Of a DNA stretch of 64,000 nucleotides, positions 1 through 64,000 are shown piece by piece. The translations under genes and the position numbers were made by a program. This DNA comes from Candidatus Nanoarchaeia archaeon. Lineage in GTDB: Archaea; Nanobdellota; Nanobdellia; SCGC-AAA011-G17; JAFCDX01. How positions within the stretch are numbered: position 1 is the stretch's first letter; each line of letters begins with the position of its first letter. The notes below the pieces were generated by a model. The model was not told where the DNA came from, searched no databases, and saw only the letters and a list, made by a program, of their open reading frames with translations. The DNA lies in the NCBI GenBank assembly GCA_041651575.1, contig JBAZJB010000001.1, positions 639,286-703,285 of the forward strand, written 5' to 3'.

Positions 1-140
1 GCTTCTAAATTTTTATAATAAAGTTTATTTTCTTTTGCATCGGGTCTTAAATATTTTCCAGCACAAAAACCACAATTTCCATTACAACTTCCATTTCCAG
101 TTAAGGCAGATACACTGTAAATCTTTTCAATGCAAGCCAT
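1..140 (-). CDS. radical SAM enzyme, N-terminal 46 codons only (gene runs off the left edge)
   Basis: Not in the ORF track because it is partial. Minus-strand ATG at 140-138 follows a GGAGGTGA Shine-Dalgarno inside the end of the CYTH gene. Translation MACIEKIYSVSALTGNGSCNGNCGFCAGKYLRPDAKE carries a CX3CX2C cluster motif (CNGNCGFC). Confidence 0.45.
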   Translation of the reverse strand, partial: MACIEKIYSVSALTGNGSCNGNCGFCAGKYLRPDAKENKLYYKNLE

Positions 141-609
141 TTTCACCTCCTAACATTTCAAAATAAGATCTTTTTTCTATTGGATATTTTTCTAATCCTA
201 GGAAGTTTATTGTTTTTGAGATATCTTGTTCTTGACCTTCAATTTCTACATAATTTCCTATTGTAAGAATATCTAAGGAGACAGTACACCTATTTATTTT
301 ATAATCTGCCCTTTGTTTTTCATAAGTTAATAATTTCTTTAAACCAATTACTTCAAATAAAAGTTTTATTACTTCATGATTATAAGGTAGTTCTATTTCG
401 GTTTCTTCTCTTTTATTGAAATCACAAGGTTCATTTTTTCCTTTTATAGTTAATAAAATTCCGTTATCTAAAGTTCTATGCCTTATTATTTTATCTTCTA
501 AACCAAAGAAAACATTCTCTTGCTTGTAAAATTTGGGTTTACCTAATTTTTTAATTAAATTTTCTTTTTCTTCTTCAGATATTTTTATTTTGGCTTCTAT
601 TTCTTTCAT
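127..609 (-). CDS. CYTH-domain protein (triphosphate tunnel metalloenzyme / class IV adenylate cyclase-like)
   Basis: N-terminal EIEAKIKI matches the EXEXK signature of CYTH. Size is 160 aa. 4-nt overlap with the upstream ATPase gene. Confidence 0.75.
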   Translation of the reverse strand: MKEIEAKIKISEEEKENLIKKLGKPKFYKQENVFFGLEDKIIRHRTLDNGILLTIKGKNEPCDFNKREETEIELPYNHEVIKLLFEVIGLKKLLTYEKQRADYKINRCTVSLDILTIGNYVEIEGQEQDISKTINFLGLEKYPIEKRSYFEMLGGENGLH

Positions 610-1115
610 TTTATTTGCTCCAGAACATAATTTACTCTTTCTTCTATTGTTTTAAGAATAGGAATTCTTATTGGAGAATATCCGTGCTTTTCATATTGGT
701 TCCATATTTTTTGGTGTAGAATTACTGCTTCATCTTTACTTTTTTCTATTCTTTCTCCATCAAATACAAAAGGTAGCAAATCTGGGATTAATATTTTATC
801 ATATTTACAAAGACTTGCATAATATTCAAATTCTTCAGGTATATTTCCAAATATTTTTTCAGCATAAGCTAAAGTGTCTATAGAACCTCTATCTAAAAAT
901 ATAATTTTATTATTATCTAATCCTTCTTCCTGTTTAATTTGTCTTAATAATATTTCTTTTTCAAATTCAAAGTTTCCTATTGAAGAATCTGTATATCCTC
1001 TTTCCCTTATAATTTCTCTTGCTACTTCTCCCAATACAAAATGTCCTTTTTTCTTTAATTCATTAATTAATGTTGTTTTTCCAGAACACGAACCACCAGC
1101 TATCACACACTTCAT
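606..1115 (-). CDS. small P-loop ATPase / kinase-like protein (AAA_28, NadR-like)
   Basis: Walker A GGSCSGKTT near the N-terminus. Size 169 aa. Overall resemblance to NadR-type small nucleoside-kinase-like ATPases. Confidence 0.6.
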   Translation of the reverse strand: MKCVIAGGSCSGKTTLINELKKKGHFVLGEVAREIIRERGYTDSSIGNFEFEKEILLRQIKQEEGLDNNKIIFLDRGSIDTLAYAEKIFGNIPEEFEYYASLCKYDKILIPDLLPFVFDGERIEKSKDEAVILHQKIWNQYEKHGYSPIRIPILKTIEERVNYVLEQIK

Positions 1116-1218
1116 ACTATATAATGGACTTGTAATCTATATACTAATTTTTGTACAAAAGTTGTCCATAGTGTTGTATAAATAGAAACTCTTAAAAATA
1201 ATAAAATATTCATAAATT

Positions 1219-2058
1219 ATGCTTAGTTCAGAAGAAATTAAGAAAATAGAAGATTTTGTTTATTCTAAACCAAGATCTGTACAAGAAATAGCACAATTAC
1301 TCAATAAAAATTGGAGAACTGCAGATAGATATATACAAGAAATAGAAAAGAATTATGGAACTATTACTACAAGGATATTTAGAAAAGATACAAGGGGAGC
1401 ATTAAAAATAGTATATTGGGCTTCTGTAGAAAAGATAAGCAACTCTATTTTTCAAGAACAATTAGAACAAGAGGTAATGCAAGGCAAGGAAAAAGAAGAT
1501 TTTTCTGCTTTTGATATATACCAACATGTTTCAACCAAAAATAAAAAATTATATTCAAAAAAAGCAATAAATGAGGATGATGCAGGAAATTTAGATAAAT
1601 TTTTGGATATGCTAATGACAGCAAAAAAACAAGTTCTTTTCTTTTCTGGAAATCTTTCTTTTATACACACAAAAACAAAAACAAGAAGAATTTTTGATAT
1701 TATAGAACAATTAGTTAAAAAAGGAATTCCAATCAAAGTTATTTGCAGAATAGATATTTCTGGAAGAGATAATGTTGAGGAATTGCTTTCTTTGAATTTT
1801 AAATATAAAAAACAACTAATTGAAATAAGAAACAGGAAACAACCACTAAGAGCAACTATAATAGATAATGAAATAATTGATATAAAAGAAATAGTAGAAC
1901 CTACTGGAAAAGTTAAAGAAATAGATAAAAGATTATTTATATTTTATACTATCAGAGATAAGGAATGGGCAGAGTGGATGTCAAAAATATTTTGGAAAAT
2001 GTTTTCTCAATCCATAGGAGCAGAAAAAAGACTGGAAGAACTTAATAAGTTTAGATAG
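1219..2058 (+). CDS. winged-helix DNA-binding protein, TrmB-like architecture
   Basis: N-terminal HTH-like segment KPRSVQEIAQLLNKNWRTADRYIQEIEK followed by a larger C-terminal domain. Weak call. Confidence 0.35.
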   Translation: MLSSEEIKKIEDFVYSKPRSVQEIAQLLNKNWRTADRYIQEIEKNYGTITTRIFRKDTRGALKIVYWASVEKISNSIFQEQLEQEVMQGKEKEDFSAFDIYQHVSTKNKKLYSKKAINEDDAGNLDKFLDMLMTAKKQVLFFSGNLSFIHTKTKTRRIFDIIEQLVKKGIPIKVICRIDISGRDNVEELLSLNFKYKKQLIEIRNRKQPLRATIIDNEIIDIKEIVEPTGKVKEIDKRLFIFYTIRDKEWAEWMSKIFWKMFSQSIGAEKRLEELNKFR

Positions 2059-2091
2059 TTTTATATATCTTTCATTTTTTTAAACAACCTT

Positions 2092-4302
2092 ATGACAGAA
2101 TTAATACTAGCAGAAAAGCCAGATGCAGCTTCAAAAATAGCAGAAGCTTTGTCAGATGGAAAACCAGAAAAACATATTTATAAAAAAGTTCCTTATTATG
2201 AAATTACTCACAAAAAGAAAAAAATATTTGTTTGTTCTGCAGTAGGTCATTTGTTTGGATTATATGAAAAAGACAAAAAAGCTTGGACTTATCCAGTATT
2301 TAGTTATGAATGGGTCCCAATATACAAATCTTCTAAATTCGCAGCATTTACAAAACCTTATCTTGATTTATTAAAAAAATTAGGAAAAGAAGCAGATACT
2401 TTTGTAAATATGTGTGATGTAGATACCGAAGGAGAAGTTATTTTTAAAAATGTTAATAGATTTATTTTTGAAAAAGATGATGCTAAAAGAGCTTATTTCT
2501 CAACTTTAACAAAACAAGATTTAGTAAAAGCATATGAAGAAGCAAAACCACATCTAGATTTTAATTTAGCAGAAGCAGGAGAAGCAAGACATTGTTTAGA
2601 TTGGTTATATGGTATTAATTTATCAAGAGCATTAACACTTTCTATAAAAAATGCAACCAAATCTTTTAAAATTATGAGTTCTGGTAGAGTTCAAGGTCCT
2701 GCATTGTATTTATTATATCAAAGAGAACTAGAAATTAAAAAATTCAAGCCAGAACCTTATTGGGAAGTATCTCTTTGTGGTAAATTAAAAACTACTTTAA
2801 TAGAAGCCTTCCATAAAAAAGGAATTTTCAAAAATAAGAAAGATGCAGAAGAAATAATTAAAAAAACTAAAGGAAAAGAAGCATTTATTTCAAGTATAAC
2901 TAAAAGAGAAATTAAACAAGAACCATTATTACCTTTTGACTTGACAAGTTTACAATTAGAAGCGTATAAAACTCTTGGTTTAAGTCCAAAAACAACTTTA
3001 GAAATTGCCCAAAATCTTTATACAGGTTCTTATATTTCTTATCCTAGAACTTCTTCACAAAAATTACCAAAATCAATTGGTTATGAAGAAATTTTAAAGA
3101 ATTTAAAGAAAAGATTTCCAACAGAAGTCAATTTCTTATTAGCTAAAAAAGAATTAAAACCTACAGAAGGTAAAAAAGATGATCCAGCACACCCAGCAAT
3201 ATTTCCAACAGGAGAATTGCCTGGAAAATTAGATCCAAGAGCTGAAAATGTATATGAATTGATTGTAAGAAGATTTTTTGTTTGTTTTGGAGATCCTGCT
3301 ATAAGAGAATCAGTAACTTATGAAATAAATTGCAATGATGAATTATTTAGTTTATCTGGAACAACTACTAAAGTAAAAGGATGGCATGAATTATATGGAA
3401 AATTTGTTAAATTAAAAGAAGAAGAATTGCCTTTAGCTAAAGAAAAAGATGAAATTAAAACTCCTAAGACAAAAATCTATGATAAAGAAACTACCCCCCC
3501 TAATAGATACTCAGAAGCATCTTTAATTAAAGAATTAGAAAAAAGAAATCTAGGAACTAAGGCTACAAGAGCAGAAATTATCTCTACTTTATATGATAGA
3601 AATTATGCTAAAGAAAAATCCATTGAAGTTACTAATTTAGGAATGAAAACAGTAGAAACTCTTGAAAAATATTGTCCTGAAATATTAGATGAGAATTTAA
3701 CAAGACAATTTGAAGAGGAAATGGAAGAAATTCGTGAAGGAAAGATAAAAAAAGAAAAAGTTCTTGATGGAGCTAAAAAAGCTTTAACTAAAATATTAGA
3801 TCATTTCAAGGAAAATGAATTAAAAATTGGAAAATTACTTGCAGAAGCAAATATAGAAACAAGAATAGAAGAATCTACCTTAGGTCCTTGTCATGTATGT
3901 AAAAAAGGAAATTTAGAATTAAGAAAAGGTAAATTTGGTAATTTTGTTGCTTGTAATCAATATCCTGATTGTAAAACTACATTCTCTTTACCTTCTGGAT
4001 TTATTAAACCAGCAAAACAAACTTGTGTTAAATGTGGATTCCCAATGGTTATGATAATTAAAAAAGCTAAAAGACCTCAGATAATGTGCATTAATCCTGA
4101 ATGTGAAACAAGACAGGCAGACAAAGAAACAGAAAAGATAGTAAAAGATTATGAATCTGGAAAATTAAAAAAAGAATGTCCTAATTGTAAATCTCCATTA
4201 ATAGTTAGAAAAGGATTTTATGGTTATTTCTTGGCTTGTCCAAAATATCCTAAATGCAAGCATGCAGAATCCTTAATTGTTAAAATAAAAGAAGACAAAT
4301 AA
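2092..4302 (+). CDS. topA: type IA DNA topoisomerase (Topo I/III) with C-terminal zinc ribbons
   Basis: TOPRIM start LILAEKPDAA, active-site region YISYPRTSSQKL, and several C-terminal CxxC...CxxC zinc ribbons (CHVCKKG, CNQYPDC, CVKCGF, CPNCKS, CPKYPKC). Confidence 0.9.
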   Translation: MTELILAEKPDAASKIAEALSDGKPEKHIYKKVPYYEITHKKKKIFVCSAVGHLFGLYEKDKKAWTYPVFSYEWVPIYKSSKFAAFTKPYLDLLKKLGKEADTFVNMCDVDTEGEVIFKNVNRFIFEKDDAKRAYFSTLTKQDLVKAYEEAKPHLDFNLAEAGEARHCLDWLYGINLSRALTLSIKNATKSFKIMSSGRVQGPALYLLYQRELEIKKFKPEPYWEVSLCGKLKTTLIEAFHKKGIFKNKKDAEEIIKKTKGKEAFISSITKREIKQEPLLPFDLTSLQLEAYKTLGLSPKTTLEIAQNLYTGSYISYPRTSSQKLPKSIGYEEILKNLKKRFPTEVNFLLAKKELKPTEGKKDDPAHPAIFPTGELPGKLDPRAENVYELIVRRFFVCFGDPAIRESVTYEINCNDELFSLSGTTTKVKGWHELYGKFVKLKEEELPLAKEKDEIKTPKTKIYDKETTPPNRYSEASLIKELEKRNLGTKATRAEIISTLYDRNYAKEKSIEVTNLGMKTVETLEKYCPEILDENLTRQFEEEMEEIREGKIKKEKVLDGAKKALTKILDHFKENELKIGKLLAEANIETRIEESTLGPCHVCKKGNLELRKGKFGNFVACNQYPDCKTTFSLPSGFIKPAKQTCVKCGFPMVMIIKKAKRPQIMCINPECETRQADKETEKIVKDYESGKLKKECPNCKSPLIVRKGFYGYFLACPKYPKCKHAESLIVKIKEDK

Positions 4303-4378
4303 ATTTTATTAAATAAATGTTACTTCTTTGTAATAGTTACAAATAGTAAACTTTATAAACTTGTAGCCACCTTATTTT

Positions 4379-4948
4379 ATGTTTAAAATGGTAATACATA
4401 AGGAAATTATTATTGAACTGGAAAGAGTATTAAAAAGAAAATACCCTGCGCTTAAAAAATTAGATATAGAAAATGATCCATTTGGGGGGTTATTTGGGAT
4501 TTATCCAGGATTAACAGGCACCCAATATGAAGGAGAGATAAATCTTTCTCCTAAATTAAGTTTATATGATTTATTGACAAATACCGCTCATGAATTATTA
4601 CATACAGAACAAAAACATAAAGAAAATGATTTAAAAATTTATTATAGATATACGGATGAAATAGGAGCTAAACTATTAGAAAATAACAGGATGCTACAAA
4701 TCTTAAGGTATATAAGAAAAGAGGCTCCTGAGTTATATGAAAAAATAAATAGATCTTTCGGTTCTTTTAAAAAAGATTCAACTCTTTCTCAAAAAATAGG
4801 GATTATATTAAAGAGTAGATCTTGGATGACGAGTAGACCTTGTATTAATGATCATTTAAAAAATTATGGAAAAATAGGGGAACAAGGTTTATTGCCTGAT
4901 GGAAAAAATAAGCTAAGTGATTTTATTATCTTTAAAATAAAAGAATGA
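4379..4948 (+). CDS. hypothetical protein with HExxH-like motif (HELLH)
   Basis: 189-aa ORF with TAHELLHTEQ. 4-nt overlap with the next ORF. No family recognised. Confidence 0.35.
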   Translation: MFKMVIHKEIIIELERVLKRKYPALKKLDIENDPFGGLFGIYPGLTGTQYEGEINLSPKLSLYDLLTNTAHELLHTEQKHKENDLKIYYRYTDEIGAKLLENNRMLQILRYIRKEAPELYEKINRSFGSFKKDSTLSQKIGIILKSRSWMTSRPCINDHLKNYGKIGEQGLLPDGKNKLSDFIIFKIKE

Positions 4949-5316
4949 AATTTTTAGAAGAACTTAAAAAATTGAATTTGCCTAAGGATAAATATGCTAT
5001 TTTTGGTTCTGGTGTTTTAGCTGCTCATGGAATAAGAGAAAATAAAGATCTAGATATAATTGCTAAAAAAGATTTATTCAAAGAACTTAGTAAAAAATAT
5101 GAATTAAATGAAAAAGGTGCTGTTAAAATTGGAGAAATTGAGATTTTTATCTATTGGCCACCATTTAAGGAATTAGATTCATTGATTGATGATGCAGAGA
5201 TTATTAATGGAATAAGGTTTGTTAAATTAGATAAGGTTGTTGAATGGAAAAAATACAGAAATAATGAGAAAGACCAAAACGATATTAAATTAATAAATAA
5301 ATTTATAAAGGGATAA
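4945..5316 (+). CDS. minimal nucleotidyltransferase-fold protein (Pol-beta superfamily)
   Basis: FGSGVLAAHGIRENKDLDII matches the G-S...D-x-D NTase signature. 123 aa. Confidence 0.5.
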   Translation: MKFLEELKKLNLPKDKYAIFGSGVLAAHGIRENKDLDIIAKKDLFKELSKKYELNEKGAVKIGEIEIFIYWPPFKELDSLIDDAEIINGIRFVKLDKVVEWKKYRNNEKDQNDIKLINKFIKG

Positions 5317-5359
5317 TTTTCTGCGAAGGTTTTAAATATTTTTTTATTGTAACTTATTT

Positions 5360-5761
5360 ATGAGAGAGTTTCAATTTAAAGGATATTATTTATATTCAGG
5401 AAGGATTGGGGATTTAACTGGAAAACTAAATTTACATTCTAAAAACAATTTTAAAGGAATAATTACAGCTCATATGTCTGGATCCCCAGAACAACTAATT
5501 TTAGGAGAAATAGCAGTCGCAAAAGAAAAAACACATTTAGCCTTTTTTAAATTTCCACCCAATGAAGGTTTAGCAAATTTACTTTACGTTTTATCTAAAG
5601 AAGGAAATAAAACCTTTGAAGGAAAGTATACTGGTAGATGGAGTGCTTTACCCTATAAAATCCATATCCACAATGAAAAGATTGGATTAATCTTGGCTTC
5701 TGTAGATCCAAAAGTTATGGGTATAGGAGATTATGCAGAATTAACTCTTTCAACAAAATAA
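5360..5761 (+). CDS. hypothetical protein
   Basis: 133-aa ORF with a TATA-like box upstream. No recognisable motif. Confidence 0.4.
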   Translation: MREFQFKGYYLYSGRIGDLTGKLNLHSKNNFKGIITAHMSGSPEQLILGEIAVAKEKTHLAFFKFPPNEGLANLLYVLSKEGNKTFEGKYTGRWSALPYKIHIHNEKIGLILASVDPKVMGIGDYAELTLSTK

Positions 5762-5800
5762 TTAAATAGATTTATATATTTTTCTTATATAAGTAAATTA

Positions 5801-5834
5801 AGAGGTGTAAGGCCTCAGATTTAGTTCTGAGATA
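5801..5834 (+). promoter_or_regulatory. conserved leader element, copy A (AGAGGTGT + CTCAGA/TCTGAG hairpin), upstream of ORF 5842
   Basis: AGAGGTGTAAGGCCTCAGATTTAGTTCTGAGAT. Near-identical architecture at 47149-47180. Two mutually exclusive pairings are possible: GAGG:CCTC and CTCAGA:TCTGAG. Confidence 0.4.
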
Positions 5835-5841
5835 TTTAAAA

Positions 5842-6189
5842 ATGGTAAACTCTTATTTTGAAATTGAAGGCAAGGATAAAAGAGAAGAAGCTATTAAGAA
5901 ATTAATTCTTGATAATATGTGTCAAAAAGAAGCAGCAGGTCTGCAAGAAAGAATTTTTAAGATTGTAGAATGTTTTGAAGGAAGAGATTTAGATGCTTTA
6001 TCCGTTTTAATACATGCTGCTGAACAAGGAAAAACAGAAGAATTTCTAAAAGAATTAGAGTCTCACTACAAAGATAATTTACAATATATTCATCCAGAAG
6101 CTAGGAGAATGATTACAATCCCTGGAGCAGTGAGAGCAGAAAGATTTATTTTAGATCTTTATGAAAAATTAGGAGGTAAACCAAAATAA
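5842..6189 (+). CDS. hypothetical protein
   Basis: 115-aa ORF. Unusually for this window it has a leader of about 40 nt. Confidence 0.45.
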   Translation: MVNSYFEIEGKDKREEAIKKLILDNMCQKEAAGLQERIFKIVECFEGRDLDALSVLIHAAEQGKTEEFLKELESHYKDNLQYIHPEARRMITIPGAVRAERFILDLYEKLGGKPK

Positions 6190-6191
6190 AA

Positions 6192-6590
6192 ATGAACTAC
6201 TCTAAAAAAATAAAATTAGCAACTGCAGTAAGTTATATTGCTTTAGGCATAGGTTGTTTTTCTGTTTATGGTTCAATTAAATATGCTCCAAAAAAACCAG
6301 AAAGTGTATTAAAAGTACAAAAATTAGAGGCAGAATTAAATGCTCCTATTAAATCTGTTAAATTAAATGATTTCAATTCTCTTGCAAATAGAGTAGAACA
6401 ACTTAATGAGGAATTACAAACAACAAAAAATTCTCCAGTATATAAAGAACAATTAAAAGAATACGAAGATAAAAAAAATAAGAATGATATATTTTTTCCT
6501 TTGGCTATACTTGGTTTTGGTGGTGTGATGTTATCTGCGCTTTATAAAAACCTTTTAAAAATAAATAAAGAAGATTTAGAACGTATTTAA
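6192..6590 (+). CDS. membrane-anchored coiled-coil protein (two hydrophobic segments)
   Basis: Hydrophobic stretches ATAVSYIALGIGCFSVYG and FFPLAILGFGGVMLSALY flank a charged helical segment. Confidence 0.45.
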   Translation: MNYSKKIKLATAVSYIALGIGCFSVYGSIKYAPKKPESVLKVQKLEAELNAPIKSVKLNDFNSLANRVEQLNEELQTTKNSPVYKEQLKEYEDKKNKNDIFFPLAILGFGGVMLSALYKNLLKINKEDLERI

Positions 6591-6658
6591 GAAATTAAAA
6601 AAGAAAATGAAAAATTTAAAAAACTGTGTTCAGAAAAGCTTAAAGAATTAGAATAGTT

Positions 6659-7261
6659 CTAAATAACTCTAATACCTTCTTTCACAATATCATAAACAAC
6701 TTCTTTGTTAGAACTTTTAAAAATTAATTTCTTTGGTCCAGAAGGATTATATGGACTCATTTTTAATTCTATTAATTCATCTGCATATCTTGATTGTATC
6801 TCATGACCAACCATTTTTATTTCATTTGTTGCAGGATTTGCATAAACTTGGTTTAAAATTAAAATAGGAGTAATTTCTGATAGTCTTTTTATTGTATTTA
6901 ACTGATTTATTAACATTCTATGGGCTAAATCTGGTTTTGAATTTGTTAAAGATCTATAATGATTATTTAGACTATCAAATACTATTAATCCAAAATTATT
7001 TTTCATATTGTTTAATTCATTAATTTTAATTTGCTGATCTTTGAAATTAGCAACTTTTAATACAAATAAATTATCTAAATTAATGTCTTTTCCTCCAATT
7101 TGTTTTAATCTATCTATGGATAATGTTCTTTCTGTATCAATATACATTACTTTTTTACCTAATTTTAATTTGTTAATAACTTGATGTATAGCAAAAGTAG
7201 TTTTACCAGAACCAGCAGGACCGTAAGCTATTGTAATACCTCTATCTTTTATTATTTCCAT
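6659..7261 (-). CDS. RecA-superfamily ATPase (RadB / KaiC-like)
   Basis: Walker A GPAGSGKTT and Walker B-like LIVFDS. I prefer the internal ATG at 7261 (MEIIKDRG...), which has a TATA box (CTATTTAAAT) about 25 nt upstream, over the track start 7351, which overlaps the upstream gene. Confidence 0.55.
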   Translation of the reverse strand: MEIIKDRGITIAYGPAGSGKTTFAIHQVINKLKLGKKVMYIDTERTLSIDRLKQIGGKDINLDNLFVLKVANFKDQQIKINELNNMKNNFGLIVFDSLNNHYRSLTNSKPDLAHRMLINQLNTIKRLSEITPILILNQVYANPATNEIKMVGHEIQSRYADELIELKMSPYNPSGPKKLIFKSSNKEVVYDIVKEGIRVI

Positions 7262-7283
7262 AAAATAAGTGTAATTAGTAAAT

Positions 7284-7871
7284 TTAAATAGATTTTGATG
7301 GCATAATGTATAATATATCATCCCAAGTATTAACACGAAAAACTCTCTCATAATTTTCTGATTGTTTATTCCAAGGTTTATCCAATAATATTGAGATTAT
7401 TCCTTCTTTAGAACAGTCCAAAGCATAATGTAAATTATCTTCTATGATAATGTTTACACCTAGTTTTTTACAAATTTCAGATTTTTTTACATTTCCATTA
7501 TTTGCTGAAAAATCATTACTAAAATAAATTTCTGAAAAAGAGTTTGGATAATATTTATTAATCCATTTTTCTGTATGAGCACGAAGGTTATCCCATCTAG
7601 AAGTAACTATAATTAAATTGTGTTTATTTTTTAATATATTTATTGCTTGTTGTGCACCAGGAATAGGTTTTATGTCTTCAGAATAACCTTTTTTAAAAAA
7701 ATCATCTACAATTTGTATGGCTTCCTGTTTAGTTCCACCCCAAACTTCCCAAAAGTCATAACAATGAAATTGATCTATTTTTAAATCTTTATGATTTAAT
7801 TTATTATAATAAGTTAAGACAGGAAATAAAAATTCTCCAAGAACCTCGTCTAAATCTACAGCAATTTTCAT
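7284..7871 (-). CDS. HAD-superfamily 5'(3')-deoxyribonucleotidase-like protein
   Basis: MKIAVDLDEVL matches the DxDxV HAD motif I. Size and layout resemble the NT5C family. Confidence 0.6.
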   Translation of the reverse strand: MKIAVDLDEVLGEFLFPVLTYYNKLNHKDLKIDQFHCYDFWEVWGGTKQEAIQIVDDFFKKGYSEDIKPIPGAQQAINILKNKHNLIIVTSRWDNLRAHTEKWINKYYPNSFSEIYFSNDFSANNGNVKKSEICKKLGVNIIIEDNLHYALDCSKEGIISILLDKPWNKQSENYERVFRVNTWDDILYIMPSKSI

Positions 7872-7924
7872 ATCTTTTACTCTTACTATAAATTTAAATA
7901 GATTCTGAAGCTAAAACATATAGG

Positions 7925-8290
7925 ATGAAAGCATTATCTTTAAAACAACCTTGGGCTGAATTAATTTTACAAGGAAAGAAAACAATAGAACTTAGAAAAT
8001 GGAAGACCAAGTTTAGAGGAAAGTTTTACATTCACGCTTCTGGAAGTATAGATGATAAATCAATGGAAAGGTATAATTTTAAAGATTTGCCAAAAAAATC
8101 ACTAGTTGGAACAGCAGAACTTGTTGAGGTTATAACTTATACTAACAAAAAAGAATTTTTAAAAGATAAAAATAAACATTTGGCTTTAACAGATGAATGG
8201 GGAAAGTATGGTTTTGTATTAATTAATATAAAAAGAATAAAGCCTATTCCATATAAAGGACAACTTAATTTCTTTGAAGTAAAAGAGTAA
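7925..8290 (+). CDS. ASCH (PUA-like) domain protein
   Basis: MKALSLKQPWAELILQGKKTIELRKW is the typical ASCH N-terminus. 121 aa. Confidence 0.7.
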   Translation: MKALSLKQPWAELILQGKKTIELRKWKTKFRGKFYIHASGSIDDKSMERYNFKDLPKKSLVGTAELVEVITYTNKKEFLKDKNKHLALTDEWGKYGFVLINIKRIKPIPYKGQLNFFEVKE

Positions 8291-8339
8291 ACTTTCGCAA
8301 GATTTATATATAAGTTGTGTATACACAGAAGTGTATACC

Positions 8340-8873
8340 ATGAAAGATATATTTGATTCAAAGGTTTTGTGTGAAAAGTGTAATACTTTAACTACAAAGA
8401 AAACTATGGTTAAAGATGGTTTTCAAATTAGAATTCTAGAATGTCCTAAATGTGGTAATATATTATTCCATCCTGTTGATGTAGAAAAATACAACGAATT
8501 CAATAGAATAAAGAAAAAGCAATTCAATGTTAAATTAAGAATGGTTGGTAATTCTTATACAGTATCTATTCCTAAAGAAATTATAGATTTTTTCAATGAG
8601 GAAGAAGAGCAAAAAGATCCTTTTGAACAAATTCATAAGAAAATGAAGGAAGATATGGAAAGAATGAATAGAATGGTTACCTTAGCGTTTAAAGAAGCAA
8701 ATACTTTATCCTTGAATTTTGGTCCTGAAGGAAATTATGAAAGAACAATTGAAAAAGATGGAAACATTGTTACTGAAAAAGCAGAAACTAGAAAGCTACC
8801 AAATGGATTTATTACAAAAAAGATTAGATTAATAAAGTCAAACAAAAACAAAAAGGAACTTGAAAATGAGTGA
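8340..8873 (+). CDS. zinc-ribbon plus AbrB/SpoVT-like domain protein
   Basis: CEKC...CPKCG zinc ribbon followed by [19 protein letters not shown] (SpoVT/AbrB-like swapped hairpin). The ATG at 8340 sits about 30 nt after a TATA box; the track start 8331 is a GTG. Confidence 0.45.
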
Positions 8874-11142
8874 AGTCAAATTAAAAGTTATGGAAGCACT
8901 GCAGGAAGAAGCATACAAAGGTATTGTTAGAATTGATGCTCAAACCATGAAAGATATTGGAGTTCATGTAGGTGATATTATAGAAATTGAATCAGGAAAG
9001 AAAACAGTGGGTATTGTTGATAGAGCTTATCCTACTGATGTTGGTCAATCTGTTATTAGAATGGATGGTATTATAAGAAAAAATGCAAAAACTTCTATTG
9101 GAGAATTTGTTACAATAAGAAAAGCAGATGTTAAAGAAGCAAAAAGCATTACAATCGCTCCTGCACAGCAAGGAATTATGGTTCAAGCAGATCCTGAAGT
9201 TTTCAAAAATGGATTACTTGGAAGAGCTGTTGTAAAAGGAGATCAAATTTCTCTTGGTGGTGGAGCTAGGAGAAGAAGAACATTTAGTGGAAGTCCTTTT
9301 GAAGATATTTTTGATGTGTTTGAATCTAATTTTGGAAATTTTGGAATGGGTGGATTAAAATTTGTTGTAATTAATACTGCTCCTAAAGATGGAGTTATAA
9401 TTACTGAAAATACTCAGATAAAAGTTAATCCAAAAGCAATGGAAGTTGATGAAGAAACAAAAATTATTGATGTTACTTATGAAGATGTTGGTGGATTAGA
9501 AGAAGAAGTAAAAAAAGTTAGAGAAATGATAGAACTTCCTATGAGACATCCTGAATTATTTAAAGCTCTTGGTATTGATCCTCCAAAAGGAGTTTTATTA
9601 CACGGTCCACCTGGAACAGGAAAAACATTATTAGCTAAAGCTGTTGCATCAGAAACAGAAGCAAATTTTATGTTGATTAATGGTCCTGAAATCATGAATA
9701 AATTTTATGGTGAATCTGAGAAAAAAGTAAGAGCTATTTTTGAAGAAGCAGAAAAAAGTGCACCTTCTATTATATTCATTGATGAAATTGATGCTATTGC
9801 TCCAAAAAGAGAAGAAGTTCAAGGTGAAGTTGAACGTAGAGTTGTTTCACAATTATTAACAATGATGGATGGATTAAAAGGTAGAGGTAATGTAGTTGTT
9901 ATTGGAGCTACTAACAGACCAAATTCAATTGATCCTGCTTTAAGAAGACCTGGTAGATTTGATAGAGAAATACAAATTGGAATTCCAAATAAAATTGGAA
10001 GATTAAATATTTTAAAAATTCATACAAGAAACATGCCATTAACAGAAGATGTTAATTTAGAAAACTTGGCTGAAATTACTCATGGTTTTGTTGGTGCTGA
10101 TGTAGAAAGTTTATGTAAAGAAGCTGCTATGAGTGTATTAAGAAATATATTACCTTCAATAAAATTAAAAGAAAAAGAAGCTTTACCAAAAGAAGTTCTT
10201 AATAAATTAAAAATTACTATGGATGATTTCAAAAATGCTTTAAAAATTGTTAGACCTAGTGCTATGCGTGAAGTACTTGTTGAAATTCCAAATGTACACT
10301 GGTTTGATATTGGTGGATTAGAAGAATTAAAACAAGAATTAAAAGAAGCAGTTGAATTGCCATTGAAAAATCCTAAAGCTTTTTCCAAATTAGGAATAAA
10401 AGCTACAAAAGGAGTTTTGATTTATGGTCCTCCTGGAACAGGAAAAACTTTACTTGCTAAAGCTGTTGCTAATGAATCTCAAGCTAATTTTATTTTAGTT
10501 AGAGGTCCTGAATTGTTAGATAAGTTTGTTGGAGAATCTGAAAAAGGTGTTAGAAAAATATTTGAAAAAGCAAGACAAGCTAGTCCTGCTATTGTATTTT
10601 TTGATGAAATAGATTCTATTGCACCAAGAAGAGGTTCACAAGGAACAGATGCAGGTGTGACAGAAAGAGTTGTTAATACTATTTTGACTGAAATGGATGG
10701 ACTTGAAGAATTATCTGATATTGTTGTAATAGCTGCTACTAATAGACCTGATTTGATTGATCCTGCTTTACTTAGACCAGGAAGATTTGATAGAATTATA
10801 TTTACAGGAATGCCTGATAAAGAATCAAGATTGCAGATATTAAAATTACATACTGCTAAAATGCCTTTGGCTAAAGATGTTAAACTTGATAAATTAGCAG
10901 AATTGACAGAAGGATTTATGGGAGCAGATATTGAAGGTCTTTGCAGAGAGGCTGGATTATTGACTTTAAGAATGGATCTTAAGGCTAATGAAATTGGCAT
11001 GGAAATGTTTGAAAAAGCTCTTGAAAAAACCAAACCTTCTGTTTCAGAAGATGACTTGAAAAGGTATAAGGCAATTGAAGAGCAGTATTTGAAAAAAGCA
11101 AGAAGTGCTACTTTAGAGAATAGACAAGAGTATTTTGGATAA
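8866..11142 (+). CDS. cdc48: Cdc48/VCP-like double AAA+ ATPase
   Basis: Two AAA modules, each with [15 protein letters not shown] Walker A and IIFIDEID / IVFFDEID Walker B, plus an N-terminal double-psi barrel region. ATG at 8866; the track start 8860 is a TTG. Confidence 0.93.
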
Positions 11143-11143
11143 A

Positions 11144-11452
11144 ATGAAAACGTTATTGGAACTAAAGAAAGAACTGCAAGATCTCCAAAACAAACATAAA
11201 GATATATCTGATAGAATAGAAACACAAAATAAGATTGATAAATTAAAGGAACAAATTATATTATTAGAATTAAAAAAGATTAAACCTGCAAAAAAAGTTA
11301 ATAATCCTGTTTTGAAGGTTATTAAAACTATTTTTATAGGATTTGGTAAAACAGGAAAGTATATTTGGAATAATGGTTTGAAAGGAATGTTTGAACATTT
11401 AGGAAGAGCAGGGATTAAAATGCACAATCTTGATAATAAAAAAAAGAAATAA
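11144..11452 (+). CDS. small coiled-coil hypothetical protein
   Basis: ATG at 11144 directly follows the cdc48 stop. Charged heptad-like N-terminal half. Confidence 0.35.
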   Translation: MKTLLELKKELQDLQNKHKDISDRIETQNKIDKLKEQIILLELKKIKPAKKVNNPVLKVIKTIFIGFGKTGKYIWNNGLKGMFEHLGRAGIKMHNLDNKKKK

Positions 11453-11453
11453 A

Positions 11454-12101
11454 ATGAGCTTTAAACTATCCCCCAGTTCGTTATCTTTAATGGAAGATTG
11501 TCCTAGATGTTTTTGGCTTACACAACATAAAGTCTGGTCAAGACCTGCATCTATATTTCCTTCTTTACCTTCTGGAATGGATTCTATTTTAAAGAAACAT
11601 TTTGATAAATTTATGGAAAAAGGAGAATTACCTCCTGAATTGAATAAATCTGAGTGTAAAGGTAGTTGTAGCTTGTTTAATGATCAGGAAAAACTAAGTA
11701 TTTGGAGAAGCAATTTTAAAGGCATTTCTTTTACTGATAAAGAGGGAAATATATTACATGGGGCTATTGATAATATACTTGTTAAAGGAAAGAAATTGAT
11801 TGTTTTGGATTATAAGACTAGAGGATTTCCATTAAAAGAAGATACTCATGAACATTATCAGAATCAACTGGATATTTATAATTTTTTACTTAGAAAAAAT
11901 GGATATGAAACAGAAGATTATGGTTTTTTATTGTTTTATCATCCTAAAGAAGTTTTAGAAAATGGGGATGTTGTTTTTAATACTGATCTTAAGAAGATGA
12001 AAATTGATGTTGATAACGCTAAGAAAATATTTATTAAGGCTATTGAGTTGCTAAATAAGGATTGTCCTACTAAACATTGTGTTTGGTGCGAGGGGAAATA
12101 A
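11454..12101 (+). CDS. Cas4-like PD-(D/E)XK nuclease with cysteine cluster (stand-alone, no CRISPR nearby)
   Basis: N-terminal CPRCFWL. GAIDNILV...VLDYKT gives D...(D/E)xK. QLDIYNFLL is QxxxY-like. C-terminal CPTKHCVWC. ATG at 11454. Confidence 0.7.
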   Translation: MSFKLSPSSLSLMEDCPRCFWLTQHKVWSRPASIFPSLPSGMDSILKKHFDKFMEKGELPPELNKSECKGSCSLFNDQEKLSIWRSNFKGISFTDKEGNILHGAIDNILVKGKKLIVLDYKTRGFPLKEDTHEHYQNQLDIYNFLLRKNGYETEDYGFLLFYHPKEVLENGDVVFNTDLKKMKIDVDNAKKIFIKAIELLNKDCPTKHCVWCEGK

Positions 12102-12102
12102 G

Positions 12103-15100
12103 ATGGAAAATTTGTTTTTAACAGATCAGGATGTTATAAAGATTTTTAAAGAACATTTAAAAATAGAAAGCAGGGTTATTCCAATAGAAGAATTATTTAA
12201 GATTAGAAATAAAAATAAAATAGATTTTAAACCTTATTACCAGAGAAATTATGTTTGGAATAATGAAAAAGCATCATATTTTATCGAAAGTTTATTAATT
12301 GGAACAGAAATTCCCCCACTCATTTTTTTCCATGGAAACAATAATAATATTGAGATTATTGATGGTAGGCAAAGATTTGAAACAATATATAATTTTTTAG
12401 AAGATAAATTAACATTAAATGAAAAGGGTTTAATTATACTTAAAAGTTTAGATAAAATAAAGTATTCTAAATTGGCCCCAGAATTATTAACTAGATTTTT
12501 AGAATCTAAGATTAGGGTAATTGATTTTAAATTAATTAATGAACCTAAATTGGATATAAAAAAAGAAGATTTAATTAAAAAAGAAATTTTCAGAAGGTAT
12601 AATTCAGGAATAACTCCTTTGAGAAGGTCCGATGTAGATAAAGCCGTTTTCATAGACGATCCCATTACTAAAAAGCTAAAAGATAAATTTGTTGCAGATA
12701 AAGATTTTTATTTAAAAAATGTAGTGCTATTTTATCCCAAAAAAAGGGATTATAATAGTAAATCTACATTAGAAGAATTAATTTCTAAGATTAGATTATT
12801 ACTCGTTCTTCATTTAATACCTACTAAATATTATTCTACATTAAAAAATAGAAAAGATATAATGAATATGCTTTATAATAAATATTCCGAAGAGCAAGAA
12901 GATTTAACCTCTTTTTTAAATGAATATGAAAAAAAGATATCCTATATTAATAATATTAAAAATAGTTTCAGTACAGATAATTATAACCAATTAATGTCAG
13001 AATGTCTTTTTTGGGTTTTTAATGTTATTGAAAATGAAGGGTACTCATTAAAAGACATTTTAGATGTACCTTTTATAGAAAGTATATCTAAGAGTTTAGA
13101 AAATAATTGTGATATTTATAGTGAAAAAAATTCACATTTTTTTAAAGAATTTAATCAAAGATATAGATTTACTTTAGAGATATTTGAAAAAAAATTAATG
13201 AAAGATTTTAAAATTTATTTAGACTTATATAATGCTAAAGAAGTGAGGGATAACATTGACTTATCCAAAACTGATGAAAAGGCAGGAATTTTAGAAAATT
13301 CATTTATTACAAAACCTGCTCCAATGGATATGACCATAGAATCTATAATTATTAAGATGGAAAGGAATAATTTTAAGGTTAGGCCTATCTATCAAAGAAG
13401 CGAAGTTATGAACATAAGCAAAGCTTCCTCTTTAATTGAAAGTATTTTATTGGATATAAAATTACCTCCTATATTTATTTATAAAAATAAAAATTCTGTT
13501 TCGGAAGTAGTTGATGGACAACAAAGAATTTTAGCTATTTTAGGTTTTATTGGAAAAAGTTATAAAGATGAAAATGGAAATATAGTTAAATCTAATAAAA
13601 ATGATTTTAAATTAAAAAATTTAACCATTTTAAAAGAATTAAATGGTCTTAAATTTAGTCAACTAGAAGAAAAATATCAAAATAGGATATTAGATTTTAA
13701 TTTATTCATTGTTGAAATTGATTCTTCAATTAATGAAAACTTTAATCCAATAGATTTATTTATAAGACTTAATTCTAAACCTTACCCTATTAAAGAAAAT
13801 ACTTTTGAAATGTGGAATTCATATGTGGATATAGAGATAATTAAAAAAATAAAGGAAAATACTAAAAAAATAGAAAATTGGTTTTATATTAAAAAACCCG
13901 AAAGTGATAAAAGGATGGAAAATGAAGAGTTGTATACCACCTTAGTTTATATAAATTATATGCAAGAGTATCAATCTGAGAAATTTTCTAAGATAGTTGA
14001 TATTCATAAAAGGGATGATAGAATTAATTGTAGGATTTCTGATAAAAAGGATATTTCAAAGGTATTAAATTATTCTTCTATAGATGAAAATGAAAAAGAA
14101 AAATTTATTGCTTCTATAAAAAATATTGAAGCAATTATGTTAAAAATCAAGACTTTATTAATAAGATCAAATATAGAAGAAGGAAAATTAGATAATTATC
14201 TAGAAAGTGAATTGGATAAATTATTCTATTTAAAAGCTAGGAGAAGATTACAAAATTTTTATCTTTTATACCCATTGATTAAAAGTATTAATTTAGAAAG
14301 AGTTAGAGAAAAAAGAGAAGAACTTTTTAATGATATTCTTGAGACTTATAAAAGAACCTCGAACCTTAAAGAAAATGAGGATGAGGAAGTTTATTTTGAA
14401 AAAATATCTTTATTGGATGATAAATGGACGCGTGACAAAAGGAAAATAATATTAACTTTAGAAGAAAAGAAACAAATATTATTAAATCAAAAAAATTTCT
14501 GTCCACTTTGTAATTCAGTTCTTTTCCATGGGGAAGATATCGAAGTAGACCATATAATTCCCATTTCCATGGGGGGAAAAGATAAAATAGAGAATTTACA
14601 AATTACTCATAAGGATTGTAACAGGAAAAAAGGAACTAAAAACATTAAAAAATATTTATATGAACCCATTAATTTAGAGGATATTGAAGTATACTTATCT
14701 AAGCACGAAAATGAAAATTTAGAATTTAAATCTACTTTATCCTGGAATATTAAAGGTAAATTAAGAGATACTGAAATTGAAAATTCGGTATTAAAAACTA
14801 TAGCTGCTTTTAATAACTTTGATGGGGGGGTATTACTAATAGGAATTGATGATAATAAGAATATATTGGGATTAGATTATGATTTTAAGGAAGGAAATTT
14901 AAAAGATGTAGACAAATTTGAGAATCATTTAAGGAATATTATCAAAGAAAGATTAATAGCAGAACAATGGTATATATCAAAAAACTTCAAAATTTCTTTT
15001 GAAAACATTGAAAATAAAATAGTTTGTATAATTAAAATTGATAAGGGCACAAAACCAATATATACTAAAGATAACAAATTTTTCATAAGAAACGGAAATA

Positions 15101-15162
15101 GAACTATTCAGTTAGAACTCAGCGAAATTGTACAATATGTAAAAAATAATTTTGAAGAGTGA
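12103..15162 (+). CDS. 1019-aa multidomain protein: DUF262 (ParB-like) x2 + HNH nuclease + AlbA_2/Schlafen-type domain
   Basis: Module 1: YYQRNYVWNNEKASYFIESLL...IIDGRQRFETI. Module 2, from about codon 425: IYQRSEVMNISKASSLIESILL...VVDGQQRILAI. HNH: CPLCNS...EVDHIIPISMGGKDKIENLQITHKDCNRKKG. C-terminus: NLEFKSTL...IAAFNNFDGGVLLIGIDDNKNILGLD. ATG at 12103 lies 1 nt after the Cas4-like stop. Confidence 0.8.
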   Translation: MENLFLTDQDVIKIFKEHLKIESRVIPIEELFKIRNKNKIDFKPYYQRNYVWNNEKASYFIESLLIGTEIPPLIFFHGNNNNIEIIDGRQRFETIYNFLEDKLTLNEKGLIILKSLDKIKYSKLAPELLTRFLESKIRVIDFKLINEPKLDIKKEDLIKKEIFRRYNSGITPLRRSDVDKAVFIDDPITKKLKDKFVADKDFYLKNVVLFYPKKRDYNSKSTLEELISKIRLLLVLHLIPTKYYSTLKNRKDIMNMLYNKYSEEQEDLTSFLNEYEKKISYINNIKNSFSTDNYNQLMSECLFWVFNVIENEGYSLKDILDVPFIESISKSLENNCDIYSEKNSHFFKEFNQRYRFTLEIFEKKLMKDFKIYLDLYNAKEVRDNIDLSKTDEKAGILENSFITKPAPMDMTIESIIIKMERNNFKVRPIYQRSEVMNISKASSLIESILLDIKLPPIFIYKNKNSVSEVVDGQQRILAILGFIGKSYKDENGNIVKSNKNDFKLKNLTILKELNGLKFSQLEEKYQNRILDFNLFIVEIDSSINENFNPIDLFIRLNSKPYPIKENTFEMWNSYVDIEIIKKIKENTKKIENWFYIKKPESDKRMENEELYTTLVYINYMQEYQSEKFSKIVDIHKRDDRINCRISDKKDISKVLNYSSIDENEKEKFIASIKNIEAIMLKIKTLLIRSNIEEGKLDNYLESELDKLFYLKARRRLQNFYLLYPLIKSINLERVREKREELFNDILETYKRTSNLKENEDEEVYFEKISLLDDKWTRDKRKIILTLEEKKQILLNQKNFCPLCNSVLFHGEDIEVDHIIPISMGGKDKIENLQITHKDCNRKKGTKNIKKYLYEPINLEDIEVYLSKHENENLEFKSTLSWNIKGKLRDTEIENSVLKTIAAFNNFDGGVLLIGIDDNKNILGLDYDFKEGNLKDVDKFENHLRNIIKERLIAEQWYISKNFKISFENIENKIVCIIKIDKGTKPIYTKDNKFFIRNGNRTIQLELSEIVQYVKNNFEE

Positions 15163-15217
15163 GTTATTAACTCAAGATTGCCCAAAGAAAACCTGGGAAT
15201 GGCGTGAAGGGAAATGA
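15158..15217 (+). pseudogene. decayed duplicate of the Cas4-like gene 3' end
   Basis: Ungapped alignment to 12042-12101 gives about 39 of 60 nt identical (hand count). Translation SELLTQDCPKKTWEWREGK* versus IELLNKDCPTKHCVWCEGK*. The cluster cysteines are replaced by W and R. Confidence 0.55.
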
Positions 15218-15375
15218 AAAAATTAAAAAAACCAATAAAATTAGAAGATTTATATTATAATACAAAAGGTCCAATTAAAACAATAACTTTTAACACTTTC
15301 AAAACAGTAACTTTTGGTAAACTAAAGAGCGCTATAACTGGAAAAGAAATAACTCTAAGAAAAAAGAAAAAATGA
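15214..15375 (+). CDS. possible 53-aa basic ORF (below the track length cutoff)
   Basis: ATGA overlap with the remnant stop. Translation MKKLKKPIKLEDLYYNTKGPIKTITFNTFKTVTFGKLKSAITGKEITLRKKKK. No family recognised and it may be non-coding. Confidence 0.2.
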   Translation: MKKLKKPIKLEDLYYNTKGPIKTITFNTFKTVTFGKLKSAITGKEITLRKKKK

Positions 15376-15478
15376 GAATTAAAATGATATCCCCTATTTA
15401 TAGGCCTTATAACCTTTGTTTTTAAGCATAATAAACAATCATTAAGTTAAAAATAATAGACTTAATGAATTAACAACC

Positions 15479-15489
15479 TTTATATATAA
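15479..15489 (+). promoter_or_regulatory. TATA box of the hsd operon
   Basis: TTTATATATAA lies 25 nt before the hsdM ATG, the same spacing as other leaderless genes in this window. Confidence 0.5.
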
Positions 15490-15503
15490 GTTCTACATTT
15501 CTA

Positions 15504-17276
15504 ATGAGTATGATATCTAACAAGAAGGATTGGTTAGAGAAAAGATATTACCTTTTATTAGAAGAATTTAAAGATAGAGAATTTGATAGAGAAGAAGTAA
15601 TAAAGGTTTTAACTGAAAAAAGCCATGACTATAAAGACAGTGTACCTGTAATACTGACAGAATTAAAAAATGAGGGTTATCTTAATGTTAGATTAGACCC
15701 AAAAGATTCTAGAAAAAGGCTTTATACTTTAAAATCAAACAATGAAATAATAAAAGAAAAATTAAATTTAAATAAAGAAGTCTTAACAAGACAAGATATT
15801 GATAGAATATTAAAAAAAGCAGCCGATTTAATTAGAACAAGGGTGGATTATAAATTTATACTTATATTACTTTTTTTAAAAAGAATTTCTGATAAATGGG
15901 AAGAAGAATTTGAACATGTATTAAAAGATATAGAAAAAGAGGGTTTATCTGGAGATGCAGCAATTAATGAAGCTAAACGTACAGAATATCATAAATTTGA
16001 TTTACCTGAAGAATACTTATGGGATAATTTAAGGAAAGAGGTTGAAAAACTTCCTGAAAAATTTTCTGAAGCATTGAAAAATATTGCTGAAAGAAATCCC
16101 GAATTGCGAGATGCTTTAGAAAATACTGATTTTATTCAATTTACATCAAATAATGAAAATGCTGAATTATTAAGACAGCTTGTTGAATTATTTTCAGAAA
16201 AGAAATTACATCATGTATCTCCCGATATATTAGGGGATGCCTATGAATGGATTTTGAGATATTTTGCACCAGATAAAGCCAAAGAAGGAGAGGTATATAC
16301 TCCCAGAGAAGTTATTCAACTTATTGTTGAAATCTTAAAACCTTTGGCAAAGGAAAGTGTTTATGATCCGACCTGCGGAAGTTCTGGAATGTTGATTTCT
16401 TCATATAAGTATGTTGAAGAAAAACAAGGAAAAGAAGGAGCAAGAAAATTATTTTTATTTGGACAAGAGTATAATCCTAAGACTTTGGCTTTAGGAAGAA
16501 TGAATATGTATATTCATGATATTAGAGACTTTAATCTACAAGGTGGTGATACTTTGATATATCCAAGATTAAAGCAAGGTGATGAACTACAAAAATTTAA
16601 CATTGTAATCGCAAATCCCCCCTGGAATCAAGATGGTTATGATGAATCAAGACTAAAGCAAGGAGAATTTTGGAAAACCCGTTTTAAATACGGTTTTGTT
16701 CCAGGACAATCAGCAGACTGGGCATGGATTCAGCATATGTTAGCTTCTTCTAAAGATGATACTGGGAGAATTGGGGTTGTCATGGATAATGGTTGTTTAT
16801 TCAGAAGTGGAAAAGAAAAAGCGATTAGGCAAAGAGTAATTGAAGAAGATTTAATAGAAGCAGTCCTTCTTTTGCCAGAAAAATTATTCTATAACACGGG
16901 AGCTCCTGGAGCAATCATTATTTTAAGGAAAAATAAACCTAAAGAAAGAAAAGGGAAGATTCTTTTCATCAATGCTTCAAATGAATATGAAAAACATCCT
17001 GATGTTAGAAAGCTGAATACTCTTACAAAAGAGAATATGAAGAACATAGTTCATGCCTATGACAAGTTTGAATATAAGGAAGGATTCTCAAGGGTGGTTG
17101 ATAAAAAAGAGCTTAAAGAAAATGATTTTAACTTGAATGTTTCATTATATATATATCCAGAAGAGGAACATGAAAATATTGATGTTCATAAAGAATGGTC
17201 TGAACTGAAAACATTAGAAAAAGAGAGAGGCGAATTAGACAAGAAGATTGAATTATTCTTGAAGGAGATAAAGTAA
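15504..17276 (+). CDS. hsdM: type I restriction-modification methyltransferase subunit HsdM with extra N-terminal winged-helix domain
   Basis: Motif I VYDPTCGSSGML. Motif IV IANPPWNQ (NPPW, N6-adenine). HsdM_N-like LFLKRISDKWEEE. The first ~95 aa look wHTH-like (LTELKNEGYLNVRLDPKDSRKRLYTL). Confidence 0.92.
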   Translation: MSMISNKKDWLEKRYYLLLEEFKDREFDREEVIKVLTEKSHDYKDSVPVILTELKNEGYLNVRLDPKDSRKRLYTLKSNNEIIKEKLNLNKEVLTRQDIDRILKKAADLIRTRVDYKFILILLFLKRISDKWEEEFEHVLKDIEKEGLSGDAAINEAKRTEYHKFDLPEEYLWDNLRKEVEKLPEKFSEALKNIAERNPELRDALENTDFIQFTSNNENAELLRQLVELFSEKKLHHVSPDILGDAYEWILRYFAPDKAKEGEVYTPREVIQLIVEILKPLAKESVYDPTCGSSGMLISSYKYVEEKQGKEGARKLFLFGQEYNPKTLALGRMNMYIHDIRDFNLQGGDTLIYPRLKQGDELQKFNIVIANPPWNQDGYDESRLKQGEFWKTRFKYGFVPGQSADWAWIQHMLASSKDDTGRIGVVMDNGCLFRSGKEKAIRQRVIEEDLIEAVLLLPEKLFYNTGAPGAIIILRKNKPKERKGKILFINASNEYEKHPDVRKLNTLTKENMKNIVHAYDKFEYKEGFSRVVDKKELKENDFNLNVSLYIYPEEEHENIDVHKEWSELKTLEKERGELDKKIELFLKEIK

Positions 17277-17277
17277 G

Positions 17278-17577
17278 ATGGAAGTAAAACGAGCTTTCCA
17301 AATTTTAGTTTATGGTATAGTCTTAATTGCCCTAATTGGAACTCTTATTGGGCTTTCCACCAAGGTAGTAGATAATATTATTAATCTATTTATTTCAGCA
17401 GGTTTGGGTTTAGTTTTTGCTGCAATTTCTGGAAAAGTTATTGAATTATTCTCAGATGATACTCTGAAAGAAATATTTTGGACAGTTGAATTTGAACTGT
17501 GGGGCTATGAGATTGAAATACCAATTTCCTTGTTTACTATATTCACAATAATAATTAGATTATGGTGGTTTGGATAA
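17278..17577 (+). CDS. 99-aa three-TM membrane protein embedded in the hsd operon
   Basis: Hydrophobic segments ILVYGIVLIALIGTLIGL, LFISAGLGLVFAAISG and ISLFTIFTIIIRLWWF. Starts 1 nt after the hsdM stop. Confidence 0.55.
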   Translation: MEVKRAFQILVYGIVLIALIGTLIGLSTKVVDNIINLFISAGLGLVFAAISGKVIELFSDDTLKEIFWTVEFELWGYEIEIPISLFTIFTIIIRLWWFG

Positions 17578-17578
17578 A

Positions 17579-18577
17579 ATGGCTAAAAACAAAAACAGAA
17601 AAACTTTAAGAAAACCATTATTGAACCCCGAGTATTATAAGGAATTAGAATCTGATGAAATTTATTCAGATAATACAAGATTGGGAAAAGTTTTTGGAGC
17701 AAAAAATAAGTTAAATAATCAAAAGTTTATTAGGGCAATTTCCGAGTCAAAAAGACCTTATGGATGGAGAAAAAACTATGGGTTTGATTTATTTGATTCA
17801 TTACATTTAGACAAGCTTATAAATTCCTTGAAAAAAATTGCAAGAAAATTTGGATGGAAATTTAAAGATGTTGAAGAAGACTTTTCAAAGCTAAAAGAGG
17901 GTATAAGGCAACAACAAGAAATAATCTCAAATTTAAGTAAAGCAAATAAGGATGCAAAAGTTAATTATGAAATATTACTTAAAAAATATAAGGAACAGGA
18001 AGAAAAGGAGATTATAAGCAGGGCTAGCGAATTTAATACAGCAATAGAAAATTTAAGAAGCAAAATCCTGGAAGTAGAAAGTAGGCGTATAGCAGAAAGC
18101 GAACTACAAGAATTTTTATATAAAAACAGTTGGATGTTGGGAACAGAATATATTAGCTCAGAGCCTCAAAAGATGAGGGGTGCAAGGAGTAGATTTGATT
18201 TTTATCTGGAAAGATTTAACAAAACTAATGATGTTGTTGAAATTAAATTATTATCTGACAAGATAATAAATCAAGATGAGAGCATAAGTGCAAAAGTAAT
18301 TCAAGCAGTAGATCAATTAATTGACTATTTAGAAAAAACAATTAGCGTTGCACATAGTACAACGGAATCTGAAGAAGAAGGAATAAAAGAATTAAGACCG
18401 AGAGGAATTTTGATAATAGGAAAGGACAATTCTTTAGAAGCGAAAAAAAAGTTAAATAAATGGAATTATCAATTTGTCCATATTCATATTTATACTTACC
18501 AAGATATTTTAGAAAAAGCAGAAGCATTAATGAAACATATTGAAAAGAGAAAACATAAAAATGAAACAACAAACTAA
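17579..18577 (+). CDS. Shedu-like (DUF4263) PD-(D/E)xK nuclease-domain protein with coiled-coil N-terminal half
   Basis: C-terminal half reads ESELQEFLYKNSWMLGTEY...SRFDFYL...DVVEIKLL...AVDQLIDYLEK...PRGILIIGK...IHIYTYQDILEKAE. This follows the DUF4263/SduA nuclease pattern (D...ExK, Q..Y, viG, tYd.ll). ATG at 17579. Confidence 0.65.
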   Translation: MAKNKNRKTLRKPLLNPEYYKELESDEIYSDNTRLGKVFGAKNKLNNQKFIRAISESKRPYGWRKNYGFDLFDSLHLDKLINSLKKIARKFGWKFKDVEEDFSKLKEGIRQQQEIISNLSKANKDAKVNYEILLKKYKEQEEKEIISRASEFNTAIENLRSKILEVESRRIAESELQEFLYKNSWMLGTEYISSEPQKMRGARSRFDFYLERFNKTNDVVEIKLLSDKIINQDESISAKVIQAVDQLIDYLEKTISVAHSTTESEEEGIKELRPRGILIIGKDNSLEAKKKLNKWNYQFVHIHIYTYQDILEKAEALMKHIEKRKHKNETTN

Positions 18578-19757
18578 AATCCCTGAAAATTGGAAATTGA
18601 AAGAAATAAAAGAAATCTTTAGTGTTGAGACCGGAACAACGCCCCCAACCAAAGAAAAGATTTACTGGGAAAATGCTACAATAAACTGGGCAACTCCTGC
18701 TGATCTTGGAAAACTAAATGGAAATATACATTTTCAAGAGAGTGAAAGGAAGATTTCTAAAACTGCATTGAATGACATAAATTTAACATTGATGCCCAAG
18801 AATACTATTATTGTTTCGACAAGAGCCCCAGTGGGATATGCAGTTGTCATAAAAAAAGAGAGTACATTTAACCAGGGATGCAAGGGTCTCATTCCTAAAA
18901 AAGAAAATGATGCTGATCCATATTTCTATTGTTATTATTTAATAAATAAAAAGTATGAATTACAAAATCGAGCTGGGCAAAGCACATTTAAGGAGCTGTC
19001 TAAAGATATGTTTGAAAGTTTTGAGGTATTACATCCTCCATTTGAAGAACAAAAAGCAATTTCTAAGATTTTTTCAGAAGTTGATTTAGAATTAGATAGT
19101 ATAGAGAGAGAGAGACAAGCAACAGAGCGACTCAAGAGGGGTATTATGGTAAGGTTGCTCGAAGGGAAAAAATGGAAGGTTGTTAAATTGGGAGAGATAG
19201 TAGAATTTGCGAAGGGCAAAAAACCCCAACTAATGATTGATGAACAAAAAGAAGATTATCTGCCTTATTTGTCTACGGACTATTTAAGAGAAAACTTAGG
19301 AACTAAATATGTTTCCCCTTCAGAAGATGTGGTCTTAGTTAAAAATGGAGAAATAATACTATTGTGGGACGGCTCAAATGCCGGAGAATTTTTTGAAGGA
19401 AAAGAAGGAGTTTTATCAACCACAATGGTTAAATTTGATCTTAAAACGGACATTCATCAAAAATATCTTTTATATCTGTTAAAGTCTAAACAATTTTATC
19501 TACAAGGACAAACAAATGGAACAGGGATACCTCATGTTGATAGAAAAGTTTTGATGAATTTAGATATTTCTTTGCCTCTAATTGAAGAACAAAAACATAT
19601 CGCTGAAATATTAAACACCCTAGATCAAAAACTTGAGCTTGAACTAAAAAGAAAAGATAAACTTGAAAGAATCAAGAAAGGTTTAATGAATGATCTCCTA
19701 GCTGGAAATAAAAGAGTCAATATTGAAAAGGTCTTGAAAATTGGGGGCGGAAAATGA
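18561..19757 (+). CDS. hsdS: type I R-M specificity subunit HsdS (two target-recognition domains)
   Basis: IPENWKLKEIKEIFSVETGTTPP and WKVVKLGEIVEFAKGKKP start two TRDs. Conserved helical spacers are EEQKAISKIFSEVD and EEQKHIAEILNTLD. Confidence 0.85.
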   Translation: MKQQTKIPENWKLKEIKEIFSVETGTTPPTKEKIYWENATINWATPADLGKLNGNIHFQESERKISKTALNDINLTLMPKNTIIVSTRAPVGYAVVIKKESTFNQGCKGLIPKKENDADPYFYCYYLINKKYELQNRAGQSTFKELSKDMFESFEVLHPPFEEQKAISKIFSEVDLELDSIERERQATERLKRGIMVRLLEGKKWKVVKLGEIVEFAKGKKPQLMIDEQKEDYLPYLSTDYLRENLGTKYVSPSEDVVLVKNGEIILLWDGSNAGEFFEGKEGVLSTTMVKFDLKTDIHQKYLLYLLKSKQFYLQGQTNGTGIPHVDRKVLMNLDISLPLIEEQKHIAEILNTLDQKLELELKRKDKLERIKKGLMNDLLAGNKRVNIEKVLKIGGGK

Positions 19758-20494
19758 CTTTTGATGATGAAACAAAACAGAGAATCTTTCAACAGGCTAT
19801 TGATATTTTTGTAATCCCTGAAATAGAAAGGAGAAAAAAGATAAATAAATTACCTTCAGATTTTAAATTAGATAAAATCCAAATTATATTTTCTTCCAAG
19901 AGTGGAAGAAATTATGTAAGACTAAATAAGGAAGTTGATGTAATTATTAAATGCAAGGTAAATAAGCCTATCAAAAAAGGGGATATAGTTTATGAGAACG
20001 ATATAGATCAAATTGAGTCAGTTGAACTAACAAAAGGAGATTTAAATTATGGGCATATTACTTTATTAGCTTTTAAGGGGAATTGGATAGTTTCATTTAA
20101 TTTTATTTATAATAAAGAAGAAATTAAGAAGCATATTGAAGCATCTAAAGAGTTCTATGAAAGTGCAAAAGATAATTTAGAAAAGAAAAGATTAAGACCT
20201 TTTTTTGAGAATGCTTTTGCTTGTGCTGAATTATTTACTAAAAGTGTATTATTATCTTTGCCAAATAAAAAGTTCTTTGAAGGAAAAGACCATCGAAAAA
20301 AAAAGGAGTTTCTTAAAAATTGGGCAAATTTAGGAAATGTTAAAATTGAGTTTAGCACGACCTTGTCTAAACTATACTCTCTGAGAAGTTCAGCGAGGTA
20401 TCTTTCTTCTGATAACTACAAAAAAGAAAATGCTAAAGGAATACTTTCAATATTAGATGAGATGATTAAATCTTCGGAGGACCTAACAAAATGA
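19754..20494 (+). CDS. protein with C-terminal classical HEPN-like domain, embedded between hsdS and hsdR
   Basis: AFACAELFTKSVLL...GKDHRKKKEFL...LSKLYSLRSSARYLSSD follows the HEPN helical pattern (KavLl..H..l...L..lR..a.Y). The N-terminal ~120 aa are unassigned. ATGA overlaps on both sides. Confidence 0.45.
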   Translation: MTFDDETKQRIFQQAIDIFVIPEIERRKKINKLPSDFKLDKIQIIFSSKSGRNYVRLNKEVDVIIKCKVNKPIKKGDIVYENDIDQIESVELTKGDLNYGHITLLAFKGNWIVSFNFIYNKEEIKKHIEASKEFYESAKDNLEKKRLRPFFENAFACAELFTKSVLLSLPNKKFFEGKDHRKKKEFLKNWANLGNVKIEFSTTLSKLYSLRSSARYLSSDNYKKENAKGILSILDEMIKSSEDLTK

Positions 20495-23400
20495 CACAAC
20501 AAAATGAAAAGAAACTGGTAGAGAATTATATGATTGATAAGTTTGTTAATCAGAATAAATGGACTTACATTCCTGGAGGCAAACTTGAAAGAGAAAGCAA
20601 TGAAGAGCCTCTTTTAATTAAGAATCTTGTTTCTGCTATAAAGAAGATAAATGATACTAATTTATCTGAAGAAGATATTCAAGAAGTTTTGAAACAACTT
20701 AGATTAAGAGGCGTTGGGGTTGATGATTCTAAAAAGATTTTAGGATTCTTTAAGTTTGGAGTTTCAGTAAAACTCTCTAAGACTAAAGAGCTTGTTAGAG
20801 TCAAGTTATTTGATTATGATCATGTTGATAACAACGAGTTTATTGTAACTAATCAAATTCATTATGAATCTTCAGCTGGGGAAATTATTCCAGACATTGT
20901 TTTGTATGTTAATGGTATACCTTTAGTTATAATCGAATGTAAAGATATGACTTCTTCGTCTACAAGTTGGAAAGATGCTTATAATGATATTGTTGGAATT
21001 TATAGAAATAAGGTTAGAGAACCCTTCAAGTATTTTCAAATTGGAGTTGCAGCAGAACAAAAAGTAAAATATTTTCCAATAGTTTCGTGGGCTGAGGATA
21101 TTAAAGTTTGTGAGTGGAGAGATGAAAATAGAATAGAATTAGGAACAGATAGTTCTATGACTGGAATATTTGAGATGCTAACTAAAGAAGGCTTATTAAA
21201 TCTTATTAGAGATTTCATTTTTGTAAGAGAAGAGGGGGGAGAGAAAACAAAAGTAATTACAAGATATATGCAATATAGGGCAGTTAATAAAATCGTGGAT
21301 AGGGTTAAAACCAACATAGAAGGAAAAGAAAAAAAGAACAAAGGTTTAGTTTGGCATTGGCAAGGATCAGGAAAAACATTGACAATGGCTTTTGCAGCGC
21401 ACAAATTGTATTATCTTAAAGAATTAGAAAATCCAACCCTCTTTTTTATTTTAGATAGAACCGAACTTGAAGAACAGATGTATAATGAATTAAATGCTTT
21501 AGAGATGCCAAAAGTAGAGTCTATAGGATCAATTCAAGAATTAAAAAGAATATTAGAATATGATGAAGGAAAAGGTAAAAGAGGATTATTTACAATACTT
21601 ATCCATAAGTTTAGACCTGGAGACTTTGAAGATTTAAGAAAAGAATTAGAAAATAAGGATGTAGATAAACAAACCTTTTTGACAAGAAAAAATGTTATCG
21701 CTTTTATTGATGAAAGTCATAGATCTCAATATGGTCTACTTGCTTCTCAGATGAAAGCACTTTTAAAAAATGCTTTCTTTTTTGCATTTACTGGAACACC
21801 AATAAACAAAAAAGATAATAAAAATACATATCTTGAATTTGCTTATCCCCCCACCGAATTATATCTTGATAAATATTTTATTAAAGATGCCATTAGTGAT
21901 GGATTTACTTTAAAAATAGCTTATCAACCAAGACTTGAAAAAGAAGTTCATCTAAAAACAGACCAACTTACAATTTTGTTAGAAGCTGAAGATGTAGAAC
22001 TACCAGATGAAAAAAGAAAAGAATTTCAAGAAAGAGTAAAGAAAAATATTACAATACAAAAAGCTTATTATAAAAATAGGGAAAGAATAAAGAGGATTAG
22101 CGAAGATATAACAAAACACTTCAAAGAAAATCTCGATGGAAGATTTAAAGCGATGATAGTTGCAGTTGATAGAGAAGCTTGCGTTCATTATAAAGAAGAA
22201 TTAGACAAATTATTGCCGGGATATTCAGAAATTGTAATGACTTTTACCTCTGATGAGAGATCTAAAGATATTCAAGAATATCTGAATAAACTTCATGAAA
22301 GATTCCCAAATAAAGAACTTTCTGAAATAATGAAAGAAATTACTGGAAAATTCAAAGAAGAAGAGAATCCAAAAATACTAATTGTTACAGATATGTTACT
22401 TACTGGTTTTGATGCTCCTATTTTGCAAACAATGTATTTAGATAAACCCCTAAGAGAACATAGGTTATTACAAGCAATAGCAAGAACTAATCGTCCATTT
22501 AAAAATGTTAAAGAAGCAGGTTTAATTGTAGATTATTTAGGAATATTAAAAGAATTTAAGAAAGCTTTTGAAATTTATACAAAAGAGGATATCAAAGGAG
22601 CTCTTTATGATCTGAATGAAATTAAGAAAGAGTTTGAAGATTTACTTAAAGAAACTTTAGATTTATTTAAAGATTATCCTGAAAGAAAATTGGATAGCAG
22701 GGTATATTTATTGGAAATAGTGAGAAGTTTATTAGCTGATTCTCTTAAATTAAGGAAATTTATAGATAATATTAAAGAGTTAAGAAAAAAGTTTGAACTT
22801 CTTGGATCAGATGAATCCAAAGTAATTTATTATAAAGAATTGATTTGGCTTGAGGCAATATATGAAACCTATAAAAAAGAAGTATATCAAGAGACAGAAG
22901 ATGAAACTGATACTTATTTAAGAAAATATTTTGCTAAAACAATTAGATTTATTCACAAAAGCACAGAAATTGAGAATCTTAAAGAAAACTTACCTGTTAT
23001 AGATTTTGATGAGAATTATATTAAAAAATTAGAAGAAAAATATAAAACTAAAGAAGAAAGAGCCGCAAACATTGTATTTACATTAAATAGGTATATACTT
23101 GTGGATAGAGATGACAAAAAACTTTATGAAACTTTAATTGATAAAGTACAAAGATTATTTGATTCTTGGAGAACTAAAACAAAAGATTTTGAAACAATTT
23201 ATAAGGAAGGAATAAAAATCATTCAAGAAAGAAATAAACTTCTTCAAAGGAAGAAAGATCTTAAATTAAGTAATTTTGAATTTTCATCATTAATCCTTTT
23301 AGAAAAAAAGATAGGGGAAGAAAAAGTTCTTATAGAAGATATTAAAGAATTAGCAAAAGAGCTTTTCAGTGAGAAATATATATTCACAAATTGGACATCT

Positions 23401-23547
23401 CAAATTTTTACTAAAAAAGAAATTCAAAAAGTAATAAGGAAGTTATTACTAGGTTATATTAAAAAATATAATCTATCTATAGAAGATGTTAATGAGCTAA
23501 GCTTAAAAATATTTGAAAACTTGAAACAATATGAAAAAAGAGGTTAA
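20491..23547 (+). CDS. hsdR: type I restriction enzyme subunit HsdR
   Basis: N-terminal nuclease IPDIVLYVNGIPLVIIECK. Helicase motif I WHWQGSGKTLTMAF, motif II FIDESHRSQ, and QAIARTNRP. 1018 aa. Confidence 0.92.
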   Translation: MTQQNEKKLVENYMIDKFVNQNKWTYIPGGKLERESNEEPLLIKNLVSAIKKINDTNLSEEDIQEVLKQLRLRGVGVDDSKKILGFFKFGVSVKLSKTKELVRVKLFDYDHVDNNEFIVTNQIHYESSAGEIIPDIVLYVNGIPLVIIECKDMTSSSTSWKDAYNDIVGIYRNKVREPFKYFQIGVAAEQKVKYFPIVSWAEDIKVCEWRDENRIELGTDSSMTGIFEMLTKEGLLNLIRDFIFVREEGGEKTKVITRYMQYRAVNKIVDRVKTNIEGKEKKNKGLVWHWQGSGKTLTMAFAAHKLYYLKELENPTLFFILDRTELEEQMYNELNALEMPKVESIGSIQELKRILEYDEGKGKRGLFTILIHKFRPGDFEDLRKELENKDVDKQTFLTRKNVIAFIDESHRSQYGLLASQMKALLKNAFFFAFTGTPINKKDNKNTYLEFAYPPTELYLDKYFIKDAISDGFTLKIAYQPRLEKEVHLKTDQLTILLEAEDVELPDEKRKEFQERVKKNITIQKAYYKNRERIKRISEDITKHFKENLDGRFKAMIVAVDREACVHYKEELDKLLPGYSEIVMTFTSDERSKDIQEYLNKLHERFPNKELSEIMKEITGKFKEEENPKILIVTDMLLTGFDAPILQTMYLDKPLREHRLLQAIARTNRPFKNVKEAGLIVDYLGILKEFKKAFEIYTKEDIKGALYDLNEIKKEFEDLLKETLDLFKDYPERKLDSRVYLLEIVRSLLADSLKLRKFIDNIKELRKKFELLGSDESKVIYYKELIWLEAIYETYKKEVYQETEDETDTYLRKYFAKTIRFIHKSTEIENLKENLPVIDFDENYIKKLEEKYKTKEERAANIVFTLNRYILVDRDDKKLYETLIDKVQRLFDSWRTKTKDFETIYKEGIKIIQERNKLLQRKKDLKLSNFEFSSLILLEKKIGEEKVLIEDIKELAKELFSEKYIFTNWTSQIFTKKEIQKVIRKLLLGYIKKYNLSIEDVNELSLKIFENLKQYEKRG

Positions 23548-24106
23548 AATATTTAATTCAAGCATACAATATTGTATAGATTATCGTAGTGTGAAATATC
23601 CTAGATTAGAATTTAGAACAGGAATGTTAAATATCATACTTCCCTATGATTATGAAAATGAGCATAATCTATTAAATATACATAAAAATTGGATAATAAA
23701 AAAACAGAGAGCTATTAATTTTGCATTAAATAAATCAAAGGACAAACAATTAATAAATAGAAATTTAAATAACTTAAAAAAGATTGTTTTAGATTATTAT
23801 AACAAAAATTCCAATAATTTTAAAGCTAAAAAAATACAATTTAGACATATGAAATCAAAATGGGGGAGTTGTAGTTCAGATAAAGTTTTGACCTTTAATT
23901 CACTTTTAAGATTTTTACCTCTAAATCTTATTCAATATGTTGTTTATCATGAAATGTTACATCTCAAAGAAAAAAAACACAATAAAACCTTTTGGAATAT
24001 CATTTCTAAAAAGTTTACGAATTATCCATTAAAAGAAAAAGATTTATTTATATATTGGTTTTTAATACAAAAAAATTATAATTTAAATTTTTCTTTAAAA
24101 CTATAA
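23531..24106 (+). CDS. DUF45/YgjP-type zinc metallopeptidase-fold protein
   Basis: VVYHEMLHLKEKKHNKTFW (HExxH...H) and the N-terminal Y.l.rs.r pattern (CIDYRSVKYPRLEF). 17-nt overlap with the hsdR end. Confidence 0.72.
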   Translation: MKKEVKIFNSSIQYCIDYRSVKYPRLEFRTGMLNIILPYDYENEHNLLNIHKNWIIKKQRAINFALNKSKDKQLINRNLNNLKKIVLDYYNKNSNNFKAKKIQFRHMKSKWGSCSSDKVLTFNSLLRFLPLNLIQYVVYHEMLHLKEKKHNKTFWNIISKKFTNYPLKEKDLFIYWFLIQKNYNLNFSLKL

Positions 24107-24750
24107 TAATTATCCTTTCCCAAAATAATATGATCTAATAAAGGTATATTTAAAATTTCTCCTACTTCTTTTATTTTAACTGTAGTAAATATGTCTCCTT
24201 CACTAGGATTACAATCTCCAGAAGGATGATTATGGACTAAAATAATAGATTTAGCACTTTCTCTAATAGCTTCCTTAAAAATTTCTCTTGGATGTGCTAA
24301 AGAACTATCCAAAGTACCAATACTAACAACAGTTCTTTTAATAATCTTATTTTTAACATCTAAATACAAACAAATAAAATATTCTTTTTTCTCATTTCCA
24401 TATTCATCAACTAATAAATCATAAACATCCTTAGCACAACTAATACTATTTTTAAAACCTTCACGTTTTAATTTATTATATCTTTTAAAAAGTTCAATTA
24501 AGCTTAAAACCTTTAAAACTTTAACTTTATCACCTTTAAACTCTCTTAAAAGTTCATTAAAACCAAGATCTTCAAGTTTATTCAAGTTATATTTCTTTAA
24601 TAGTCTATTACTCATCTCTAAAGCACTTTCTCTATAACTTCCTTCCCAAAAGAGAATAGATAATAACTCTGCTTCATCTAAATTTTTAGCTCCTTTTCTA
24701 ATTAATTTAGAATCGGGTCTATTAAACGAAGGAAGATCAAAGATTCTCAT
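24076..24750 (-). CDS. radC: RadC-like JAB/MPN domain protein
   Basis: ILVHNHPSGDCNPSEGD (JAMM-like HxHPSG) and an N-terminal HhH-like region AELLSILF. Converges on the DUF45 gene with a 31-nt overlap. Confidence 0.85.
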   Translation of the reverse strand: MRIFDLPSFNRPDSKLIRKGAKNLDEAELLSILFWEGSYRESALEMSNRLLKKYNLNKLEDLGFNELLREFKGDKVKVLKVLSLIELFKRYNKLKREGFKNSISCAKDVYDLLVDEYGNEKKEYFICLYLDVKNKIIKRTVVSIGTLDSSLAHPREIFKEAIRESAKSIILVHNHPSGDCNPSEGDIFTTVKIKEVGEILNIPLLDHIILGKDNYYSFKEKFKL

Positions 24751-24837
24751 ATAAAAAACATAACTAAAACCTAATTATAAGCATTATTAGAAAGGAATAT
24801 ATAGAAAGTTTTATATAATAAGTAGTAATACAAGTCT

Positions 24838-24917
24838 TGTATCCCAGCTAGTGAGTTCGTCTGGTTAAAGTCCAGGGGGGCAATCTAGGTCCCGACTTGA
24901 AAAAGTCCACGGATACA
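24838..24917 (+). ncRNA. GC-rich structured-RNA candidate of unknown class
   Basis: An island much richer in G+C than the flanking AT-rich spacer. TTTTATATAA box at 24809-24818 lies about 25 nt upstream, and a T6 run at 24921-24926 follows directly. Closing stem GTATCC/GGATAC, GACTT-GAAA-AAGTC tetraloop hairpin, CTGG-TTAAAGT-CCAG hairpin. Strand is uncertain; it could instead be the 3' UTR of the minus-strand ORF 24918-25412. Confidence 0.3.
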
Positions 24918-25412
24918 TTATTTTTTAATAAGATATTTTTCTATGTCTTCTAAACTAATTTTAACATATCCTTTCACAATATTTTTTGTATCTCTTCTCA
25001 TTATATAAGCATATTTGTCTGCATTAGAACCTTCAGGTAATTTGACATAATTAATTAAAATATTTAATCCTAATTTATCTTTTAAAAATGATTTTAGGTT
25101 AGAAGTAATATCTTTTTCGTGACCTTGAAAATCTCTGCATATTTCTAATTTAATTTCTTCTTTTTTATTGAAAATATTAATTTCTTTAAAAATATAATAA
25201 ATAATTATACAATATAATCTTACTCTGAAAAATGCCTTTCCTTGTTTAGAAAGGTTATATCTGTATTTACCTTCTCCTTTTCTAGAATTTAAAATTTCTA
25301 TTAATTCTTTAGTAAATTTAAAACCTCTTATCAAATTATTTTTATCTGCTACAACAATAGAATAATTACTATTTAAAATATCCTCACCACTTACATCTAT
25401 TTCGAATATCAT
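24918..25412 (-). CDS. hypothetical protein
   Basis: 164-aa ORF with no recognisable motif. Confidence 0.45.
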   Translation of the reverse strand: MIFEIDVSGEDILNSNYSIVVADKNNLIRGFKFTKELIEILNSRKGEGKYRYNLSKQGKAFFRVRLYCIIIYYIFKEINIFNKKEEIKLEICRDFQGHEKDITSNLKSFLKDKLGLNILINYVKLPEGSNADKYAYIMRRDTKNIVKGYVKISLEDIEKYLIKK

Positions 25413-25450
25413 TAAACTGTATATAGGAATATAACTATAAAAATTTAATC

Positions 25451-25493
25451 TTTTGTGAGACTTTTCCTAAAAGTTCCAAACGCTAACAAACTC
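25451..25493. repeat. direct repeat R2, copy a
   Basis: TTTTGTGAGACTTTTCCTAAAAGTTCCAAACGCTAACAAACTC. A 32-nt perfect core is shared with 26710-26753. Confidence 0.85.
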
Positions 25494-25497
25494 CATC

Positions 25498-25680
25498 TTA
25501 ATTAAAACTATTCAAATTATACTTAAAAACCAACCTATTAGCCAATTCCAAAGCACTTTCCTGCATAGAACCTCTTCCAAAAATAATAGCTAATAATTCA
25601 GCACTATCCAAAGAACTTGCTCCATTTTTCTCTAATTTATAGCCAGGACGATTAAACCAAGGTAATTCTTTAATGTGCAT
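25498..25680 (-). pseudogene. 5' fragment of a second radC paralogue (60 codons, no JAB domain)
   Basis: MHIKELPWFNRPGYKLEKNGASSLDSAELLAIIF... aligns to the RadC N-terminus MRIFDLPSFNRPDSKLIRKGAKNLDEAELLSILF. The ORF runs into repeat R2a and stops. Confidence 0.6.
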
Positions 25681-25788
25681 AAAAAACTCAATAAAAACCT
25701 AATTATAAGCATTATTAAAAAAGAATATACATTATTGTAACATTTAAGTTCCATATATAATAAAAAGCATCCAAAAAGGGTTTAAATG

Positions 25789-25869
25789 GGTGACTACAAA
25801 ATATGCAAAATGTAGACACCTGAGGAAAAATTTGTTAAAAATGTAGACACCCATAAAGTGTACGTCTAC
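25789..25869 (+). promoter_or_regulatory. cluster of GGTGACTAC / GTAGACACC inverted and direct repeats upstream of the MNT gene
   Basis: GGTGACTAC (25789-25797), 14-nt spacer, GTAGACACC (25812-25820). Second GTAGACACC at 25843-25851. GTGTACGTCTAC at 25858-25869. TATA (GATTTATATAG) follows, about 25-30 nt before the ATG at 25907. Confidence 0.45.
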
Positions 25870-25906
25870 AGAAAGATTTATATAGTATTGTGCCCGTACA
25901 TTATCT

Positions 25907-26371
25907 ATGGTATATACAGAAATTAAAAATAGAAATGGAAATCAGTACTTTTACAGAGTATTATCTATAAGAAATAAAGATAAAATTTCTAAAAAAAGAA
26001 TATATCTAGGTAAAAATCTAAACAAAGAAGAATTATTAACAAAAGAGTTACAAATTAACCAAGAATTTAATTTAATAAAGAAAGATATTACTATAGAAAA
26101 ATTAAAACCAAAAATAATAAAAATATTAAAAAAATATAAGGTAGTAAAAGCAGGAATCTTTGGTAGTTATGCTAGGGGAGAACAAAAAAGAAATAGCGAT
26201 ATTGATATAGCTGTTAAAATACAAGATAAAAAAATGAGTTTGATTGGTTTTGTCAATTTAAAATTAAAATTAGAAGGAGTTATTAAAAAGAAAGTAGATT
26301 TAGTAGAATATTCTGCTATTAAACCTTTAATAAAAGATAATATTTTAAAAGAGGAGGTTAGAATACTATGA
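25907..26371 (+). CDS. mntA: MNT-type nucleotidyltransferase (antitoxin-like) with ~55-aa N-terminal extension
   Basis: GIFGSYARGEQKRNSDIDIAV is the minimal NTase signature. The N-terminal extension is homologous to the N-terminus of the Fic ORF. Confidence 0.8.
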   Translation: MVYTEIKNRNGNQYFYRVLSIRNKDKISKKRIYLGKNLNKEELLTKELQINQEFNLIKKDITIEKLKPKIIKILKKYKVVKAGIFGSYARGEQKRNSDIDIAVKIQDKKMSLIGFVNLKLKLEGVIKKKVDLVEYSAIKPLIKDNILKEEVRIL

Positions 26372-26709
26372 AAAGAGATATGAATTTATTTATAGATGAT
26401 ATCTTAAAAAGTATAAAAAATATAGAAGAATTTACAAAAGGATTAACCAAAGAAAAATTTTCTAAAGATAATTTAAGGCAGAGTGCAACCATAAGAGAAT
26501 TAGAGATCATAGGAGAAGCATCCAAAAATATTTCTCCATCAATAAAAGAAAAATATTCAAATACACCTTGGAAAGATATAGCTGGATTTAGAGATATACT
26601 AAGTCACGCTTATTTTGGTGTAAATATAGATAGAGTATGGCGTATAATTAAAGAAGATTTACCTTTATTAGAAAAACAAATTAATAAAATAAAAGAAGAA
26701 TTAAATTAG
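26368..26709 (+). CDS. hepT: HepT-type HEPN (DUF86) toxin-like protein
   Basis: FRDILSHAYFGV carries the Rx4HxY motif. 4-nt overlap with the MNT gene. Confidence 0.85.
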   Translation: MKRDMNLFIDDILKSIKNIEEFTKGLTKEKFSKDNLRQSATIRELEIIGEASKNISPSIKEKYSNTPWKDIAGFRDILSHAYFGVNIDRVWRIIKEDLPLLEKQINKIKEELN

Positions 26710-26753
26710 TTTTTGAGACACTTTTCCTAAAAGTTCCAAACGCTAACAAACTC
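26710..26753. repeat. direct repeat R2, copy b
   Basis: TTTTTGAGACACTTTTCCTAAAAGTTCCAAACGCTAACAAACTC. Lies between the hepT stop and the map stop. Confidence 0.85.
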
Positions 26754-27636
26754 ACTTTGTAACAACAACAGGTTTTTCATCAACGATTATAGTATGTTCT
26801 GTCTGAGCAACCAAACCTTTTGACCTTTCAACCAATATATTATACTGCTGTATTATTCCTTCTCTTTCTAAATTATTCAAAGCCAAAGTTAATTTTAATA
26901 TATTAAATTTTTTACTCAAATCTCTTTTAGAAAAAGGTAATGTCTTATACTTTTCTTTAATATACTTTAAAACTTCTCTAGAACCAGAATCTCTAATAGG
27001 TTTATCAGGATCTTCAAGAGAATAAACTTCAGAATTTTTCCCATCCATAACAATTCCATCTCCATATGTTGTAAAAGGTTCACAAGCAAAGACCATTCCT
27101 TTTTCAAGAACAGTTTGATTGTTATTATCATAATTAGGAATGTTAATTCCTGTATGTATCTCATAAACACCAACACCATGACCAGCAAGATTCCTAATAG
27201 GGCTTAAATTATATTTTTTAATTGTAGTTTCAATAACTTTACCTATTTCACAGACTTTTGTTCCAGGAGTAAATAACTTAATAGCATTATCAAGAGCTTC
27301 TTCAGAGGCTTTAATCAAGTCTTTATTTTTAGTACTATTAACTTCTACAGTGCAGGCAGTATCTGTAACACAACCATTTACCTGTGCTCCAAGATCAATC
27401 TTGACAATATCTCCTTTTTTCAAGGTTCTTTCATCTTTTATTTTAGGAGAATCATGAGCTGCAATGAAATTAATAGAAACATCACAAGGAAAAGACAATT
27501 CTCCACCAAGACTTCTTATTTTAGCTTCAATTTTTTCAGCAATTTCTAAAACAGAAGCATTTTCTTTAATCAAACTTCTACCATATTCTCTTGCTTGTGA
27601 AGCAATTTTTCCTGCTTTTATGAAATCTTGATTCAT
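26752..27636 (-). CDS. map: methionine aminopeptidase, type 2 (archaeal)
   Basis: Pita-bread fold with the archaeal insertion. Motifs DIVKIDLGAQVNG, AGHGVG, FACEPF. 294 aa. Confidence 0.9.
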   Translation of the reverse strand: MNQDFIKAGKIASQAREYGRSLIKENASVLEIAEKIEAKIRSLGGELSFPCDVSINFIAAHDSPKIKDERTLKKGDIVKIDLGAQVNGCVTDTACTVEVNSTKNKDLIKASEEALDNAIKLFTPGTKVCEIGKVIETTIKKYNLSPIRNLAGHGVGVYEIHTGINIPNYDNNNQTVLEKGMVFACEPFTTYGDGIVMDGKNSEVYSLEDPDKPIRDSGSREVLKYIKEKYKTLPFSKRDLSKKFNILKLTLALNNLEREGIIQQYNILVERSKGLVAQTEHTIIVDEKPVVVTK

Positions 27637-27688
27637 ATAATAAAAACCGTGAAAGAATTAATAAAACTATCGCATAAAAGGATTATGG

Positions 27689-27727
27689 GGTGACCACAAA
27701 ATAGGAAGGTTTATAAATGTGGTCACC
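27689..27727 (+). promoter_or_regulatory. perfect 9-bp inverted repeat bracketing the fic TATA box (operator candidate)
   Basis: GGTGACCAC (27689-27697), 21-nt spacer, GTGGTCACC (27719-27727). The spacer contains GGTTTATAAAT. ATG at 27739. Confidence 0.55.
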
Positions 27728-27738
27728 TTATATAATAT

Positions 27739-28662
27739 ATGTTCATAGAAAAAAGAAAAGATGGAAAGAAAGTAAAATATTATCTTGTTTATTCTTATAG
27801 ACAAAAATCTCAAGTTAATAAAATTAGAAAGTATTTGGGGTTTAACCTTTCACATGAAGAATTACAAAAGAAAAAAGCTGTGGAAGAAAAACAGATAGAA
27901 AAAGAATTAGAAAAATTAAATACAAAAGTATTCAACTTTTCCTTATCAAAAAAACAATTAAGACAACTAAACGAATATGATAAACAAATAAAGATTCATC
28001 ATTTGAATTACAAACAATGGGAGAAATTTACAGAAGAATTTACTTATAACACAAATGCAATAGAAGGATCTTTAGTTTCCTTAAATGAAGTTCCTGAAAT
28101 TTTGTATAAACCAAAAGCAGAAGATAGTGAAGAAATTGAAACCAAAGGTGTGGCAAAGGCAGTAGAATTTATAAGAACCACTAAAGAAGATTTATCCTTA
28201 GAATTATTAAAAAAATTACATAAATTATGCTTTGAAGGATCAAAATCTTTTGCTGGAGAATTTAGAAATGTAGAAGTAGTTATTCAAAATGGAAGAGGAG
28301 AAATAATTCATGCAGGAGTTCCTGTTAAAAAACTTAAAAATGCCTTAAATGATTTAGTTAGTTGGTATAAACAAAATAAAAATAAATTTAAACCTCTTGT
28401 TTTGGCAGCAATAATTCATAATCAATTTGAACATATACACCCCTTCCAAGATGGGAATGGTAGAGTTGGAAGATTGTTGTTAAATTTTATATTATTAAAA
28501 AACAAATATCCTCCAATAAATATCTCTTTTGAAGATAGAAGGGAATATTACCTTACTTTAGAACAATATTCAAAACATAGAAGTTTAAGAGAAACAATGT
28601 CTTTTTTAATTAAACAATACAATAAAACTTTAAAACAGGTGTCCACAAAACCTAAAAAATAA
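27739..28662 (+). CDS. fic: Fic-domain protein with ~40-aa N-terminal extension
   Basis: HPFQDGNGRVGRLL matches the Fic motif HxFx(D/E)GNGRxxR. Confidence 0.9.
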   Translation: MFIEKRKDGKKVKYYLVYSYRQKSQVNKIRKYLGFNLSHEELQKKKAVEEKQIEKELEKLNTKVFNFSLSKKQLRQLNEYDKQIKIHHLNYKQWEKFTEEFTYNTNAIEGSLVSLNEVPEILYKPKAEDSEEIETKGVAKAVEFIRTTKEDLSLELLKKLHKLCFEGSKSFAGEFRNVEVVIQNGRGEIIHAGVPVKKLKNALNDLVSWYKQNKNKFKPLVLAAIIHNQFEHIHPFQDGNGRVGRLLLNFILLKNKYPPINISFEDRREYYLTLEQYSKHRSLRETMSFLIKQYNKTLKQVSTKPKK

Positions 28663-28725
28663 GAAAAAGTGGTCACCTCGAATCTTACCCTCTACATTTA
28701 TTTTTTTAATTGTAGTGGGTAAAAC
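28638..28725. repeat. direct repeat R3, copy a (includes last 8 fic codons, an inverted repeat and a hairpin)
   Basis: 88 nt, roughly 90 percent identical (hand alignment) to 29544-29631. Confidence 0.9.
28685..28722. terminator. 12-bp stem hairpin with T-rich loop downstream of fic
   Basis: TTACCCTCTACA / TGTAGTGGGTAA with one T-T mismatch and a 14-nt T-rich loop. Confidence 0.55.
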
Positions 28726-29002
28726 TCTCTAGAATAAAGATATCATCTAATTCTATTAGTTTTTTCACTTTTTGATCTTTTATATTTAATTTATATAATT
28801 TATTCTTGCCTAATTTTCTATTAAAGACAATTATTTTATTTTTAATTAAATCATTCCAAATTTTACGAAGTTTTATTTTTCTTACGTTTACATTTTTAGA
28901 TATATCTATAATTGAAAAATCTATTTCTCTTTCTGTCAACAAGTAATCCAATACTCTATTTACTGGATAGTTTCCCATAAAATCAATAAATATTGATGGC
29001 AT
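28706..29002 (-). CDS. small winged-helix-like protein
   Basis: 98-aa ORF. The segment NRVLDYLLTEREIDFSIIDISKNVNVRKIKLRKIWNDLIKNKIIV looks HTH-like. Weak call. Confidence 0.35.
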   Translation of the reverse strand: MPSIFIDFMGNYPVNRVLDYLLTEREIDFSIIDISKNVNVRKIKLRKIWNDLIKNKIIVFNRKLGKNKLYKLNIKDQKVKKLIELDDIFILESFTHYN

Positions 29003-29011
29003 TTTTCCTCC

Positions 29012-29263
29012 TTAATCTTTATAAAATTTCTTTCTAGGACCTACTTTAAGAACAATAAGTCTTTTCTCTTTAAAGTCAACATCTATTTCTGCTCTATATT
29101 TTCCAATCTTCAGCTTAAATCCCCTAATTTCAATTAAAGGTTCTAAATATCTAAAAGGCTCTTCTTTGCAATCTTGTATTTTATTCCAGATTCTTTCTTT
29201 TATTTGTCTATCTAACTTATTCAGTTCTTCTAAAGCCCTCTTTTCAAATATTACAGTATACAT
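29012..29263 (-). CDS. relE: RelE/ParE-superfamily toxin
   Basis: 83 aa. MYTVIFEKRALEELNKLDRQIKERIWNKI...FKLKIGKYRAEIDVDFKEKRLIVLKVGPRKKFY is the typical archaeal RelE layout. Confidence 0.72.
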   Translation of the reverse strand: MYTVIFEKRALEELNKLDRQIKERIWNKIQDCKEEPFRYLEPLIEIRGFKLKIGKYRAEIDVDFKEKRLIVLKVGPRKKFYKD

Positions 29264-29500
29264 TTAGATACCTAAAATTTTCTTTGCTTCGTCTTCAGTA
29301 TAGAATTCTCCTTTTTTCACTCTTTCTCTGGCTTCTTTTATCTCTTGTATTGTTTTTTGACTTAATTTTGGTTGTTTTTCACAAGTTTTTATGATATAAA
29401 CTATCTTTCTAATTACTTCGTCATAACTTTCGTTTTTGTATTCTCTAAATCTGTCTAATTCTACTTTTGTTCCTTGATCTAGTTTGATTGTAGTTTGCAT
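29264..29500 (-). CDS. cognate antitoxin candidate
   Basis: 78-aa ORF abutting relE with no spacer. C-terminal EIKEARERVKKGEFYTEDEAKKILGI is typical of small antitoxins. Confidence 0.5.
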   Translation of the reverse strand: MQTTIKLDQGTKVELDRFREYKNESYDEVIRKIVYIIKTCEKQPKLSQKTIQEIKEARERVKKGEFYTEDEAKKILGI

Positions 29501-29543
29501 ATACTTAGGTATACCAAGGTATATTTAAATCTTTCTATTAAGG

Positions 29544-29631
29544 GGTGTCCACAAAACATAAAAAATAAGAAAAAGTGGTCATCTCGAATCTTACCCTTTA
29601 CATTTAGTTTTTTAATTTGTAAAGGGTAAAC
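29544..29631. repeat. direct repeat R3, copy b
   Basis: Retains a fic-tail-like frame (VSTKHKK*), the inverted repeat GGTGTCCAC...GTGGTCATC, and a perfect 12-bp hairpin. Lies between the antitoxin promoter and the polB stop. Confidence 0.9.
29591..29629. terminator. perfect 12-bp hairpin downstream of polB (minus strand)
   Basis: TTACCCTTTACA / TGTAAAGGGTAA. One C-G to T-A compensatory change relative to copy a. Confidence 0.55.
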
Positions 29632-29642
29632 ATTAATTTATT

Positions 29643-32045
29643 TTATTTGAAATCTTGTAAAGTAGATTGTTCTTGTATTAATATTTGTTCCTTTTTCACT
29701 CCAAATACTTCAAATATCTTTTCTACACAAGGAAGAACTTGGTTATTTATATAATAATCTGTATCATATTCTTTTTCTCTGCATTCAGATGGTATTTTAG
29801 ATCTGTCTCTTATCATTCCTTTTCCTTCTGTAACAATAAACCAGATAGGGCTTCCAATTGATATTTTCTTTCCTTGTTCCTGCATTTTTCTTGCAACAGC
29901 AACATGAGGACCTATTTGTTCATAATCTTCTAGATTTTTCTTTAATTGTGTTTGAATTATTAACTCTTTTAATAAAACTTCTTTGTCTTTTATTTTTTTA
30001 AGTATATTTTTTGTATATTCTAGTGCTTCTGTAGGATTTCCTTTTTCTAATATCAAAGTTAGAACTTGTTTTTGTGTTTCTCTTGCTATTTTACTCCAAT
30101 CTCTTCTAACAGTTTCAAATCCAGTTAATTTAATATTTCCACATTCATCAATCAAAGCATATTTTTTCTTTGCACCCTGCATTGTTGTTTTTTTAGAGAC
30201 AAAAATTCCTAAGGGATAAAAATCATCAAACTCAAGCTCCATTAAACTAGGTAATTCTCTATTAATTTCTTCTACAACAGCAAAAGCTTCATCTTTGGTT
30301 TTGTTTTGTAGTTCTACTGCAACAGAATCTGTATCAGAATATAAAACATTAAATCCTTCTTTCTTAAATTTAGTTATTGTTTCTTTTATATATTCTCTTG
30401 CCCAAGCAGTAATAGAAGAAGCACACTCTCTGCAATACCATCTTGCTCCGAAAAATCCCATATAACCATAACAGGAATTTGCTACTGTCTTTAATGCATA
30501 AGATCTTGCTTCTAGCACTGGGTTTGTCTCTTGTCTTATTAGTTCTTTTACTCTATTTCTTCTTAAAATCAAATCTTTAATAACAGATGGAATAAAAGCT
30601 TCTTTTTTATTGCTAAAGAAATAAGTTTTCATTGTTCCTTGTTCATTTATTTCAGGAGATTCATAACCTTCTGATTTATTTAACATAGAAGGACAGACAT
30701 TTTTAGAAACAATTATACTAGGATATAAACTCATGAAGTCAAATACAATTATATTTTTATAAAATCCAGGAACAGGTTCCATTACAGAAGCCCCTTGATA
30801 AGTGTACATTCTTCTATCATGAATATCTGCATGTCCTGGTTGATTTGGAATTAATTCATTTAAATCAAGAGCACATTTAATTAAATAATTTTCAACAAGT
30901 TTACCGTAGGACATTCTGCAGATATCAAATAGAGGTAATCCAATTAATTTTACTAATTCTTGTAAGTTAGGTAAGATTTTTTTATAAACATCATAAGTTA
31001 ATTTAGAATCATGCAAATTATATTCACAAATTTGTTTTATATCTTCTAAATCTTCCTTAGACCACATATCATCTAGTTTGTCCATTCCAATATCTAATTT
31101 TTTATCTTTCAATAATTCATAAGCAACATTATTCAAGCTGTAAGAATCAAATTTTAAAGAACCTGCCATTATTTTCTTGATAAACTGCATAATATCTAGA
31201 TGAATAATACCTTTTATTTTTGCAGCAGGATACATCCCACGAGAAATTTTAACTTGTGTTCCATCTAAACCCATATCTAAAGGAATTCCTAAGTCTCTTG
31301 CTCTTTGTACTAAGAAAGGAAAATCAAATCCATCAGAATTATAACCGATTATGCAGTCTGGCTTGTATTCATTTAAAATTTCCTTGAATCTCTCTAATAA
31401 ATCAGCTTCACTATTTACAAATTCTATATCTTCATGCTGATTGAATTTTTTCCAGGTAATAACTTTCTTAAAATTATCTCCATAACATGATAAAGAAATA
31501 ATTTCAGAGTCTTCTGTATTAAAGGAATAAACTTCTATATCAAATGCAAGGGCTTTTAGATTAACAATTTCATCTTGAGCTACTTCAGAAACTTTTCCTT
31601 CAACAATTACTCCAAATTCATTCTGTTTTAAATCGCCTTCAACTTCACAAAGAGTTAAAGGAGTTATTTTTCTATCTCTTAAATATTTTTTATAGAATTT
31701 TATATCATATTCTAATAATTTAGTAATTCCTAATTCCTTTAACATATCTTTTATTACAGGCAAGGCATCAGAACTATTAACAGAAACTTTAATTGTTTTT
31801 ATAGGATTGTCTAAATATAATTTATCTTCAATTTCTGCTTTGATAACATAACTATCTTCATGTTTAATTGCTTCAATTTTAGCTTTTAGTTTGTTAAAAT
31901 CCTCTTTTTCATTAGGTACTGCATAGAAATATGGCTTTAGAGAATGATCTAGTACGATTATTTTCCTATTATCTTCTGTTTTTCCAAATATCCTTATCCC
32001 AGATTTATAGTCTATATCTAAAGGATAGAACCTTATCTTAGCCAT
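29643..32045 (-). CDS. polB: family B DNA polymerase
   Basis: Exo I LAFDIEVYS. Motif A DFMSLYPSIIV. Motif C VLYSDTDSVAV. 800 aa with no intein-sized insertion. Confidence 0.95.
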   Translation of the reverse strand: MAKIRFYPLDIDYKSGIRIFGKTEDNRKIIVLDHSLKPYFYAVPNEKEDFNKLKAKIEAIKHEDSYVIKAEIEDKLYLDNPIKTIKVSVNSSDALPVIKDMLKELGITKLLEYDIKFYKKYLRDRKITPLTLCEVEGDLKQNEFGVIVEGKVSEVAQDEIVNLKALAFDIEVYSFNTEDSEIISLSCYGDNFKKVITWKKFNQHEDIEFVNSEADLLERFKEILNEYKPDCIIGYNSDGFDFPFLVQRARDLGIPLDMGLDGTQVKISRGMYPAAKIKGIIHLDIMQFIKKIMAGSLKFDSYSLNNVAYELLKDKKLDIGMDKLDDMWSKEDLEDIKQICEYNLHDSKLTYDVYKKILPNLQELVKLIGLPLFDICRMSYGKLVENYLIKCALDLNELIPNQPGHADIHDRRMYTYQGASVMEPVPGFYKNIIVFDFMSLYPSIIVSKNVCPSMLNKSEGYESPEINEQGTMKTYFFSNKKEAFIPSVIKDLILRRNRVKELIRQETNPVLEARSYALKTVANSCYGYMGFFGARWYCRECASSITAWAREYIKETITKFKKEGFNVLYSDTDSVAVELQNKTKDEAFAVVEEINRELPSLMELEFDDFYPLGIFVSKKTTMQGAKKKYALIDECGNIKLTGFETVRRDWSKIARETQKQVLTLILEKGNPTEALEYTKNILKKIKDKEVLLKELIIQTQLKKNLEDYEQIGPHVAVARKMQEQGKKISIGSPIWFIVTEGKGMIRDRSKIPSECREKEYDTDYYINNQVLPCVEKIFEVFGVKKEQILIQEQSTLQDFK

Positions 32046-32133
32046 CTATAAAAGGGCATAAAAAGGCTTATTAAGCTTGTTAAAATTAGGTCTTATATAA
32101 TGATGTAACTTTAAAGTAGTAAAGATAGAAAGG

Positions 32134-32142
32134 TTTATAAAT
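32134..32142 (+). promoter_or_regulatory. representative TATA box (AGGTTTATAAAT) 28 nt before the ATG at 32162
   Basis: The same GGTTTATAAAT-like box recurs 25-30 nt upstream of many start codons here, for example before 27739, 53223 and 54079. Confidence 0.5.
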
Positions 32143-32161
32143 ATAAAACCCTTCTTAAATT

Positions 32162-32587
32162 ATGCCACATTTAACACCAGAACAAATTCGTGAAAAGAAA
32201 ATAAAACAATATTTAGTTAAAAATTACTATCAAGATTTACCACAAAATTCAGAAGTTCAAAGAAAATTAGTTTCATTTTTCTATCCAAGATTATATGCTC
32301 AAGGAAAAGGAAACAAAGTTCCTACTCAAAATGCATGTAGAGAAAGAGTTTTTCAAGTAGCAAGAAAAATATGGAAAGAAGTTAAAATTGCTGATTTTTC
32401 TGATTTTAGTTTAGATGAAAAATTACTTTTAGATACTGAAGCAAAATCAATAATGGATCAAAATACTGATCTTGGAGAAACTGTAGGAAAATATATGGAA
32501 TTAAACTGGAGAAATGAAGAATTTATAACTGCTTTCAAGAAAGTAATTCATAATCCTAATTATTTTGGTTATAGACCTGGAGAATAA
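32162..32587 (+). CDS. hypothetical protein
   Basis: 141-aa ORF between polB and fen1. No motif recognised. Confidence 0.4.
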   Translation: MPHLTPEQIREKKIKQYLVKNYYQDLPQNSEVQRKLVSFFYPRLYAQGKGNKVPTQNACRERVFQVARKIWKEVKIADFSDFSLDEKLLLDTEAKSIMDQNTDLGETVGKYMELNWRNEEFITAFKKVIHNPNYFGYRPGE

Positions 32588-32624
32588 TCAAAACTTATAT
32601 AAATTTGATTTCTTTATTTTATTA

Positions 32625-33644
32625 ATGGGAGTTAAGCTCGGAGATTTAGTTTTAAAGCAAGATATTACTTTTGAAGAATTAAAAGGAAAAGTAATTGCTA
32701 TAGATGCTTCTAATGTTATTTATCAATTCTTATCTTCTATTAGACAACAAGATGGAACACCTTTGATGGATTCCAAAGGCAATGTAACTTCACATTTAGT
32801 TGGATTATTTTCAAGAACTTGCAATTTAATGGAAAAAGGATTAAAGATTTGTTATGTTTTTGATGGAAAACCTCCTTTACTAAAATTAAATACAAATACA
32901 TTAAGAGCTGCAAGAAAAGAATTAGCTCAGGAAAAATATGAAAAAGCAAAAGCAGAAGATAATATTGAAGAAATGTCCAAATATTCTAAACAAAATATAA
33001 AAGTAAATGCAAAAATAATTGAAGAAGCTAAAGAATTAGTGACTTATTTGGGTTTGCCTGTTATTCAAGCTCCAAGCGAAGCAGAAGCACAAGCATCTTT
33101 CATGTGTGAGCAAGGAGATGTTTATGGAGTAGGTTCACAAGATTTTGATTCTTTACTTTTTAATGCTCCAAGATTAATACAAAATTTAACTTTATCTAAT
33201 AAAAGAAGATTGCCTTCTGGTTCTTTTATTTGGATTAAGCCTCAAGTTATTAATTTAAAAGAAAATTTAAAACATTTAGAAATAAATCAAGATCAATTGA
33301 TTATTATGTGTATTTTATGTGGAACAGATTACAATCCTGGTGGTGTAAAAGGTATTGGTCCTAAGACTGCATTAAAATTAGTTCAACAACACAAAGATTT
33401 TGATGAAATATTTAAAGAAGTGAAAGCAGATTTTAACTGGAAAGAGATTTATGCTACGTTCAAGTCAATGCCTATAATGAAAAATTATCAATTAAAATGG
33501 AATGATATTGATGAATATAAATTAAAAAAATTATTAATTGATGAGCATGAGTTTTCAGAAGAAAGAATTAATAATACTTTAGATAAATTAAAACACGTTA
33601 AGAAAGAAAAAGAACAGAAAGATTTAGATAAATGGTTTAAGTAG
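32625..33644 (+). CDS. fen1: flap endonuclease 1
   Basis: MGVKLGDLV start. AIDASNVIYQFL, YVFDGKPP, APSEAEAQ, GTDYNPGGVKGIGPKTA. The ATG at 32625 has a TATA box about 25 nt upstream; the track start 32565 overlaps the previous ORF. Confidence 0.92.
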   Translation: MGVKLGDLVLKQDITFEELKGKVIAIDASNVIYQFLSSIRQQDGTPLMDSKGNVTSHLVGLFSRTCNLMEKGLKICYVFDGKPPLLKLNTNTLRAARKELAQEKYEKAKAEDNIEEMSKYSKQNIKVNAKIIEEAKELVTYLGLPVIQAPSEAEAQASFMCEQGDVYGVGSQDFDSLLFNAPRLIQNLTLSNKRRLPSGSFIWIKPQVINLKENLKHLEINQDQLIIMCILCGTDYNPGGVKGIGPKTALKLVQQHKDFDEIFKEVKADFNWKEIYATFKSMPIMKNYQLKWNDIDEYKLKKLLIDEHEFSEERINNTLDKLKHVKKEKEQKDLDKWFK

Positions 33645-33646
33645 GA

Positions 33647-35554
33647 TTATTTCTTAACTGATACTTTTGCGAGAGTTTCATTTGCTATTCTCTGCAAATT
33701 ATTAGCCCCAAACTTTTGTTCCATTTGATTTCTGTCTCCTAAGTTTTGTTGTTTAAGAAAACCGATAAAATAAGAATAATTTCTAAATTGATTAGGTATC
33801 CTTCCAGTTTTACATTCTGTTATAAATTTATTTGCTGCCAATTCTAATTCTCTTATATCTGCTTTTGCTCCAACTTCTTTTTTCTTTTTGCTTTCTTTTA
33901 TTTTAGTTTCTGCTTTAACTTCAGCTCCTTGAACTCTTTCTAATATTTGTTTAAGGGTTTTTTGAATTGCCCCTATTTGATCTATTTTTTGAAGCATGAT
34001 TTCTAAATCTTCAATTTCTTTTTTTGTAATTGCTAAATCTTGATTTACATTTACATTATTTCCATCTCCTATTACTTGTACTACATTTTTACAACCAGAT
34101 ATAGCTCCCCTAAGATCATCTGCAGTTCCGTTTCCAGCAGTAATCTTATTTAATAATGCAATTATTGCAGTAAATTGACCATCTAAGTTCTTTTTTAAAG
34201 TTCTAAATTTCTGATTTGTATTTCCATTAATTTTTACAATAGAATTATTTAATGCAGTAATTATTTTGGTCATATCTGCAGGTTGAAGATTTGATAAAAA
34301 GGTAAGTATATTTCCTACATCTTTTTTTAATGGATCTAATTCTTTTTGTATATCTTGCATATCTGGTTTACTTTTAAGTTCTTTTTCTACACGGTCTATA
34401 GAATCTTTTGCCGCATTAACATTTGTTCTAATACTTGATAATTCGCTAATAACATTATTCATTTTTGGGCTTAAGTCATTTATTTTATCAGTTAATTTTT
34501 TTATTTCTGTTTCAAATATATTTACAAAATTGGTAAATGCAGTTCCGAATTTTTTACAGTTTTCAGATATCGAATTAAGTATAGTTTTATTTTCATTTCC
34601 TATATCTATACCTTGTTGTACCATTCCTTGTAATCCGCCCAAAGAATTTATAATCCTTGCAAAATAGCCTTCCCAATTTGTTAAAAAATTAGAAAGATTT
34701 TCTAATGTTTCTTGCATATCTGTAACCATACCTCTTACATCTTCTATTACAGTTCTTACTCCGCCCACATCTGATCTTAATTCATTAAATCTTCTATCTA
34801 TTCCTGTTTCTAAATTATCCATTCTATTTATTATTGGACCTAAATCAACATTTCCATTTCCGCCATCTCCACCACCATCATCTCCGTCTCCACCATCGCT
34901 TCCACCATCATGACCTCCATCTCTTCCAGAGGTAATTCCACTCATTGTTTTCCAAATATTATAAAACATTAATATTAAAGCTAACAAAGCAAATAAAGAA
35001 TTAACTATAGCTAAAATTCCTTCGTTTCCAAATACAATAGAAACTGCTCCAAAACTGTATAATAAAGCAAGATAACCAACAAATTTACCAAAATGACTTA
35101 CTCTTGATTTTCCTTTAAAAATTGTTAATATTAAAGCGGCTACAATAAATCCAAAGAACACAGTTACATTTTGGAAAATCATTTCTACAAAAGCATCTGG
35201 CATTCCTATCGCACTAATTAATCCTATAAGCACCGCAATTATTCCTGCTTTTTTAGAAGATCCTTCTTGACCTTTAAGCATAGGAGTTTGTTTTAAAGCA
35301 TCATAAAGTATAATTGCAGCTAAAATTGATAAAAATATTTTTCCATACATTGGACTTTGTTGTAATAAAGAAATTAATTTTTCTGTGATTCCTTTTACAA
35401 GACCAAAAGCTAAACCTAAGACATCTCCAATCATATTAACCATATTATCTGTCATACCTGTAAAAGCAGCATTTACCATAGGAATAAAAATTAAGATATT
35501 AAGAAATACAATAAGCCTCTTTTTAAGCATACTAAACATGATTAAATATCCCAA
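33647..35554 (-). CDS. large polytopic membrane protein with Gly/Asp-rich linker and long coiled-coil C-terminal region
   Basis: About 6 hydrophobic segments in the first ~200 aa, then GRDGGHDGGSDGGDGDDGGGDGGNGN, then ~400 aa of helical, heptad-like sequence. Confidence 0.55.
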   Translation of the reverse strand: MGYLIMFSMLKKRLIVFLNILIFIPMVNAAFTGMTDNMVNMIGDVLGLAFGLVKGITEKLISLLQQSPMYGKIFLSILAAIILYDALKQTPMLKGQEGSSKKAGIIAVLIGLISAIGMPDAFVEMIFQNVTVFFGFIVAALILTIFKGKSRVSHFGKFVGYLALLYSFGAVSIVFGNEGILAIVNSLFALLALILMFYNIWKTMSGITSGRDGGHDGGSDGGDGDDGGGDGGNGNVDLGPIINRMDNLETGIDRRFNELRSDVGGVRTVIEDVRGMVTDMQETLENLSNFLTNWEGYFARIINSLGGLQGMVQQGIDIGNENKTILNSISENCKKFGTAFTNFVNIFETEIKKLTDKINDLSPKMNNVISELSSIRTNVNAAKDSIDRVEKELKSKPDMQDIQKELDPLKKDVGNILTFLSNLQPADMTKIITALNNSIVKINGNTNQKFRTLKKNLDGQFTAIIALLNKITAGNGTADDLRGAISGCKNVVQVIGDGNNVNVNQDLAITKKEIEDLEIMLQKIDQIGAIQKTLKQILERVQGAEVKAETKIKESKKKKEVGAKADIRELELAANKFITECKTGRIPNQFRNYSYFIGFLKQQNLGDRNQMEQKFGANNLQRIANETLAKVSVKK

Positions 35555-35591
35555 TAAAAGTATTTAAATATTTCTGTATGTAATATAAACT

Positions 35592-36350
35592 ATGAAATCA
35601 CCAAAATTGCCTCATTCTTATGATATTATAGGAGATATACTGATATTTGAAGTAAAAGAGAAATTAAATTCAAAACAAGAAAAACAAATAGCAGAAGCAT
35701 TGTTAAAACAAAATAAAAATGTTAAAGTTGTAGCAAAACGTTCTAGTATTCATGAAGGAAAGTATAGATTAAGAAAGATTAAGATTCTTTCTGGAGAAAA
35801 AAGAAAAGAAACTTTACATAAAGAATCTGGTTTGAATTTTAAATTAGATGTTGAAAAATGTTATTTCTCTGAAAGATCTTCTAATGAAAGATTAAGAATA
35901 GCTAATTTAGTTAAAAAAGATGAAATGGTTTTAGTTATGTTTTCAGGTGTAGCTCCTTTTCCTTTAGTAATTTCAAAATATTCAAAAGCAAAAGAAATTT
36001 ACGGAATTGAATTAAATCCTTTAGCTCATAAATATGCTTTAGATAATGTAAGAATAAATAAAAGAATTAATATTTCCTTATATAAAGGAGACGTTAAAAA
36101 AGTATTACCTAATTTAAAAATAAAATTTGATAGGATTATAATGCCTTTACCAAGAACTGCAGAAAAATATCTAGATTTGGCTTTGAAATATCTAAAACCC
36201 AAAGGAACAATCCATTTATATAAATTTGAACACGAAAATAATTTCAATGATTTAATTAAAAAATATTCTAAATTTAAAGTTAATCTAGTAAAAGCAGGGG
36301 TTTTTGGACCTGGAATTTTTAGGGTTTGTTTAGATTTAAAGAAGAAATAG
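35592..36350 (+). CDS. trm5: Trm5/Taw22-like tRNA (m1G37) methyltransferase (Met-10+ family)
   Basis: SYDIIGDILIFE. SAM-binding region MVLVMFSGVAPFPLVISK...IYGIELNP. IIMPLP motif. Confidence 0.72.
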   Translation: MKSPKLPHSYDIIGDILIFEVKEKLNSKQEKQIAEALLKQNKNVKVVAKRSSIHEGKYRLRKIKILSGEKRKETLHKESGLNFKLDVEKCYFSERSSNERLRIANLVKKDEMVLVMFSGVAPFPLVISKYSKAKEIYGIELNPLAHKYALDNVRINKRINISLYKGDVKKVLPNLKIKFDRIIMPLPRTAEKYLDLALKYLKPKGTIHLYKFEHENNFNDLIKKYSKFKVNLVKAGVFGPGIFRVCLDLKKK

Positions 36351-36398
36351 ACAGATTTATTAGAAAGCCTTATAAAGTATATTCTACAGTATATATTT

Positions 36399-36462
36399 GG
36401 GGAATGATTGAGTGAACACCCGTTGAGGAAACTATGAAAGAGTGGAAGTAGCTGCTGACCCC
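36399..36462 (+). ncRNA. C/D-box sRNA candidate
   Basis: GGGG-A-ATGATTGA(C)-GTGAACACCCG-TTGA(D')-GGAAACT-ATGAAAGA(C')-GTGGAAGTAGCTG-CTGA(D)-CCCC. Terminal GGGG/CCCC stem. TATA box (CCTTATAAAG, 36368-36377) lies about 25 nt upstream. The C and C' boxes deviate from the RUGAUGA consensus. Confidence 0.45.
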
Positions 36463-36497
36463 AAAAATTTATATATAATATAATTTTATAATATAAA

Positions 36498-37022
36498 ATG
36501 AAAAAGAGGAAATATTCTAATTCAGATAAAATAACTGAAAAACTGAAAAGATTATCAAAACCAAAACATCATGAAGTGGAATTTGATCAGGATGAACTGG
36601 ATATAATAGAAAAAAGATTAAGAGTAGGATTACATGATAAACCTTTAACAAAGAATTTTTATAAAAATATCATAAAAGGAATCTCAGGAGCTTTTATTTC
36701 TTTAATAGTTTTTTATATCTTTTTTAATAAACTAGAGTTATATATAAATTTTAATATAGTTAAAATATTTGTTTTATTAATTACTTCATTTTTAATTTGT
36801 AATGCTTTAATTTATTTGAAAAGGGACATTTACGTGCATGTTAAATTTTTAATATTTCCCAAAAAAGCAATTATCATTTACCTTAGTTCATTATTCTTTT
36901 TAGTTTTAGCAGGTTTAATTATAGAGAAAAATTTTATTCTGGTTTTAAAACAAACTGCATTAGTTTCAATACTTGCTTCAGTATTCTCAGGAATATTTAA
37001 TTTTATAATACAAGAAGAATAA
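36498..37022 (+). CDS. membrane protein (about 4 TM) with basic N-terminal tail
   Basis: Hydrophobic segments after residue 60. No family recognised. Confidence 0.45.
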   Translation: MKKRKYSNSDKITEKLKRLSKPKHHEVEFDQDELDIIEKRLRVGLHDKPLTKNFYKNIIKGISGAFISLIVFYIFFNKLELYINFNIVKIFVLLITSFLICNALIYLKRDIYVHVKFLIFPKKAIIIYLSSLFFLVLAGLIIEKNFILVLKQTALVSILASVFSGIFNFIIQEE

Positions 37023-38354
37023 TTACAATCCTAAATCTATTAATTCTTGTCTTTTTTGTTTTATAGCAGAAGGTGAATCTCCTCCATGCCAGGAAAATTT
37101 AGGTCTTACTTGAATTGGATAAACTCTTTCTGAATTATCATCTAAAATTAATGCACAACCTTTCATCCTAGGTAAATCATTCAAATATCTTAAAATATCT
37201 GCAGATAAATAAGTCTGCATAATTTCATTTAGAGCAGAAATATCTTTTTTAGCAGTAATTCTATGGCTAACTACAATATCTGATTGAGTTATAACATCTG
37301 TATGAATTTCTCCTGGTTGTTGTGTTGCCATTATCATGGAAATTCCAGGTTGTCTTCCTTCTCTTAATAATTGAACTAAAGCATCTGTTGCAGGAGTAAC
37401 TCTATCTTTTGGTAAATATTCATGCATTTCATCGAATAACATCCAAACCAAAGGCATTTCTTCTTTTTGTTCTTGATCAAGTTCATTGAAACCAAAATAA
37501 GAATATCCTTTTTTAATGTCTTCAAATTCTTCTAATTTTCTTGAAACCATTCTTTCCAAAAATAGTTTTTTACATATTAAACTTGTAACTAAACATTTTA
37601 TATTCCAATTTTGGTACATACTAATATCAATAATACTAACTTTGCCCCTATCTACAATATCTTTAATTAAAGTTGCTTGTTTACTAAAAATACCATAAGA
37701 TTTTGCTGAAGTAAATAAATTTTCTGCTGCATCTTTTTCTCTTTTTTCAGATTTGAAATCATTTCTTACTTCAAAAATTATATCATCTAAATCGTAGTTC
37801 ATTCCTTTTGTTTTTTGTAGTTTATTTATTACTCTATCAACCAAAATTCCAACAGGATTTATTAATTTTATTTCAAAAATAGAACACCAATCAAAAGAAG
37901 TTAATTCAGAAGCTTTTATTGTAAAGGGTTTATCTACTGGAAAACTTTCTGATTTTAATTTTTTATAATAACCTTCTGGAACAAAAACTTTTAATTTTTC
38001 TATTGAAGCAGGTTTTAAATCCCATTCCTTTAGTAAACCTTCTTGTCTTTCATTTGGATATTTCATTGTCCAAAAAATACCCATTGTATCAAACATTACT
38101 ACTGAAATATTATTTGCAATATTTTCTGGAAGATTACAAATTTCTTCTGCTATTACAGATAAAGAATAAGATTTTCCTCCACCTCTCTTTCCGCAAACTA
38201 AAACAACGTGCGGTTTTACTACATCTAGAAGAACTTTATTAGATAAAGAAGTGGTTGCACCCATTTTAACATATAATTTACCCAAGAAAATAGTTCCTTC
38301 AAGACCATACTTCTTTTTTTCAGATTCACTTCTACCTATTACAATTTCGTACAT
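37023..38354 (-). CDS. HerA/DUF87-like P-loop ATPase
   Basis: Barrel-like N-terminus IVIGRSE...GTIFLGKLYV. Walker A CGKRGGGKS. Walker B WMLFDEMHEY. Arginine-finger region REGRQPGISM. Confidence 0.62.
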   Translation of the reverse strand: MYEIVIGRSESEKKKYGLEGTIFLGKLYVKMGATTSLSNKVLLDVVKPHVVLVCGKRGGGKSYSLSVIAEEICNLPENIANNISVVMFDTMGIFWTMKYPNERQEGLLKEWDLKPASIEKLKVFVPEGYYKKLKSESFPVDKPFTIKASELTSFDWCSIFEIKLINPVGILVDRVINKLQKTKGMNYDLDDIIFEVRNDFKSEKREKDAAENLFTSAKSYGIFSKQATLIKDIVDRGKVSIIDISMYQNWNIKCLVTSLICKKLFLERMVSRKLEEFEDIKKGYSYFGFNELDQEQKEEMPLVWMLFDEMHEYLPKDRVTPATDALVQLLREGRQPGISMIMATQQPGEIHTDVITQSDIVVSHRITAKKDISALNEIMQTYLSADILRYLNDLPRMKGCALILDDNSERVYPIQVRPKFSWHGGDSPSAIKQKRQELIDLGL

Positions 38355-38420
38355 TTTACCTCTTTTTCTACTAAACCTTTAGATAAATAGGTTTAAATAT
38401 TTTTTTATATTACTAATAAT

Positions 38421-38843
38421 ATGGGGTTGGTTAAAACAGAAAGGCAAATCATTAATTCTGTAGATTTAAAATATAAAATAATAATGAATTGTTATGATCT
38501 AGAAGAAGGTTCTATTTTAGATTTAGGTTTATTTAGTTTTAATTTAAATGGTTCAAAAATTAATTTTGAATTACCATTAGATGAAGATTTGGCTGCTTTT
38601 GTTGGGAAAAATATAAAACTTAGTGGATATTATGATTCTTTAATTTGTAAATTATCTAATAAAAAAGTTCTTTCTAAATTGTTTGGTTGTATTCATCATT
38701 TAGAGGATTCATATAATCTAGAAATAGTAGATTTTTGTCCAGATTGTTATAAAGGTCTAAAAAATTTAGAAATAGAAAATATACATTTCGATTTATCTAA
38801 TTTTAGGCAGACAAATATTCTTGGTTTAGTCTATGTTAATTAA
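38421..38843 (+). CDS. hypothetical protein
   Basis: 140-aa ORF with no motif recognised. Confidence 0.35.
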   Translation: MGLVKTERQIINSVDLKYKIIMNCYDLEEGSILDLGLFSFNLNGSKINFELPLDEDLAAFVGKNIKLSGYYDSLICKLSNKKVLSKLFGCIHHLEDSYNLEIVDFCPDCYKGLKNLEIENIHFDLSNFRQTNILGLVYVN

Positions 38844-39728
38844 TTACATTTTAGATAATATTGCTATTCTTTTTTCTAAAGGAGGATGAGTACTCATTAA
38901 ATTGTCTAGATTTTTTTTTAAAGGATCTGAAATAAACAAACTTGAAACTACCTTGTTTGTTTTCATTGGCTTGTCTCCTTTTATTTTTTCTAAAGCTCCG
39001 ATTAAACCTGTAGGGGATCTAGTAAATTTAACAGCAGAAGCATCTGCAGAATATTCTCTTTTTCTTGAAATTGCTAATTGTGTTAGTTGAACAAATATTG
39101 GTGCTAAAATAGCAAGCAAAATTCCAATTATTAAAAAAATAGCATTATTATTTTTATTATCGCTATTTGAACTATTAAACCATAAACTTCTTAAAAACAT
39201 TTGAGAAATAATTGCAATCATTCCTACTAAAACTGCAGTAAGAGTCATAAATCTTATATCATAATTTGCTACGTGACTTAATTCATGTGCTAGAACTCCT
39301 TCAAGTTCTTGTTTATTTAATTTATTTAAAGCACCAGTTGTTACACATATAACTGCGTGTTTTGGATCTCTACCGGTTGCAAAGGCATTTATTTGTTCAT
39401 TTTGCATAACATATAATTTAGGCATTGGTAGTCCAGAGGCTAAAGTTAAACCTTCAACAGAATTGTAAAATTGTCTAAATTGTTCTCTTGGAGCTTCTTT
39501 TGCATTTACACTTGCTAAAGCAATCTTATCAGAATTATAATAACTAATTAATATGTAAGAAAGTGAAATTATTATAGAAAATATCATTACAATGAATATT
39601 GAACCTTGACCCCAGACTTGCCCTATCACATAACCTAATAATAAAAATACTAAAAATATAATTGTAATTAATATAACAGAATTTCTTTTATTCTTTGCAA
39701 TCTGGTCATAAAAACTTATTCTTTCCAT
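38844..39728 (-). CDS. htpX: HtpX-type M48 membrane zinc protease
   Basis: HELSHV zinc motif, downstream EYSAD, four TM segments. Confidence 0.9.
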   Translation of the reverse strand: MERISFYDQIAKNKRNSVILITIIFLVFLLLGYVIGQVWGQGSIFIVMIFSIIISLSYILISYYNSDKIALASVNAKEAPREQFRQFYNSVEGLTLASGLPMPKLYVMQNEQINAFATGRDPKHAVICVTTGALNKLNKQELEGVLAHELSHVANYDIRFMTLTAVLVGMIAIISQMFLRSLWFNSSNSDNKNNNAIFLIIGILLAILAPIFVQLTQLAISRKREYSADASAVKFTRSPTGLIGALEKIKGDKPMKTNKVVSSLFISDPLKKNLDNLMSTHPPLEKRIAILSKM

Positions 39729-39736
39729 TTTGAGAA

Positions 39737-40291
39737 TTAAAATTGAACTTTAGGAACTGCTTTTTCTGCAGTGGTTATTTGTAAAAATTGTTTTTTACTT
39801 TTACCAAATATACTTGCAAATAATTTTCCTGGGAATACTTCTACTGAATTATTATAACTTAAAATATTATCATTGTAATATTGTCTTGAATAAGCAACTT
39901 TATCTTCAATTGAACTTAATTCTTCTTGTAATTGTAAGAAATTTGTATTAGCTTTTAAATCTGGATAATTTTCTGCTAAAGCAAATATTGTTTTTAATGC
40001 TCCTTGTAATTTATCTCCTGCTTTAACTTTTGAACTAATATCTTTTGCTGACAGTAATGCTTTTCTTGATTCTGTAACCTTTTCTATCATTGCTTTTTCA
40101 TGCTTTACATAACCTTTAACAATGTTAACTAAATTAGGAACTAAATCTGCTCTTTTCTTTAATTGAACATCAATCTGAGCCAAAGAATTATCAATTCTGT
40201 TACTTAAAAGAACAAACCTATTATAATAACTTATAAACATGATTACAATTATTACTGCTACTATTATTAATGCCCAAATTAAGATTGACAT
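39737..40291 (-). CDS. lemA: LemA family membrane protein
   Basis: N-terminal TM followed by [34 protein letters not shown]-type LemA sequence. Sits directly upstream of htpX. Confidence 0.88.
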   Translation of the reverse strand: [184 protein letters not shown]

Positions 40292-40322
40292 ATTTAGATT
40301 ATAGATAAGTTACTTATAAAGT

Positions 40323-41429
40323 TTACTGTAAGAATCTCATATAAGGCATTTCTTTGATAGTTCTTTTAATGGATAAGTGTAAGTCTTTAGAAATTTCTAT
40401 AGCTTTATCTTTATTTTCTTTATTACTCATATTAAATCTCCAAATATTCAGGAATCTTTCAGGTCTTTTGTATTTAATAAATCCAGTATTTGGTTCTTTC
40501 TTAGAAATTGCAATTCCAGCAGTTAATAATTCATTAATATAAACTAAAAATCTCCAATGTTGCCATCTCATGATTCTTCCCATGAATACATCTGCTTTGG
40601 ATAAGGTATCATAAGCTTTTGCTAAATCTTCTTTGTTTCTGTATTCTAAAGCAATGTTTTCATCTAACCAAGATTTTAATTCTTCATAATCTAAATTATA
40701 ATTTTCTAATAAATTTAAAGCTGTATGAGGATCTTTAGTTTTTAGAATTAATTGAATCATACTAAAAATAGTTTCTTCACGTTCTCTTGGACTATCTCTT
40801 AATAATTCTAAATCTTCATTTTTTATGATTTTATTTCCAGATAATAATTCTAAATCTATTAAAGAAGCACGAATATCATTATTATTTATTGCCGTAATTT
40901 CAGTTAATGTTTTTTCATCAACTTTTATTCCTTCTATTAAACATATTTTTTTAAGAACTTTACAGATAACAGAACCAACCTTTTTTATTTCAATCATTTT
41001 TGATTTTTGTCTAATTAAAGTAAATTTTTTATCCCAAGGATCATTTGCAGTCATAATTATTGGATAATTTGTTTTTTGCATTAAAGCTAGTAAAGCAGGA
41101 ACTCCTCCATAATCTTCTCTTCCAGAGATTCCATCAACTTCATCTATAAGAATTATTTTTCCTTTCTTGAATAAACTTCTTTGATTAAGAGCTTCTCCAA
41201 CAATTGTATTTATTTGTTCTTTATTTCTAAAATCAGAAGCATTTAATTCTATTAATTCATAATTTAAATCATCAGCCAAACATTGAACTAAAGTTGTTTT
41301 TCCTGTTCCTGTTGCTCCATATAATAAAATTGGTTTTTTTCTTAAGAAATCAACTACTTCTCTTACTTCTTTTTCATAACCCTCAATTTCTTTCAAGGAT
41401 TTTGGTTTGTATTTATCTGTGAAGTTCAT
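40323..41429 (-). CDS. rfcL: replication factor C large subunit (short form)
   Basis: FTDKYKPKSLKEIEG, Walker A GATGTGKTT, Walker B LIDEVDG. ATG at 41429. Confidence 0.8.
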   Translation of the reverse strand: MNFTDKYKPKSLKEIEGYEKEVREVVDFLRKKPILLYGATGTGKTTLVQCLADDLNYELIELNASDFRNKEQINTIVGEALNQRSLFKKGKIILIDEVDGISGREDYGGVPALLALMQKTNYPIIMTANDPWDKKFTLIRQKSKMIEIKKVGSVICKVLKKICLIEGIKVDEKTLTEITAINNNDIRASLIDLELLSGNKIIKNEDLELLRDSPREREETIFSMIQLILKTKDPHTALNLLENYNLDYEELKSWLDENIALEYRNKEDLAKAYDTLSKADVFMGRIMRWQHWRFLVYINELLTAGIAISKKEPNTGFIKYKRPERFLNIWRFNMSNKENKDKAIEISKDLHLSIKRTIKEMPYMRFLQ

Positions 41430-41979
41430 TTTTCTCCATTTCAATCATTTTTATTACCAATAAATTTGGGTTTGGTTCAAAAATAACTTTTGATCCTCTA
41501 GACTTTTTAATTTCTTTAAGATAAGAAGGGATTAATTTATTAGTTATACCTCCACTCTTTTCTAAAACTCCTATATTTCTCCCAAAAGTATAAGCTTCAT
41601 TAAATTCCCCCATTGTCCCAACTTGTCCTCCTAAAACTATTACAAAATTGCTTTCATATACCATAACTAAACTTCTAACTTGTAAACTTAATAATTTATC
41701 ATCTTTGTAATTTTCTGGCATAAATTGATATTCTGTTCCTTTATACTCTTTAAAATTAAAATCTTTAATATGGGATTCTAAATTAATGGCTGGAGAATAA
41801 ACAATAATTTTTCCATTTACTTCTTCTGCTCCACAAGCGGCTTCATGAGGAAGTCCACCACATCCACCAGTAAGCAAAATACATTTATTTTTAGCAATCT
41901 CTTTACCTATTTCTTTAGCATAAATATTAATACTGGGATCTAATTTTCCTTCTCCTGAACCACATATTGCTATTTTCAT
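41413..41979 (-). CDS. LOG/TIGR00725-type Rossmann-fold (SLOG) protein
   Basis: MKIAICGSG...LLTGGCGGLPHEA...VLGGQVGTMGEFNEA, a variant of the PGGxGTxxE motif. Confidence 0.65.
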   Translation of the reverse strand: MKIAICGSGEGKLDPSINIYAKEIGKEIAKNKCILLTGGCGGLPHEAACGAEEVNGKIIVYSPAINLESHIKDFNFKEYKGTEYQFMPENYKDDKLLSLQVRSLVMVYESNFVIVLGGQVGTMGEFNEAYTFGRNIGVLEKSGGITNKLIPSYLKEIKKSRGSKVIFEPNPNLLVIKMIEMEKNELHR

Positions 41980-42833
41980 TTTAGTTTGTTTAATATCTCT
42001 TTTACAACTCTTTTTTTATTTTTTATATATATCCTACACCCACCAATTACACTATGGCCTCCACCACCATATTTTTTAAGTATTTCTCCTATGTTGGAAT
42101 GGTTTTTGTTAGGATAAAATTTGTTAAATATTAATAATATTCCCAATTTATCTCCTCTTTTGGTTATAATCATCATATATTTACAATCTAAATATTTTGT
42201 ATAAATATAAAATGGGTTAAATATTCTTTCTTTGTCAGAAGAATCTATAATTAAAGTTTTTTTATTAATTCTCCCATACTTTTTTATAAATTCTAAAGAT
42301 TTTTTATCTATTTTTTTAACTCTATCTATAAATTTTTTTATGTCTTTGTTTTTTAACAAATCTTTAATAGGTTTTTGTTCTTTAAAATGGGTAAACATGG
42401 TTTTTAGGTAAAGTTGCCTTTCTTTTTCATTATTAAAAGGACTAAGAAAACCAATTCTATCTAATAAATAAATAAAATTGTAAGTTTTTATATCTTTTAA
42501 CGAATAATCTCCTGAATCTGCTTTATCAGTTTGTACAACTAATTCTTCATAGTATTTTGGAAACTTTTTATTATAATAATCGTAAATTACCCTTGCACAA
42601 CTTTTTTCTAGAGCAAATTTTCCTTTAAACTTTTGATTAGTCTTATGGCTTATATGATGATCAAACCAAAGAAATGTTCCTTTTTCATAAGGTAAATCTG
42701 AAATAATAGTATTTTTATTTGCTTTAAAACTTTTATTTGAATCTTGAAAGTGTATGTTATTGGTTTTAAACTTTAAACTTAATAGAACTGCGCTTACTAC
42801 TCCATCCAAATCATCGTGACTGATTAATTTCAT
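41976..42833 (-). CDS. DHH/DHHA1-family phosphoesterase (short, 285 aa)
   Basis: SHDDLDGVVSAVLL (motif I), WFDHHISH (DHH), YGGGGHSVIGG (DHHA1 GGGH). Confidence 0.6.
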   Translation of the reverse strand: MKLISHDDLDGVVSAVLLSLKFKTNNIHFQDSNKSFKANKNTIISDLPYEKGTFLWFDHHISHKTNQKFKGKFALEKSCARVIYDYYNKKFPKYYEELVVQTDKADSGDYSLKDIKTYNFIYLLDRIGFLSPFNNEKERQLYLKTMFTHFKEQKPIKDLLKNKDIKKFIDRVKKIDKKSLEFIKKYGRINKKTLIIDSSDKERIFNPFYIYTKYLDCKYMMIITKRGDKLGILLIFNKFYPNKNHSNIGEILKKYGGGGHSVIGGCRIYIKNKKRVVKEILNKLK

Positions 42834-43777
42834 TTACCATAAAGAGCAAATTGACTTAATAATGCTTCTAATTGAACATATTCATCTGAACCTTCTACTA
42901 ATCTGAATTCAATCTCTCCACATTTTTCAACCATTTTCAATTTATTTTCGTCTTTTATATTTAAATTCCAAATCTCTCTTTGAATTTGTTTTATTATATC
43001 TAGTCCAGATAGTCCATGTTTTAACATAACTTCTAATAATTTTTCTCTTGCTCCAATGAAATTTCCAGAAGTAGCTACTTCAACAATTTCTTTAACTTCC
43101 TTAGGATGTGCTGCTGCAACAATATCATAAATTAAATTTTCAGTGATTTCTTTTGAAATAGAAGCACAACTTTGTAATATGTTTGTTAATCTTCTTACAT
43201 CTCCAGAAGAAACTTCAATAATCAAATCAATTGTCTTGTCATTTATTTTTATTCCTTCAGTTTTAACAACGTTTTCTACAATTTGTTTAAGTTCTTCTTT
43301 GTTTAAAGGTTTAAATCTAAAAATAGCACATCTTGATTGTATTGGTTCAATAATTTTTGAAGAATAGTTAGCTAGTAAACAAAATCTACAAGAATTTGAG
43401 TAAACTTCCATTGTTCTTCTTAATGCCTGTTGTGCTTCTTTTGTTAAAGAATCAGCTTCATCTAAAATACAAATCTTAGGAATATCAGAAAAGGCTTTTG
43501 TTCTTGCAAAGTTTTTAACTTCATTTCTTATAACATCAATTCCTCTTGCATCAGAAGCATTTAATTCAAGAACACTTTCTCTCCAATTTTCTCCAAATAA
43601 TTCTTTAGCAACTATTAATATTAAAGAAGTTTTACCAACACCTGCAGGACCTGCGTATAACTGGTGAGGTAAGTTTTTATTTTCTACCATAGACCTTATT
43701 TTATCAACTATATGCTTTTGACCTATAAAGTCTTTAAATGACTTAGGTCTAAATTTTTCTGCCCAAACCTGATTCAT
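42830..43777 (-). CDS. rfcS: replication factor C small subunit
   Basis: WAEKFRPKSFKDFIGQ, GPAGVGKTS, ILDEADSLT, SRC motif (QSRCAIFRF). Confidence 0.93.
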   Translation of the reverse strand: MNQVWAEKFRPKSFKDFIGQKHIVDKIRSMVENKNLPHQLYAGPAGVGKTSLILIVAKELFGENWRESVLELNASDARGIDVIRNEVKNFARTKAFSDIPKICILDEADSLTKEAQQALRRTMEVYSNSCRFCLLANYSSKIIEPIQSRCAIFRFKPLNKEELKQIVENVVKTEGIKINDKTIDLIIEVSSGDVRRLTNILQSCASISKEITENLIYDIVAAAHPKEVKEIVEVATSGNFIGAREKLLEVMLKHGLSGLDIIKQIQREIWNLNIKDENKLKMVEKCGEIEFRLVEGSDEYVQLEALLSQFALYGK

Positions 43778-43900
43778 TTTCTTTTACAAGAATTTAGGGT
43801 TTATATATTTTTATATGATAAAAGAGTAATTATCAAAACTTATAAGAAGGTTTATATAGAAGATTATTAATAAAATTTAAATATTTATGGGGGTTGGAGA

Positions 43901-44134
43901 ATGAGTTTCGAACATACATATAATATTTTTAATAAAAATTCTAGACTTCTTTGTTGTGGGTGCGATCTAAGTCATTTGAAAGAAATTTTGTCAGAACAAG
44001 AATACAAAAAGGCGTGTGAGCTTAAGATAGATGAAAGTATGAGGGTTGATAGTTTGAAAGTAGATAGACAAGGAATTCATCCCTGGACTGGAGAATATTA
44101 CACTATAGAGCACAAGCTTTTTGCAGAAGGATAA
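43901..44134 (+). CDS. hypothetical small protein
   Basis: 77-aa ORF preceded by a GGGGTTGGAGA SD-like sequence. Confidence 0.35.
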   Translation: MSFEHTYNIFNKNSRLLCCGCDLSHLKEILSEQEYKKACELKIDESMRVDSLKVDRQGIHPWTGEYYTIEHKLFAEG

Positions 44135-44215
44135 GAGATTTAATAAGTCATTCACTAAAAATAGAGGTATTTATTAATAATAACCTTTTTAAATAAATCT
44201 TCTTAATCTATTAGT

Positions 44216-47107
44216 ATGTATAGCTTCACTGAAATAGAACCTAGAATAAGAGCTTATTGGAGAAAGATTAATCTTTTACAATTACTTAACAAACAAAATA
44301 AAGGTAAAAAGCCTTATTTTTTACTAGATGGACCTCCTTACGCTAATGATATTCCTCATGTAGGTCATATAAGAAATACTGTTTACAAAGATCTTAATAT
44401 AAGATTGGCATTTTCAAAAGGTTTTGATGTATTATTCCAGCCAGGATTTGATACTCACGGATTGCCTGTTGAAAACAAAGTAGAAAAAAAATTAAATATT
44501 ACTTCTAAAAAAGATATAGAAAAATTAGGAATTAAAACCTTTACAAGTTTTTGCAAAGCTTCTGCAACAGATAATAAAAATATTTGGTTGGATGTTTATG
44601 ACAAACTTGGTTCTTGGTATTCTTGGAAAGATCCTTATTTAACTTATGATAATACTTATATCGAATCAGGATGGTGGGCTTTCAAACAAATCTGGGATAA
44701 GAAATTAGTTTATGAAGGAAAAAAACCAGTATTTTGGTGTCCTAAATGTGAAACTGCTTTAGCAGGATATGAAGTTACAGATTCTTATGCTATGATGAAA
44801 GATCCTTATATCTTAATTAAATTTAAAATTAAAAAAACAGAAAATGATTTTTTACTTGTATTTACCACCACACCTTGGACTTTAGTTGCTAATACTGCAA
44901 TCGCTGCAAAAGACGAGGCAGATTATGTTAAAGTTGAAACATTAAAAGGAAATTTAATTTTAGCTAAAGAAAGATTAAATGTTTTAGAAGATAATAGTAT
45001 CGGATATAAAATTTTGGAAGAATTCAAGGGAAAAGATCTTGAAGGTATGGAATATGAATCAATTTTAGATGTTCCACAACAACATGAATTAGCTAAAAAT
45101 AAAAAATCTCACAAAGTTTACATGTCAATTCCAATTTTAAAGGAAAGAGTTTCTGCTAAAATGAGAACAAAGAAAGGCACTACAGGAAATGATGTTTTTG
45201 AAGATTTTGTAACAACCACGGATGGAACAGGACTAGTACATGTTGCTCCAGGACATGGTAAAACTGATAATGAACTTGGAAAACATTATGGATTACCTGA
45301 AGTTTCTCCTTTAGATGATTCTTGTAGATTTACAAAACAAGCAGGAGAATTTGTAGGAACATTTGTTAAAGATGCAGATAAAAATATTCTTGAAGTTCTA
45401 GAGAAAACAGGAAATTTACTTTATAGTACAAGAGTTGAACACAAATATCCTTTATGTTGGAGATGTAAATCACCATTAATATTTAGAATGAGTAATCAAT
45501 GGTTTATAAAAATTGATCCAATTAAGAAAAAAATGCTTTCTGAAGATGCTAAAGTACAATGGTATCCTGAATTTGCAAGAGAGAAATTTGAAAATTGGAT
45601 ATTAAATGCAGAAGATTGGAATATTTCAAGACAAAGATATTGGGGAATTCCAATGCCAATATGGAAATGTTCTTGTGGAACTACAAAAGTCATTAGTTCT
45701 TTAAAAGAATTGCAAGAAAATGCAACAACTAAATTTTCAAAGGATATTGATTTACATACTGTTTTAGATATTAAATTAAAATGTAAAAAATGCAAGAAAG
45801 AAATGCAGAAAATCAATGATATCTTCGATGTTTGGTATGATTCTGGAATTGCACCATGGGCTTCTCTACATGCTCCATTTGAAAATAAAAAATTATTTGA
45901 TAGTCATTATCCTGTAAGCAGAATTAATGAATCTCAAGATCAAGTAAGAGGGTGGTTCTATTCGTTAATGTTCTGCGGAGTTGCTACTTTTAACAAAGCT
46001 CCTTATCAAGAAGTTTCAATGCCTGGTTGGGTATTAGATCCTAAAGGAGAAAAGATGTCTAAGTCTCTTGGTAATGTTATTTGGGCTAAAGAAGCTCTTG
46101 AAGAACTTGGTGCAGATGGAATAAGATTCTATTATTTATGGGATACTGCTCCTTATGAAACTCAAATGTTTAACAAAGAAACAATTAAGAAAGAAGTCTG
46201 GAAAATTTTCAATATCTTACAAAATATACAAACTTATTTGTTAACTATGGATAAAGTTAACAAAGCGACAATTAAAAATGTAGAAGATAAATGGATGTTA
46301 TCAAAATTAAATAGTTTAATTAAAAATTATTCAGAAAATCTAGATAAATTTGAATACAGAACCGCAGCAAGAGACATAGAAGATTTTATTTTAAATACCT
46401 TAAGCAGAGGGTATATTCAAATGATAAGAGATAGAGTAGATGCTAATGACAAAGCAGTTTCTTTTGTTTTGTATTCTACTTTAATGAATTTATTAATATT
46501 GCTTAGTCCTGTAACTCCACATTTGACAGAAGATTTATATTTACAATTAAAAGAAAAACATAAATTAAAAGAAGAATCTATTCAATTATTCAAATGGCCA
46601 AAGTTTGATAAAAAATTAATTGATGGAAAATTAGAACAAGATTTTAATTTAGTAAAAGAAATTTTATCTATAATATCTTCTGAAAGAGAAAAAGTTGGAT
46701 ATGGAATAAGATGGCCATTAGCTAGTGTAACAATTTCTTGTGAAAAAGATTTGAAGAAATTTGAAGACATAATAAAAAAACAAGGTAACTTTAAAAAAGT
46801 TGAATGGAAAAAAGGAAATTTAAAAGTTGAAATTGATTCTGTAATGAGTCTAGCTTTAGAACAAGAAGGATTTTCAAGAGAACTAGTAAGATTAACACAA
46901 GACTTTAGAAAGAAATTAGGATTAAAAAAACAAGATAAAATAAATATTCACATTACTACAGATTATGATTTAGAAAAATTCAAAAAAGAGATAAAAGAAA
47001 AGGTAAATGCAGACAAATTTGAGCTAAATAACAAAGAACCTAAGAATTTCAAGGAATCCATAGAGAAACTGGTTAAAAACAAGAAATTCAAGGTTTTCAA
47101 GATTTAG
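44216..47107 (+). CDS. ileS: isoleucyl-tRNA synthetase
   Basis: HIGH-type PHVGHIRN, KMSKS (GEKMSKSLGN), editing-domain insertion. 963 aa. Confidence 0.95.
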   Translation: MYSFTEIEPRIRAYWRKINLLQLLNKQNKGKKPYFLLDGPPYANDIPHVGHIRNTVYKDLNIRLAFSKGFDVLFQPGFDTHGLPVENKVEKKLNITSKKDIEKLGIKTFTSFCKASATDNKNIWLDVYDKLGSWYSWKDPYLTYDNTYIESGWWAFKQIWDKKLVYEGKKPVFWCPKCETALAGYEVTDSYAMMKDPYILIKFKIKKTENDFLLVFTTTPWTLVANTAIAAKDEADYVKVETLKGNLILAKERLNVLEDNSIGYKILEEFKGKDLEGMEYESILDVPQQHELAKNKKSHKVYMSIPILKERVSAKMRTKKGTTGNDVFEDFVTTTDGTGLVHVAPGHGKTDNELGKHYGLPEVSPLDDSCRFTKQAGEFVGTFVKDADKNILEVLEKTGNLLYSTRVEHKYPLCWRCKSPLIFRMSNQWFIKIDPIKKKMLSEDAKVQWYPEFAREKFENWILNAEDWNISRQRYWGIPMPIWKCSCGTTKVISSLKELQENATTKFSKDIDLHTVLDIKLKCKKCKKEMQKINDIFDVWYDSGIAPWASLHAPFENKKLFDSHYPVSRINESQDQVRGWFYSLMFCGVATFNKAPYQEVSMPGWVLDPKGEKMSKSLGNVIWAKEALEELGADGIRFYYLWDTAPYETQMFNKETIKKEVWKIFNILQNIQTYLLTMDKVNKATIKNVEDKWMLSKLNSLIKNYSENLDKFEYRTAARDIEDFILNTLSRGYIQMIRDRVDANDKAVSFVLYSTLMNLLILLSPVTPHLTEDLYLQLKEKHKLKEESIQLFKWPKFDKKLIDGKLEQDFNLVKEILSIISSEREKVGYGIRWPLASVTISCEKDLKKFEDIIKKQGNFKKVEWKKGNLKVEIDSVMSLALEQEGFSRELVRLTQDFRKKLGLKKQDKINIHITTDYDLEKFKKEIKEKVNADKFELNNKEPKNFKESIEKLVKNKKFKVFKI

Positions 47108-47148
47108 GCCTTAGAAAGATTTTTAAATCAATTGATTAAATATAAATG

Positions 47149-47180
47149 AGAGGTGTTCAGGACCTCAGCTGTTTCTGAGA
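47149..47180 (+). promoter_or_regulatory. conserved leader element, copy B, upstream of ORF 47188
   Basis: AGAGGTGTTCAGGACCTCAGCTGTTTCTGAGA. Same AGAGGTGT box and CTCAG/CTGAG hairpin as 5801-5834. Confidence 0.4.
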
Positions 47181-47187
47181 AACATTT

Positions 47188-47484
47188 ATGGTAAGGAATA
47201 TCTTATTATCAAAAGATAAAGTTTTTTATCTAGTCGAAGGTAACTCTCACGTTGTAGTCTGGAAACAAAGTGGAGATGTAGTCATAGAAACTCCAGAAAT
47301 GAGTTTACGTGGTGGGATAGAATCTAAGGCAATTAAGGGATTCGCTTTGGATGAATTAACAAATGAGTTATCTATACAACTTTTACGGCCTGGAAAGTCT
47401 AGTAAAATCAATATAGGTATAGTTGAGAATTACAATAAATCTTTAGAATGGGTAAATTCTGTTAATAAATTATATGAACTTTAA
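47188..47484 (+). CDS. hypothetical protein
   Basis: 98-aa ORF with no motif recognised. Confidence 0.4.
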   Translation: MVRNILLSKDKVFYLVEGNSHVVVWKQSGDVVIETPEMSLRGGIESKAIKGFALDELTNELSIQLLRPGKSSKINIGIVENYNKSLEWVNSVNKLYEL

Positions 47485-47565
47485 GGCCGAGACCTTTATA
47501 AATAGCTTTAAATATTTTTCTATATATTTAAATAGGTATATTAAAAGGGTGAGGTGTTACATAAA

Positions 47566-48114
47566 ATGGCAAAGATTAGTAAAAAGGATCTAAAAATTCA
47601 AAATATTGTTGCTTCTACTTGGCTAGGTCAAGATATTCCATTAATCAAATTAGCAGAAACATTACCTAATACAGAATATAATCCTGAACAATTTCCAGGT
47701 TTGGTTATGAGAATAAAAGAGCCAAAAACTTCTGCTTTAATTTTCAGTTCTGGTAAAGTTGTATGTACTGGTGCTAAATCAATGGCTAAAGTTAAAGAGT
47801 CTGTTAATCAAATTATAAAAAACATAGCAAGAATAAATATTAGAATTAAAATAAAACCAAAAATAAAAGTTCAAAATATGGTTGCTTCTGGTACTATCAA
47901 TATGGATTTAAATTTAAACAAATTAACTATGAAATTAGATAATACAGAATATGAACCAGAACAATTTCCAGGTTTAGTTTACAAATTAGCAGGAACAAGA
48001 GCAACTTTCTTATTATTTAGTAATGGAAAGATTGTTTGTACAGGAACTACTTCAGAAGCTAAACTAAAAGAAGCTGTTTTAAAATTAATAGTTGTTTTGA
48101 AGAAAATTAGATAA
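47566..48114 (+). CDS. tbp: TATA-box binding protein
   Basis: Two direct repeats: IQNIVAS...EYNPEQFPGLVMR...SGKVVCTGAKS and VQNMVAS...EYEPEQFPGLVYK...NGKIVCTGTTS. The ATG at 47566 follows GGTGAGGTG (SD) by about 10 nt; the track start 47554 is a GTG. Confidence 0.92.
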   Translation: MAKISKKDLKIQNIVASTWLGQDIPLIKLAETLPNTEYNPEQFPGLVMRIKEPKTSALIFSSGKVVCTGAKSMAKVKESVNQIIKNIARINIRIKIKPKIKVQNMVASGTINMDLNLNKLTMKLDNTEYEPEQFPGLVYKLAGTRATFLLFSNGKIVCTGTTSEAKLKEAVLKLIVVLKKIR

Positions 48115-48210
48115 TTCTTTACTTTTTCTTATAAATTACCTGTAAACTACAAATAGCTTAGAAATATTTATATAATCAAAATACATATTAGTCTAGTTCT
48201 GGTTTACAAA

Positions 48211-50235
48211 ATGAAAATAGATGCTCCCAAACAAATAGCCTTATTCAAAGAATTACTTGAATCTACTTATAAAAAAGAATTGCATAAAACAGTACAAGAA
48301 GGTAAAGATTCTATAACTCTTGATTTCAAAGATTTAGCAGCTTTTGATTTAGACTTATCAGAACAATTAATCGAAGAACCAGAAGAATCACTTAAAGCAG
48401 CAGAATTTGCTATAGAACAATTTGATTTACCTAAATCTAAAAAATTAATAGTAAGATTCAAGAATTTACCAGAATCACAAAAAGTTTTTATAAGAAATAT
48501 TAGAAGTGCACACTTAAATAAATTTTTAGTTGTAGATGGAATAGTGCGTCAAGCTTCAGATGTAAGACCTCAAGTTACAAATGCAAGATTTGAATGTCCT
48601 TCTTGTGGAAATATAATTTCAATTTTGCAATTAGAGCAAGCTTTTAGAGAACCTTCAAGATGTTCCTGCGGACGTCGTGGAAAGTTTAGATTATTAAGTA
48701 AAGATTTAGTTGATGCTCAAAGATTAGTTATAGAAGAAATTCCAGAAGCTTTAGAAGGAGGAGAACAACCAAAAAGAATTTCTGTTTTTTTAAAATCTGA
48801 TTTAGTAGAACCAAAAATGGAGAAAAAAACAACTCCAGGTTCTAAAATAAGAGTTAATGGGATAGTAAGAGAAGTACCTCTACCATTAAAGACAGGAACT
48901 AATTCTACAAGATATGATATTTCTTTAGATACAAATCATATAGAATCGTTGCAAGAGACTTATGAAGAAGTTATAATTAATGAAGAAGATGAAAAAGAAA
49001 TTATTAAATTATCAAATGATCCAAAAATATTAAGCAAATTAATTAGCACTGTTGCTCCTTCAATTTATGGTTATGAAGAAGTAAAAACTGCTTTAATTTT
49101 ACAATTATTTGGTGGAGTAAGAAAACAAAGAAAAGATGGAACAAAAACAAGAGGAGATATACACGTTTTATTGGTTGGAGAACCTGGAATTGGAAAATCA
49201 GAATTATTAAAATTTATTTCTACTATTGCTCCAAAAGGAAGATATATTTCAGGAAAAGGTGCAACTTCTGCAGGTCTTACAGCAACTGTCGTTAAAGATG
49301 AATTTTTAAGGGGATGGGCTTTAGAAGCAGGAGCATTAGTTTTAGCTAATAATGGTTTATGTTGTCTTGATGAATTAGATAAAATGGGTAAAGAAGATTC
49401 TGTAGCAATGCACGAAGCATTAGAACAACAAACAATTACAATCGCTAAAGCAAATATCCAAGCTACTTTAAGAGCACAAACTACAGTATTAGCTGCAGCA
49501 AATCCAAAATTAGGAAGATTTGATCCTTACCAACCAATTGCTTCTCAAATTGAATTACCTTCAACTTTAATTAACAGATTTGATTTAATTTTCCCAATAA
49601 AAGATACCCCTTCTAAAGAAAAAGATGAAAAAATTGCTTCACACATGTTAGATTTACAAAAATCTCCTGAATTATTAAAATATGAAATTCCTTTGGATTT
49701 ATTAAGAAAATATATTGCTTATGCAAGACAGAGAATAAATCCTAAATTAAGTGAAGCTGCTTTAAATGAATTAAAAAATTTCTATGTTGGATTAAGAAAT
49801 TCTGGAGTAGGACCTGAAACTGCTCAAAGACCAATTCCAATTACTGCAAGACAACTAGAAGCTTTAGTAAGATTAGCAGAAGGTGCAGCAAAATTAAAAT
49901 TATCAAAAACAGTAACTAAAGAAGATGCGAAAATGGCAATTAACATTTTAAAATATTGTTTAATGGCTGTTGGATTTGATTATGAAACACAAACCTTTGA
50001 TATTGACAAAATGAGCACTGGAATAACAAGTTCACAAAGATCAAGAATATCTATACTTACAGATATAATAAACCAATTAACTGCAAAAGGTATGAAATCA
50101 ATACCTTTGAATGATTTGATGGGAGAAGCAGTTGCTAGAGGTATTACAGAAGATAAGGTAGAAGAAGCATTAGATAGATTAAGAAGAGATGGTCAAATTT
50201 TCGAACCAAAACGTGGATTTATTCAAAAAATTTAA
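48211..50235 (+). CDS. mcm: MCM replicative helicase
   Basis: Zinc motif CPSCGN...CSCG. Walker A GEPGIGKSE. Walker B CCLDELDKM. Arginine finger SRFDLIF-type (NRFDLIF). 674 aa with no intein. Confidence 0.95.
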   Translation: MKIDAPKQIALFKELLESTYKKELHKTVQEGKDSITLDFKDLAAFDLDLSEQLIEEPEESLKAAEFAIEQFDLPKSKKLIVRFKNLPESQKVFIRNIRSAHLNKFLVVDGIVRQASDVRPQVTNARFECPSCGNIISILQLEQAFREPSRCSCGRRGKFRLLSKDLVDAQRLVIEEIPEALEGGEQPKRISVFLKSDLVEPKMEKKTTPGSKIRVNGIVREVPLPLKTGTNSTRYDISLDTNHIESLQETYEEVIINEEDEKEIIKLSNDPKILSKLISTVAPSIYGYEEVKTALILQLFGGVRKQRKDGTKTRGDIHVLLVGEPGIGKSELLKFISTIAPKGRYISGKGATSAGLTATVVKDEFLRGWALEAGALVLANNGLCCLDELDKMGKEDSVAMHEALEQQTITIAKANIQATLRAQTTVLAAANPKLGRFDPYQPIASQIELPSTLINRFDLIFPIKDTPSKEKDEKIASHMLDLQKSPELLKYEIPLDLLRKYIAYARQRINPKLSEAALNELKNFYVGLRNSGVGPETAQRPIPITARQLEALVRLAEGAAKLKLSKTVTKEDAKMAINILKYCLMAVGFDYETQTFDIDKMSTGITSSQRSRISILTDIINQLTAKGMKSIPLNDLMGEAVARGITEDKVEEALDRLRRDGQIFEPKRGFIQKI

Positions 50236-50288
50236 TATATATTTTTTAGAATAGAAATCTTTTATAAGTATTAAACTTTTTAATTTTT

Positions 50289-50759
50289 ATGGCAGATTTC
50301 ATAAGGCAAGTGGCATATAAAGTATGGATAAGAGATTTAGTAAATTGCCCTTATTACCTTGGAGAATTAGAATCTAGTTATAGCTTAATTAATAATAAAA
50401 GAGTTTCAAGAGCACATGTTGTAGCAACAGTAATACAAAAATTTGAATCTGAAAACAAAGAATATTTAACAGTAACTATAGATGATGGGTCTGGAGATAT
50501 TAGATTAAAAACTTGGAAAGAGGATATAAAATTAATTTCTAATTTAGAAGTAGGAGATTTAATTTTAGTAATAGGTAAAGTAAAAAAATACAATGATGAA
50601 GTTTATTTGGTTCCAGAAATAGTTAAAAAAGTAGATCCTAATTATGAAATAGTACATAAAGCAGAATTATTAAGTTTGTATAAAGACTTTAAAACTCCTG
50701 AAAAAGCACCAGAACAAGAGGTTTTGGGTATAGTAGAAGAAAAGATAATTGATGAGTAA
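50289..50759 (+). CDS. OB-fold protein, RPA32/Stn1-like
   Basis: AHVVATVIQKF...LTVTIDDGSGDIRLKTW...VGDLILVIGKVKKYNDEVYLVPEIV is the classical OB pattern. Lies immediately downstream of mcm. Confidence 0.5.
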   Translation: MADFIRQVAYKVWIRDLVNCPYYLGELESSYSLINNKRVSRAHVVATVIQKFESENKEYLTVTIDDGSGDIRLKTWKEDIKLISNLEVGDLILVIGKVKKYNDEVYLVPEIVKKVDPNYEIVHKAELLSLYKDFKTPEKAPEQEVLGIVEEKIIDE

Positions 50760-50791
50760 AGCTTTAAATACCATCTTTATTTCTAAGATTT

Positions 50792-51202
50792 ATGGAAGAT
50801 TATGAAAAGTTATTGGATAGTGCATTAAAAGATATGCCTGCATCTAGCGTAAATGTGACTAGAACAGAAATTCCAAAAGCTACAGGAAGAGTAGAAGGAA
50901 ATAAAACTATAATTACAAATTTCAATCAATTAGTTAAATTCTTTAACAGAGATCCTCAACATTTTTTAAAATTCTTATTAAGAGAATTAGCTTCTCCTGG
51001 AAAATTAGAAGAAAATAGATTAATCATAGGAAGAAAATTAAATCCTACTTTTATCAATCAAAAAGTTGCAGAATATGCAGAAATTTATGTTTTATGTCCA
51101 GAATGCAAGAAACCAGATACAAAATTGATAGAAGAGAATGGAAAATTGTATTTAAAATGTACTGCTTGTGGTGCAAGAAACATAGTTAAAGAAAAAGTAT
51201 GA
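50792..51202 (+). CDS. eif2b: translation initiation factor aIF2 beta subunit
   Basis: C-terminal zinc ribbon CPECKKPDT...CTACGA, and the N-terminal region typical of aIF2-beta. Confidence 0.88.
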   Translation: MEDYEKLLDSALKDMPASSVNVTRTEIPKATGRVEGNKTIITNFNQLVKFFNRDPQHFLKFLLRELASPGKLEENRLIIGRKLNPTFINQKVAEYAEIYVLCPECKKPDTKLIEENGKLYLKCTACGARNIVKEKV

Positions 51203-51492
51203 AAACCTTTTATCTAAAAGTTCATGAATCTGTAAAAGGAAGAATAGTTTCTATTTGTGATAAAGATATTTTAGGAAAAGTTTTTGAAGAAAATGAAGTA
51301 GAACTAAATGTTTCAGAAAAATTTTATAAAGGAAATTTAGTTGATGAAGAAGAAATTATTAAAATTATAAAAAATGAAAGAAATATTAATTTGGTTGGAG
51401 AAAATACAATAAAAATTGCTGAGAAATTAGATTTAGCTGAAAATATTAAAACAATAAAAAATATACCTTATATGGAGATATTTGAAGTTTAA
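51199..51492 (+). CDS. DUF424-like small protein
   Basis: IVSICDKDILGKVFEE...LNVSEKFYKG pattern. Position after aIF2-beta is typical in archaea. Confidence 0.4.
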   Translation: MKTFYLKVHESVKGRIVSICDKDILGKVFEENEVELNVSEKFYKGNLVDEEEIIKIIKNERNINLVGENTIKIAEKLDLAENIKTIKNIPYMEIFEV

Positions 51493-51493
51493 A

Positions 51494-51808
51494 ATGGAAA
51501 ATTTAGTTTATACAAAAGAACAGAGATGTGAAGCAATAGTGCAATTGAGACCTTATAATAAAGAACTCATAAATTTTGTTAAAAATCAAATAGCAAAGAA
51601 GCCAGGAGTTTTTATTTCAAAAGAAGTTCCTTTAAAAGAGGGAATAGATTTTCATATAACTTCTCATAATATAATAAGAAATCTTGGAACTCAATTAAAA
51701 AAACAATTTAAAGGCGAAGTAAAACTATCTAAAAAATTAGTAACTTTTGATAGGGCTGGAGGAAAAAGAATCCATAGGGTTACTTTGTTGTTTAGGCTAA
51801 AAGAGTAA
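51494..51808 (+). CDS. small NMD3-related protein (tentative)
   Basis: EAIVQLRP...HRVTLLFRL loosely resembles the NMD3 core. ATG at 51494; the track start is a TTG. Confidence 0.3.
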   Translation: MENLVYTKEQRCEAIVQLRPYNKELINFVKNQIAKKPGVFISKEVPLKEGIDFHITSHNIIRNLGTQLKKQFKGEVKLSKKLVTFDRAGGKRIHRVTLLFRLKE

Positions 51809-51839
51809 ATTTTAAAAGCTACAAAATTCTAGATAAATT

Positions 51840-53192
51840 ATGAAAAGAGGGTTATTAATTTTATTTTTAATATTACTAACAATTAATGTAAATGCAGCTA
51901 TAAAAACAGATGCTTCTATAATTTCATTTAGTAATGAGAATGGAAATATAATAAAATTAGATAAATCAGGTGGAACTTATAATTATACTCTATTAAAAAC
52001 AACTGCATTTGGTGATTGGGTTGATTCTGTTATTGTTGATACAGATGGAGATGGAAATAACGAAATTGCTGGATTAAGAGATATAGGAAAAATGGATATT
52101 TACTTATTTGAATATAAAGATAATGAAGTAGTTGAAAAGTTAAGTCCTTTAGATATTTCTAATTTTCCTTCCGAAATGAATTGGATAGGTATGGCTACAG
52201 CAGATACAGATAATAATAAAAAAGATGAATTAATTTTAGGAACAAGTAAATTAGGAAGATTTTATTCAATATCTTATCAAGGAAATTCTTTTTATACAAC
52301 GGTTATGGGAGAAACAAGATTAAAAGTTTGGGATGCTTTTGATGTAGGGGATATAGACGGAGATAAAATACAAGAATTAGTATTAATAAGGCAAGCAGAT
52401 TTAGGAAATTCTCTTTATTTATATAAAATAAAAGATAATAAATTAGGAGAAGAATTAAATTATGGCAATTTTGGAAAAGTTTCTTTTATTTCTTTAAAAA
52501 TTGTGGATATAGATGACGATGGTATTAATGAAATAATTTCTTTGGATAAAAATGGACAATTCTATAGTTCAAAGATAAAAAATGGAGAATATTCTCAAAC
52601 CATCCTTACAAATACTGGATTTTCTGATTGGATAGATATGGATTATGGAGATGTAGATCAAGATTCAAAAAATGAATTAGTAGCTCTAGCAAGACAAGAA
52701 AATCCTTTTTATATTTTTAAATATAATTCAAACACAAATAGTTTGGTTTTTTCTTTATTAAAAGATTATACTCATTATTTAAAATGGAATTCAATATCTG
52801 TTGGAAAATTCACTCCAAGTATAAAACAAGAAATAGTTGCTCCAGAACCAAAAATAGAAGAAATCAATGAAACAATTCAACAACCAGAACCAAAAATAGA
52901 AGAACCTATACCTGAAATAAAACCAGAAGTAAAAGAATCAAGTCATTCGGTTTTGTATATCTTATTAATTATTATTGCATTATTTTTATTTTTAATAATT
53001 TTAATATTTTTAACAACAAAATATGAATTTCAATCCTTTAAAAATATATTTAAGAGAAAAGAACAAAAACAAGATTTTAAAAAAATAGAACAAAAAGAAG
53101 AAATACAAGAAGATATATGGCCAGAAACCAGAAAATCTAAAGATTTAAGAGATATGAAAGAATTCATCAAGGCCAAAAAATCAAATAAATAG
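51840..53192 (+). CDS. secreted FG-GAP/VCBS-like beta-propeller protein with C-terminal TM anchor
   Basis: Signal peptide LLILFLILLTINVNA. Repeated Ca-binding-like DxDxDGxxE motifs (DTDGDGNNEI, DTDNNKKDEL, DIDGDKIQEL, DIDDDGINEI, DVDQDSKNEL). PEPKIEE stalk repeats. TM segment LYILLIIIALFLFLIILIFL. Confidence 0.65.
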   Translation: MKRGLLILFLILLTINVNAAIKTDASIISFSNENGNIIKLDKSGGTYNYTLLKTTAFGDWVDSVIVDTDGDGNNEIAGLRDIGKMDIYLFEYKDNEVVEKLSPLDISNFPSEMNWIGMATADTDNNKKDELILGTSKLGRFYSISYQGNSFYTTVMGETRLKVWDAFDVGDIDGDKIQELVLIRQADLGNSLYLYKIKDNKLGEELNYGNFGKVSFISLKIVDIDDDGINEIISLDKNGQFYSSKIKNGEYSQTILTNTGFSDWIDMDYGDVDQDSKNELVALARQENPFYIFKYNSNTNSLVFSLLKDYTHYLKWNSISVGKFTPSIKQEIVAPEPKIEEINETIQQPEPKIEEPIPEIKPEVKESSHSVLYILLIIIALFLFLIILIFLTTKYEFQSFKNIFKRKEQKQDFKKIEQKEEIQEDIWPETRKSKDLRDMKEFIKAKKSNK

Positions 53193-53222
53193 GTTTATAA
53201 ATTATTCTTAATTTATTCAATC

Positions 53223-53534
53223 ATGGTAGAAGAACAACAGCCAGAAGTAAGAGTAAGAATTCCTAGGGGTAAAGAAGTTTTAGGTATTTTAGAACAGAGA
53301 CTTGGAGCTTCTAGAACTAGAATAAGATGTTTAGATGGTAAAACAAGAATATGTAGAATTCCTGGGAGATTAAAGAGATATTTATGGGTTAAAGAAGGAG
53401 ATATTGTATTAATAGAACCATGGGAAGATACTCCTGATAAAGGAGATATTATTTTCAAATATAATAGAAATCAAGTTGAAGTTTTAAAGAAAAAAGGATT
53501 CTTGAAAGAAGTAGAAGAATTCCAAGAATTTTAA
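53223..53534 (+). CDS. eif1a: translation initiation factor aIF1A
   Basis: S1-like OB: [34 protein letters not shown]. Confidence 0.9.
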
Positions 53535-53535
53535 A

Positions 53536-54054
53536 ATGGAATTTATACAAGAAATTAAAGTGCCTGCAGAAAGAATAGCTGTTCTTATAGGGAAAAAAGG
53601 ATCTACAAAAAGAAAATTATGTAAGGAATTAAATATAAGAATAATTATTGATACAGAAGAACAGTTAGTTACTTTAAAAGGAGAAGATAATTTAAATCTA
53701 TTAGTTGGAAAACAAGTTGTTCAAGCAATTGCTCGTGGTTTTAATCCAGAAGTTGCACTTTCTTTATTAGACGATGAAAATTCTTGTGAAATTATTGATA
53801 TTACAGATTTTTCTGGAAATTCAAAACAAAAATTATTTAGATTAAGAGCAAGAGTTATAGGTAGAGAAGGGAAAGCAAGAGAAAATATAGAGCAACTTAC
53901 ACACACCCATATATCTATATTTGGAAAAACAGTAACAATTATAGGAAATCTTGACGATGTTCTTAAAGCAAAGCATGCAATTGAGACTTTATTAAGAGGA
54001 AGTAAGCATGCAACAGTATATTCTTGGTTAGAGAAGCAAGAAAAAAGTTTATAA
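53536..54054 (+). CDS. KH-domain RNA-binding protein (Dim2/Pno1-like)
   Basis: Two KH-like segments: IAVLIGKKGSTKRKL and VIGREGKARENIEQL. Confidence 0.72.
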   Translation: MEFIQEIKVPAERIAVLIGKKGSTKRKLCKELNIRIIIDTEEQLVTLKGEDNLNLLVGKQVVQAIARGFNPEVALSLLDDENSCEIIDITDFSGNSKQKLFRLRARVIGREGKARENIEQLTHTHISIFGKTVTIIGNLDDVLKAKHAIETLLRGSKHATVYSWLEKQEKSL

Positions 54055-54078
54055 ATAGATAATCAGGCATAAAAAAAG

Positions 54079-55668
54079 ATGAGTGAGAAAACAAAAGCCC
54101 ATGAAATGGCTGAAAAACAAAAAGAGATATCAATTTCAGAGTTTTTTACAAAGAATAGACATCTTTTAGGATTTGATAATCCAACAAGAGCATTATTAAT
54201 GGCTGTAAAAGAAGCAGTAGATAATTCTTTAGATGCTTGTGATGAAGCTACGATATTACCTGAATTAAATATAGAAATTAAGAAATTATCTGAAGAGAGA
54301 TTTATAGTTATAGTAGAAGATAATGGTCCTGGAATTTTAAAAGCTAACTTACCTAATGTTTTTGGTAAATTATTATACGGAAGCAAGTTCCATAGATACA
54401 GGCAATCAAGAGGACAACAAGGTATTGGTATTTCTGCCGTAGTTTTATATTCGCAGTTAACAACAGGAAAACCAATTAAAGTTATATCAAGAATTTCTGA
54501 AAAAAGGCCTGCGATGTACTATGAATTACATATTGATACTGCAAAGAATGAACCTAAGATTTTAAAAGAAAATGAAATAGAATGGAAAAAAGCTCATGGA
54601 ACTAAAATAGAGATAGAATTAGAAGGAAGATATCTAAAAGGAAAGCAATCTGTTGATGAATATATTAAACAAGTTGCTATTGTTAATCCTCACGCTCAAA
54701 TAACTTATATTGATCCTGATAAAGAAAAAATAAATTTTTCAAGAGCAACAGATAAATTACCAAAATTAGCAGAAGAAATAAAACCACATCCTCATGGATT
54801 AGAGTTAGGAACTTTAATGTCTATGTTGACTATTACAAAAGCAAGATCTGTTTCAGGATTTTTTACAGGAGATTTTTCAAGAGTTGGTCCTACAACTGCA
54901 AAGGAAATTTGTGACAAAGCTAAAGTTAAGGCAGATATTTCTCCAAAAACAGTAACTAGGGATCAAGCTGAGGCTTTATTAAAAGCAATCAAAGAAACAA
55001 AAATATCAGCACCATCAGCAGATTCTTTAAGTCCTATCGGCGCAGAATTATTAGAAAAAAGTTTAAGAAAAGAATTTAATGCAGAATATTTTGTAACAAC
55101 AACAAGACCTGCAGAAGTTTACAGAGGTTTTCCATTTATAATAGAAGCAGCAATTGCATTTGGTGGAGATCTGCCTAAAGAAGAACAAGTTAAATTATTA
55201 AGATTTGCAAATAGAGTTCCATTATTATATCAACAAGGAGCTTGTTCTGTAACAGAATCATTTACAGATACTAACTGGAAGCCTTATGGTTTAGAACAAA
55301 AAGGAGCTAATTTTCCATTTGGTCCTGCAGTAGTTATAGTTCATATTTCATCTGTATGGGTTCCTTTTACTTCAGAAGCAAAAGAAGCAGTTGCTCATTA
55401 TCCTGAAATCATTAAAGAAATAAAATTGGCATTGCAAGAATGCGGAAGAAAACTTGGAATTTATATAAGGAAACACGTAAGAGCAAATGAACAGAGAGAT
55501 AAAGTTGATTTATTTGAAAAGTATATTCCAGAATTAGCAAATTCATTATATAATTTATCCGGAGAATCTAAAACTAAATTAGAAGAAAATTTAAGAAAAA
55601 TATTAAAGAAAAATATGAAAGATATACTTGGAGAAATAGAAGATGGCGGAGAAAAAGATAAAAGCTGA
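54079..55668 (+). CDS. top6B: DNA topoisomerase VI subunit B
   Basis: GHKL ATPase: VKEAVDNSLDA, VEDNGPGI, GQQGIGIS. Confidence 0.92.
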   Translation: MSEKTKAHEMAEKQKEISISEFFTKNRHLLGFDNPTRALLMAVKEAVDNSLDACDEATILPELNIEIKKLSEERFIVIVEDNGPGILKANLPNVFGKLLYGSKFHRYRQSRGQQGIGISAVVLYSQLTTGKPIKVISRISEKRPAMYYELHIDTAKNEPKILKENEIEWKKAHGTKIEIELEGRYLKGKQSVDEYIKQVAIVNPHAQITYIDPDKEKINFSRATDKLPKLAEEIKPHPHGLELGTLMSMLTITKARSVSGFFTGDFSRVGPTTAKEICDKAKVKADISPKTVTRDQAEALLKAIKETKISAPSADSLSPIGAELLEKSLRKEFNAEYFVTTTRPAEVYRGFPFIIEAAIAFGGDLPKEEQVKLLRFANRVPLLYQQGACSVTESFTDTNWKPYGLEQKGANFPFGPAVVIVHISSVWVPFTSEAKEAVAHYPEIIKEIKLALQECGRKLGIYIRKHVRANEQRDKVDLFEKYIPELANSLYNLSGESKTKLEENLRKILKKNMKDILGEIEDGGEKDKS

Positions 55669-56731
55669 TAAAGCATTAAAGGATTTTGGAGACGAGATTG
55701 TCACTCAAGTAAATAAAGGCAAGAATCCAGAATTAGTTTTTACTTTAAGAGGTTTATCTAATATTGTCTTTGATCAAAAAGCAAGATCTTTAAGATTAGG
55801 AGATAAAACCGCATCAAGAGCATTTTTTAATGTAGCACATACAAAAAAATTCTTACAAACTGTTGAAGTAGCCTCTATTTCTAAAGATTTAATAAAAGAA
55901 GATAAACACGCTAGCTTAAGAGACGCATTTTACCAAATTAAAAGAACTCTTCCAGGAACAAAAATAAATATTGTTGATGAACAGACAGAATCCGATAAAG
56001 CAATAGAAGATTTAGAAGTTATTACTGGGGTTTCAAGAGAACAATTACATTTCAATGCAAATAAAAATGGTTCTATTGCAGGAAAAGTTGTTATTTTGGA
56101 TAAAGGAGATACAATTGATTGGTCTAAATTAGGTTCAGGAGGATGGAGTATTCCTTCAAATGTAGAAGATATAACTTTTAAAAAAGTAAATGCAAAATAT
56201 ATTCTTTACATGGAAAAAGCAGCAGTATGGGAAAGATTGCACGAAGATAAATATTGGGACAAACAAAATTGTATAATTATTTCTTCACAAGGTCAAACAA
56301 CAAGAGGAATAAGAAGATTATTACAAAGATTATCAGAAGAACATAAATTACCAATTTATATTTTAACAGATTATGATCCTTGGGGATTTTACATTTATTC
56401 AGTTATAAAATATGGTTCAATTGCTCTAGCTCATTTAGGTGCTAGCATGACAATACCAAATGTTAAATTTTTAGGAATAACTGCACAAGATATTGAAAAA
56501 TATGGTCTTCAAAAACACTTAATTAAATTAAATGAAAATGATATTTCAAGAATAAAACAAATAATGGATTATGAGTGGTTTAAAGATAATAAAGTATGGC
56601 AATCTCAATTCAAAGAAATGAAAAAACTTGGTTCTAAGGCAGAAATTCAAGCTTTAAGTTCTAGAGGAATAAGTTTTATTTCTGATAAATATCTGCCTGA
56701 AAAGATAAAGAATAAAGACTTTATTGATTAA
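55643..56731 (+). CDS. top6A: DNA topoisomerase VI subunit A (Spo11-like)
   Basis: LRDAFYQIK region and Toprim ILYMEKAAVWERL...LTDYDPWG. 26-nt overlap with top6B. Confidence 0.92.
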   Translation: MAEKKIKADKALKDFGDEIVTQVNKGKNPELVFTLRGLSNIVFDQKARSLRLGDKTASRAFFNVAHTKKFLQTVEVASISKDLIKEDKHASLRDAFYQIKRTLPGTKINIVDEQTESDKAIEDLEVITGVSREQLHFNANKNGSIAGKVVILDKGDTIDWSKLGSGGWSIPSNVEDITFKKVNAKYILYMEKAAVWERLHEDKYWDKQNCIIISSQGQTTRGIRRLLQRLSEEHKLPIYILTDYDPWGFYIYSVIKYGSIALAHLGASMTIPNVKFLGITAQDIEKYGLQKHLIKLNENDISRIKQIMDYEWFKDNKVWQSQFKEMKKLGSKAEIQALSSRGISFISDKYLPEKIKNKDFID

Positions 56732-57805
56732 ATTTAAAGATATTTAAACTAGAATCTCCTTGATTTACTACCCATACTTCTTTTGTTTTATCATTGTAGG
56801 ATATTCCAACAGGGTGATAAGAAGATTTTACTTTTTCAATAACTTTCCATTGTTTTGTATCTACTAAAGCAACTTGATTATTACTAAAAGAATCTGCAAA
56901 AATATAATCAAAATTTTTATCAGCACTTATACTTCTTACTTGTCCGCCAATATATAATTCTTTTAATTTATTATTTTTTATATCTAATCTTCTTAGATAA
57001 CCATCTCCATGAAAACTTATGTATAAAAATTGATTATCTGGACTAATTAAAAGATGTCTCGGATTAGTACCTATTCTTTCTAAAGTATTTAAATTTTTAA
57101 TATTATATGGATCAAAACAAGTTAAAGAATTCCCAGAAAAATTAGCTACAAATCCTAATTTTGAATCAGAAGTGTAAGCAATTCCTCTTGGAACAGAACC
57201 TACTTTAATAGAACCATAATTTTTTCCAGTTTCAGAATCAATTACTGAAATAGAAGCTGAATGCCAATTAGCAACACATACTCTTTCTTGATTAGGGGTT
57301 GCTCTTAATATTTTTGGAGTCATTTCGGTTTTAATAAAAGGAATTTCTAAATTTTTTATATTTTTATTTAATTTATCTTCTATAGAAACTTTTTTAATTC
57401 TATTTTGATATTTTAATTCTAATGGATTATGATTTGTATCTTGAACAGTTATTCCAAAGGCATTGTGTAAAGATGTCCATAATCTTTTTCCATTATGCGT
57501 AAACAAGTTTCTACTGGTTTTTCTTCAAAAGAGTTATAGTTTCCTCTTGTTTTATTTGTAAATGTTCTTTGATATTTAATTATAGTTTCAAGGGAATAAT
57601 CTTTTGTATTAAATACATAAATAGAACCATCTTCCAAATTATTTATATAGGCTTTAGTTTTTTCTGGATTGAATTCAACTGATTTAGGAGAAGAATTTGT
57701 ATTAATCCTTTTAACTAATGTTAAATTTACATTTTCATAACCTTTCATTTTATGTGGAATTGTTGAAAGTAGGGCTAGTTCCAGGAATTGTCTTCTATTT
57801 ACCAT
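56721..57805 (-). pseudogene. YVTN-type beta-propeller protein with Tat-like signal, split by a frame change
   Basis: The two overlapping minus-strand ORFs, 57449-57805 (MVNRRQFLELALL...) and 56721-57506, carry the same repeat type (DGSIYVFN / NGKRLWTS / SDSKLGFVAN / PDNQFLYIS). The downstream frame is open only from 57524, so the shift lies in 57449-57524. Adding one A to the A5 run (plus-strand T5 at 57518-57522) fuses them. Confidence 0.6.
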
Positions 57806-57900
57806 ACGAAAGGGGTAAAAATAGAATTTATATACCTTTTTATTTAAATCGCTTTGGATATAGAAATGTTTTTAAATGAAGTATAAGTCTTTTAAGTCAT

Positions 57901-57973
57901 GCCTCAGTAGCTCAGCAGGTAGAGCTCTTGACTGTTAATCAAGAGGTCGAAGGTTCGAGTCCTTCCTGAGGCG
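57901..57973 (+). tRNA. tRNA-Asn (GTT)
   Basis: Cloverleaf by hand. Acceptor GCCTCAG/CTGAGGC, D stem GCTC/GAGC, anticodon stem CTTGA/TCAAG with loop CTGTTAA, T arm GAAGG-TTCGAGT-CCTTC. No encoded CCA. TATA box about 25 nt upstream. Confidence 0.9.
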
Positions 57974-58080
57974 CTTTTCTTTTTATTTAAAATATATTCT
58001 ACAAAATATATATTCTAACAAATTGCAACTTGCAAAGTGTGCGCGCCAGATTTATAAAGTAAATTTACTTAAATGAGAAG

Positions 58081-58866
58081 ATGAGGTTTGATTTATCTAA
58101 AGTTTCTTATAGTAAAAAAGATTTAAAAGAAAATGTAAAAATTCCTAAAAAATTGGATAAAGATTTGGCTTATTTTTTAGGTATACATTATGGAGACGGA
58201 ACTTTAGGATTTTATAAAAGGTATTACTATTACATTGGTTATAGTGGTCATCTTAACGACGAATATATTTTTTATACACTTTATTTTAAAAGATTATTTA
58301 AAAAATTATTTAATAAGAATTTAAGAATCTTTGAAGATTTAAGAGAAAATAAAGAGAGCATAAAATTAAATACTCAATCTAAAGCTATTTTTACTTTTTT
58401 AAATAAGGTTATTGGAGTAAAATATGGGCCTAAAATAAATGTAAAAGTTCCAAAGGTTTTGAAAAATTCGAGATATTTAAGTTATTTTATAAGAGGAATT
58501 GCTGATACAGATTTTTCTATAAGTTTTAAAAATAAAGATTCATATAAACATTCTTATCCAGTTATAAGTTTTTGTACAAAAGATAAACTTTTAGTTAAAG
58601 AATTAAATATTTTATTAAAAAAATTTGGTTTTAATACTTTTGTTTTATATGATTATCCAAAAAAGAGATACAAAAAAGTTTATATTTCTAATTTATTACA
58701 AATTAATGGGAAAGAGCAATTACAAAAATGGATGGACTTAATAGGATTTAATTCTCCAAAACATCTTACTAAATATGAAATATGGAAAAAATATGGTTTT
58801 TGCCCACCACATACCACTTTAAATGAAAGAATTAAAATTTTAAAAGAAGGAATAAATAATTCTTAA
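58081..58866 (+). CDS. free-standing double-motif LAGLIDADG homing-endonuclease-like protein
   Basis: LAYFLGIHYGDGTL and LSYFIRGIADTDFSI are two LAGLIDADG motifs. 261 aa. Not embedded in an intron or intein. Confidence 0.68.
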   Translation: MRFDLSKVSYSKKDLKENVKIPKKLDKDLAYFLGIHYGDGTLGFYKRYYYYIGYSGHLNDEYIFYTLYFKRLFKKLFNKNLRIFEDLRENKESIKLNTQSKAIFTFLNKVIGVKYGPKINVKVPKVLKNSRYLSYFIRGIADTDFSISFKNKDSYKHSYPVISFCTKDKLLVKELNILLKKFGFNTFVLYDYPKKRYKKVYISNLLQINGKEQLQKWMDLIGFNSPKHLTKYEIWKKYGFCPPHTTLNERIKILKEGINNS

Positions 58867-59876
58867 ATCTGCGCTTTTAATAAATATTCTCTTATAGCTT
58901 TAGCTTTTTTATTTCCTATAGATTTGATAGCAGCTAATTCTTCTTCTTGGGCAGAAATCAATTCTTTTAAACTTGGGAAAGTTTCCATTAATATTTTTAT
59001 GTTTTCTTCTGTTAATATAGGAATATTTTTCAATATTCTATACCCTTTAGGTATTAATGTATCTTCTTTTTTTCTATTATCTAAGAATATTTTAAAAATG
59101 TTTTCTTTAACTACAATTTCATCACGTTTTAAGTCTTTTAATTCTTCAATTATTTTATCAAAATTAAAATAATCATGATAATCTGCCATAATTGCTGCTA
59201 ATTCTGCATGAACATAAGTTATAATTTCTTTTAATTGTAATTCTGTTAATTCTCCTTCATCACCTAATTCACTTAAATAAACAGAGATTATATCTGCAAC
59301 AGAATCCATTATTTTTTCTCTTTGGAATATAGAAGCAAGGTCTTCTAATGTAACCATTTCTAATAATTCAAAAGTATCAAACTTTTTTATTAAAACTTTA
59401 AATAATTCTCTGTGTTTTTCAATAATTCTTAGTGCTTCTCCAGTCTTTGTGAATATTTTACCTAAATTATTTAATTTTAATTTACCGCTTCCATGATATA
59501 TCATTGCAGTTCCTGTTTTTGCAGAAATAGCAAGAACCATTGTATCTAATTGTTTTGCAGTTCTTTCTGCTGCTTGATGTCTTGTACCTGTTTCCGTGCT
59601 AGGAATTTTTATACTTGGATTTAATAAGACATTAGCACTAATAATTTTTTGTAATTTATGATCTACCAATATTGCTCCGTCTAATTTTGCTAATTCTGCA
59701 AGTCTTTCTTCAGAAAAATCTTCATTAATTTTAAAACCACCAACACTTATTTTTTTAATACCCTTATCTTTAACAAAAACAACTAAAACTCCACGATTAG
59801 CATTAGTTATTTTTTCTATTGCATTTCTTATAGCACTACCATAACTAAAATGAGTAAATATTTCTTTTTTTTCCAT
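58863..59876 (-). CDS. disA: DisA-like diadenylate cyclase (DAC domain + linker + HhH)
   Basis: LDGAILVD...TGTRHQAAERTAKQLDTMVLAISAKTGTAMIY is the DAC pattern. C-terminal HhH: EELAAIKSIGNKKAKAIREYL. Confidence 0.85.
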   Translation of the reverse strand: MEKKEIFTHFSYGSAIRNAIEKITNANRGVLVVFVKDKGIKKISVGGFKINEDFSEERLAELAKLDGAILVDHKLQKIISANVLLNPSIKIPSTETGTRHQAAERTAKQLDTMVLAISAKTGTAMIYHGSGKLKLNNLGKIFTKTGEALRIIEKHRELFKVLIKKFDTFELLEMVTLEDLASIFQREKIMDSVADIISVYLSELGDEGELTELQLKEIITYVHAELAAIMADYHDYFNFDKIIEELKDLKRDEIVVKENIFKIFLDNRKKEDTLIPKGYRILKNIPILTEENIKILMETFPSLKELISAQEEELAAIKSIGNKKAKAIREYLLKAQI

Positions 59877-59918
59877 TTTTATTTAAAATTTTACGGTGGT
59901 TGTTAACTGCCCCTTCTT

Positions 59919-60587
59919 TTAAATCTTTCTCTTTTTATGATGAGAAGGCCTTTCAAAGAAGACAATTATTTTTACTACATGTTGATATAATTTTACAAAG
60001 AAAGATTCTTCTTTTTTTACTACTTTCTTTTCTTCTTTTTCTATAAATTTAATATCTTTTTTAAATTCTTTTTTTGTATCTTTATCTGTTAAATGTAAAA
60101 ATCTTGGAGCCCTTGCGAAAGGTCTTAAAAATCTTGCAAATCTTTCTGTTCTTGATAATTTTCCTGCTGCTTCTGCTTCTTTAATTAATTTAGCTGTACC
60201 TTCTTCTATTATTATAACTTCTTTACCTATCTCTGTTCCAGCATGAACTACTTTTTGTGCAGGAGTAAAATACTCACTTACTACAGTAATTAATTCTCCA
60301 ATTCCTTCTAAAGCTCTAAAAACTAAGAAAAATGGGAATATTGCTAGTATATCTAACCAATATTTTTTTAGGAATTTTGGAATATTCCTTACTCTGAACC
60401 ATTTAAAAGTTAAATCTATAACAAATAAACCTATTATACCCCAATCTGCTATTGTTACAAAAGTTAAATAAGGATGTATTTGTTCTTTATAGAATAATTC
60501 TCCAATGATTAAACCTATTAAAACAATTAAAGAAATAGGGATTAATTTATCTACCCAATGTTCTAATTTATGTAGCCACCTCTGCAT
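59919..60587 (-). CDS. membrane protein with ion-transport / voltage-sensor-like N-terminal TM bundle, no pore motif seen
   Basis: Three TM segments, including YWLDILAIFPFFLVF. Later a periodic arginine segment ERFARFLRPFARAPRFL. No GYG-type selectivity filter. Confidence 0.35.
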   Translation of the reverse strand: MQRWLHKLEHWVDKLIPISLIVLIGLIIGELFYKEQIHPYLTFVTIADWGIIGLFVIDLTFKWFRVRNIPKFLKKYWLDILAIFPFFLVFRALEGIGELITVVSEYFTPAQKVVHAGTEIGKEVIIIEEGTAKLIKEAEAAGKLSRTERFARFLRPFARAPRFLHLTDKDTKKEFKKDIKFIEKEEKKVVKKEESFFVKLYQHVVKIIVFFERPSHHKKRKI

Positions 60588-60667
60588 AAGATAGTTAAAA
60601 TTTAATATTATTTAAACTTTATCAATTCAAAAACCTTATAAATTATCTTTTAACTTTATAATTCAAT

Positions 60668-60741
60668 GAGCCCGTGGCGCAGCCTGGTAGCGCACTACTC
60701 TGATAAGGTAGGGGTCCGGAGTTCAAATCTCCGCGGGCTCA
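60668..60741 (+). tRNA. tRNA-Ile (GAT)
   Basis: Acceptor GAGCCCG/CGGGCTC, D stem GCGC/GCGC, anticodon stem CTACT/GGTAG with loop CTGATAA, T arm CGGAG-TTCAAAT-CTCCG. Confidence 0.9.
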
Positions 60742-60843
60742 CTTTATTATTAAACGACCATAAATATATTTATAAACCTAAAAGTCTATATTTTTATAGC
60801 CTTTGAGAATCATTTTTCTCATAAATTAAAAGGAGGGAAATAT

Positions 60844-61014
60844 ATGGCAAAACTAACAGCTTGGTTAGTAACTATAATTGGTTTATGGTTATTATTAGCA
60901 CAACTAAATGTGTTACCTGCTTCTTTACTTGCTTTGCAAGGTTGGATTATAGCAATTGTAGTAACCGTTATAGGTGTAGCTAAACTTATAAGAAATTATA
61001 AGTTAATGAAATAA
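60844..61014 (+). CDS. 56-aa two-TM hydrophobic peptide (below the track length cutoff)
   Basis: AGGAGGGAAATAT-ATG Shine-Dalgarno. Translation MAKLTAWLVTIIGLWLLLAQLNVLPASLLALQGWIIAIVVTVIGVAKLIRNYKLMK. Confidence 0.4.
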   Translation: MAKLTAWLVTIIGLWLLLAQLNVLPASLLALQGWIIAIVVTVIGVAKLIRNYKLMK

Positions 61015-61018
61015 GAAA

Positions 61019-61201
61019 ATGGCAAAAGAAATAGGGATGTGCAAACATTCTAAACCAATGATTGTAGTTGGTGGACTAATTTTAATAGCAATTGGTCTTT
61101 GGGCTTGGATTAAACAACCAACCATAGTACAATTATTTGCTGTTTTAATAATTTTGATGGGACTACACAAATTAATGTGGGCATCAAAATGTTGTAAATA
61201 A
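61019..61201 (+). CDS. 60-aa two-TM hydrophobic peptide with C-terminal KCCK
   Basis: MAKEIGMCKHSKPMIVVGGLILIAIGLWAWIK...LIILMGLHKLMWASKCCK. Tandem to the previous small ORF and shares its MAK start and IGLW motif. Confidence 0.42.
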   Translation: MAKEIGMCKHSKPMIVVGGLILIAIGLWAWIKQPTIVQLFAVLIILMGLHKLMWASKCCK

Positions 61202-61219
61202 ATTTATTTTTTTCTTTTT

Positions 61220-61957
61220 TTATTTACTAATTTTCCATAGAAATTGGAAATATTGCTTAAAACTCTCTGCAATTCTTTGATTTTTAATCATAAATACGAA
61301 AGGTTTTTCTTCCCATAAGAAAATATAAACATAATCCTCAAAAATATCTATAGCTGAAGGACTGATATAACCTTTAGGCATATATTTTACTTCAGTATAC
61401 TTTTCTTTTTCTCTATCTTTTCCTAAATTATCTTTAACAGCGCTATCTAATAATATTTTTAATTTTTGTTTTTTCTGTGCACTTTTAAGATTCATATTCT
61501 TTAAAAATAATCTCAATGATTCTTCTTTGTATAATTGCTCTGAAAAACCTATGATGAAAATTTCTTCGTTATTTGGGCAATCTTCTATTATTCTTCTAAA
61601 TGCAGTCTTAAAACCTTCAAAATCTTCATAAACTGCAGTAGTTGTTCCTGATTTTTTTAAATTTTTTAAATTGGCTAATTCTGGAATTAAAGATTGTATT
61701 TTCTTTTTACGTTCTTCTTCTTTTTCTATGAATATTTTTGGATCAGAAGCCTGGAAATGCTTTCCGTCTTTTTGAATATTGTAAGAAACTAAACCTTTAG
61801 AGATTAATGAGTTTAAAGATTCATAAACTCTAGAATTAGAAATACCTGTTTCTTTTATAATTAAACCAGTAGTAGTTTCTCCATTTTTTAATAAAAATAA
61901 ATAGATTGAAATTTCATTTTTAGTTAATCCGAGCTCTTCTAAAACCTTTATTTCCAT
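61220..61957 (-). CDS. TrmB-family transcriptional regulator
   Basis: LEELGLTKNEISIYLFLLKNGETTTGLIIKETGISNSRVYESLNSLISKGLVSY is the typical TrmB wHTH. Confidence 0.75.
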   Translation of the reverse strand: MEIKVLEELGLTKNEISIYLFLLKNGETTTGLIIKETGISNSRVYESLNSLISKGLVSYNIQKDGKHFQASDPKIFIEKEEERKKKIQSLIPELANLKNLKKSGTTTAVYEDFEGFKTAFRRIIEDCPNNEEIFIIGFSEQLYKEESLRLFLKNMNLKSAQKKQKLKILLDSAVKDNLGKDREKEKYTEVKYMPKGYISPSAIDIFEDYVYIFLWEEKPFVFMIKNQRIAESFKQYFQFLWKISK

Positions 61958-62081
61958 GGTTTTTCTATAAGTTTTATTCTTATAAATGTTTCTCCTCTTT
62001 GGGAGAAATAAGATATAAATATACTTTAATTGTTATTACTTTTAAGTTGTTATAAAACAACTAAACAAGGAGGAAAATAAA

Positions 62082-62861
62082 ATGGAAAAAATATTCGAGG
62101 TTCAAGATGAATTTGAAAGAAAAAGAAAACAAGAAGATGAAAGGCACGATAATACCGTAAATTTCAGTAAAGAAATAATAGAAAAAATGTCTAAATTGTT
62201 TGAAGAATATAATAAGGGATTAAGAAAAGATTGTTATATAACTCGTACAGATTATGCAGATCCATTAAGGGGTTTTTTTGATATCAGACATCTAAATGCA
62301 AAATCTTATCTTCTTGAAAAATATGAGGAATTTAAAAAAGGTATAAAGGATAGTGCTGAGACTAATTATAATGAACTAATATACCAACTTTTAGAAACTT
62401 CTCGTAAGACCTTTGGTACTAAGAATCATCTTATTAGTGATTCTGAAAATAATAATTATATAAATGAAAGAATAAATGACATAACTAAAAATTATCCTTT
62501 ATATATTTATATAAAAATGAAATCTAAAAAGTTTGAAAATCAGGATAGGTTTAAAAAGCAGGATATAAGAATTATGAATAAGGAAGAATTTGAAAATTGT
62601 TTTAATTCTGTAAAAGAGGATAAATATTTGCCAGACAATTACTTTAATGATATAAACTTATGGGATAATGAATTAAAAAATACTCCTTACAATGGTTCTG
62701 TATATCCAGAAAAACAAAAGTATGAGAAAAAAGAATTAACAGAAAAAGAGTGGGATGAATATAAGGAAAACCATTTGAATCCAAATCCTATATTAGAAAA
62801 ACCAACTTGTTTAAAAGGATTAATAAACAAATTAATAAACTACTCTGGAAAAAAAGAATAA
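62082..62861 (+). CDS. hypothetical protein
   Basis: 259-aa charged ORF with an AAGGAGG SD. No motif recognised. Confidence 0.4.
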   Translation: MEKIFEVQDEFERKRKQEDERHDNTVNFSKEIIEKMSKLFEEYNKGLRKDCYITRTDYADPLRGFFDIRHLNAKSYLLEKYEEFKKGIKDSAETNYNELIYQLLETSRKTFGTKNHLISDSENNNYINERINDITKNYPLYIYIKMKSKKFENQDRFKKQDIRIMNKEEFENCFNSVKEDKYLPDNYFNDINLWDNELKNTPYNGSVYPEKQKYEKKELTEKEWDEYKENHLNPNPILEKPTCLKGLINKLINYSGKKE

Positions 62862-62869
62862 TTCTTTTT

Positions 62870-63235
62870 TTATTTAATTTTAGCACCAGTTTCTATATCT
62901 TTATCAACTGTTAAAAGAACTATTTTTCCTTTGAATTCTGCAGCCAATAACATACCTTCACTTTCTACTCCCCTTAATACTGCAGGTTCTAAGTTTCTAA
63001 CCATTATAATTTTCTTTCCAATTAATTCATCTTCGGTATAAGCTTGTCTTATTCCTGCTACAATTTGAACATCGTGTTCTCCTTTGCCTAAACTTACATC
63101 AAGAATATATAATTTGTCTGCGTTAGGATGATTTTTTACTGCTTTTATCTGAGCAACTCTTAAATCTACTTTTCCAAATTCATCTATAGTTATTTTATCC
63201 CCACAATGTTCTGCTTTTTTTATTCCTTCTACCAT
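62870..63235 (-). CDS. stand-alone tRNA-binding domain protein (Trbp111 / MetRS C-terminal domain type)
   Basis: DLRVAQIKAVKNHPNADKLYILDVSLG...VQIVAGIRQAYTEDELIGKKIIMVRNLEPAVLRGVESEGMLLAA. Confidence 0.85.
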   Translation of the reverse strand: MVEGIKKAEHCGDKITIDEFGKVDLRVAQIKAVKNHPNADKLYILDVSLGKGEHDVQIVAGIRQAYTEDELIGKKIIMVRNLEPAVLRGVESEGMLLAAEFKGKIVLLTVDKDIETGAKIK

Positions 63236-63705
63236 TTTGTTTCAGTTAACTCGTGTTTTTCTACTTTATGTCCGTCTTTTCCAAAAGTAATATTTCCTTT
63301 TATATGTTTCCCTTTTAAAACTAAAGGTAGCCAATACTGATCATCATCCCAAGATTTATGATAAGGAAATTTATCAAATTCAAACCATTCATATCCCATT
63401 TCGTCTGATTCTTTTGGAAGTCCTTCCCAATTATATAAAAAATATACATGAACTACTTGATCCCATCCTTTTTCTGGAAGATGAGGAAAATAAAAGTTTA
63501 ATTCTGCTACTTTTTTAAGATGTTCTGGTTTTGCTTTAAGTGAAATTTCTTCAAAAAGTTCTCTTACGGCAGCTTGTTCTATGGTTTCTCCTTTTTCTAC
63601 TTTGCCACCAAAACCATTAATTTTTCCTTCTCCAAAACCTTTCTTTTTCATCCCAACTAACATTTTATTATCTTTGATTGGATAAACAAGTGTTGCAGTT
63701 TTCAT
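63229..63705 (-). CDS. NUDIX hydrolase (MutT-like)
   Basis: Nudix box GGKVEKGETIEQAAVRELFEEISL. Confidence 0.85.
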   Translation of the reverse strand: MKTATLVYPIKDNKMLVGMKKKGFGEGKINGFGGKVEKGETIEQAAVRELFEEISLKAKPEHLKKVAELNFYFPHLPEKGWDQVVHVYFLYNWEGLPKESDEMGYEWFEFDKFPYHKSWDDDQYWLPLVLKGKHIKGNITFGKDGHKVEKHELTETKW

Positions 63706-64000
63706 ATTTTTTTAAACAAGGTTTCTCCTTTTTTTATACCTTTTGATTTTGCATTACCCCATTTCAAGTCAAAACTATCTCTTAATTTAAATCCAAGCTG
63801 TTCATTTATTTTTTCTGCAGTTTCTGGCATAAAAGAATAAATTAATTGAGAAATTATTCTTAATGATTCTGCTAAATTAAATAAAACTTTTTCAAGTTCA
63901 TCTTCTTTTTGATTTTTAGCTAAATTCCAAGGTTCTTTTTCATTTACGTATTTATTACATTGATCTACAAAGTAAAATATCTCTGCCAAAGCTTCGTGTA
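63702..64000 (-). CDS. metG: methionyl-tRNA synthetase, C-terminal (anticodon-binding) part; gene continues beyond the right edge
   Basis: FVDQCNKYVNEKEPWNLAKN...LFNLAESLRIISQLIYSFMPETAEKI is typical of the MetRS anticodon-binding helical domain. The frame is open to the window end. Confidence 0.8.
   Translation of the reverse strand, partial: HEALAEIFYFVDQCNKYVNEKEPWNLAKNQKEDELEKVLFNLAESLRIISQLIYSFMPETAEKINEQLGFKLRDSFDLKWGNAKSKGIKKGETLFKKI

Follow-up and report, generated by a model that had tools for sequence, protein, structure and literature searches.

Introduction

Insertion-duplication, a Campbell-type single crossover known from laboratory use and from plasmids, yields an intact gene, an insert and a truncated terminal copy of the gene. 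The repeat is as long as the shared homology, and either end of the gene can be involved. Some integrative elements, such as lambdoid phage 21 and e14 at icd, enter the 3' end of a gene and supply a substitute for it, mostly with synonymous differences from the original, which is left beyond the element. These icd elements encode an integrase, and an identical core is present at both junctions.

Sequential or C-terminal displacement of gene ends, with orphan modules left behind, is described for Rhs, CdiA and T6SS loci (Jackson, 2009, as cited in PMC5361080; Poole, 2011, PMC3150448; Kirchberger, 2017, PMC5361080). The orphan modules of T6SS, Rhs and CDI loci have been attributed to homology-facilitated illegitimate recombination (PMC5361080; PMC3150448). 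Defence hotspots between core genes are outlined for Pseudomonas aeruginosa, as cDHS (PMC10250203), and for Escherichia coli (PMC10121019). According to the DPANN passages of Hudaiberdiev et al. (2017; PMC5704561), most of these archaea encode a solo-Cas4, and its position next to restriction-modification (R-M) genes suggests a role in defence. Those passages do not mention orphan gene ends or cassette brackets, and the paper covers pfam12705 proteins only in brief.

Here we describe a locus in a 64,000-nucleotide stretch of DNA from a Candidatus Nanoarchaeia archaeon (the window), in which a giant defence-type gene stands between a solo Cas4-like gene and a displaced copy of the tail of that gene (Table 1). 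The giant gene was probably inserted as cargo directly 3' of the Cas4-like gene through displacement of the gene end. Related archaea swap defence and toxin-antitoxin (TA) genes repeatedly at the ends of this gene.

Table 1. Features of the Cas4-like/RadC island and its borders (window positions).
Feature	Position	Strand	Basis
Cas4-like nuclease gene, 215 aa, intact, hotspot anchor	11454..12101	+	Pfam, PADLOC, AF2/Foldseek, homologues
Attached tail: last 19 codons and stop of Cas4-like gene	12042..12101	+	Alignment, profile
Cargo: 1019-aa defence-type gene, 3.06 kb, complete	12103..15162	+	Pfam, PADLOC, homologues
Orphan (displaced) Cas4-like tail, non-functional	15158..15217	+	Profile, alignment, family consensus
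Putative 53-aa Lys-rich ORF, ATGA-coupled to orphan tail	15214..15375	+	ATGA overlap
Rest of island: type I R-M operon and YgjP-like peptidase	15504..24106	+	Pfam, PADLOC
RadC (JAB) gene, convergent with Cas4-like gene	24076..24750	-	PF04002 at 1e-44
164-aa ORF, function unassigned, cargo of second bracket	24918..25412	-	–
Orphan RadC head, -50 to +172 of a diverged RadC allele	25509..25729	-	E 3e-17, UPF0758_N

The Cas4-like anchor gene

The Cas4-like protein is predicted to have a PD-(D/E)XK fold. It matches PF12705 (PDDEXK_1) at 39.4 bits (cut-off 22), PF01930 (Cas_Cas4) at 18.1 bits, under the cut-off of 22.7, and the Cas4 models of PADLOC at E 3.5e-8. Its AF2 model (pLDDT 85.6) has as best Foldseek matches the AdnA nuclease, Cas4 in Cas4-Cas1-Cas2, MGME1 and RecE. 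The 3669 homologues are 65-81% identical, with five invariant cysteines in the family (C16, C19, C204, C209 and C212). No relative above 81% amino acid identity was present in the collections searched, so a true empty allele was not seen. The 3' tail of the gene has no peak of nucleotide conservation. In kind of gene and in context, the locus corresponds to the DPANN solo-Cas4 genes beside R-M systems in the passages of PMC5704561 cited above.

A dead gene tail behind the giant gene

The 57-base orphan that follows the giant gene is a dead relic of the Cas4-like gene tail and is homologous to it. An earlier note on this DNA had aligned the two tails without gaps and counted about 39 identities in 60 nt; the coordinates are right (Table 1) and the count is 40 of 60. 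Its comparison of the translations also stands, 11 of 19 residues being identical between copy 1 (IELLNKDCPTKHCVWCEGK) and copy 2 (SELLTQDCPKKTWEWREGK), each followed by a stop. The two cysteines that it reported as lost from the second copy are the invariant C209 and C212, replaced by W and R, respectively; C204 is kept. At two other positions, the orphan carries the K and E of the family consensus (DCPxKxCEWCEGx) in place of the T and V of the resident gene. Both stops meet the next ATG, as claimed: copy 1 ends in TAA-G-ATG (12103), and copy 2 in ATGA, with its TGA stop (15215-15217) overlapping the ATG at 15214. The TGA stop of the giant ORF (15160-15162) lies inside the first bases of the orphan tail, which is in a different frame. 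The longest identical run of the pair is 7 nt, and conservation is highest in the block formed by the final 12 nt (GA.GGGAAAT.A).

That block would also suit chance or convergent similarity, in which the tails, each preceding a coupled ORF, have nothing in common beyond a ribosome-binding and stop-start context that is G-rich within AT-rich DNA. This explanation is exceedingly improbable, the similarity being well above controls. Gapped alignment with harsh +2/-3 scoring is marginal, its score being reached by 18 of 1000 shuffles and by 20 of 494 native windows, and six of 304 native 60-mers have a match of at least 40/60 elsewhere in the window. However, the second-best match of the tail 60-mer over the whole window and both strands is 32/60, and 300 shuffled 60-mer queries reached at most 36/60. 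With +1/-1 scoring of the 300 nt upstream against the 330 nt downstream of the giant gene, z is 5.7, and none of 300 shuffles attains the score. The strongest test is an nhmmer tail profile built from about 160 family members with the window's own gene left out. It matches 15149/15161-15211 with E=6.1e-6 (30 codons) or 1.6e-3 (19 codons), whereas the next match in the 64 kb has E=0.2. The match covers 51-63 nt, well beyond the terminal block, and tracks the family consensus codon by codon (DCPKK.WEW.EGK). In addition, the relic lies exactly 3' of the inserted gene, without having been searched for there, and twelve analogous orphans occur in relatives. Mean identity of the orphan to 160 family tails is 60% (best 72-74%); they match it as well as the resident tail does (38/57).

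Strain-variable hotspots are easily misassembled, and two strain variants of the hotspot might in principle have been joined into one contig. The probability of such an artefact is minute: the 4 kb from 11454 to 15520 are identical in ENA assembly ERZ27247363 (a 447 kb contig) and in Logan SRR8542065, so that the bracket is found base for base in two further assemblies. Moreover, the copies share no k-mer able to mislead an assembler, given their 7-nt longest run, and an array of similar brackets in a relative was likewise recovered twice (see below).

The giant gene as cargo

The giant gene is inserted cargo, foreign to this site, and no ancestral partner of the Cas4-like gene. Its product contains two DUF262/GmrSD_N domains, an HNH domain and a Schlafen/AlbA_2 domain (Pfam), and its PADLOC matches are NsnA (1.8e-55), PD-T4-2_A and PtuB. 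Its N- and C-termini are collinear with those of homologues P0122-P0128, and nucleotide homology to relatives extends only from the ATG to the last codons. A TATA-like sequence lies upstream of these relatives; here the Cas4-like tail takes its place, with its G-rich end (GAGGGGAAATAA) directly 5' of the ATG, and no promoter-like upstream sequence of the gene's own was detected.

Homologues at 53-69% identity occupy seven other contexts, all without an adjoining Cas4-like gene (TrmB/rpl3 operon, IS elements, MmeI/RadC fragment, Fic, N6-methyltransferase and V-ATPase genes). In the six of these loci tested, no flank repeat was found (z at most 2.7 versus 5.7 here). The flank structure that the earlier note suggested looking for around homologues of the giant gene was absent from these six loci; the bracket recurs around other cargo. 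A DUF262/HNH gene follows the Cas4-like gene in only one of about 160 relatives (L015), at 34% identity, so an ancestral pairing of the two genes is not seen. A close homologue of the giant gene behind a Cas4-like gene was found in no genome, and hence there is no candidate donor. The single-gene cassette between an intact and a dead Cas4-like tail that the earlier note had proposed is supported.

The footprint recurs at both ends of the Cas4-like gene

Orphans were surveyed with nucleotide profiles of five 35-codon segments of the Cas4-like gene in 1.65 Mb of related loci; being coding-sequence profiles, these favour conservatively diverged copies. About 160 related DPANN loci contain 13 terminal orphans, one in the window and 12 in relatives. 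All are short, covering at most the first 90 nt or the last 160 nt of the gene. Seven are independent head orphans (two in L009, three in L048, one each in L136 and L154), and six are tail orphans (the window, L057, L065, L079, L096 and L154). Orphans of the three internal segments numbered zero in the same 1.65 Mb. The footprint is thus confined to the ends of the Cas4-like gene, 5' and 3' alike, the bracket in the window is one case of a recurrent pattern, and the flank repeat is a property of the site, not of the giant gene. Among 1678 ORFs, nearly all terminal orphans derive from the Cas4-like gene (about 10 of 165 loci) or from RadC (2 of about 12).

Most orphans flank TA or defence cargo. 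Where present, the cargo consists of MNT+HEPN/HepT pairs, a DUF2283-containing pair, Fic or, in L057, a 174-aa ORF with an HNH-like motif recognised by eye and no Pfam match. In L079, nothing lies between the two tails, and an MmeI-like R-M gene is found 3' of the orphan. L048 holds an array of the form fragment-TA-fragment-TA-fragment-TA-gene, which was recovered again in a second assembly at 99.4% identity. The inner boundaries of orphans vary, from +49 to +87 nt in heads and from codon 166 to 199 in tails. In three of five tail brackets, no more than 3 nt separate the cargo stop from the orphan, a closer fit than would be expected of a random illegitimate join.

Nuclease-driven homing would explain boundaries clustered near a gene end. 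An endonuclease, such as the HNH domain of the giant gene, the small single ORF of L057 with its HNH-like motif or an R-M enzyme, would break an empty allele there, and repair would copy cargo and donor end, leaving the old end beside them as fragment-cargo-gene. Nevertheless, most cargo (MNT+HEPN, the DUF2283-containing pair, Fic) lacks a DNA endonuclease, the giant gene has its homologues at seven unrelated sites, and its architecture is that of a defence enzyme rather than a homing endonuclease. We therefore give this mechanism little credence.

Integration of cassettes at a specific site, either integron-like or through a tyrosine recombinase, would place attachment sites in the gene ends and make the fragments att remnants of mobilisable cassettes. 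It would account for the tandem array of L048, for compact cassettes whose ORF abuts the fragment and for repeats of about 50-160 nt, a length within the range of attC sites. All head fragments also stop just past the ECPRCFWL codons, and tyrosine recombinase genes are found in L039 and L043, 1-2 kb downstream of the Cas4-like gene. Yet no integrase lies inside or next to any bracket or among the window ORFs tested (11135 to 28662), and the only integrase-near repeat (15 nt, L043) falls inside an unrelated ORF, without flanking similarity. Boundaries shift by 40-100 nt, the two gene ends differ in sequence, and the window pair shares no identical run longer than 7 nt. As ssDNA, none of 14 fragments folds better than its shuffles (z -2.1 to +1.5). 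Such integration is very unlikely.

Young orphans as ends of diverged alleles

In nine young orphan pairs, 54 codon differences are synonymous and 16 nonsynonymous, and 56 of 82 nucleotide differences fall at third positions. When in-situ duplication and neutral decay of the orphan were simulated, 61-71% of the differences were nonsynonymous, and none of 1200 runs came as low as the observed pairs. The predominance of synonymous change shows that young orphans are ends of once-functional, diverged alleles, probably joined by recombination between lineages, and not in-situ target duplications. As a sign of recombination, the RadC bracket and L009 have mosaic identity, with about 95% in the non-coding upstream part and 62-84% in the coding part. 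No donor allele of a young orphan was identified.

The alternative is that a staggered break or replication slippage in the Cas4-like tail allowed capture of the giant ORF and doubled a target of about 57 nt on the spot, after which the downstream copy decayed. The window pair itself, too old to display a synonymous bias (5 synonymous versus 12 nonsynonymous), may have had this origin, and two invariant cysteines are lost in it, as expected of a decaying copy. Each young orphan is also closest to the attached copy of its own genome, and the right junction has a TGAGTT microhomology. In contrast, a local copy in neutral decay could not have produced the 54:16 ratio of the nine younger brackets, and the L079 orphan is an intact, GC-rich and clearly foreign tail. 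Repeat lengths spread from 44 to 157 nt, neither a transposase nor terminal inverted repeats are found, and flank repeats are absent around the homologues of the giant gene in all six other contexts that were tested. In-situ duplication is thus unlikely. The duplicate left to decay in the earlier note is upheld in that the second copy is dead, but not as an account of the younger cases, which are ends of diverged, once-functional alleles.

The island and its RadC border

The conserved Cas4-like gene and RadC border a variable defence/TA island in Pacearchaeota/Woesearchaeota-type DPANN archaea. In about 70 genomes, the neighbours of the Cas4-like gene comprise some 80 Pfam families per side and are rich in R-M, TA, Fic and RadC. 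GC3 is 0.197 in the Cas4-like and island genes versus 0.129 in the rest of the window (p=1e-5). An empty site with the Cas4-like gene directly before the 53-aa ORF, as the earlier note envisaged, was not found; the larger hotspot is empty in L064 and L069, where the Cas4-like gene and RadC converge with a few to about 40 nt between them.

In the window, the putative 53-aa ORF is presumed to be the original downstream cistron; it has no homologue in 171 loci and no Pfam match. The type I R-M operon beyond it encodes hsdM, a 99-aa TM protein, a Shedu-like SduA_C protein, hsdS, HEPN and hsdR, and this part of the island has its own TATA-like sequence (TTTATATA) at about 15478. RadC, a second anchor gene, closes the 12-kb island on its far side. 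It shows the same footprint as the Cas4-like gene: the orphan RadC head, which reaches 25378 by tblastn, is about 95% identical to the resident gene in the upstream 50 nt and about 62% in the coding part.

Proposed mechanism

The recombination route is one that we infer. For gene-end displacement, DNA entering from a related lineage would bring the terminal part of that lineage's Cas4-like allele with the cargo behind it, and would integrate with the Cas4-like gene as homology anchor. A circularised piece could do so by a single crossover (insertion-duplication); alternatively, one side could be joined by homology and the other illegitimately or through microhomology. The outcome would be an intact gene with one tail, the cargo and the other tail displaced downstream, still joined to its old cistron, the 53-aa ORF. 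Either tail in the window may have arrived with the cargo. Having no protein function, the displaced tail would decay; its last 12 nt or so (GAAGGGAAATGA) may have been kept as a stop-start and ribosome-binding context that the next ORF could use.

Comparison with known systems

Integron arrays resemble these loci in their promoterless, tight one- or two-gene cassettes, often TA, beside one fixed gene. Unlike in integrons, there is no IntI, and the repeat is a fragment of the neighbouring gene without a significant hairpin, not a folded attC. The icd elements likewise keep the target gene intact and leave the original end beyond the insert, whereas here there is no integrase and no core, and boundaries vary. 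Insertion-duplication shares the intact gene, the insert and the single truncated terminal copy; no circular intermediate or plasmid with a Cas4-like gene end was found, and only one of 16 viral-contig matches is a close relative. The core-gene defence hotspots, as outlined for P. aeruginosa and E. coli, are similar in their variable load, fixed flanks and empty and filled versions (L064/L069 versus the window), but the flanks here are a solo Cas4-like gene and RadC. To our knowledge, end fragments of flanking genes have not been described for the hotspots of those two species.

As at Rhs, CdiA and T6SS loci, an intact gene, incoming DNA and a displaced old end lie in the same orientation, arrays grow by successive events, and orphans come from functional alleles of other strains. 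In both settings, there is no dedicated recombinase, and a homologous anchor with an illegitimate join is proposed. However, the exchanged tip of Rhs, CdiA and T6SS proteins is a variable toxin domain and the purpose of the exchange, whereas here the tip is conserved, as part of a nuclease, and only a by-product. The payload at the Cas4-like gene is instead a separate defence or TA gene, both 5' and 3' gene ends are affected, and the hosts are archaea.

A relic of the Cas4-like tail behind the giant gene

The bracket around the giant defence-type gene of the window is one old instance of a footprint that recurs in DPANN archaea, both at RadC and at the solo Cas4-like gene. As the earlier note had proposed, the last 60 nt (12042-12101) of the Cas4-like gene at 11454-12101 resemble, without gaps, a 60-nt stretch behind the giant gene (15158-15217), and 40 of the 60 positions are identical. 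The best other match of the resident 60-mer on either strand of the window is 32/60, and the maximum among 300 shuffled versions is 36. Under +1/-1 scoring, aligning the 300 nt that precede the giant gene with the 330 nt that follow gave z=5.7. The cleanest test is a nucleotide profile of the tail from about 160 homologues of other genomes, because the window's own gene was left out of it. This profile finds the relic at 15149/15161-15211 with E=6e-6 (30 codons) and 1.6e-3 (19 codons), the next match in the 64 kb having E=0.2. A gapped local alignment with +2/-3 scoring, which suits near-identical DNA, was marginal (p ~0.02-0.04); since such scoring is unsuited to 65% identity, it was replaced by the ungapped, +1/-1 and profile tests. 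Chance similarity of the tails is excluded for practical purposes, and so is misassembly, the 4-kb stretch being identical in two other assemblies.

The translations, IELLNKDCPTKHCVWCEGK for the resident tail and SELLTQDCPKKTWEWREGK for the relic, each followed by a stop, agree at 11 of 19 residues. At two positions where the resident gene deviates from the family consensus, AIKLLNxDCPxKxCEWCEGx, the relic agrees with it; codon changes have removed the invariant C209 and C212 from the relic. Each copy ends in a stop codon beside the next start (TAA-G-ATG for the resident copy, ATGA for the relic), and the longest identical run between the two is 7 nt. An upstream extension of the relic to 15134 (tblastn; nhmmer from 15149) was rejected as chance or microhomology: this part codes for the giant protein's native C-terminal residues, VKNNFEE, which are conserved in homologues. 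The 53-aa ORF behind the relic and the stretch 15218-15503 had no protein or nucleotide match in 171 loci, and the empty site that had been predicted, with this ORF directly after the Cas4-like gene, was not found there.

The giant gene as cargo

The giant protein (1019 aa) contains two DUF262/GmrSD_N domains (PF03235, 2.3e-30), an HNH domain (PF01844, 1.9e-11) and SLFN_AlbA_2 (9.4e-19); its best PADLOC match is NsnA. Its closest relatives are 53-69% identical, of equal length and with the same first and last residues. They occupy seven other contexts, including a place between TrmB and the rpl3 operon, one between an MmeI-type enzyme and a RadC fragment, and places beside IS elements, Fic, a methyltransferase and V-ATPase genes, and in none of the seven is a Cas4-like gene adjacent. 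Nucleotide similarity to the relatives starts at the ATG and stops at the last codons; upstream of the relatives lies TATA-like sequence, in whose place the window copy has the Cas4-like tail. Conversely, a DUF262/HNH gene follows the Cas4-like gene at only one (L015) of about 160 Cas4-like loci, and that gene is 34% identical, so that an ancestral pair finds no support. These sequence relationships mark the giant gene as cargo and uphold the idea of an inserted single-gene cassette. A flank-repeat test was significant in the window only; the six other giant-gene loci tested have no flank repeat.

Homologues of 850 aa without AlbA_2 occur in Bacillus, Clostridium and cyanobacteria (43-47% identical), which suggests a wider horizontal history in which the family appears to have crossed domains. 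At one locus (L194, 440-3486) the archaeal version consists of two genes, one of 847 aa and another, of 164 aa, for AlbA_2.

The Cas4-like anchor gene

The Cas4-like protein scores 18.1 bits against PF01930 Cas_Cas4 (COG1468), below the gathering cut-off of 22.7, and 39.4 bits against PF12705 PDDEXK_1, above the cut-off of 22; its matches to PADLOC Cas4 models are weak (E 3.5e-8 to 2e-5). A PDB sequence search with the family profile gave no match, and matches came from fold comparison alone: the AF2 model (pLDDT 85.6) retrieved the AdnA nuclease, Cas4 in Cas4-Cas1-Cas2 (7mi5, 8d3l), MGME1 and RecE in Foldseek (E 5e-6 to 1e-4, TM about 0.4-0.5). The PF12705 score and the model place the protein among Cas4-like PD-(D/E)XK nucleases with a RecB/Cas4-type fold. 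One N-terminal pair of cysteines and three C-terminal ones (C16, C19, C204, C209, C212) are invariant in 33 sequences and are candidate Fe-S ligands by sequence. Neither cas1/cas2 nor a CRISPR array lies beside the gene, which has CDC48, a 102-aa ORF and defence genes around it, and it is a solo-Cas4-type nuclease in the sense of PMC5704561. That paper notes that solo-Cas4 is common in DPANN and adjoins R-M genes, and it presents the role of solo-Cas4 in organisms without CRISPR as an open question.

The protein is 65-81% identical across genomes, compared with about 50% for CDC48, 40-48% for RadC, 48% for Fic and 34% for an M24 peptidase, and gene order is not conserved. In this DPANN archaeon of 27% G+C, whose relatives are labelled Pacearchaeota, Woesearchaeota or Nanoarchaeota, GC3 is 0.197 in the Cas4-like and island genes versus 0.129 in the rest of the window (p=1e-5); the Cas4-like gene itself (0.20) groups with the island genes and not with core genes (0.10-0.14). 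Nothing supports an origin of the anchor gene in a virus or plasmid: only one of 16 IMG/VR hits is a close relative.

Island architecture and the RadC bracket

Where the window has 12 kb of defence genes between the Cas4-like gene and convergent RadC, the two genes abut in two related loci (L064, L069). Almost every genome has its own set of genes next to the Cas4-like gene (about 70 loci, with about 80 Pfam families per side); frequent among them are R-M enzymes, MNT/HEPN, Fic and RadC. The variable neighbours, the empty and filled versions, GC3 and conservation fit a recombination hotspot in which the anchor gene itself is exchanged. At the locus of the closest relative, the hsdR that follows the Cas4-like gene is fragmented into several ORFs in one of two 99.4% identical assemblies (L083, 8689-11749) and is 891+ aa in the other (L084, 8689-11361), reflecting either decay in progress or sequencing error.

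Several genes of the window, among them the inserted giant gene, share a native operon junction, TAA-N-ATG (see table). A second bracket lies at RadC. About 50 nt upstream of the ATG are about 95% identical between the intact gene and the orphan head, compared with about 62% in the coding part, and GC3 is 0.23 in the orphan head versus 0.11 in resident RadC.

Features of the window and of loci (L-numbers) from related genomes and metagenomes
Sequence	Feature	Coordinates	Remarks
Window	CDC48 / 102-aa ORF junction	11142-11146	One-base spacer, TAA-N-ATG read in the sequence
Window	102-aa ORF / Cas4-like junction	11450-11456	One-base spacer, TAA-N-ATG read in the sequence
Window	Cas4-like / giant junction	12099-12105	One-base spacer, TAA-N-ATG read in the sequence
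Window	Relic / 53-aa ORF junction	15214-15217	ATGA
Window	Type I R-M operon	15504-24106	Three extra genes between hsdM, hsdS and hsdR; 1-nt or overlapping junctions
Window	hsdM / 99-aa junction	17274-17280	Same one-base spacing, from ORF coordinates only
Window	99-aa membrane (TM) protein gene		Inside type I R-M operon
Window	99-aa / SduA junction	17575-17581	Same one-base spacing, from ORF coordinates only
Window	Shedu-like SduA_C gene	17579-18577	Inside type I R-M operon
Window	HEPN gene	19754-20494	Inside type I R-M operon
Window	YgjP-like metallopeptidase gene		After R-M operon, before convergent RadC
Window	RadC, intact	24076-24750 (-)	Convergent with Cas4-like gene; one side of second bracket
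Window	164-aa ORF	24918-25412 (-)	Cargo position of RadC bracket
Window	Orphan RadC head	25509-25729 (-)	-50 to +172; 46% aa identity over 99 residues
L009	Head bracket		Cargo: three small ORFs
L009	Second head fragment	14896-14984	About 6 kb downstream of gene, behind unrelated acetyl-CoA synthetase gene; no evident cargo
L048	Head array	4461-8651 (= L151 493-4683)	Fragment-TA-fragment-TA-fragment-TA-gene; TA = MNT+HEPN
L057	Tail bracket		Cargo: one 174-aa ORF; HNH-like motif by eye, no Pfam hit
L065	Tail bracket		Cargo: MNT+HepT pair
L079	Second Cas4-like tail	8649-8733	Intact, GC-rich, directly after resident stop; no cargo between; then MmeI-like R-M gene
L096	Tail bracket		Cargo: 102-aa ORF without Pfam hit and DUF2283 gene
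L136	Head fragment		MNT+HEPN pair; another MNT+HEPN pair upstream of fragment
L154	Head and tail brackets		Cargo: Fic gene at 5' end; 162-aa ORF at 3' end

Orphan gene ends in related genomes

Loci around Cas4-like homologues (80 from genomes and 80 from metagenomes) were scanned with a protein HMM and with nucleotide profiles of five 35-codon segments of the gene. Orphans, that is, detached gene fragments, were found for the first and last segments only, 13 in total, and the nucleotide profiles of the three internal segments yielded none in the same loci. Seven independent orphans are heads (two in L009, three in L048, and one each in L136 and L154) and six are tails (the window, L057, L065, L079, L096 and L154). 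Ten of the 13 lie on the gene's strand, 0.5-3.5 kb away, with cargo between; the exceptions are those of L079 and L136 and one of the two in L009.

The most elaborate case is the L048 array, seen again in a second assembly at 99.4% identity. Each of its TA pairs is preceded by about 60-90 nt of the Cas4-like 5' end, and the stop of the last HEPN gene overlaps the ATG of the Cas4-like gene. By eye the three pairs are highly divergent among themselves, and the fragments are about 75-85% identical to the gene at the DNA level. The second tail of L079, MMEEKVWRGALELLEGECPSGKCEWCEGV and a stop, is clearly foreign, and the topology there is what an incoming block with a foreign tail at its left end would leave. 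A search of a collection of 5.8 billion proteins with the orphan peptide of L065 returned no candidate donor allele.

A blind scan for terminal partial copies among 1678 ORFs of these loci returned almost only the Cas4-like gene and RadC, the RadC cases being the window's orphan head and L062. In L062 (3783-3839), a second copy of RadC's first 19 codons, with 100% aa identity, lies 1.4 kb upstream of the gene, and a Fic-like gene stands between. Elsewhere (L091, 7807-8193), a 128-aa ORF that contains no more than the RadC N-terminal domain overlaps the 3' end of a giant-gene homologue.

Allelic origin of the younger orphans

A local duplicate left to decay is expected to differ from the attached end mostly by nonsynonymous changes. 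Random changes in these codons are 81% nonsynonymous, and the share was 61-71% when local duplication was simulated with the gene copy under constraint and the orphan evolving neutrally. The nine younger pairs instead show 54 synonymous versus 16 nonsynonymous codon differences, and none of 1200 simulations had a nonsynonymous share as low. Third positions account for 56 of their 82 nucleotide differences, and all nine fragments are free of in-frame stops. This bias, below all simulations, implies that fragments and attached ends diverged as parts of working genes in different lineages and were later joined by recombination. Mosaic identity and varying inner boundaries are further signs of recombination. 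As at the RadC bracket, about 50 nt upstream of the start are about 95% identical between the L009 copies, the coding parts of the two brackets being 62-84% identical; inner boundaries range from +49 to +87 nt in heads and from codon 166 to 199 in tails.

The window pair, with 5 synonymous and 12 nonsynonymous differences and two cysteines gone, is older than the nine younger brackets and too decayed to show the origin of the relic. For this pair alone, in-situ duplication is conceivable, though unlikely. The relic resembles tails of other lineages (at best 72-74%) about as well as it does the resident tail (67%), and comparison with the nearest relatives, none closer than about 80% nt, does not tell the native from the incoming tail. 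The earlier reading was right in substance: its second copy is a dead relic, although the local duplication it assumed does not describe the nine younger brackets.

Gene-end displacement as the probable explanation

Gene-end displacement is the best-supported explanation of the brackets; its recombination route is inferred. DNA of a relative, carrying the end of its own Cas4-like allele and adjoining cargo, would have integrated with the conserved Cas4-like gene as homology anchor, either by a single crossover of a circular piece or by a homologous join on one side and an illegitimate join on the other. One end would remain on the gene and the other would be pushed past the cargo. Because the gene must stay whole, only terminal fragments would be seen. 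Displacement also accounts for footprints at both gene ends, array formation and the absence of a recombinase, and for a window cargo with the genome's usual TAA-N-ATG junction beside a relic that keeps its ATGA junction to the old neighbour. It leaves three points unexplained: in three of the five tail brackets the stop of the cargo lies no more than 3 nt from the orphan, all orphans are at most 160 nt long, and no donor carrying the Cas4-like gene together with the giant gene was found. Our guess is that instability of long direct repeats limits the length of the orphans. The idea that gene ends are preferred crossover sites as the best-conserved DNA fails for the 3' tail, where windowed nucleotide identity is 0.61-0.64, compared with 0.68 overall and 0.78 at codons 116-125.

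Site-specific or integron-like capture, in which a recombinase would insert cassettes at a fixed site, is disfavoured. Phage_integrase had no hit among the ORFs tested from 11135 to 28662, the window junctions share no identical core, 14 fragments form no attC-like hairpins (fold z-scores -2.1 to +1.5), and no tRNA gene lies within 30 kb. A 15-nt repeat near an integrase at another locus (L043) matched only by chance, within a different ORF. Homing, in which a nuclease of the cargo would cleave the uninterrupted target allele, is conceivable where the cargo has HNH, as in the window, but not for most cargo, which elsewhere lacks a DNA nuclease.

Beyond displacement itself, we regard as improbable a broader scheme in which DPANN archaea capture cassettes without an integrase and the solo Cas4-like gene and RadC serve as docking genes. 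Short gene-end fragments would then be portable recombination handles, with which defence and TA cassettes that lack promoters move from one lineage to another and accumulate in arrays, the Cas4-like end-processing nuclease possibly promoting the joins. If true, the scheme would explain both the conservation of the Cas4-like gene relative to CDC48 amid scrambled gene order and its codon composition, which groups with the island.

Implications

The genomes of DPANN archaea are tiny and, to our knowledge, have few recognised mobile elements; cultured genetic systems are lacking, and little is understood of how these archaea gain and reshuffle their defence genes. We found no published description of this footprint at the solo Cas4-like gene or RadC in DPANN. 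Orphan gene ends offer datable, countable scars of single transfers between lineages at one fixed address, and show cargo, ranging from single ORFs up to 3 kb, entering without an integrase. The ends of the two anchor genes are places to look for new defence and TA genes. Since solo-Cas4 constantly borders a cassette hotspot, its link to DNA acquisition can be tested. Annotators of these genomes should interpret short conserved peptides behind defence genes as displaced gene ends and not as small genes.

Comparison with known systems

GmrSD type IV restriction enzymes share the N-terminal DUF262 (GmrSD_N) with the giant protein, in which the C-terminal DUF1524 (GmrSD_C) nuclease domain of true GmrSD had no hit and HNH and SLFN_AlbA_2 stand instead. 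Transposons and IS elements have a transposase, terminal inverted repeats and a short target-site duplication of fixed length. The cargo of the window has no transposase domain, the bracket repeats vary in length (44-157 nt), and the giant gene has no flank repeat at the six other loci tested. Integrons differ in their integrase, for which the tested window ORFs gave no hit, and in hairpins, which are not significant in the fragments. Integrase-mediated genomic islands have an identical core at both junctions, which is missing here.

The closest parallel is displacement at Rhs, CdiA and T6SS effector loci, where the same logic has been proposed for orphan modules (PMC5361080, PMC3150448). In the window and its relatives, too, an intact gene, foreign DNA and an orphan terminal fragment follow in the same orientation, and in the nine younger brackets, as distinct from the 5:12 window pair, the orphan would derive from another lineage's functional allele. 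At those loci the payload is the displaced tip itself, a polymorphic toxin domain that has a cognate immunity gene, whereas here the tip is a conserved nuclease Cys motif and the payload a separate gene. The footprint is a variant of this known displacement and orphan-module phenomenon.

Follow-up and report, generated by a model that had tools for sequence, protein, structure and literature searches.

Toxin and defence cassettes without recombinases, bracketed by duplicated gene ends, in a hypervariable island of a DPANN archaeon

How does an island of toxin and anti-virus genes grow when none of its small modules carries a recombinase of its own? The question was raised by an 18-kb island within a 64-kb stretch of DNA (64,000 nucleotides, the window) from a tiny archaeon of the Nanoarchaeia (DPANN), whose genome has a G+C content of 27%. 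A sequence-only reading had described three modules with target-end duplications, all with defence or toxin cargo, and had suggested that they were assembled cassette by cassette either by a trans-acting insertion mechanism or by recombination between element-borne and chromosomal gene tails. All three duplications were present and far beyond chance, and a fourth was found; all four were confined to the island. The cargos matched NsnA/GmrSD-like, MNT/HepT, ParE/RelE and SoFic families, which are defence or toxin genes, and assembly by recombinase-less modules was supported. The locus is a hypervariable defence and toxin–antitoxin island with two slots in a conserved replication-gene backbone, one between CDC48 and map and the other between map and polB. 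A cassette is composed of one to three cargo genes without a recombinase, bracketed by two copies of the target of 46–88 nt (225 nt for radC). In the typical case the duplicated target was one end of the neighbouring gene, head or tail, or else the terminator or promoter of that gene, and the duplicated gene ends are genuine scars of the junctions.

The left backbone gene encodes the CDC48 AAA ATPase (8860–11142, plus strand) and is conserved in distant relatives. Homology with the sister strain STD1_207 ended at 11144, directly at the CDC48 stop codon. The following gene, a Cas4-like PD-(D/E)XK nuclease (11451–12101, plus strand), is strongly conserved across DPANN. Its active tail, 18 codons and the stop (12045–12101, plus strand), reads ELLNKDCPTKHCVWCEGK followed by the stop codon. 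A tail profile built from 119 Cas4-like homologues was searched against the six-frame translation of the window, and its sole match apart from the Cas4-like gene itself (E=7.4e-5) was a displaced, decayed tail at 15161–15217 on the plus strand. This second copy, which reads ELLTQDCPKKTWEWREGK and a stop, had lost two Cys residues; it begins at the stop codon of the DUF262/HNH gene, and its own stop overlaps the ATG of ORF53 (15214–15375). The nucleotide identity of the two copies was only about 67%, and the repeat was therefore missed by ungapped repeat finding. The cargo between them (12103–15162, plus strand) encodes an NsnA-like protein of 1019 residues with two DUF262/GmrSD_N domains, an HNH domain and a Schlafen AlbA_2 domain. 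By analogy, this module may represent a hybrid-gene form, in which a resident gene body has received a foreign in-frame tail and HNH-containing cargo while the native tail was displaced. The type I restriction-modification operon hsdM, hsdS, hsdR (15504–24106, plus strand) follows, with a Shedu-like gene, a HEPN gene and a YgjP-like peptidase gene embedded in it; the operon was missing from the sister strain.

Two kinds of duplication meet between this operon and map. The fourth duplication comprised the head of radC and the 51 nt upstream of it (24579–24801 versus 25509–25729). The first copy, B1 (24579–24801, minus strand), holds 58 codons of the full-length radC (24076–24750, minus strand); the second copy, B2 (25498–25729, minus strand), contains radC′, a 60-residue head fragment with a UPF0758_N match. 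The sequence downstream of map was also doubled: copy A1 (25428–25493) abuts the truncated radC′, and copy A2 (26688–26753) begins at the map stop codon. These copies were 80% identical over 66 nt and shared an identical 28-nt core. ORF164 (24918–25412, minus strand), which gave no family match, lies between A1 and B1, and the MNT/HepT toxin–antitoxin pair (25907–26709, plus strand) lies between radC′ and map, the type II methionine aminopeptidase gene (26752–27636, minus strand). A unit of map-downstream sequence, cargo and radC head thus occurs twice in the window, with different cargo each time, and this arrangement is the product that would be expected from a single crossover between two alleles.

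In the slot between map and polB, a SoFic-like Fic protein is encoded at 27739–28662 (plus strand), and the fic TATA box is surrounded by an inverted-repeat element, GGTGACCAC-N21-GTGGTCACC (27689–27727, plus strand). Copy 1 of the junction repeat (28638–28724) spans the final 8 codons of fic, the inverted-repeat element and a further hairpin, and the final ~6 codons of the wHTH gene. One of its two hairpins showed a compensatory change between the copies. The cargo (28706–29500, minus strand) consists of an antitoxin (DUF7557), a ParE/RelE toxin and the wHTH protein, whose similarity to homologues stopped at the repeat boundary. Both the sister strain and locus L012 share the conserved promoter region of the toxin–antitoxin operon (29501–29543; minus-strand sequence TTTAAATA). 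Copy 2 of the junction repeat (29544–29631) lies 11 nt from the stop codon of the right backbone gene, the family B DNA polymerase polB (29643–32045, minus strand). The ungapped match between the copies (28638–28711 versus 29544–29617) covered 74 nt at 95% identity, and with one indel the match (28638–28724 versus 29544–29631) covered 87 nt at 92%. The same inverted-repeat element was located upstream of a fic gene of 66% identity at locus L034. In two genomes this part of the junction repeat surrounds the fic TATA box, and it looks like an operator, not an attachment site.

When the window was compared with STD1_207, the core genes were 95–97% identical in nucleotide sequence, and the cargo was different in every slot. 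The two strains had in common CDC48, a 282-nt block of radC′ and A1, map with 41 nt, a 62-nt block of promoter and inverted repeat, and polB; all sequence between these blocks differed. Therefore, cargo turns over while the short anchor sequences persist. At the MNT/HepT position, the sister strain contained three unrelated small ORFs between a 97.5% conserved radC′ and a second map-downstream repeat. MNT/HepT and radC′, previously read as one cassette, were separated by this comparison, and radC′ and the map-downstream repeat are shared backbone outside the MNT/HepT cassette. The sole junction copy of the sister strain corresponds to the first 38 nt of copy 2. A third haplotype, from a groundwater run, had map joined to RelE without fic or wHTH, and its breakpoints fell at matching positions (11145, 29581 and 29642). 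Homology of the polB side with other haplotypes stopped just beyond the polB stop codon. Distant relatives lacked the island; from polB to CDC48 they contained a toxin–antitoxin pair, map and one or two small ORFs. Because the sister strain also had two copies of the map-downstream repeat, and every haplotype seen had the polB-side junction copy, both duplications look older than the strain split. The relatives thus bore out the variability of the cargo, which differed in every slot, but not the view of three independent modules as fresh insertions, since the doubled map-downstream repeat and the polB-side junction copy were shared. No cassette circle or true empty site was seen in the assembled contigs examined.

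In 8 further DPANN genomes this scar was found at the Cas4-like gene, and elsewhere it recurred at different genes. Profiles of Cas4-like gene segments were run against 85 Cas4-like loci of other DPANN species. Head fragments gave 6 matches, of which 5 look like true remnants; the sixth, at L050, runs into the start of the gene and probably reflects a frameshift. Tail fragments numbered 3, the two central segments gave zero fragments, and the fourth segment gave one marginal match. Apart from this marginal match, the Cas4-like fragments beside cargo at these 85 loci were heads or tails only. Their cargo included MNT-HEPN, Fic, HNH and HIT genes. Repeats of 58 nt at 95% identity enclosed MNT-HEPN at L009, repeats of 130–149 nt enclosed Fic at L054, and a HIT gene was located at the Cas4-like tail at L048. 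At L066, an HNH ORF was placed between two different, intact-looking tails. At L053, three MNT-HEPN pairs stood in a row, each followed by a Cas4-like head; a recent tandem duplication was excluded because the pairs were mutually only 22–26% identical while the heads were 77–81% identical. As an example at another gene, a GTPase gene at L012 was flanked by two perfect copies, each 43 nt long, of a RadA-like gene tail. Cargo elsewhere included ParE, HicAB, RHH-PIN and a BglII-like nuclease. In three genomes, the ends of the Cas4-like head fragments lay no more than about 20 nt from a single 29-nt patch of perfect conservation; this could reflect a site-specific cut or crossover instead of general recombination.

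The features observed were the duplications, cargo turnover, recurrence elsewhere, restriction to gene ends, and absence of a recombinase or attC; we infer the use of host recombination and a circular or unequal-crossover intermediate. Of the options proposed earlier, the one that fits best has element-borne gene tails recombining with chromosomal ones. The chances are about even that the island expands through insertion with long target duplication, in which host recombination acts between a travelling gene-end fragment and the resident gene. Cargo would travel together with a short piece of conserved flanking sequence, and host homologous or short-homology recombination would link this fragment with the resident copy. 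The joining event would be either the integration of a circularised cassette by one crossover (Campbell type) or its equivalent, unequal crossing-over between two different alleles of the island. The join would result in one functional copy and one remnant, and events that left no intact gene would be removed by selection, so that only gene ends are seen duplicated. Selection is a simpler account than the gene-end targeting suggested before, since an intact copy results only if the duplication includes the head or tail of the gene. Against host recombination, repeats of 54–88 nt at 67–95% identity are short for classical homologous recombination.

Endonuclease-driven homing, as in mobile ORFs, is a doubtful alternative that would apply perhaps to the Cas4-like tail module only. 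A nuclease, cargo-encoded or other, would cut the conserved gene near its end, and repair would copy the cargo and a cleavage-resistant replacement end from the donor allele, displacing the native end. Mobile endonuclease ORFs of fungal mitochondria create hybrid genes in this manner (atp6 in Allomyces; atp6, atp9, cox2 and nad3 in Glomus), with the order gene core, inserted C-terminus, endonuclease ORF and native C-terminus, and with duplicates of 64–81% identity (PMC3630166). The Cas4-like module has an identical order of parts, its tails are about 67% identical, and its cargo contains an HNH domain. DUF262 relatives recurred directly 3′ of the Cas4-like gene at L026, L067 and L090, with the HNH region matched at L026 and L090, and the breakpoints clustered, tails starting 12–28 codons before the stop and heads ending by the one conserved patch. 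The L066 cargo, a stand-alone ORF of 174 residues with an HNH motif, gave HNH_3 and homing-endonuclease matches that were weak and below curated cut-offs. However, most cargos (MNT-HEPN, RelE, HicAB, Fic, HIT, GTPase) lack a DNA endonuclease, most sister cassettes in DPANN are without a DNA nuclease, and the window protein has the look of a defence enzyme, of the NsnA or type IV restriction kind, and not of a small homing enzyme; its HNH domain lies within a defence-type protein, whereas the fungal ORFs have LAGLIDADG or GIY-YIG domains. Unlike the fungal cases, the host DNA is an archaeal chromosome and not an organelle, and head duplications occur too. No close relative indicated which of the two tails is native.

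It is unlikely that the cassettes were inserted at attachment sites within gene ends by a site-specific recombinase acting in trans, whether its gene lies at another place in the genome or on a virus or plasmid. Such cassettes would be comparable to integrase-less cis-mobilisable elements, integron cassettes or Xer/dif modules. The DPANN cassettes are compact and without a recombinase, and they sit at gene ends, where many integrase systems also integrate. Among streptococcal integrative elements, integrase-less cis-mobilisable elements accrete at attachment sites in gene 3′ ends. Direct repeats with a gene 3′ end around recombinase-less cargo, and tandem accretion, are shared with them; the DPANN cassettes differ in their many different sites, variable duplication lengths and use of 5′ ends, and we know of no related integrase-bearing element for these sites. 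Integrons and integrase-less attC clusters have been reported, including in archaea and in Nanoarchaeota (PMC9668308). Integron cassettes are likewise small, without a recombinase and rich in toxin–antitoxin and restriction genes, and they stack at one site; the L053 array, each of whose three cassettes ends in the same fragment of about 75 nt, resembles a cassette array, and the junction repeat holds its two hairpins. In contrast to integrons, no attC sequence or structure signature and no IntI were present, the repeats copy the local target gene and not a cassette-borne structured site, and gene orientations are mixed. In line with the earlier reading of the island, no tested ORF in the 64-kb window matched a recombinase or transposase family, no tRNA was found in the island, and no canonical attC site, including R″/R′ boxes, was found anywhere in it. 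Gene tables and spot checks at several other DPANN loci also gave no recombinase. Repeats at different sites shared no core and no sequence or structural consensus, and duplication lengths and start points varied (tails of 12, 18, 20 and ~26 codons; heads of 17 to 36 codons). The map-downstream and junction repeats are single-locus sequences: among species-representative genomes they were found only in the MAG of the sister strain, at this locus, and they were not found in viral contigs or JGI metagenome contigs. With the operator-like inverted repeat, these results go against the trans-acting mechanism proposed before, and nothing supports a dedicated trans-acting recombinase.

Purely local rearrangement, in which tandem duplications of island segments were followed by divergence and deletions without cassette transfer between genomes, is very unlikely. 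The tandem radC-head units and the presence of the doubled map-downstream repeat and the polB-side junction copy in both strains are consistent with it, but the cargo of the two units is unrelated, and cargo differs between strains that are otherwise nearly identical. It was largely refuted by the L053 array, in which the non-coding head remnants are far more similar than the cargos. Moreover, both at L066 and in the window the two tails of the pair look as if they stem from different lineages, and unrelated genomes had the same cargo types at the same gene end.

Self-BLAST of the whole window gave, as other strong direct repeats, only the internal domain repeats of CDC48 and TBP; such repeats are therefore uncommon around its core genes. 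In the source landfill run, three contigs broke exactly at both map-downstream repeats with an equal depth of about 205x, and both copies were present in the independent assembly of the sister strain; the tandem structure was thus rejected as an assembly artefact. Chance similarity in AT-rich DNA, or stacking of strain variants in metagenome assembly, is most improbable despite the low G+C content and the metagenomic origin of every sequence, given that shuffled sequences yielded zero matches comparable to the map-downstream or fic/wHTH junction repeats, the Cas4-like tail remnant matched its profile, the repeat-bounded contigs were of equal depth, and the same structures occurred in independent assemblies and samples.

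The phenomenon, insertion with long target duplication, is not new in kind. It was described for bacterial restriction-modification genes (Nobusato et al. 2000; Furuta, Abe & Kobayashi 2010, PMC2853133). In those cases the insert lies between direct repeats that are specific to the locus and measure from 30 to several hundred bp, the 46-bp repeats of H. influenzae share 15 or 2 bp with the 3′ end of the neighbour, and one example is an HNH mcrA gene inserted alone. The DPANN island matches this phenomenon in that defence genes are inserted without a mobility gene, the flanking repeats are locus-specific, and they can overlap the 3′ end of a neighbouring gene. It differs in that the host is a DPANN archaeon, while no archaeal case passed the screen of that paper; in its cargo, mostly toxin–antitoxin, Fic and type IV-like nuclease genes and not restriction-modification pairs; and in some repeat pairs of only 67–80% identity, which look like variants from different lineages. 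Furthermore, one conserved DPANN gene was struck repeatedly, at both ends and in many genomes, and arrays were formed. Once flanked by repeats, a cassette would be able to loop out and re-insert at any site with the same conserved sequence.

The island of about 18 kb between the CDC48 gene and polB (family B DNA polymerase) contained the three duplications of neighbouring sequence that the sequence-only reading had reported, and all of them were recovered by repeat finding, in-frame reading and a tail profile. At the fic/wHTH junction, positions 28638–28711 and 29544–29617 were 95% identical over 74 nt, and one indel extended the pair to 87 nt with 92% identity (28638–28724 and 29544–29631). 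The pair downstream of map (methionine aminopeptidase), located at 25428–25493 and 26688–26753, was 66 nt in length and had a 28-nt core that was the same in both copies. The third duplication involved the tail of the Cas4-like gene (11451–12101, forward strand), whose active tail (12045–12101) was only about 67% identical to a displaced copy at 15161–15217, so that an ungapped repeat finder missed it. Both tails, read in frame, spanned the gene's final 18 codons, ELLNKDCPTKHCVWCEGK and ELLTQDCPKKTWEWREGK, each followed by a stop codon. A profile of the tails of 119 homologues matched the displaced copy with E=7.4e-5, as the sole match besides the gene itself in a six-frame search of the window. 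Two of the iron-sulfur cysteines were missing from the displaced tail, which is therefore a dead remnant. Its stop codon overlapped the start of a small ORF, and the same ATGA overlap followed intact Cas4-like genes elsewhere. A fourth duplication, of which only a part had been described, consisted of two copies of the first 58 codons of radC together with 51 nt upstream.

The cores of the map-downstream and junction repeats were found at no other locus in the window or the sister genome (strain STD1_207, locus L001). Self-comparison of the whole window gave no comparable repeats outside the island, with the exception of internal domain repeats in CDC48 and TBP. Three contigs of the source run met at the two map-downstream copies with an equal depth of about 205x, and the sister strain, which was assembled independently, also contained both copies; therefore, the tandem structure was not an assembly artefact. 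The junction repeat was present once in the sister strain, beside other cargo, and the map-downstream repeat twice. About 80 other species had one Cas4-like tail only, and no close relative had the gene at this locus. Neither cassette circles nor empty sites were found in the assembled contigs of the sequencing runs. A 348-nt BLAST alignment (65%) between the junction repeat and the polB 3' end was taken for an AT-rich extension, and the repeat was rejected as a duplicated polB end because the frames were out of register and the proteins unrelated. In addition, MNT and the FEN1 region matched over 54 nt, which was judged to be chance similarity of low-complexity sequence.

The window had a G+C content of 27% and carried archaeal replication genes, namely CDC48, family B polymerase, FEN1, RFC, MCM, topoisomerase VI and TBP. 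A 99%-identical methionine aminopeptidase was present in the landfill Candidatus Nanoarchaeia genome STD1_207, and exact protein look-ups recovered the same gene arrangement from a 447-kb metagenome contig as well as from a landfill sequencing run. The second-nearest aminopeptidase was only 64% identical, which indicates that the databases hold strain-level relatives only. The core genes of the sister strain were 95–97% identical to those of the window, and the island sequence common to both was limited to five pieces: CDC48 as far as its stop codon; a 282-nt block containing the second map-downstream copy and radC' (the truncated copy of the radC head) with its promoter; map with 41 nt downstream; a 62-nt block containing the promoter of the toxin-antitoxin operon together with the first half of the junction repeat; and polB through 6 nt beyond its stop codon. 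Between these pieces, all of the DNA differed. The sister strain carried a serine hydrolase gene along with further small ORFs in the polB–map interval and three unrelated ORFs at the MNT/HepT position. In place of the 14 kb of the window that comprised the Cas4-like, DUF262, type I restriction and radC genes, it had membrane proteins, a ParB-like protein and a gene that sequence alone identified as Dam-like. In a third haplotype, from a groundwater run, map was joined to RelE without fic or wHTH, and the breaks lay at the same boundaries. Distant relatives, with aminopeptidases 60–63% identical, had the order FEN1, polB, (ParE/antitoxin), map, (one or two small ORFs), CDC48, without the island. 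The comparison with strains and distant relatives thus identified the island as accessory with fast turnover, the opposite of an ancestral and syntenic region. The short pieces that persisted between the variable cargos were the same sequences that were duplicated in the window.

Elsewhere in the sister strain, a 659-nt direct duplication with 90% identity (L001 1271–1929 and 2952–3604) was located at a 630-aa coiled-coil-like protein and a TYW2-type methyltransferase, and the window (about 34900–36400) gave only partial matches to it. The window also contained a free-standing LAGLIDADG_3 ORF (58081–58866) directly after tRNA-Asn (57901–57974), which may be a homing-endonuclease-type insertion.

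The unit formed by the map-downstream repeat, a cargo, and the radC promoter and head occurred twice in the window. The first unit contained MNT/HepT and the truncated radC', and the second contained ORF164 and the full radC. The order of map, repeat, cargo, radC' and repeat was alike in the window and the sister strain, and the cargo alone differed. The assignment of radC' to the MNT/HepT cassette was therefore abandoned, since radC' and the second map-downstream copy are backbone common to both strains. A single crossover between two map–cargo–radC alleles, by way of a circular fragment or an unequal exchange, would give exactly this product.

The junction repeat was composed of two parts. 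The first part was an inverted repeat, GGTGNCCAC-N21/22-GTGGNCACC, with copies in the window at 27689–27727, 28638–28677 and 29544–29583, in another DPANN locus (L034) at 6418–6456 and 7370–7408, and in L001 at 8705–8744. Within 786 kb of DPANN loci, the element was confined to the window, a single copy in the sister strain, and both flanks of the L034 fic (66% identical). The window copy at 27689–27727 enclosed the fic TATA box. The sister strain, which had no fic, kept a lone copy. In two distant genomes, fic was bracketed by the element, and the upstream copy contained the TATA box of fic; the element looks like a putative fic-associated operator. The second part, a hairpin of 12 bp in which one change between the copies is compensatory, is probably a bidirectional terminator. 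The similarity of wHTH to its homologues ended at the start of the repeat, and wHTH was 5–7 codons shorter than they were. These features fit a cassette of promoter, antitoxin, toxin and wHTH that was dropped into the fic/polB terminator region and duplicated that region. Between polB and map of a distant relative (L012), a ParE/antitoxin pair (5645–6112) was homologous to the window pair (29012–29543) with identities of 37% and 31%; the promoter motif AAATCTTTCTATT was kept, and the pair was inverted relative to the flanking genes.

Family scans bore out that the cargo consisted of defence or toxin genes. These were a 1019-aa NsnA/GmrSD-like DUF262-HNH-Schlafen protein; MNT/HepT; ParE/RelE, accompanied by an antitoxin and a winged-helix protein; a SoFic-like Fic; and a type I restriction system into which Shedu-like and HEPN genes were inserted. 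The reported absence of a recombinase or transposase was likewise upheld, as none of the ORFs tested in the 64-kb window matched such a family, including the IntI-type tyrosine recombinase, in Pfam, NCBIfam or PADLOC. The inserts were 0.8–3.1 kb in length, under a limit of 20 kb, and no transposase, integrase or prophage genes were located in or beside them. The closest tRNA was 28 kb from the island, and no Rfam family was matched within it.

In the type I restriction operon (15504–24106), a Shedu SduA-like gene (17570–18577) and a HEPN gene (19754–20494) were located between hsdM, hsdS and hsdR, followed by a YgjP-like metallopeptidase. Fic (27739–27900) and MNT (25907–26070) had a common N-terminal module of about 43 aa with 47% identity (...YYLVYSYRQKSQVNKIRKYLGFNLSHEEL...), which may be a shared DNA-binding or adaptor domain. 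ORF164 was considered as a nuclease and rejected, with no Pfam, NCBIfam or PADLOC match, and the small ORF53 was rejected as a conserved partner of the Cas4-like gene, with no homologue 3' of that gene elsewhere.

The Cas4-like nuclease was 70–80% identical in thousands of DPANN proteins. The genes directly 3' of it formed 60 similarity clusters in 69 species, and those directly 5' formed 62 in 76. This identity was retained in DPANN species whose aminopeptidases were only 50–64% identical and whose neighbouring genes were not conserved, and a PDDEXK_1 gene was located directly upstream of polB in L012 and L013. The Cas4-like gene may belong to the core repair genes, be associated with islands, or itself be mobile.

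Five segment profiles of the Cas4-like protein were searched in six frames against 85 DPANN loci, and six head hits and three tails were obtained as extra fragments. Five of the six head hits look like true remnants, and the L050 hit, which overlapped the gene start, is probably a frameshift. The two central segments gave no fragments and the fourth segment gave one marginal hit. Every true fragment adjoined an intact gene, with cargo in between in all but one. Repeats of the Cas4-like head flanked MNT-HEPN in L009 (58 nt, 95%) and Fic in L054 (130–149 nt), and a head followed each of three MNT-HEPN pairs in L053. On the tail side, a HIT-domain gene in L048 was accompanied by a 63-nt repeat (82.5%), a 174-aa ORF with an HNH motif in L066 by two different intact-looking tails, and L093 had two tails back to back without cargo. 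Furthermore, DUF262 genes were located directly 3' of the Cas4-like gene in three further genomes, two of which also matched the HNH region. Other conserved genes were involved as well: a GTPase gene was placed between perfect 43-nt copies of a RadA-like gene tail in a backbone relative, ParE/DUF2683 was located at an FKBP gene tail, and HicAB, RHH-PIN, a BglII-like nuclease, a DUF6036 pair and others were each placed between direct repeats of 40–160 nt. Gene tables and spot checks revealed no recombinase at several of these other loci. Assembly by cassettes without a recombinase thus held for the island and extended to other DPANN genomes, and such scars appear to be common in DPANN archaea.

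The L053 array (1434–5654) had a split middle HEPN and head fragments of about 75 nt, and was closed by the intact Cas4-like gene. In L093 (4992–5734), the G+C content of the second tail was 58% versus 40%, with 49% in the neighbouring gyrA, which suggests that the 3' part of this Cas4-like gene was replaced by a foreign allele.

Structurally, the island matches insertion with long target duplication. The definition of this class came from Helicobacter and was widened to type I–IV restriction genes in several bacteria, and the class includes 46-bp repeats overlapping the 3' end of a neighbour and a lone HNH mcrA gene; its authors suspected double-strand breakage, and no archaeal case passed their screen (PMC2853133). 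The class is recognized by locus-unique direct repeats longer than 30 bp, which were 57, 66 and 87 nt in the island. Compared with this class, the DPANN host group, the cargo of toxin-antitoxin pairs, Fic, HNH and DUF262, the reuse of both ends of one conserved gene in many genomes, and the cassette arrays are new. Also new are the hybrid-gene cases, which link the class to the architecture of mobile ORFs in fungal mitochondria, where the duplicates are 64–81% identical (PMC3630166). No description of such scars in DPANN was found in a literature search of partial coverage. Since Cas4-like, radC, fic and wHTH are partly hybrid or truncated here, caution is needed in their annotation and phylogeny.

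For the Cas4-like tail, endonuclease-driven homing is an attractive explanation. The mobile-ORF layout, with a nuclease ORF in the 3' part of a gene, an in-frame replacement and a displaced C-terminus, was found in both the window and L066, and both cargos carried HNH motifs. However, most other cargos have no DNA nuclease, and homing therefore cannot be the general mechanism. The sister strain had no Cas4-like gene at this locus or among the 80 loci kept, and a 91%-identical Cas4-like contig from a groundwater run, of uncertain source organism, had a tail of the active type with other DNA right after the stop codon.

A trans-acting site-specific recombinase is a less likely alternative. The search for recombinases spanned 64 kb of the genome, and the Cas4-like heads in three genomes ended no more than about 20 nt from one 29-nt patch of perfect conservation, as might be expected of such an enzyme. 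However, a shared site was absent, and the duplication lengths varied. The attC pair R'' (RYYYAAC) and R' (GTTRRRY), 50–150 nt apart, was not detected by regular expression on either strand of 11000–30000. On inspection, the junction inverted repeat, with 9-nt arms and a 21–22-nt spacer that contained a TATA box or stop codon, differed from Xer/dif sites, which have two inverted arms of about 11 nt and a spacer of about 6 nt; no such architecture was observed in the map-downstream and Cas4-like repeats. Moreover, no site copy was found on any mobile element searched. Both the map-downstream and junction patterns were absent from viral contigs, and the former from JGI metagenome contigs. A mobile element bearing the repeat sequences was rejected, as species-representative genomes matched only at the sister strain's own locus. 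The window contained no cognate tyrosine or serine recombinase for an integrase-mediated island or a cis-mobilisable element. Thus, the proposal of recombinase-less, cassette-wise assembly in the sequence-only reading stood, whereas the existence of a dedicated enzyme that targets gene ends, or of an integron analogue, is unproven.

Local tandem duplication, which might account for arrays such as L053, was excluded as a general explanation: the heads in that array were 77–81% identical, but its MNT-HEPN pairs were only 22–26% identical to each other, which also ruled out a recent tandem origin of the array itself. Chance or artefact was excluded by shuffle tests, the equal contig depth, and the E value of the tail profile.

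The duplications, the turnover, the restriction to gene ends and the recurrence were all observed. The repeats were copies of the local target without a consensus. The repeat pairs ranged from 100% to about 67% identity, and the copies of divergent pairs resembled variants of a functional gene (L066, and the window before decay). In addition, unrelated genomes carried the same types of cargo at a given gene end, and arrays contained unrelated cargos. In our view, this pattern is best fitted by a travelling flank and a single crossover by the host. The cargo would bring along a short stretch of conserved flanking DNA, and would enter by host recombination in a single crossover between this stretch and the resident copy; the donor may be a cassette in circular form or another allele of the island. 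In classical genetics, a gene is broken when a single crossover falls in an internal fragment, while a crossover in a fragment containing the start or stop codon leaves one intact copy. Only gene ends would therefore be seen duplicated; selection would pass gene-end events alone, and an enzyme that seeks gene ends would not be required. Very conserved genes would supply the needed homology, which would explain the same cargo at the same end across lineages, and divergent repeat pairs would be expected because the two copies would be donor/recipient hybrids. Existing repeats could then loop out a circle with one repeat, by which the unit could propagate. The recombination intermediate and the enzymes involved are what we infer from this pattern.

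A further possibility, which we consider rather improbable, is a general system of cassette capture in DPANN archaea. Short fragments of conserved gene ends would serve as portable attachment sites, with which defence and toxin cassettes could pass from one lineage to another and build up arrays such as that of L053. Such a system would function like integrons, but without attC or an integron integrase, and might be driven by host recombination or by an unrecognised factor. This factor could, speculatively, be the Cas4-like nuclease, which is ubiquitous and occupies the centre of these islands.

These findings bear on how defence islands are assembled when no mobility genes are visible, and on gene exchange in DPANN archaea, whose genomes are tiny and whose means of exchange are poorly understood. 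The scars provide a countable signature of the entry of single defence or toxin modules and mark a specific set of conserved anchors. A process known only from a few bacterial restriction-modification loci thus appears to be common in a whole archaeal superphylum.

Follow-up and report, generated by a model that had tools for sequence, protein, structure and literature searches.

A 1019-aa tandem DUF262, HNH, and Schlafen fusion protein beside a type I restriction-modification operon in a DPANN archaeon

What does a single archaeal protein that carries 2 DUF262 modules, an HNH nuclease, and a Schlafen-type domain do, and how far does it belong to a known class of defense proteins? The window, which is the whole stretch of 64,000 nucleotides that was analyzed, contains such a gene on a 766-kb contig. 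Its open reading frame (12103..15162, + strand) is translated without interruption into 1019 aa, ending with the stop codon at 15160-15162, and encodes in 1 polypeptide, in this order, DUF262, DUF262, HNH, and a C-terminal AlbA_2/Schlafen domain. The list of open reading frames also offered an earlier GTG start at 12079; the ATG at 12103, which comes after the TAA (12099-12101) of the upstream gene and has a GAGGGG Shine-Dalgarno-like motif 8 nt on its 5' side, agrees with the N-termini of the homologues. Full-length homologues were 1012-1018 aa long, with 53-69% identity to the window protein. The gene and its domains were mapped as follows:

12103..15162, + strand: whole gene, 1019-aa tandem-DUF262/HNH/Schlafen (AlbA_2) protein (open reading frame, Pfam, homologues)
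12157..12687, + strand: module 1, ParB-like DUF262 NTPase domain, aa 19-195 (Pfam, self-alignment, family alignment)
12688..13257, + strand: module 1, all-helical domain, aa 196-385, corresponding to ParBDB in an NsnA-like unit (AF2 secondary structure, PADLOC NsnA in close homologues)
13324..13857, + strand: module 2, ParB-like DUF262 NTPase domain, aa 408-585 (Pfam, PADLOC, self-alignment, family alignment)
13858..14442, + strand: module 2, helical (ParBDB-like) domain, aa 586-780 (PADLOC NsnA, AF2)
14488..14640, + strand: HNH (ββα-Me, PF01844) nuclease, aa 796-846 (Pfam, PDB matches, family alignment)
14686..15159, + strand: Schlafen-type AlbA_2 (pSlfn) domain, aa 862-1019 (Pfam, profile versus SLFN12, AF2, Foldseek)

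A preliminary description, made from the sequence, had placed the motifs of 2 DUF262/ParB-like modules, a canonical HNH, and a C-terminal AlbA_2-type domain along this frame, in agreement with the residues mapped here. It had also proposed domain annotation as a check, and a Pfam profile search upheld all 4 domains, with GmrSD_N/DUF262 identified in 2 stretches (E 2.3e-30), HNH at aa 800-845 (E 1.9e-11), and SLFN_AlbA_2 at aa 869-1004 (E 9.4e-19).

Module 1 harbors QR at 47-48 within QRxYVW (47-52), DGRQR at 87-91 (nt 12361-12375), and FRRYN at 163-167, and module 2 harbors QR at 431-432, the canonical DGQQR at 471-475 (nt 13513-13527), and FIRLN at 553-557. In a family alignment of 36 sequences with 42-69% identity to the window protein, D87, G88, Q90, and R91 of the first module and D471, G472, Q473, Q474, and R475 of the second were invariant. 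Self-alignment paired aa 19-194 with aa 409-585 at 29% identity (E 4e-15). On these alignments, the module duplication is real and ancient, and the motif sets of both copies are invariant across the 36 sequences. The copies have diverged, module 1 combining QRxxxW with a noncanonical DGRQR and module 2 having the canonical DGQQR without the tryptophan.

Among defense-protein models, the top score was that of PADLOC NsnA (PDLC03877; E 1.8e-55), which matched in 2 stretches, the best at aa 409-679, and in homologues both modules covered positions 39-382 of the 385 in this profile, which module 1 of close homologues spans nearly completely. By profile comparison, the Menshen sensor NsnA is the nearest match for each DUF262 module. 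NsnA is described as consisting of DUF262 and ParBDB in PMC12065111, from which the latter domain name is taken. The helical domains that follow the 2 NTPase domains were modeled by AF2 with pLDDT values mostly of 85-95 in module 1 and of 85-96 in module 2. The protein is 2 NsnA-like units in tandem, each with a ParB/DUF262 NTPase and a helical ParBDB-type DNA-binding domain, followed by HNH and Schlafen. When queried by sequence, with either the protein itself or the family profile, the PDB returned no match to a DUF262 structure at E<=1 and only HNH and Schlafen chains. Foldseek with the whole AF2 model gave weak ParB/SspE matches (SspE 6jiv at E 0.1, also Noc and PadC). Because matches to known structures were absent at the sequence level and weak at the level of the whole-model fold, the DUF262 assignment depends on Pfam and PADLOC.

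The nuclease domain carries C800-x2-C803 (CPLC, 800-803), D816-H817 (nt 14548-14553), N831, H836, C839, and N840, and D816 and H817 were invariant in the 36 sequences. Its core in the AF2 model comprises strands at 813-817 and 832-836 and then a helix at 837-843, and PDB matches of the region were to the HNH domains of 4h9d, 6me0, and Cas9. The D/H-H general base, the structural Asn, and the metal-binding H/N of HNH endonucleases are all present on a ββα core. The preliminary description had likened the protein to the GmrSD, BrxU, and SspE-type pairing of DUF262 with DUF1524. That likeness did not extend to the nuclease: the motif DHIIP...N...H..CN with CxxC corresponds to PF01844, a different family of the same superfamily as DUF1524, and Pfam gave no DUF1524 (PF07510) match even at E<=1. 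Septu PtuB models matched the HNH region weakly.

In the Schlafen domain, the catalytic-type motif E869-NENL-E874-F-K876 (E-x4-E-x-K; nt 14707-14730) is intact, accompanied by D908 and D917, and further AlbA_2 motifs were identified at LEFK 873-876, FDGG 906-909, and IGIDD 913-917. All fused members carry the E-x4-E-x-K motif and, without exception, the downstream Asp; the motif also occurs in at least 90% of 70 related AlbA_2 domains. A profile comparison aligned both Glu with SLFN12 (E 7e-9), the motif also aligned with the catalytic glutamates of SLFN11, and profile matches in the PDB were to SLFN12, SLFN11, SLFN13, and SLFN14. The domain was modeled with a pLDDT of 93.9, and all 31 Foldseek matches at E<=0.001 were AlbA_2, Schlafen, or SAMD9 tRNase-type folds, including SLFN5 entries and a structure of the SAMD9 DNA-binding domain with DNA. 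A PF04326 domain with a Schlafen C-lobe-like fold, the Ex4(E/D)xK motif, and DUF262 occur in the same polypeptide, as in the DUF262-Slfn class of pSlfn proteins. According to work of 2026, pSlfn domains serve as tRNase effectors and carry an Ex4(E/D)xK motif, 97% of them are fused to putative sensors and 1.8% of these to DUF262, and they cut host and phage tRNAs, leading to growth arrest (PMC13056530). The E-D-K triad of CbCash cleaves tRNA with Mg2+, and pSlfn activity appears to require dimers or filaments (PMC13462974). In the literature, tRNA cleavage upon a trigger together with phage defense is known only for RorSlfn5 and CbCash, and defense alone for EcoSlfn7. Given an intact and conserved motif, the tRNase role of pSlfn domains in these studies, and the place of DUF262 among their listed sensors, the Schlafen domain is probably a second, tRNA-cutting effector rather than a sensor; this assignment is by analogy with the studied pSlfn proteins. 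The earlier suggestion of AlbA_2 as an added nucleic-acid sensor is therefore probably wrong.

The tandem DUF262 and HNH core (~855 aa) was identified as a large, mostly bacterial, stand-alone family, with 2,133 matches among 8,000 candidates scored and 184 clusters at 50% identity (E<1e-30), including proteins of Bacillus subtilis, C. perfringens, C. difficile, Priestia megaterium, and cyanobacteria. The duplicated module is thus not peculiar to this protein; it is the conserved core of the DUF262-DUF262-HNH family. The 4-part fusion is rare and was identified in ~9 sequences of 1 DPANN clade (Pacearchaeota, Woesearchaeota, and Nanoarchaeota), together with 1 single-module metagenomic relative. 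Family variants of ~970 aa have an alternative C-terminus of ~220 aa without a significant Pfam match. No separate AlbA_2 gene adjoined the ~855-aa homologues at the bacterial loci examined. An apparent gene pair of DUF262x2-HNH and AlbA_2 in a Woesearchaeota MAG (L012, P0007 and P0121) reflected a scaffold gap of 10 Ns and no natural split, and the frame upstream of the single-module relative (P0229), considered as a detached module 1, had no similarity to it. No full-length relative occurred in plasmid and phage collections, which yielded 1 partial copy on a Priestia plasmid and numerous short genes with a single DUF262. In the literature searched, no paper was found that characterizes the ~855-aa core family or a tandem or double DUF262 architecture. 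The view that the architecture is uncharacterized was supported, in that no paper was found on the exact 4-part fusion; the core is common, and DUF262-Slfn is a named class.

The neighborhood in the window, all on the same strand, contains the following genes:

11430..12101, + strand: Cas4-like PD-(D/E)XK nuclease gene, its stop abutting the start codon of the DUF262 gene (context)
15504..24106, + strand: type I restriction-modification (R-M) operon (context)
15504-17276, + strand: hsdM
17570-18577, + strand: Shedu SduA_C-like gene, nested in the R-M operon
18540-19757, + strand: hsdS
19754-20494, + strand: HEPN gene, nested in the R-M operon
20491-23547, + strand: hsdR
23531-24106, + strand: YgjP-like peptidase

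The gene had been described as lying directly upstream of a type I R-M operon in a defense island, and both statements held, with hsdM starting 342 nt downstream, at 15504, and the gene lying between the Cas4-like nuclease and an operon with nested Shedu-like and HEPN genes. The Cas4-like gene was considered as a conserved partner and rejected, being absent upstream of 3 orthologues (L001, L002, and L017) and from the short upstream flank of another (L010). Four archaeal orthologue loci had unrelated neighbors, namely a ribosomal operon with TrmB, an IS element, V-ATPase genes, and Fic with ATP-grasp, and the bacterial homologues likewise lay in unrelated neighborhoods (HicAB, an integrase fragment, and a variable B. 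subtilis locus). No methyltransferase partner was identified at the 4 archaeal orthologue loci or the bacterial homologue loci examined, and no R-M system adjoined the archaeal orthologues at the loci examined. As the neighborhoods differ between orthologues and no partner gene is conserved, the protein appears to act alone. These observations support a stand-alone nuclease without a cognate methyltransferase, as expected of a type IV-like enzyme.

We judge it somewhat probable that the protein is a self-contained, single-polypeptide nuclease of a DPANN archaeon against viruses or mobile genetic elements, in which the DUF262 pair licenses the HNH and Schlafen effectors. Throughout the aligned family, all catalytic-type motifs are intact and conserved. 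The 2 diverged DUF262 modules would pair within 1 chain as a pseudo-heterodimer and bind foreign DNA, possibly base-modified, and they would change conformation upon NTP binding and hydrolysis and thereby license the effectors at the C-terminus, as in GmrSD, BrxU, SspE, DndI, and TgvAB. The HNH domain would nick or cut invading DNA. The Schlafen domain, which may have been acquired once in the archaeal clade, would cleave tRNA or other RNA and shut down translation as a back-up or abortive arm. We infer the NTPase activity, the trigger, and the cleavage of DNA and tRNA from homologues that are remote in sequence.

In a reading that develops the type IV-restriction-like enzyme with an added sensor domain of the preliminary description, HNH would be the sole effector and AlbA_2 a noncatalytic nucleic-acid-binding sensor or regulator, for example, of ssDNA, RNA, or modified DNA. 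We consider this unlikely, although the gene stands alone without a methyltransferase, and DNA binding or a lack of tRNase activity is on record for some Schlafen/AlbA_2 domains whose acidic residues are intact. The fold matches include the hSAMD9 DNA-binding domain with DNA (7ksp) and SLFN5 entries described as DNA/RNA-binding, and relatives are labeled 'putative DNA-binding protein' or 'HTH regulator' by NCBI and JGI. T7 DNA, for its part, is unmodified. EcoSlfn7 was most effective against T7 (PMC13056530), which argues against this reading, whereas the modification dependence of GmrSD, BrxU, and TgvAB, which combine DUF262 with His-Me nucleases, would fit it (PMC4619093, PMC8565348, 10.1101/2024.04.04.588119). 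Every fused member strictly retains the Ex4ExK motif and the downstream Asp, which a binding role by itself would not demand, and the pSlfn proteins studied by experiment sense through the fused domain and act through the Slfn domain (PMC13056530, PMC13462974). The ~855-aa family, moreover, works without AlbA_2, which would make this domain dispensable for basic sensing.

The protein could also be purely an abortive-infection toxin, in which the DUF262 modules sense infection and both nucleases hit the host chromosome and tRNA, with no selective restriction of invader DNA. Cleavage of host and phage tRNAs by pSlfn effectors with growth arrest (PMC13056530) and the toxicity of the GmrSD-like EF_B0059 even in nonmethylating E. 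coli (PMC11322646) are consistent with such a toxin, as is the use of HNH effectors by abortive systems; Septu PtuB is an example, and its models match weakly here. The characterized enzymes that combine DUF262 with a His-Me nuclease, however, act directly on invader DNA (PMC8565348, PMC9646914, PMC11662687), and a very small genome, with the gene on a 766-kb contig, would be highly vulnerable to its own DNase, which makes this reading decidedly unlikely. A nonimmune role as a housekeeping or mobile-element nuclease, such as a ParB-like partition or repair factor or a homing HNH endonuclease, is highly improbable. ParB-fold proteins do act in chromosome segregation, Noc and PadC were weak whole-model fold matches, and 1 orthologue adjoins an IS element, but the distribution is patchy, the gene is an accessory insertion in the variable B. 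subtilis locus, and its nesting among bacterial lineages suggests horizontal transfer. Further, it lies in a defense island in the window, the closest named families are all defense proteins, and no parS/ParA, intein, or intron context was seen.

Returning to the preferred reading of a DUF262 pair that licenses 2 effectors, we tentatively propose a wider form of it, which is possible rather than likely: 1 polypeptide would join a cis-duplicated ParB-type NTPase DNA sensor with 2 effectors of different chemistry, an HNH DNase that restricts directly and a Schlafen tRNase that arrests translation, uniting restriction and abortive-type immunity. If true, episymbiotic DPANN archaea would have their first described immune effector based on a Schlafen domain, which would extend Schlafen-type effectors to these archaea, and by implication the widespread ~855-aa DUF262x2-HNH family (Bacillota and cyanobacteria) would be a new stand-alone defense system. 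The protein would then be a natural experiment in layering DNA cutting and tRNA cutting under 1 NTP-gated sensor. This very large family, for which no characterization was found, occurs in easily studied bacteria (B. subtilis, C. difficile, C. perfringens, and Priestia). In DPANN genomes of ~0.8 Mb, a 3-kb defense gene beside a ~9-kb type I R-M operon with embedded genes is a notable investment.

Among known systems, GmrSD, BrxU, SspE, and DndI are likewise single-gene effectors in which an N-terminal DUF262 NTPase with DGQQR and a helical DNA-binding middle domain control a C-terminal His-Me-finger nuclease. The window protein has the N-terminal DUF262 (PF03235) with a DGQQR-type NTPase motif, in 2 copies instead of 1, and lacks the C-terminal DUF1524 (PF07510) His-Me domain with (D/E)HxxP that belongs to the GmrSD family definition (Machnicka et al. 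2015). It departs from a defining feature of GmrSD, BrxU, and SspE because it has a nuclease of the PF01844 HNH family, marked by a CxxC zinc-finger signature, and sequence search of the PDB detected no match to the structures solved for BrxU, SspE, and DndI. TgvAB (Vibrio cholerae VPI-2), a type IV system of the GmrSD family, needs the DGQQR motifs of 2 different DUF262 units and 1 His-Me nuclease (10.1101/2024.04.04.588119). The window protein shares with it 2 distinct DUF262 units with intact DGQQR-type motifs, a single His-Me nuclease, and a physical association with a type I R-M cluster. TgvAB, however, consists of 2 proteins encoded within the R-M operon, has a DUF1524 nuclease, and lacks a Schlafen domain, whereas here all parts, including a PF01844 HNH, are fused in cis in a single gene 342 nt upstream of hsdM. 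Each ~385-aa module has the ParB-DUF262 and ParBDB architecture of Menshen NsnA; unlike in Menshen, 2 such modules stand in cis in 1 protein, with effectors that are part of the chain instead of separately encoded, and the neighbors (Cas4-like upstream and hsdM downstream) gave no match to NsnB ABC-ATPase or NsnC effector genes.

The DUF262-Slfn class, named only as such in the main text of PMC13056530, was shown experimentally to protect against phages, and its sole validated member, EcoSlfn7 of E. coli UC4224, defends E. coli (Perez Taboada et al., Nat Microbiol 2026, PMC13056530). As in this class, PF04326 with Ex4(E/D)xK and DUF262 are joined in 1 polypeptide, encoded by a single gene near defense genes; the window protein differs in that a complete DUF262x2-HNH nuclease precedes its Slfn domain, which makes 2 putative nucleases in all, and in that its host is a DPANN archaeon. 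The ~855-aa proteins, annotated as 'GmrSD restriction endonuclease domain-containing / HNH endonuclease family', have 42-48% identity over aa 1-847 and the same DUF262-DUF262-HNH order, invariant motifs, and stand-alone gene, and differ in being bacterial and without the C-terminal Schlafen domain. The protein is a rare variant of known defense families.

The open reading frame at 12103..15162 on the plus strand runs without interruption for 1019 aa (ORF listing and translation), and ATG 12103 is its likely start codon because it is preceded at 8 nt by a GAGGGG motif, the TAA of the upstream gene ends at 12101, and homologues share the first residue. Pfam annotation bore out the layout of two DUF262 domains, HNH, and AlbA_2 claimed in the preliminary description:

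two stretches, plus strand: GmrSD_N/DUF262, Pfam E 2.3e-30
aa 800-845, plus strand: HNH, Pfam E 1.9e-11
aa 869-1004, plus strand: SLFN_AlbA_2, Pfam E 9.4e-19

The motifs quoted in that description were present where it had placed them, and the duplicated DUF262 module was recovered by self-alignment, with paralogous N-terminal halves (aa 19-194 versus aa 409-585, 29% identity, E 4e-15). The original sequence observation is confirmed, far beyond chance.

We searched 5.8 billion proteins, and at least 2,133 matches to the window protein were identified among the 8,000 candidates scored. Seven complete full-length relatives had all 4 domains (1012-1018 aa, 53-69% identity). The other matches listed were DUF262-DUF262-HNH proteins of ~850-890 aa without AlbA_2, ~41-47% identical across query residues 1-847, from Bacillus, Priestia, Planococcus, Clostridium (perfringens, botulinum), Clostridioides difficile, many cyanobacteria, Bacteroidota, and others, and were named in databases only as "DUF262 domain-containing," "HNH endonuclease family," or "GmrSD restriction endonuclease domain-containing." With phmmer run exhaustively against 1.84 billion cluster representatives, 12,301 matches were obtained at E<=1e-3, 184 of them at E<=1e-30. 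No paper describing the DUF262-DUF262-HNH core was found in literature searches.

The NTPase motifs of both modules (D87, G88, Q90, and R91; D471, G472, Q473, Q474, and R475) were invariant in a 36-sequence alignment, as were the QR and F..xN motifs of both and D816 and H817 of the HNH domain. Module 1 carries QRxYVW and DGRQR and module 2 QRxEx(I/M)N and canonical DGQQR, and because this difference is fixed family-wide, it points to sub-functionalised partners and not to a recent redundant duplication. The top PADLOC match was the Menshen sensor NsnA (E 1.8e-55), and among homologues each ~385-aa module covered the NsnA profile almost end to end, so each module is a ParB-DUF262 + ParBDB unit, as the NsnA type is defined (PMC12065111).

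The AlbA_2 domain, previously read as an added nucleic-acid sensor, is more plausibly a second nuclease effector, a preference based on its fold, its motif, published relatives, and fusion partners. Its profile matched SLFN12, SLFN11, SLFN13, and SLFN14 in the PDB (best E 7e-9), and HMMER aligned E869 and E874 with the 2 catalytic glutamates of SLFN12 ("ESTHVEIK") and SLFN11 ("ESQSIEFK"). An AF2 model from a 70-sequence alignment reached pLDDT 93.9, and all 31 of its 31 Foldseek PDB matches at E<=0.001 were AlbA_2/Schlafen/SAMD9-tRNase-type folds (TM-scores ~0.5-0.62). All fused members retained E869, E874, and K876, as did >=90% of the 70 relatives. Ex4(E/D)xK is the active site of prokaryotic Schlafen (pSlfn) tRNases in two 2026 papers (PMC13056530, PMC13462974): the E17/D22/K24 triad of CbCash cuts tRNA with Mg2+ (PMC13462974), and EcoSlfn7, a DUF262-Slfn protein, reduced T7 plating ~540-fold (PMC13056530). 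Of 5,930 pSlfn proteins surveyed, 97% had a putative sensor domain as fusion partner, and in 1.8% the partner was DUF262 (PMC13056530). In the nearest relatives of the domain, short pSlfn modules are joined to receiver, cNMP-binding, bPH, or DUF1524 domains, which fits an effector plugged onto different sensors.

In GmrSD, BrxU, SspE, and DndI, DUF262 NTP hydrolysis controls a His-Me nuclease (PMC10952713, PMC11662687), and TgvAB requires 2 different DUF262 units (10.1101/2024.04.04.588119). By analogy with these precedents, the two modules in tandem most likely pair in cis as a pseudo-heterodimer and serve as a ParB-type NTP switch and DNA sensor, responding to modified DNA or another trigger, and this switch most likely licenses the C-terminal effectors: HNH would attack invader DNA by nicking or cutting it, and tRNA or other RNA would be cleaved by the Schlafen domain. 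The data establish which domains are present, that their motifs are intact and conserved, that the gene is autonomous, and how it is distributed; NTPase activity, the trigger, both cleavage activities, and pairing of the modules in cis are predictions. The alternative of a type IV enzyme with AlbA_2 as a non-catalytic binder is unlikely, the intact Ex4(E/D)xK motif and the tRNase activity of pSlfn precedents both favoring the effector reading; a purely abortive toxin is somewhat less likely again, and a role outside immunity is very improbable.

Defence-type genes flank the DUF262 gene on either side, so its earlier placement in a defence island was correct:

11430-12101: Cas4-like PD-(D/E)XK nuclease gene, upstream of the DUF262 gene
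17278-17577: 99-aa ORF, between hsdM and hsdS
17570-18577: Shedu SduA_C-like nuclease, between hsdM and hsdS (PADLOC SduA, 4e-20)
19754-20494: HEPN-domain gene, between hsdS and hsdR
23531-24106: YgjP-like metallopeptidase, after the R-M operon
24076-24750, minus strand, convergent: RadC/JAB gene, after the R-M operon

The type I R-M operon (hsdM, hsdS, hsdR) begins with hsdM 342 nt downstream of the DUF262 gene, and its arrangement with nested genes (15504-24750) is in keeping with the "embedded defence genes" pattern that Payne et al. described in 2024. The spacer before hsdM holds a 53-aa lysine-rich ORF (15214-15375) with a GAAGGG motif upstream. The Cas4-like gene, beside a 105-aa ORF at 11135-11452, ends one base before the DUF262 start codon (TAA-g-ATG, preceded by the GAGGGG motif); the 2 genes are probably co-transcribed in the window, and the Cas4-like gene was absent at all orthologous loci examined. 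Archaeal orthologues lie between TrmB and a ribosomal-protein operon (L001, L002), beside an IS element (L010), or adjoining V-ATPase genes (L012) or Fic and ATP-grasp genes (L017), and bacterial homologues are stand-alone genes in variable spots. None of the window's neighbour genes was conserved across the archaeal and bacterial homologue loci examined. The DUF262 gene makes up a complete system by itself and has no cognate methyltransferase.

Among 273 collected relatives, AlbA_2 was identified in P0001-P0006, P0008, the fragment P0122, P0007 with P0121, and P0229; only a scaffold gap of 10 Ns separates P0007 from P0121, so this eighth copy is also fused. The full fusion occurred in species-representative genomes of Candidatus Pacearchaeota, Nanoarchaeota, and Woesearchaeota MAGs, and MAGs of these three lineages also supplied the closest orthologues of the window protein. 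Fusion of AlbA_2 to the tandem core is rare and archaeal. A rough NJ tree built from the core, without support values, recovered the fusion-bearing members as a monophyletic group lying among bacterial HNH-type lineages, a placement suggesting that the gene came from bacteria and that the domain was gained once afterwards. G+C is uniform along the window at ~26%, and the DUF262 gene lies on a 766-kb contig; an archaeal-type CDC48/VAT-type double AAA+ ATPase with a CDC48 N-domain is encoded at 8860-11142. These features agree with an archaeal host of the DPANN type.

In phmmer cluster representatives (length classes) and Pfam scans (domains), the tandem-DUF262 core is a module with exchangeable ends:

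~855 aa: HNH-bearing
~770 aa: stops after module 2, nuclease absent
~960-1000 aa: unannotated ~220-aa C-terminal domain
P0132: three N-terminal DUF4379 zinc fingers, one example
P0229, 622 aa, locus L013 262-2130: single module, HNH, and AlbA_2, from a metagenome, outside the archaeal clade

A 765-aa HNH-less form (L014 2580-4877) lies immediately downstream of a 511-aa unknown gene, and a 969-aa HNH-less form with the ~220-aa unannotated C-terminal domain (L015 4085-6994) shares an operon with an overlapping 502-aa gene and with genes for an AAA_15 ABC-type ATPase, a radical-SAM protein, and a GMT-wHTH protein. The two forms may represent separate multi-gene systems that use one sensor type. 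The pairing of a His-Me nuclease with Schlafen recurs outside the archaeal clade in P0229 and in P0359 (345 aa, DUF1524 + AlbA_2). Further, in many conjugative plasmids of E. coli and Salmonella the replication initiator gene is directly followed by a 365-aa single-module DUF262 gene with a HEPN-domain gene immediately behind it (e.g., L016 3980-5620, E. coli IncX1 plasmid NZ_CP102858.1), an arrangement that looks like a DUF262 sensor and RNase effector pair.

Two leads stand out as the most valuable: a possible dual DNase/tRNase output of the window protein, and the large ~855-aa bacterial family, for which no characterisation was found in the literature searched. The window protein may work like GmrSD-type enzymes, but the Pfam scan found in it no match to DUF1524, a domain that defines those enzymes. 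It is built of NsnA-like units but is not Menshen, with no NsnB or NsnC genes among its neighbours in the window. It has all the sequence and fold features of the published DUF262-Slfn class, which has one validated member, EcoSlfn7 (PMC13056530). Fusion of all four domains is rare and limited to one clade, and both the individual parts and the pairing of DUF262 with Slfn are already known.
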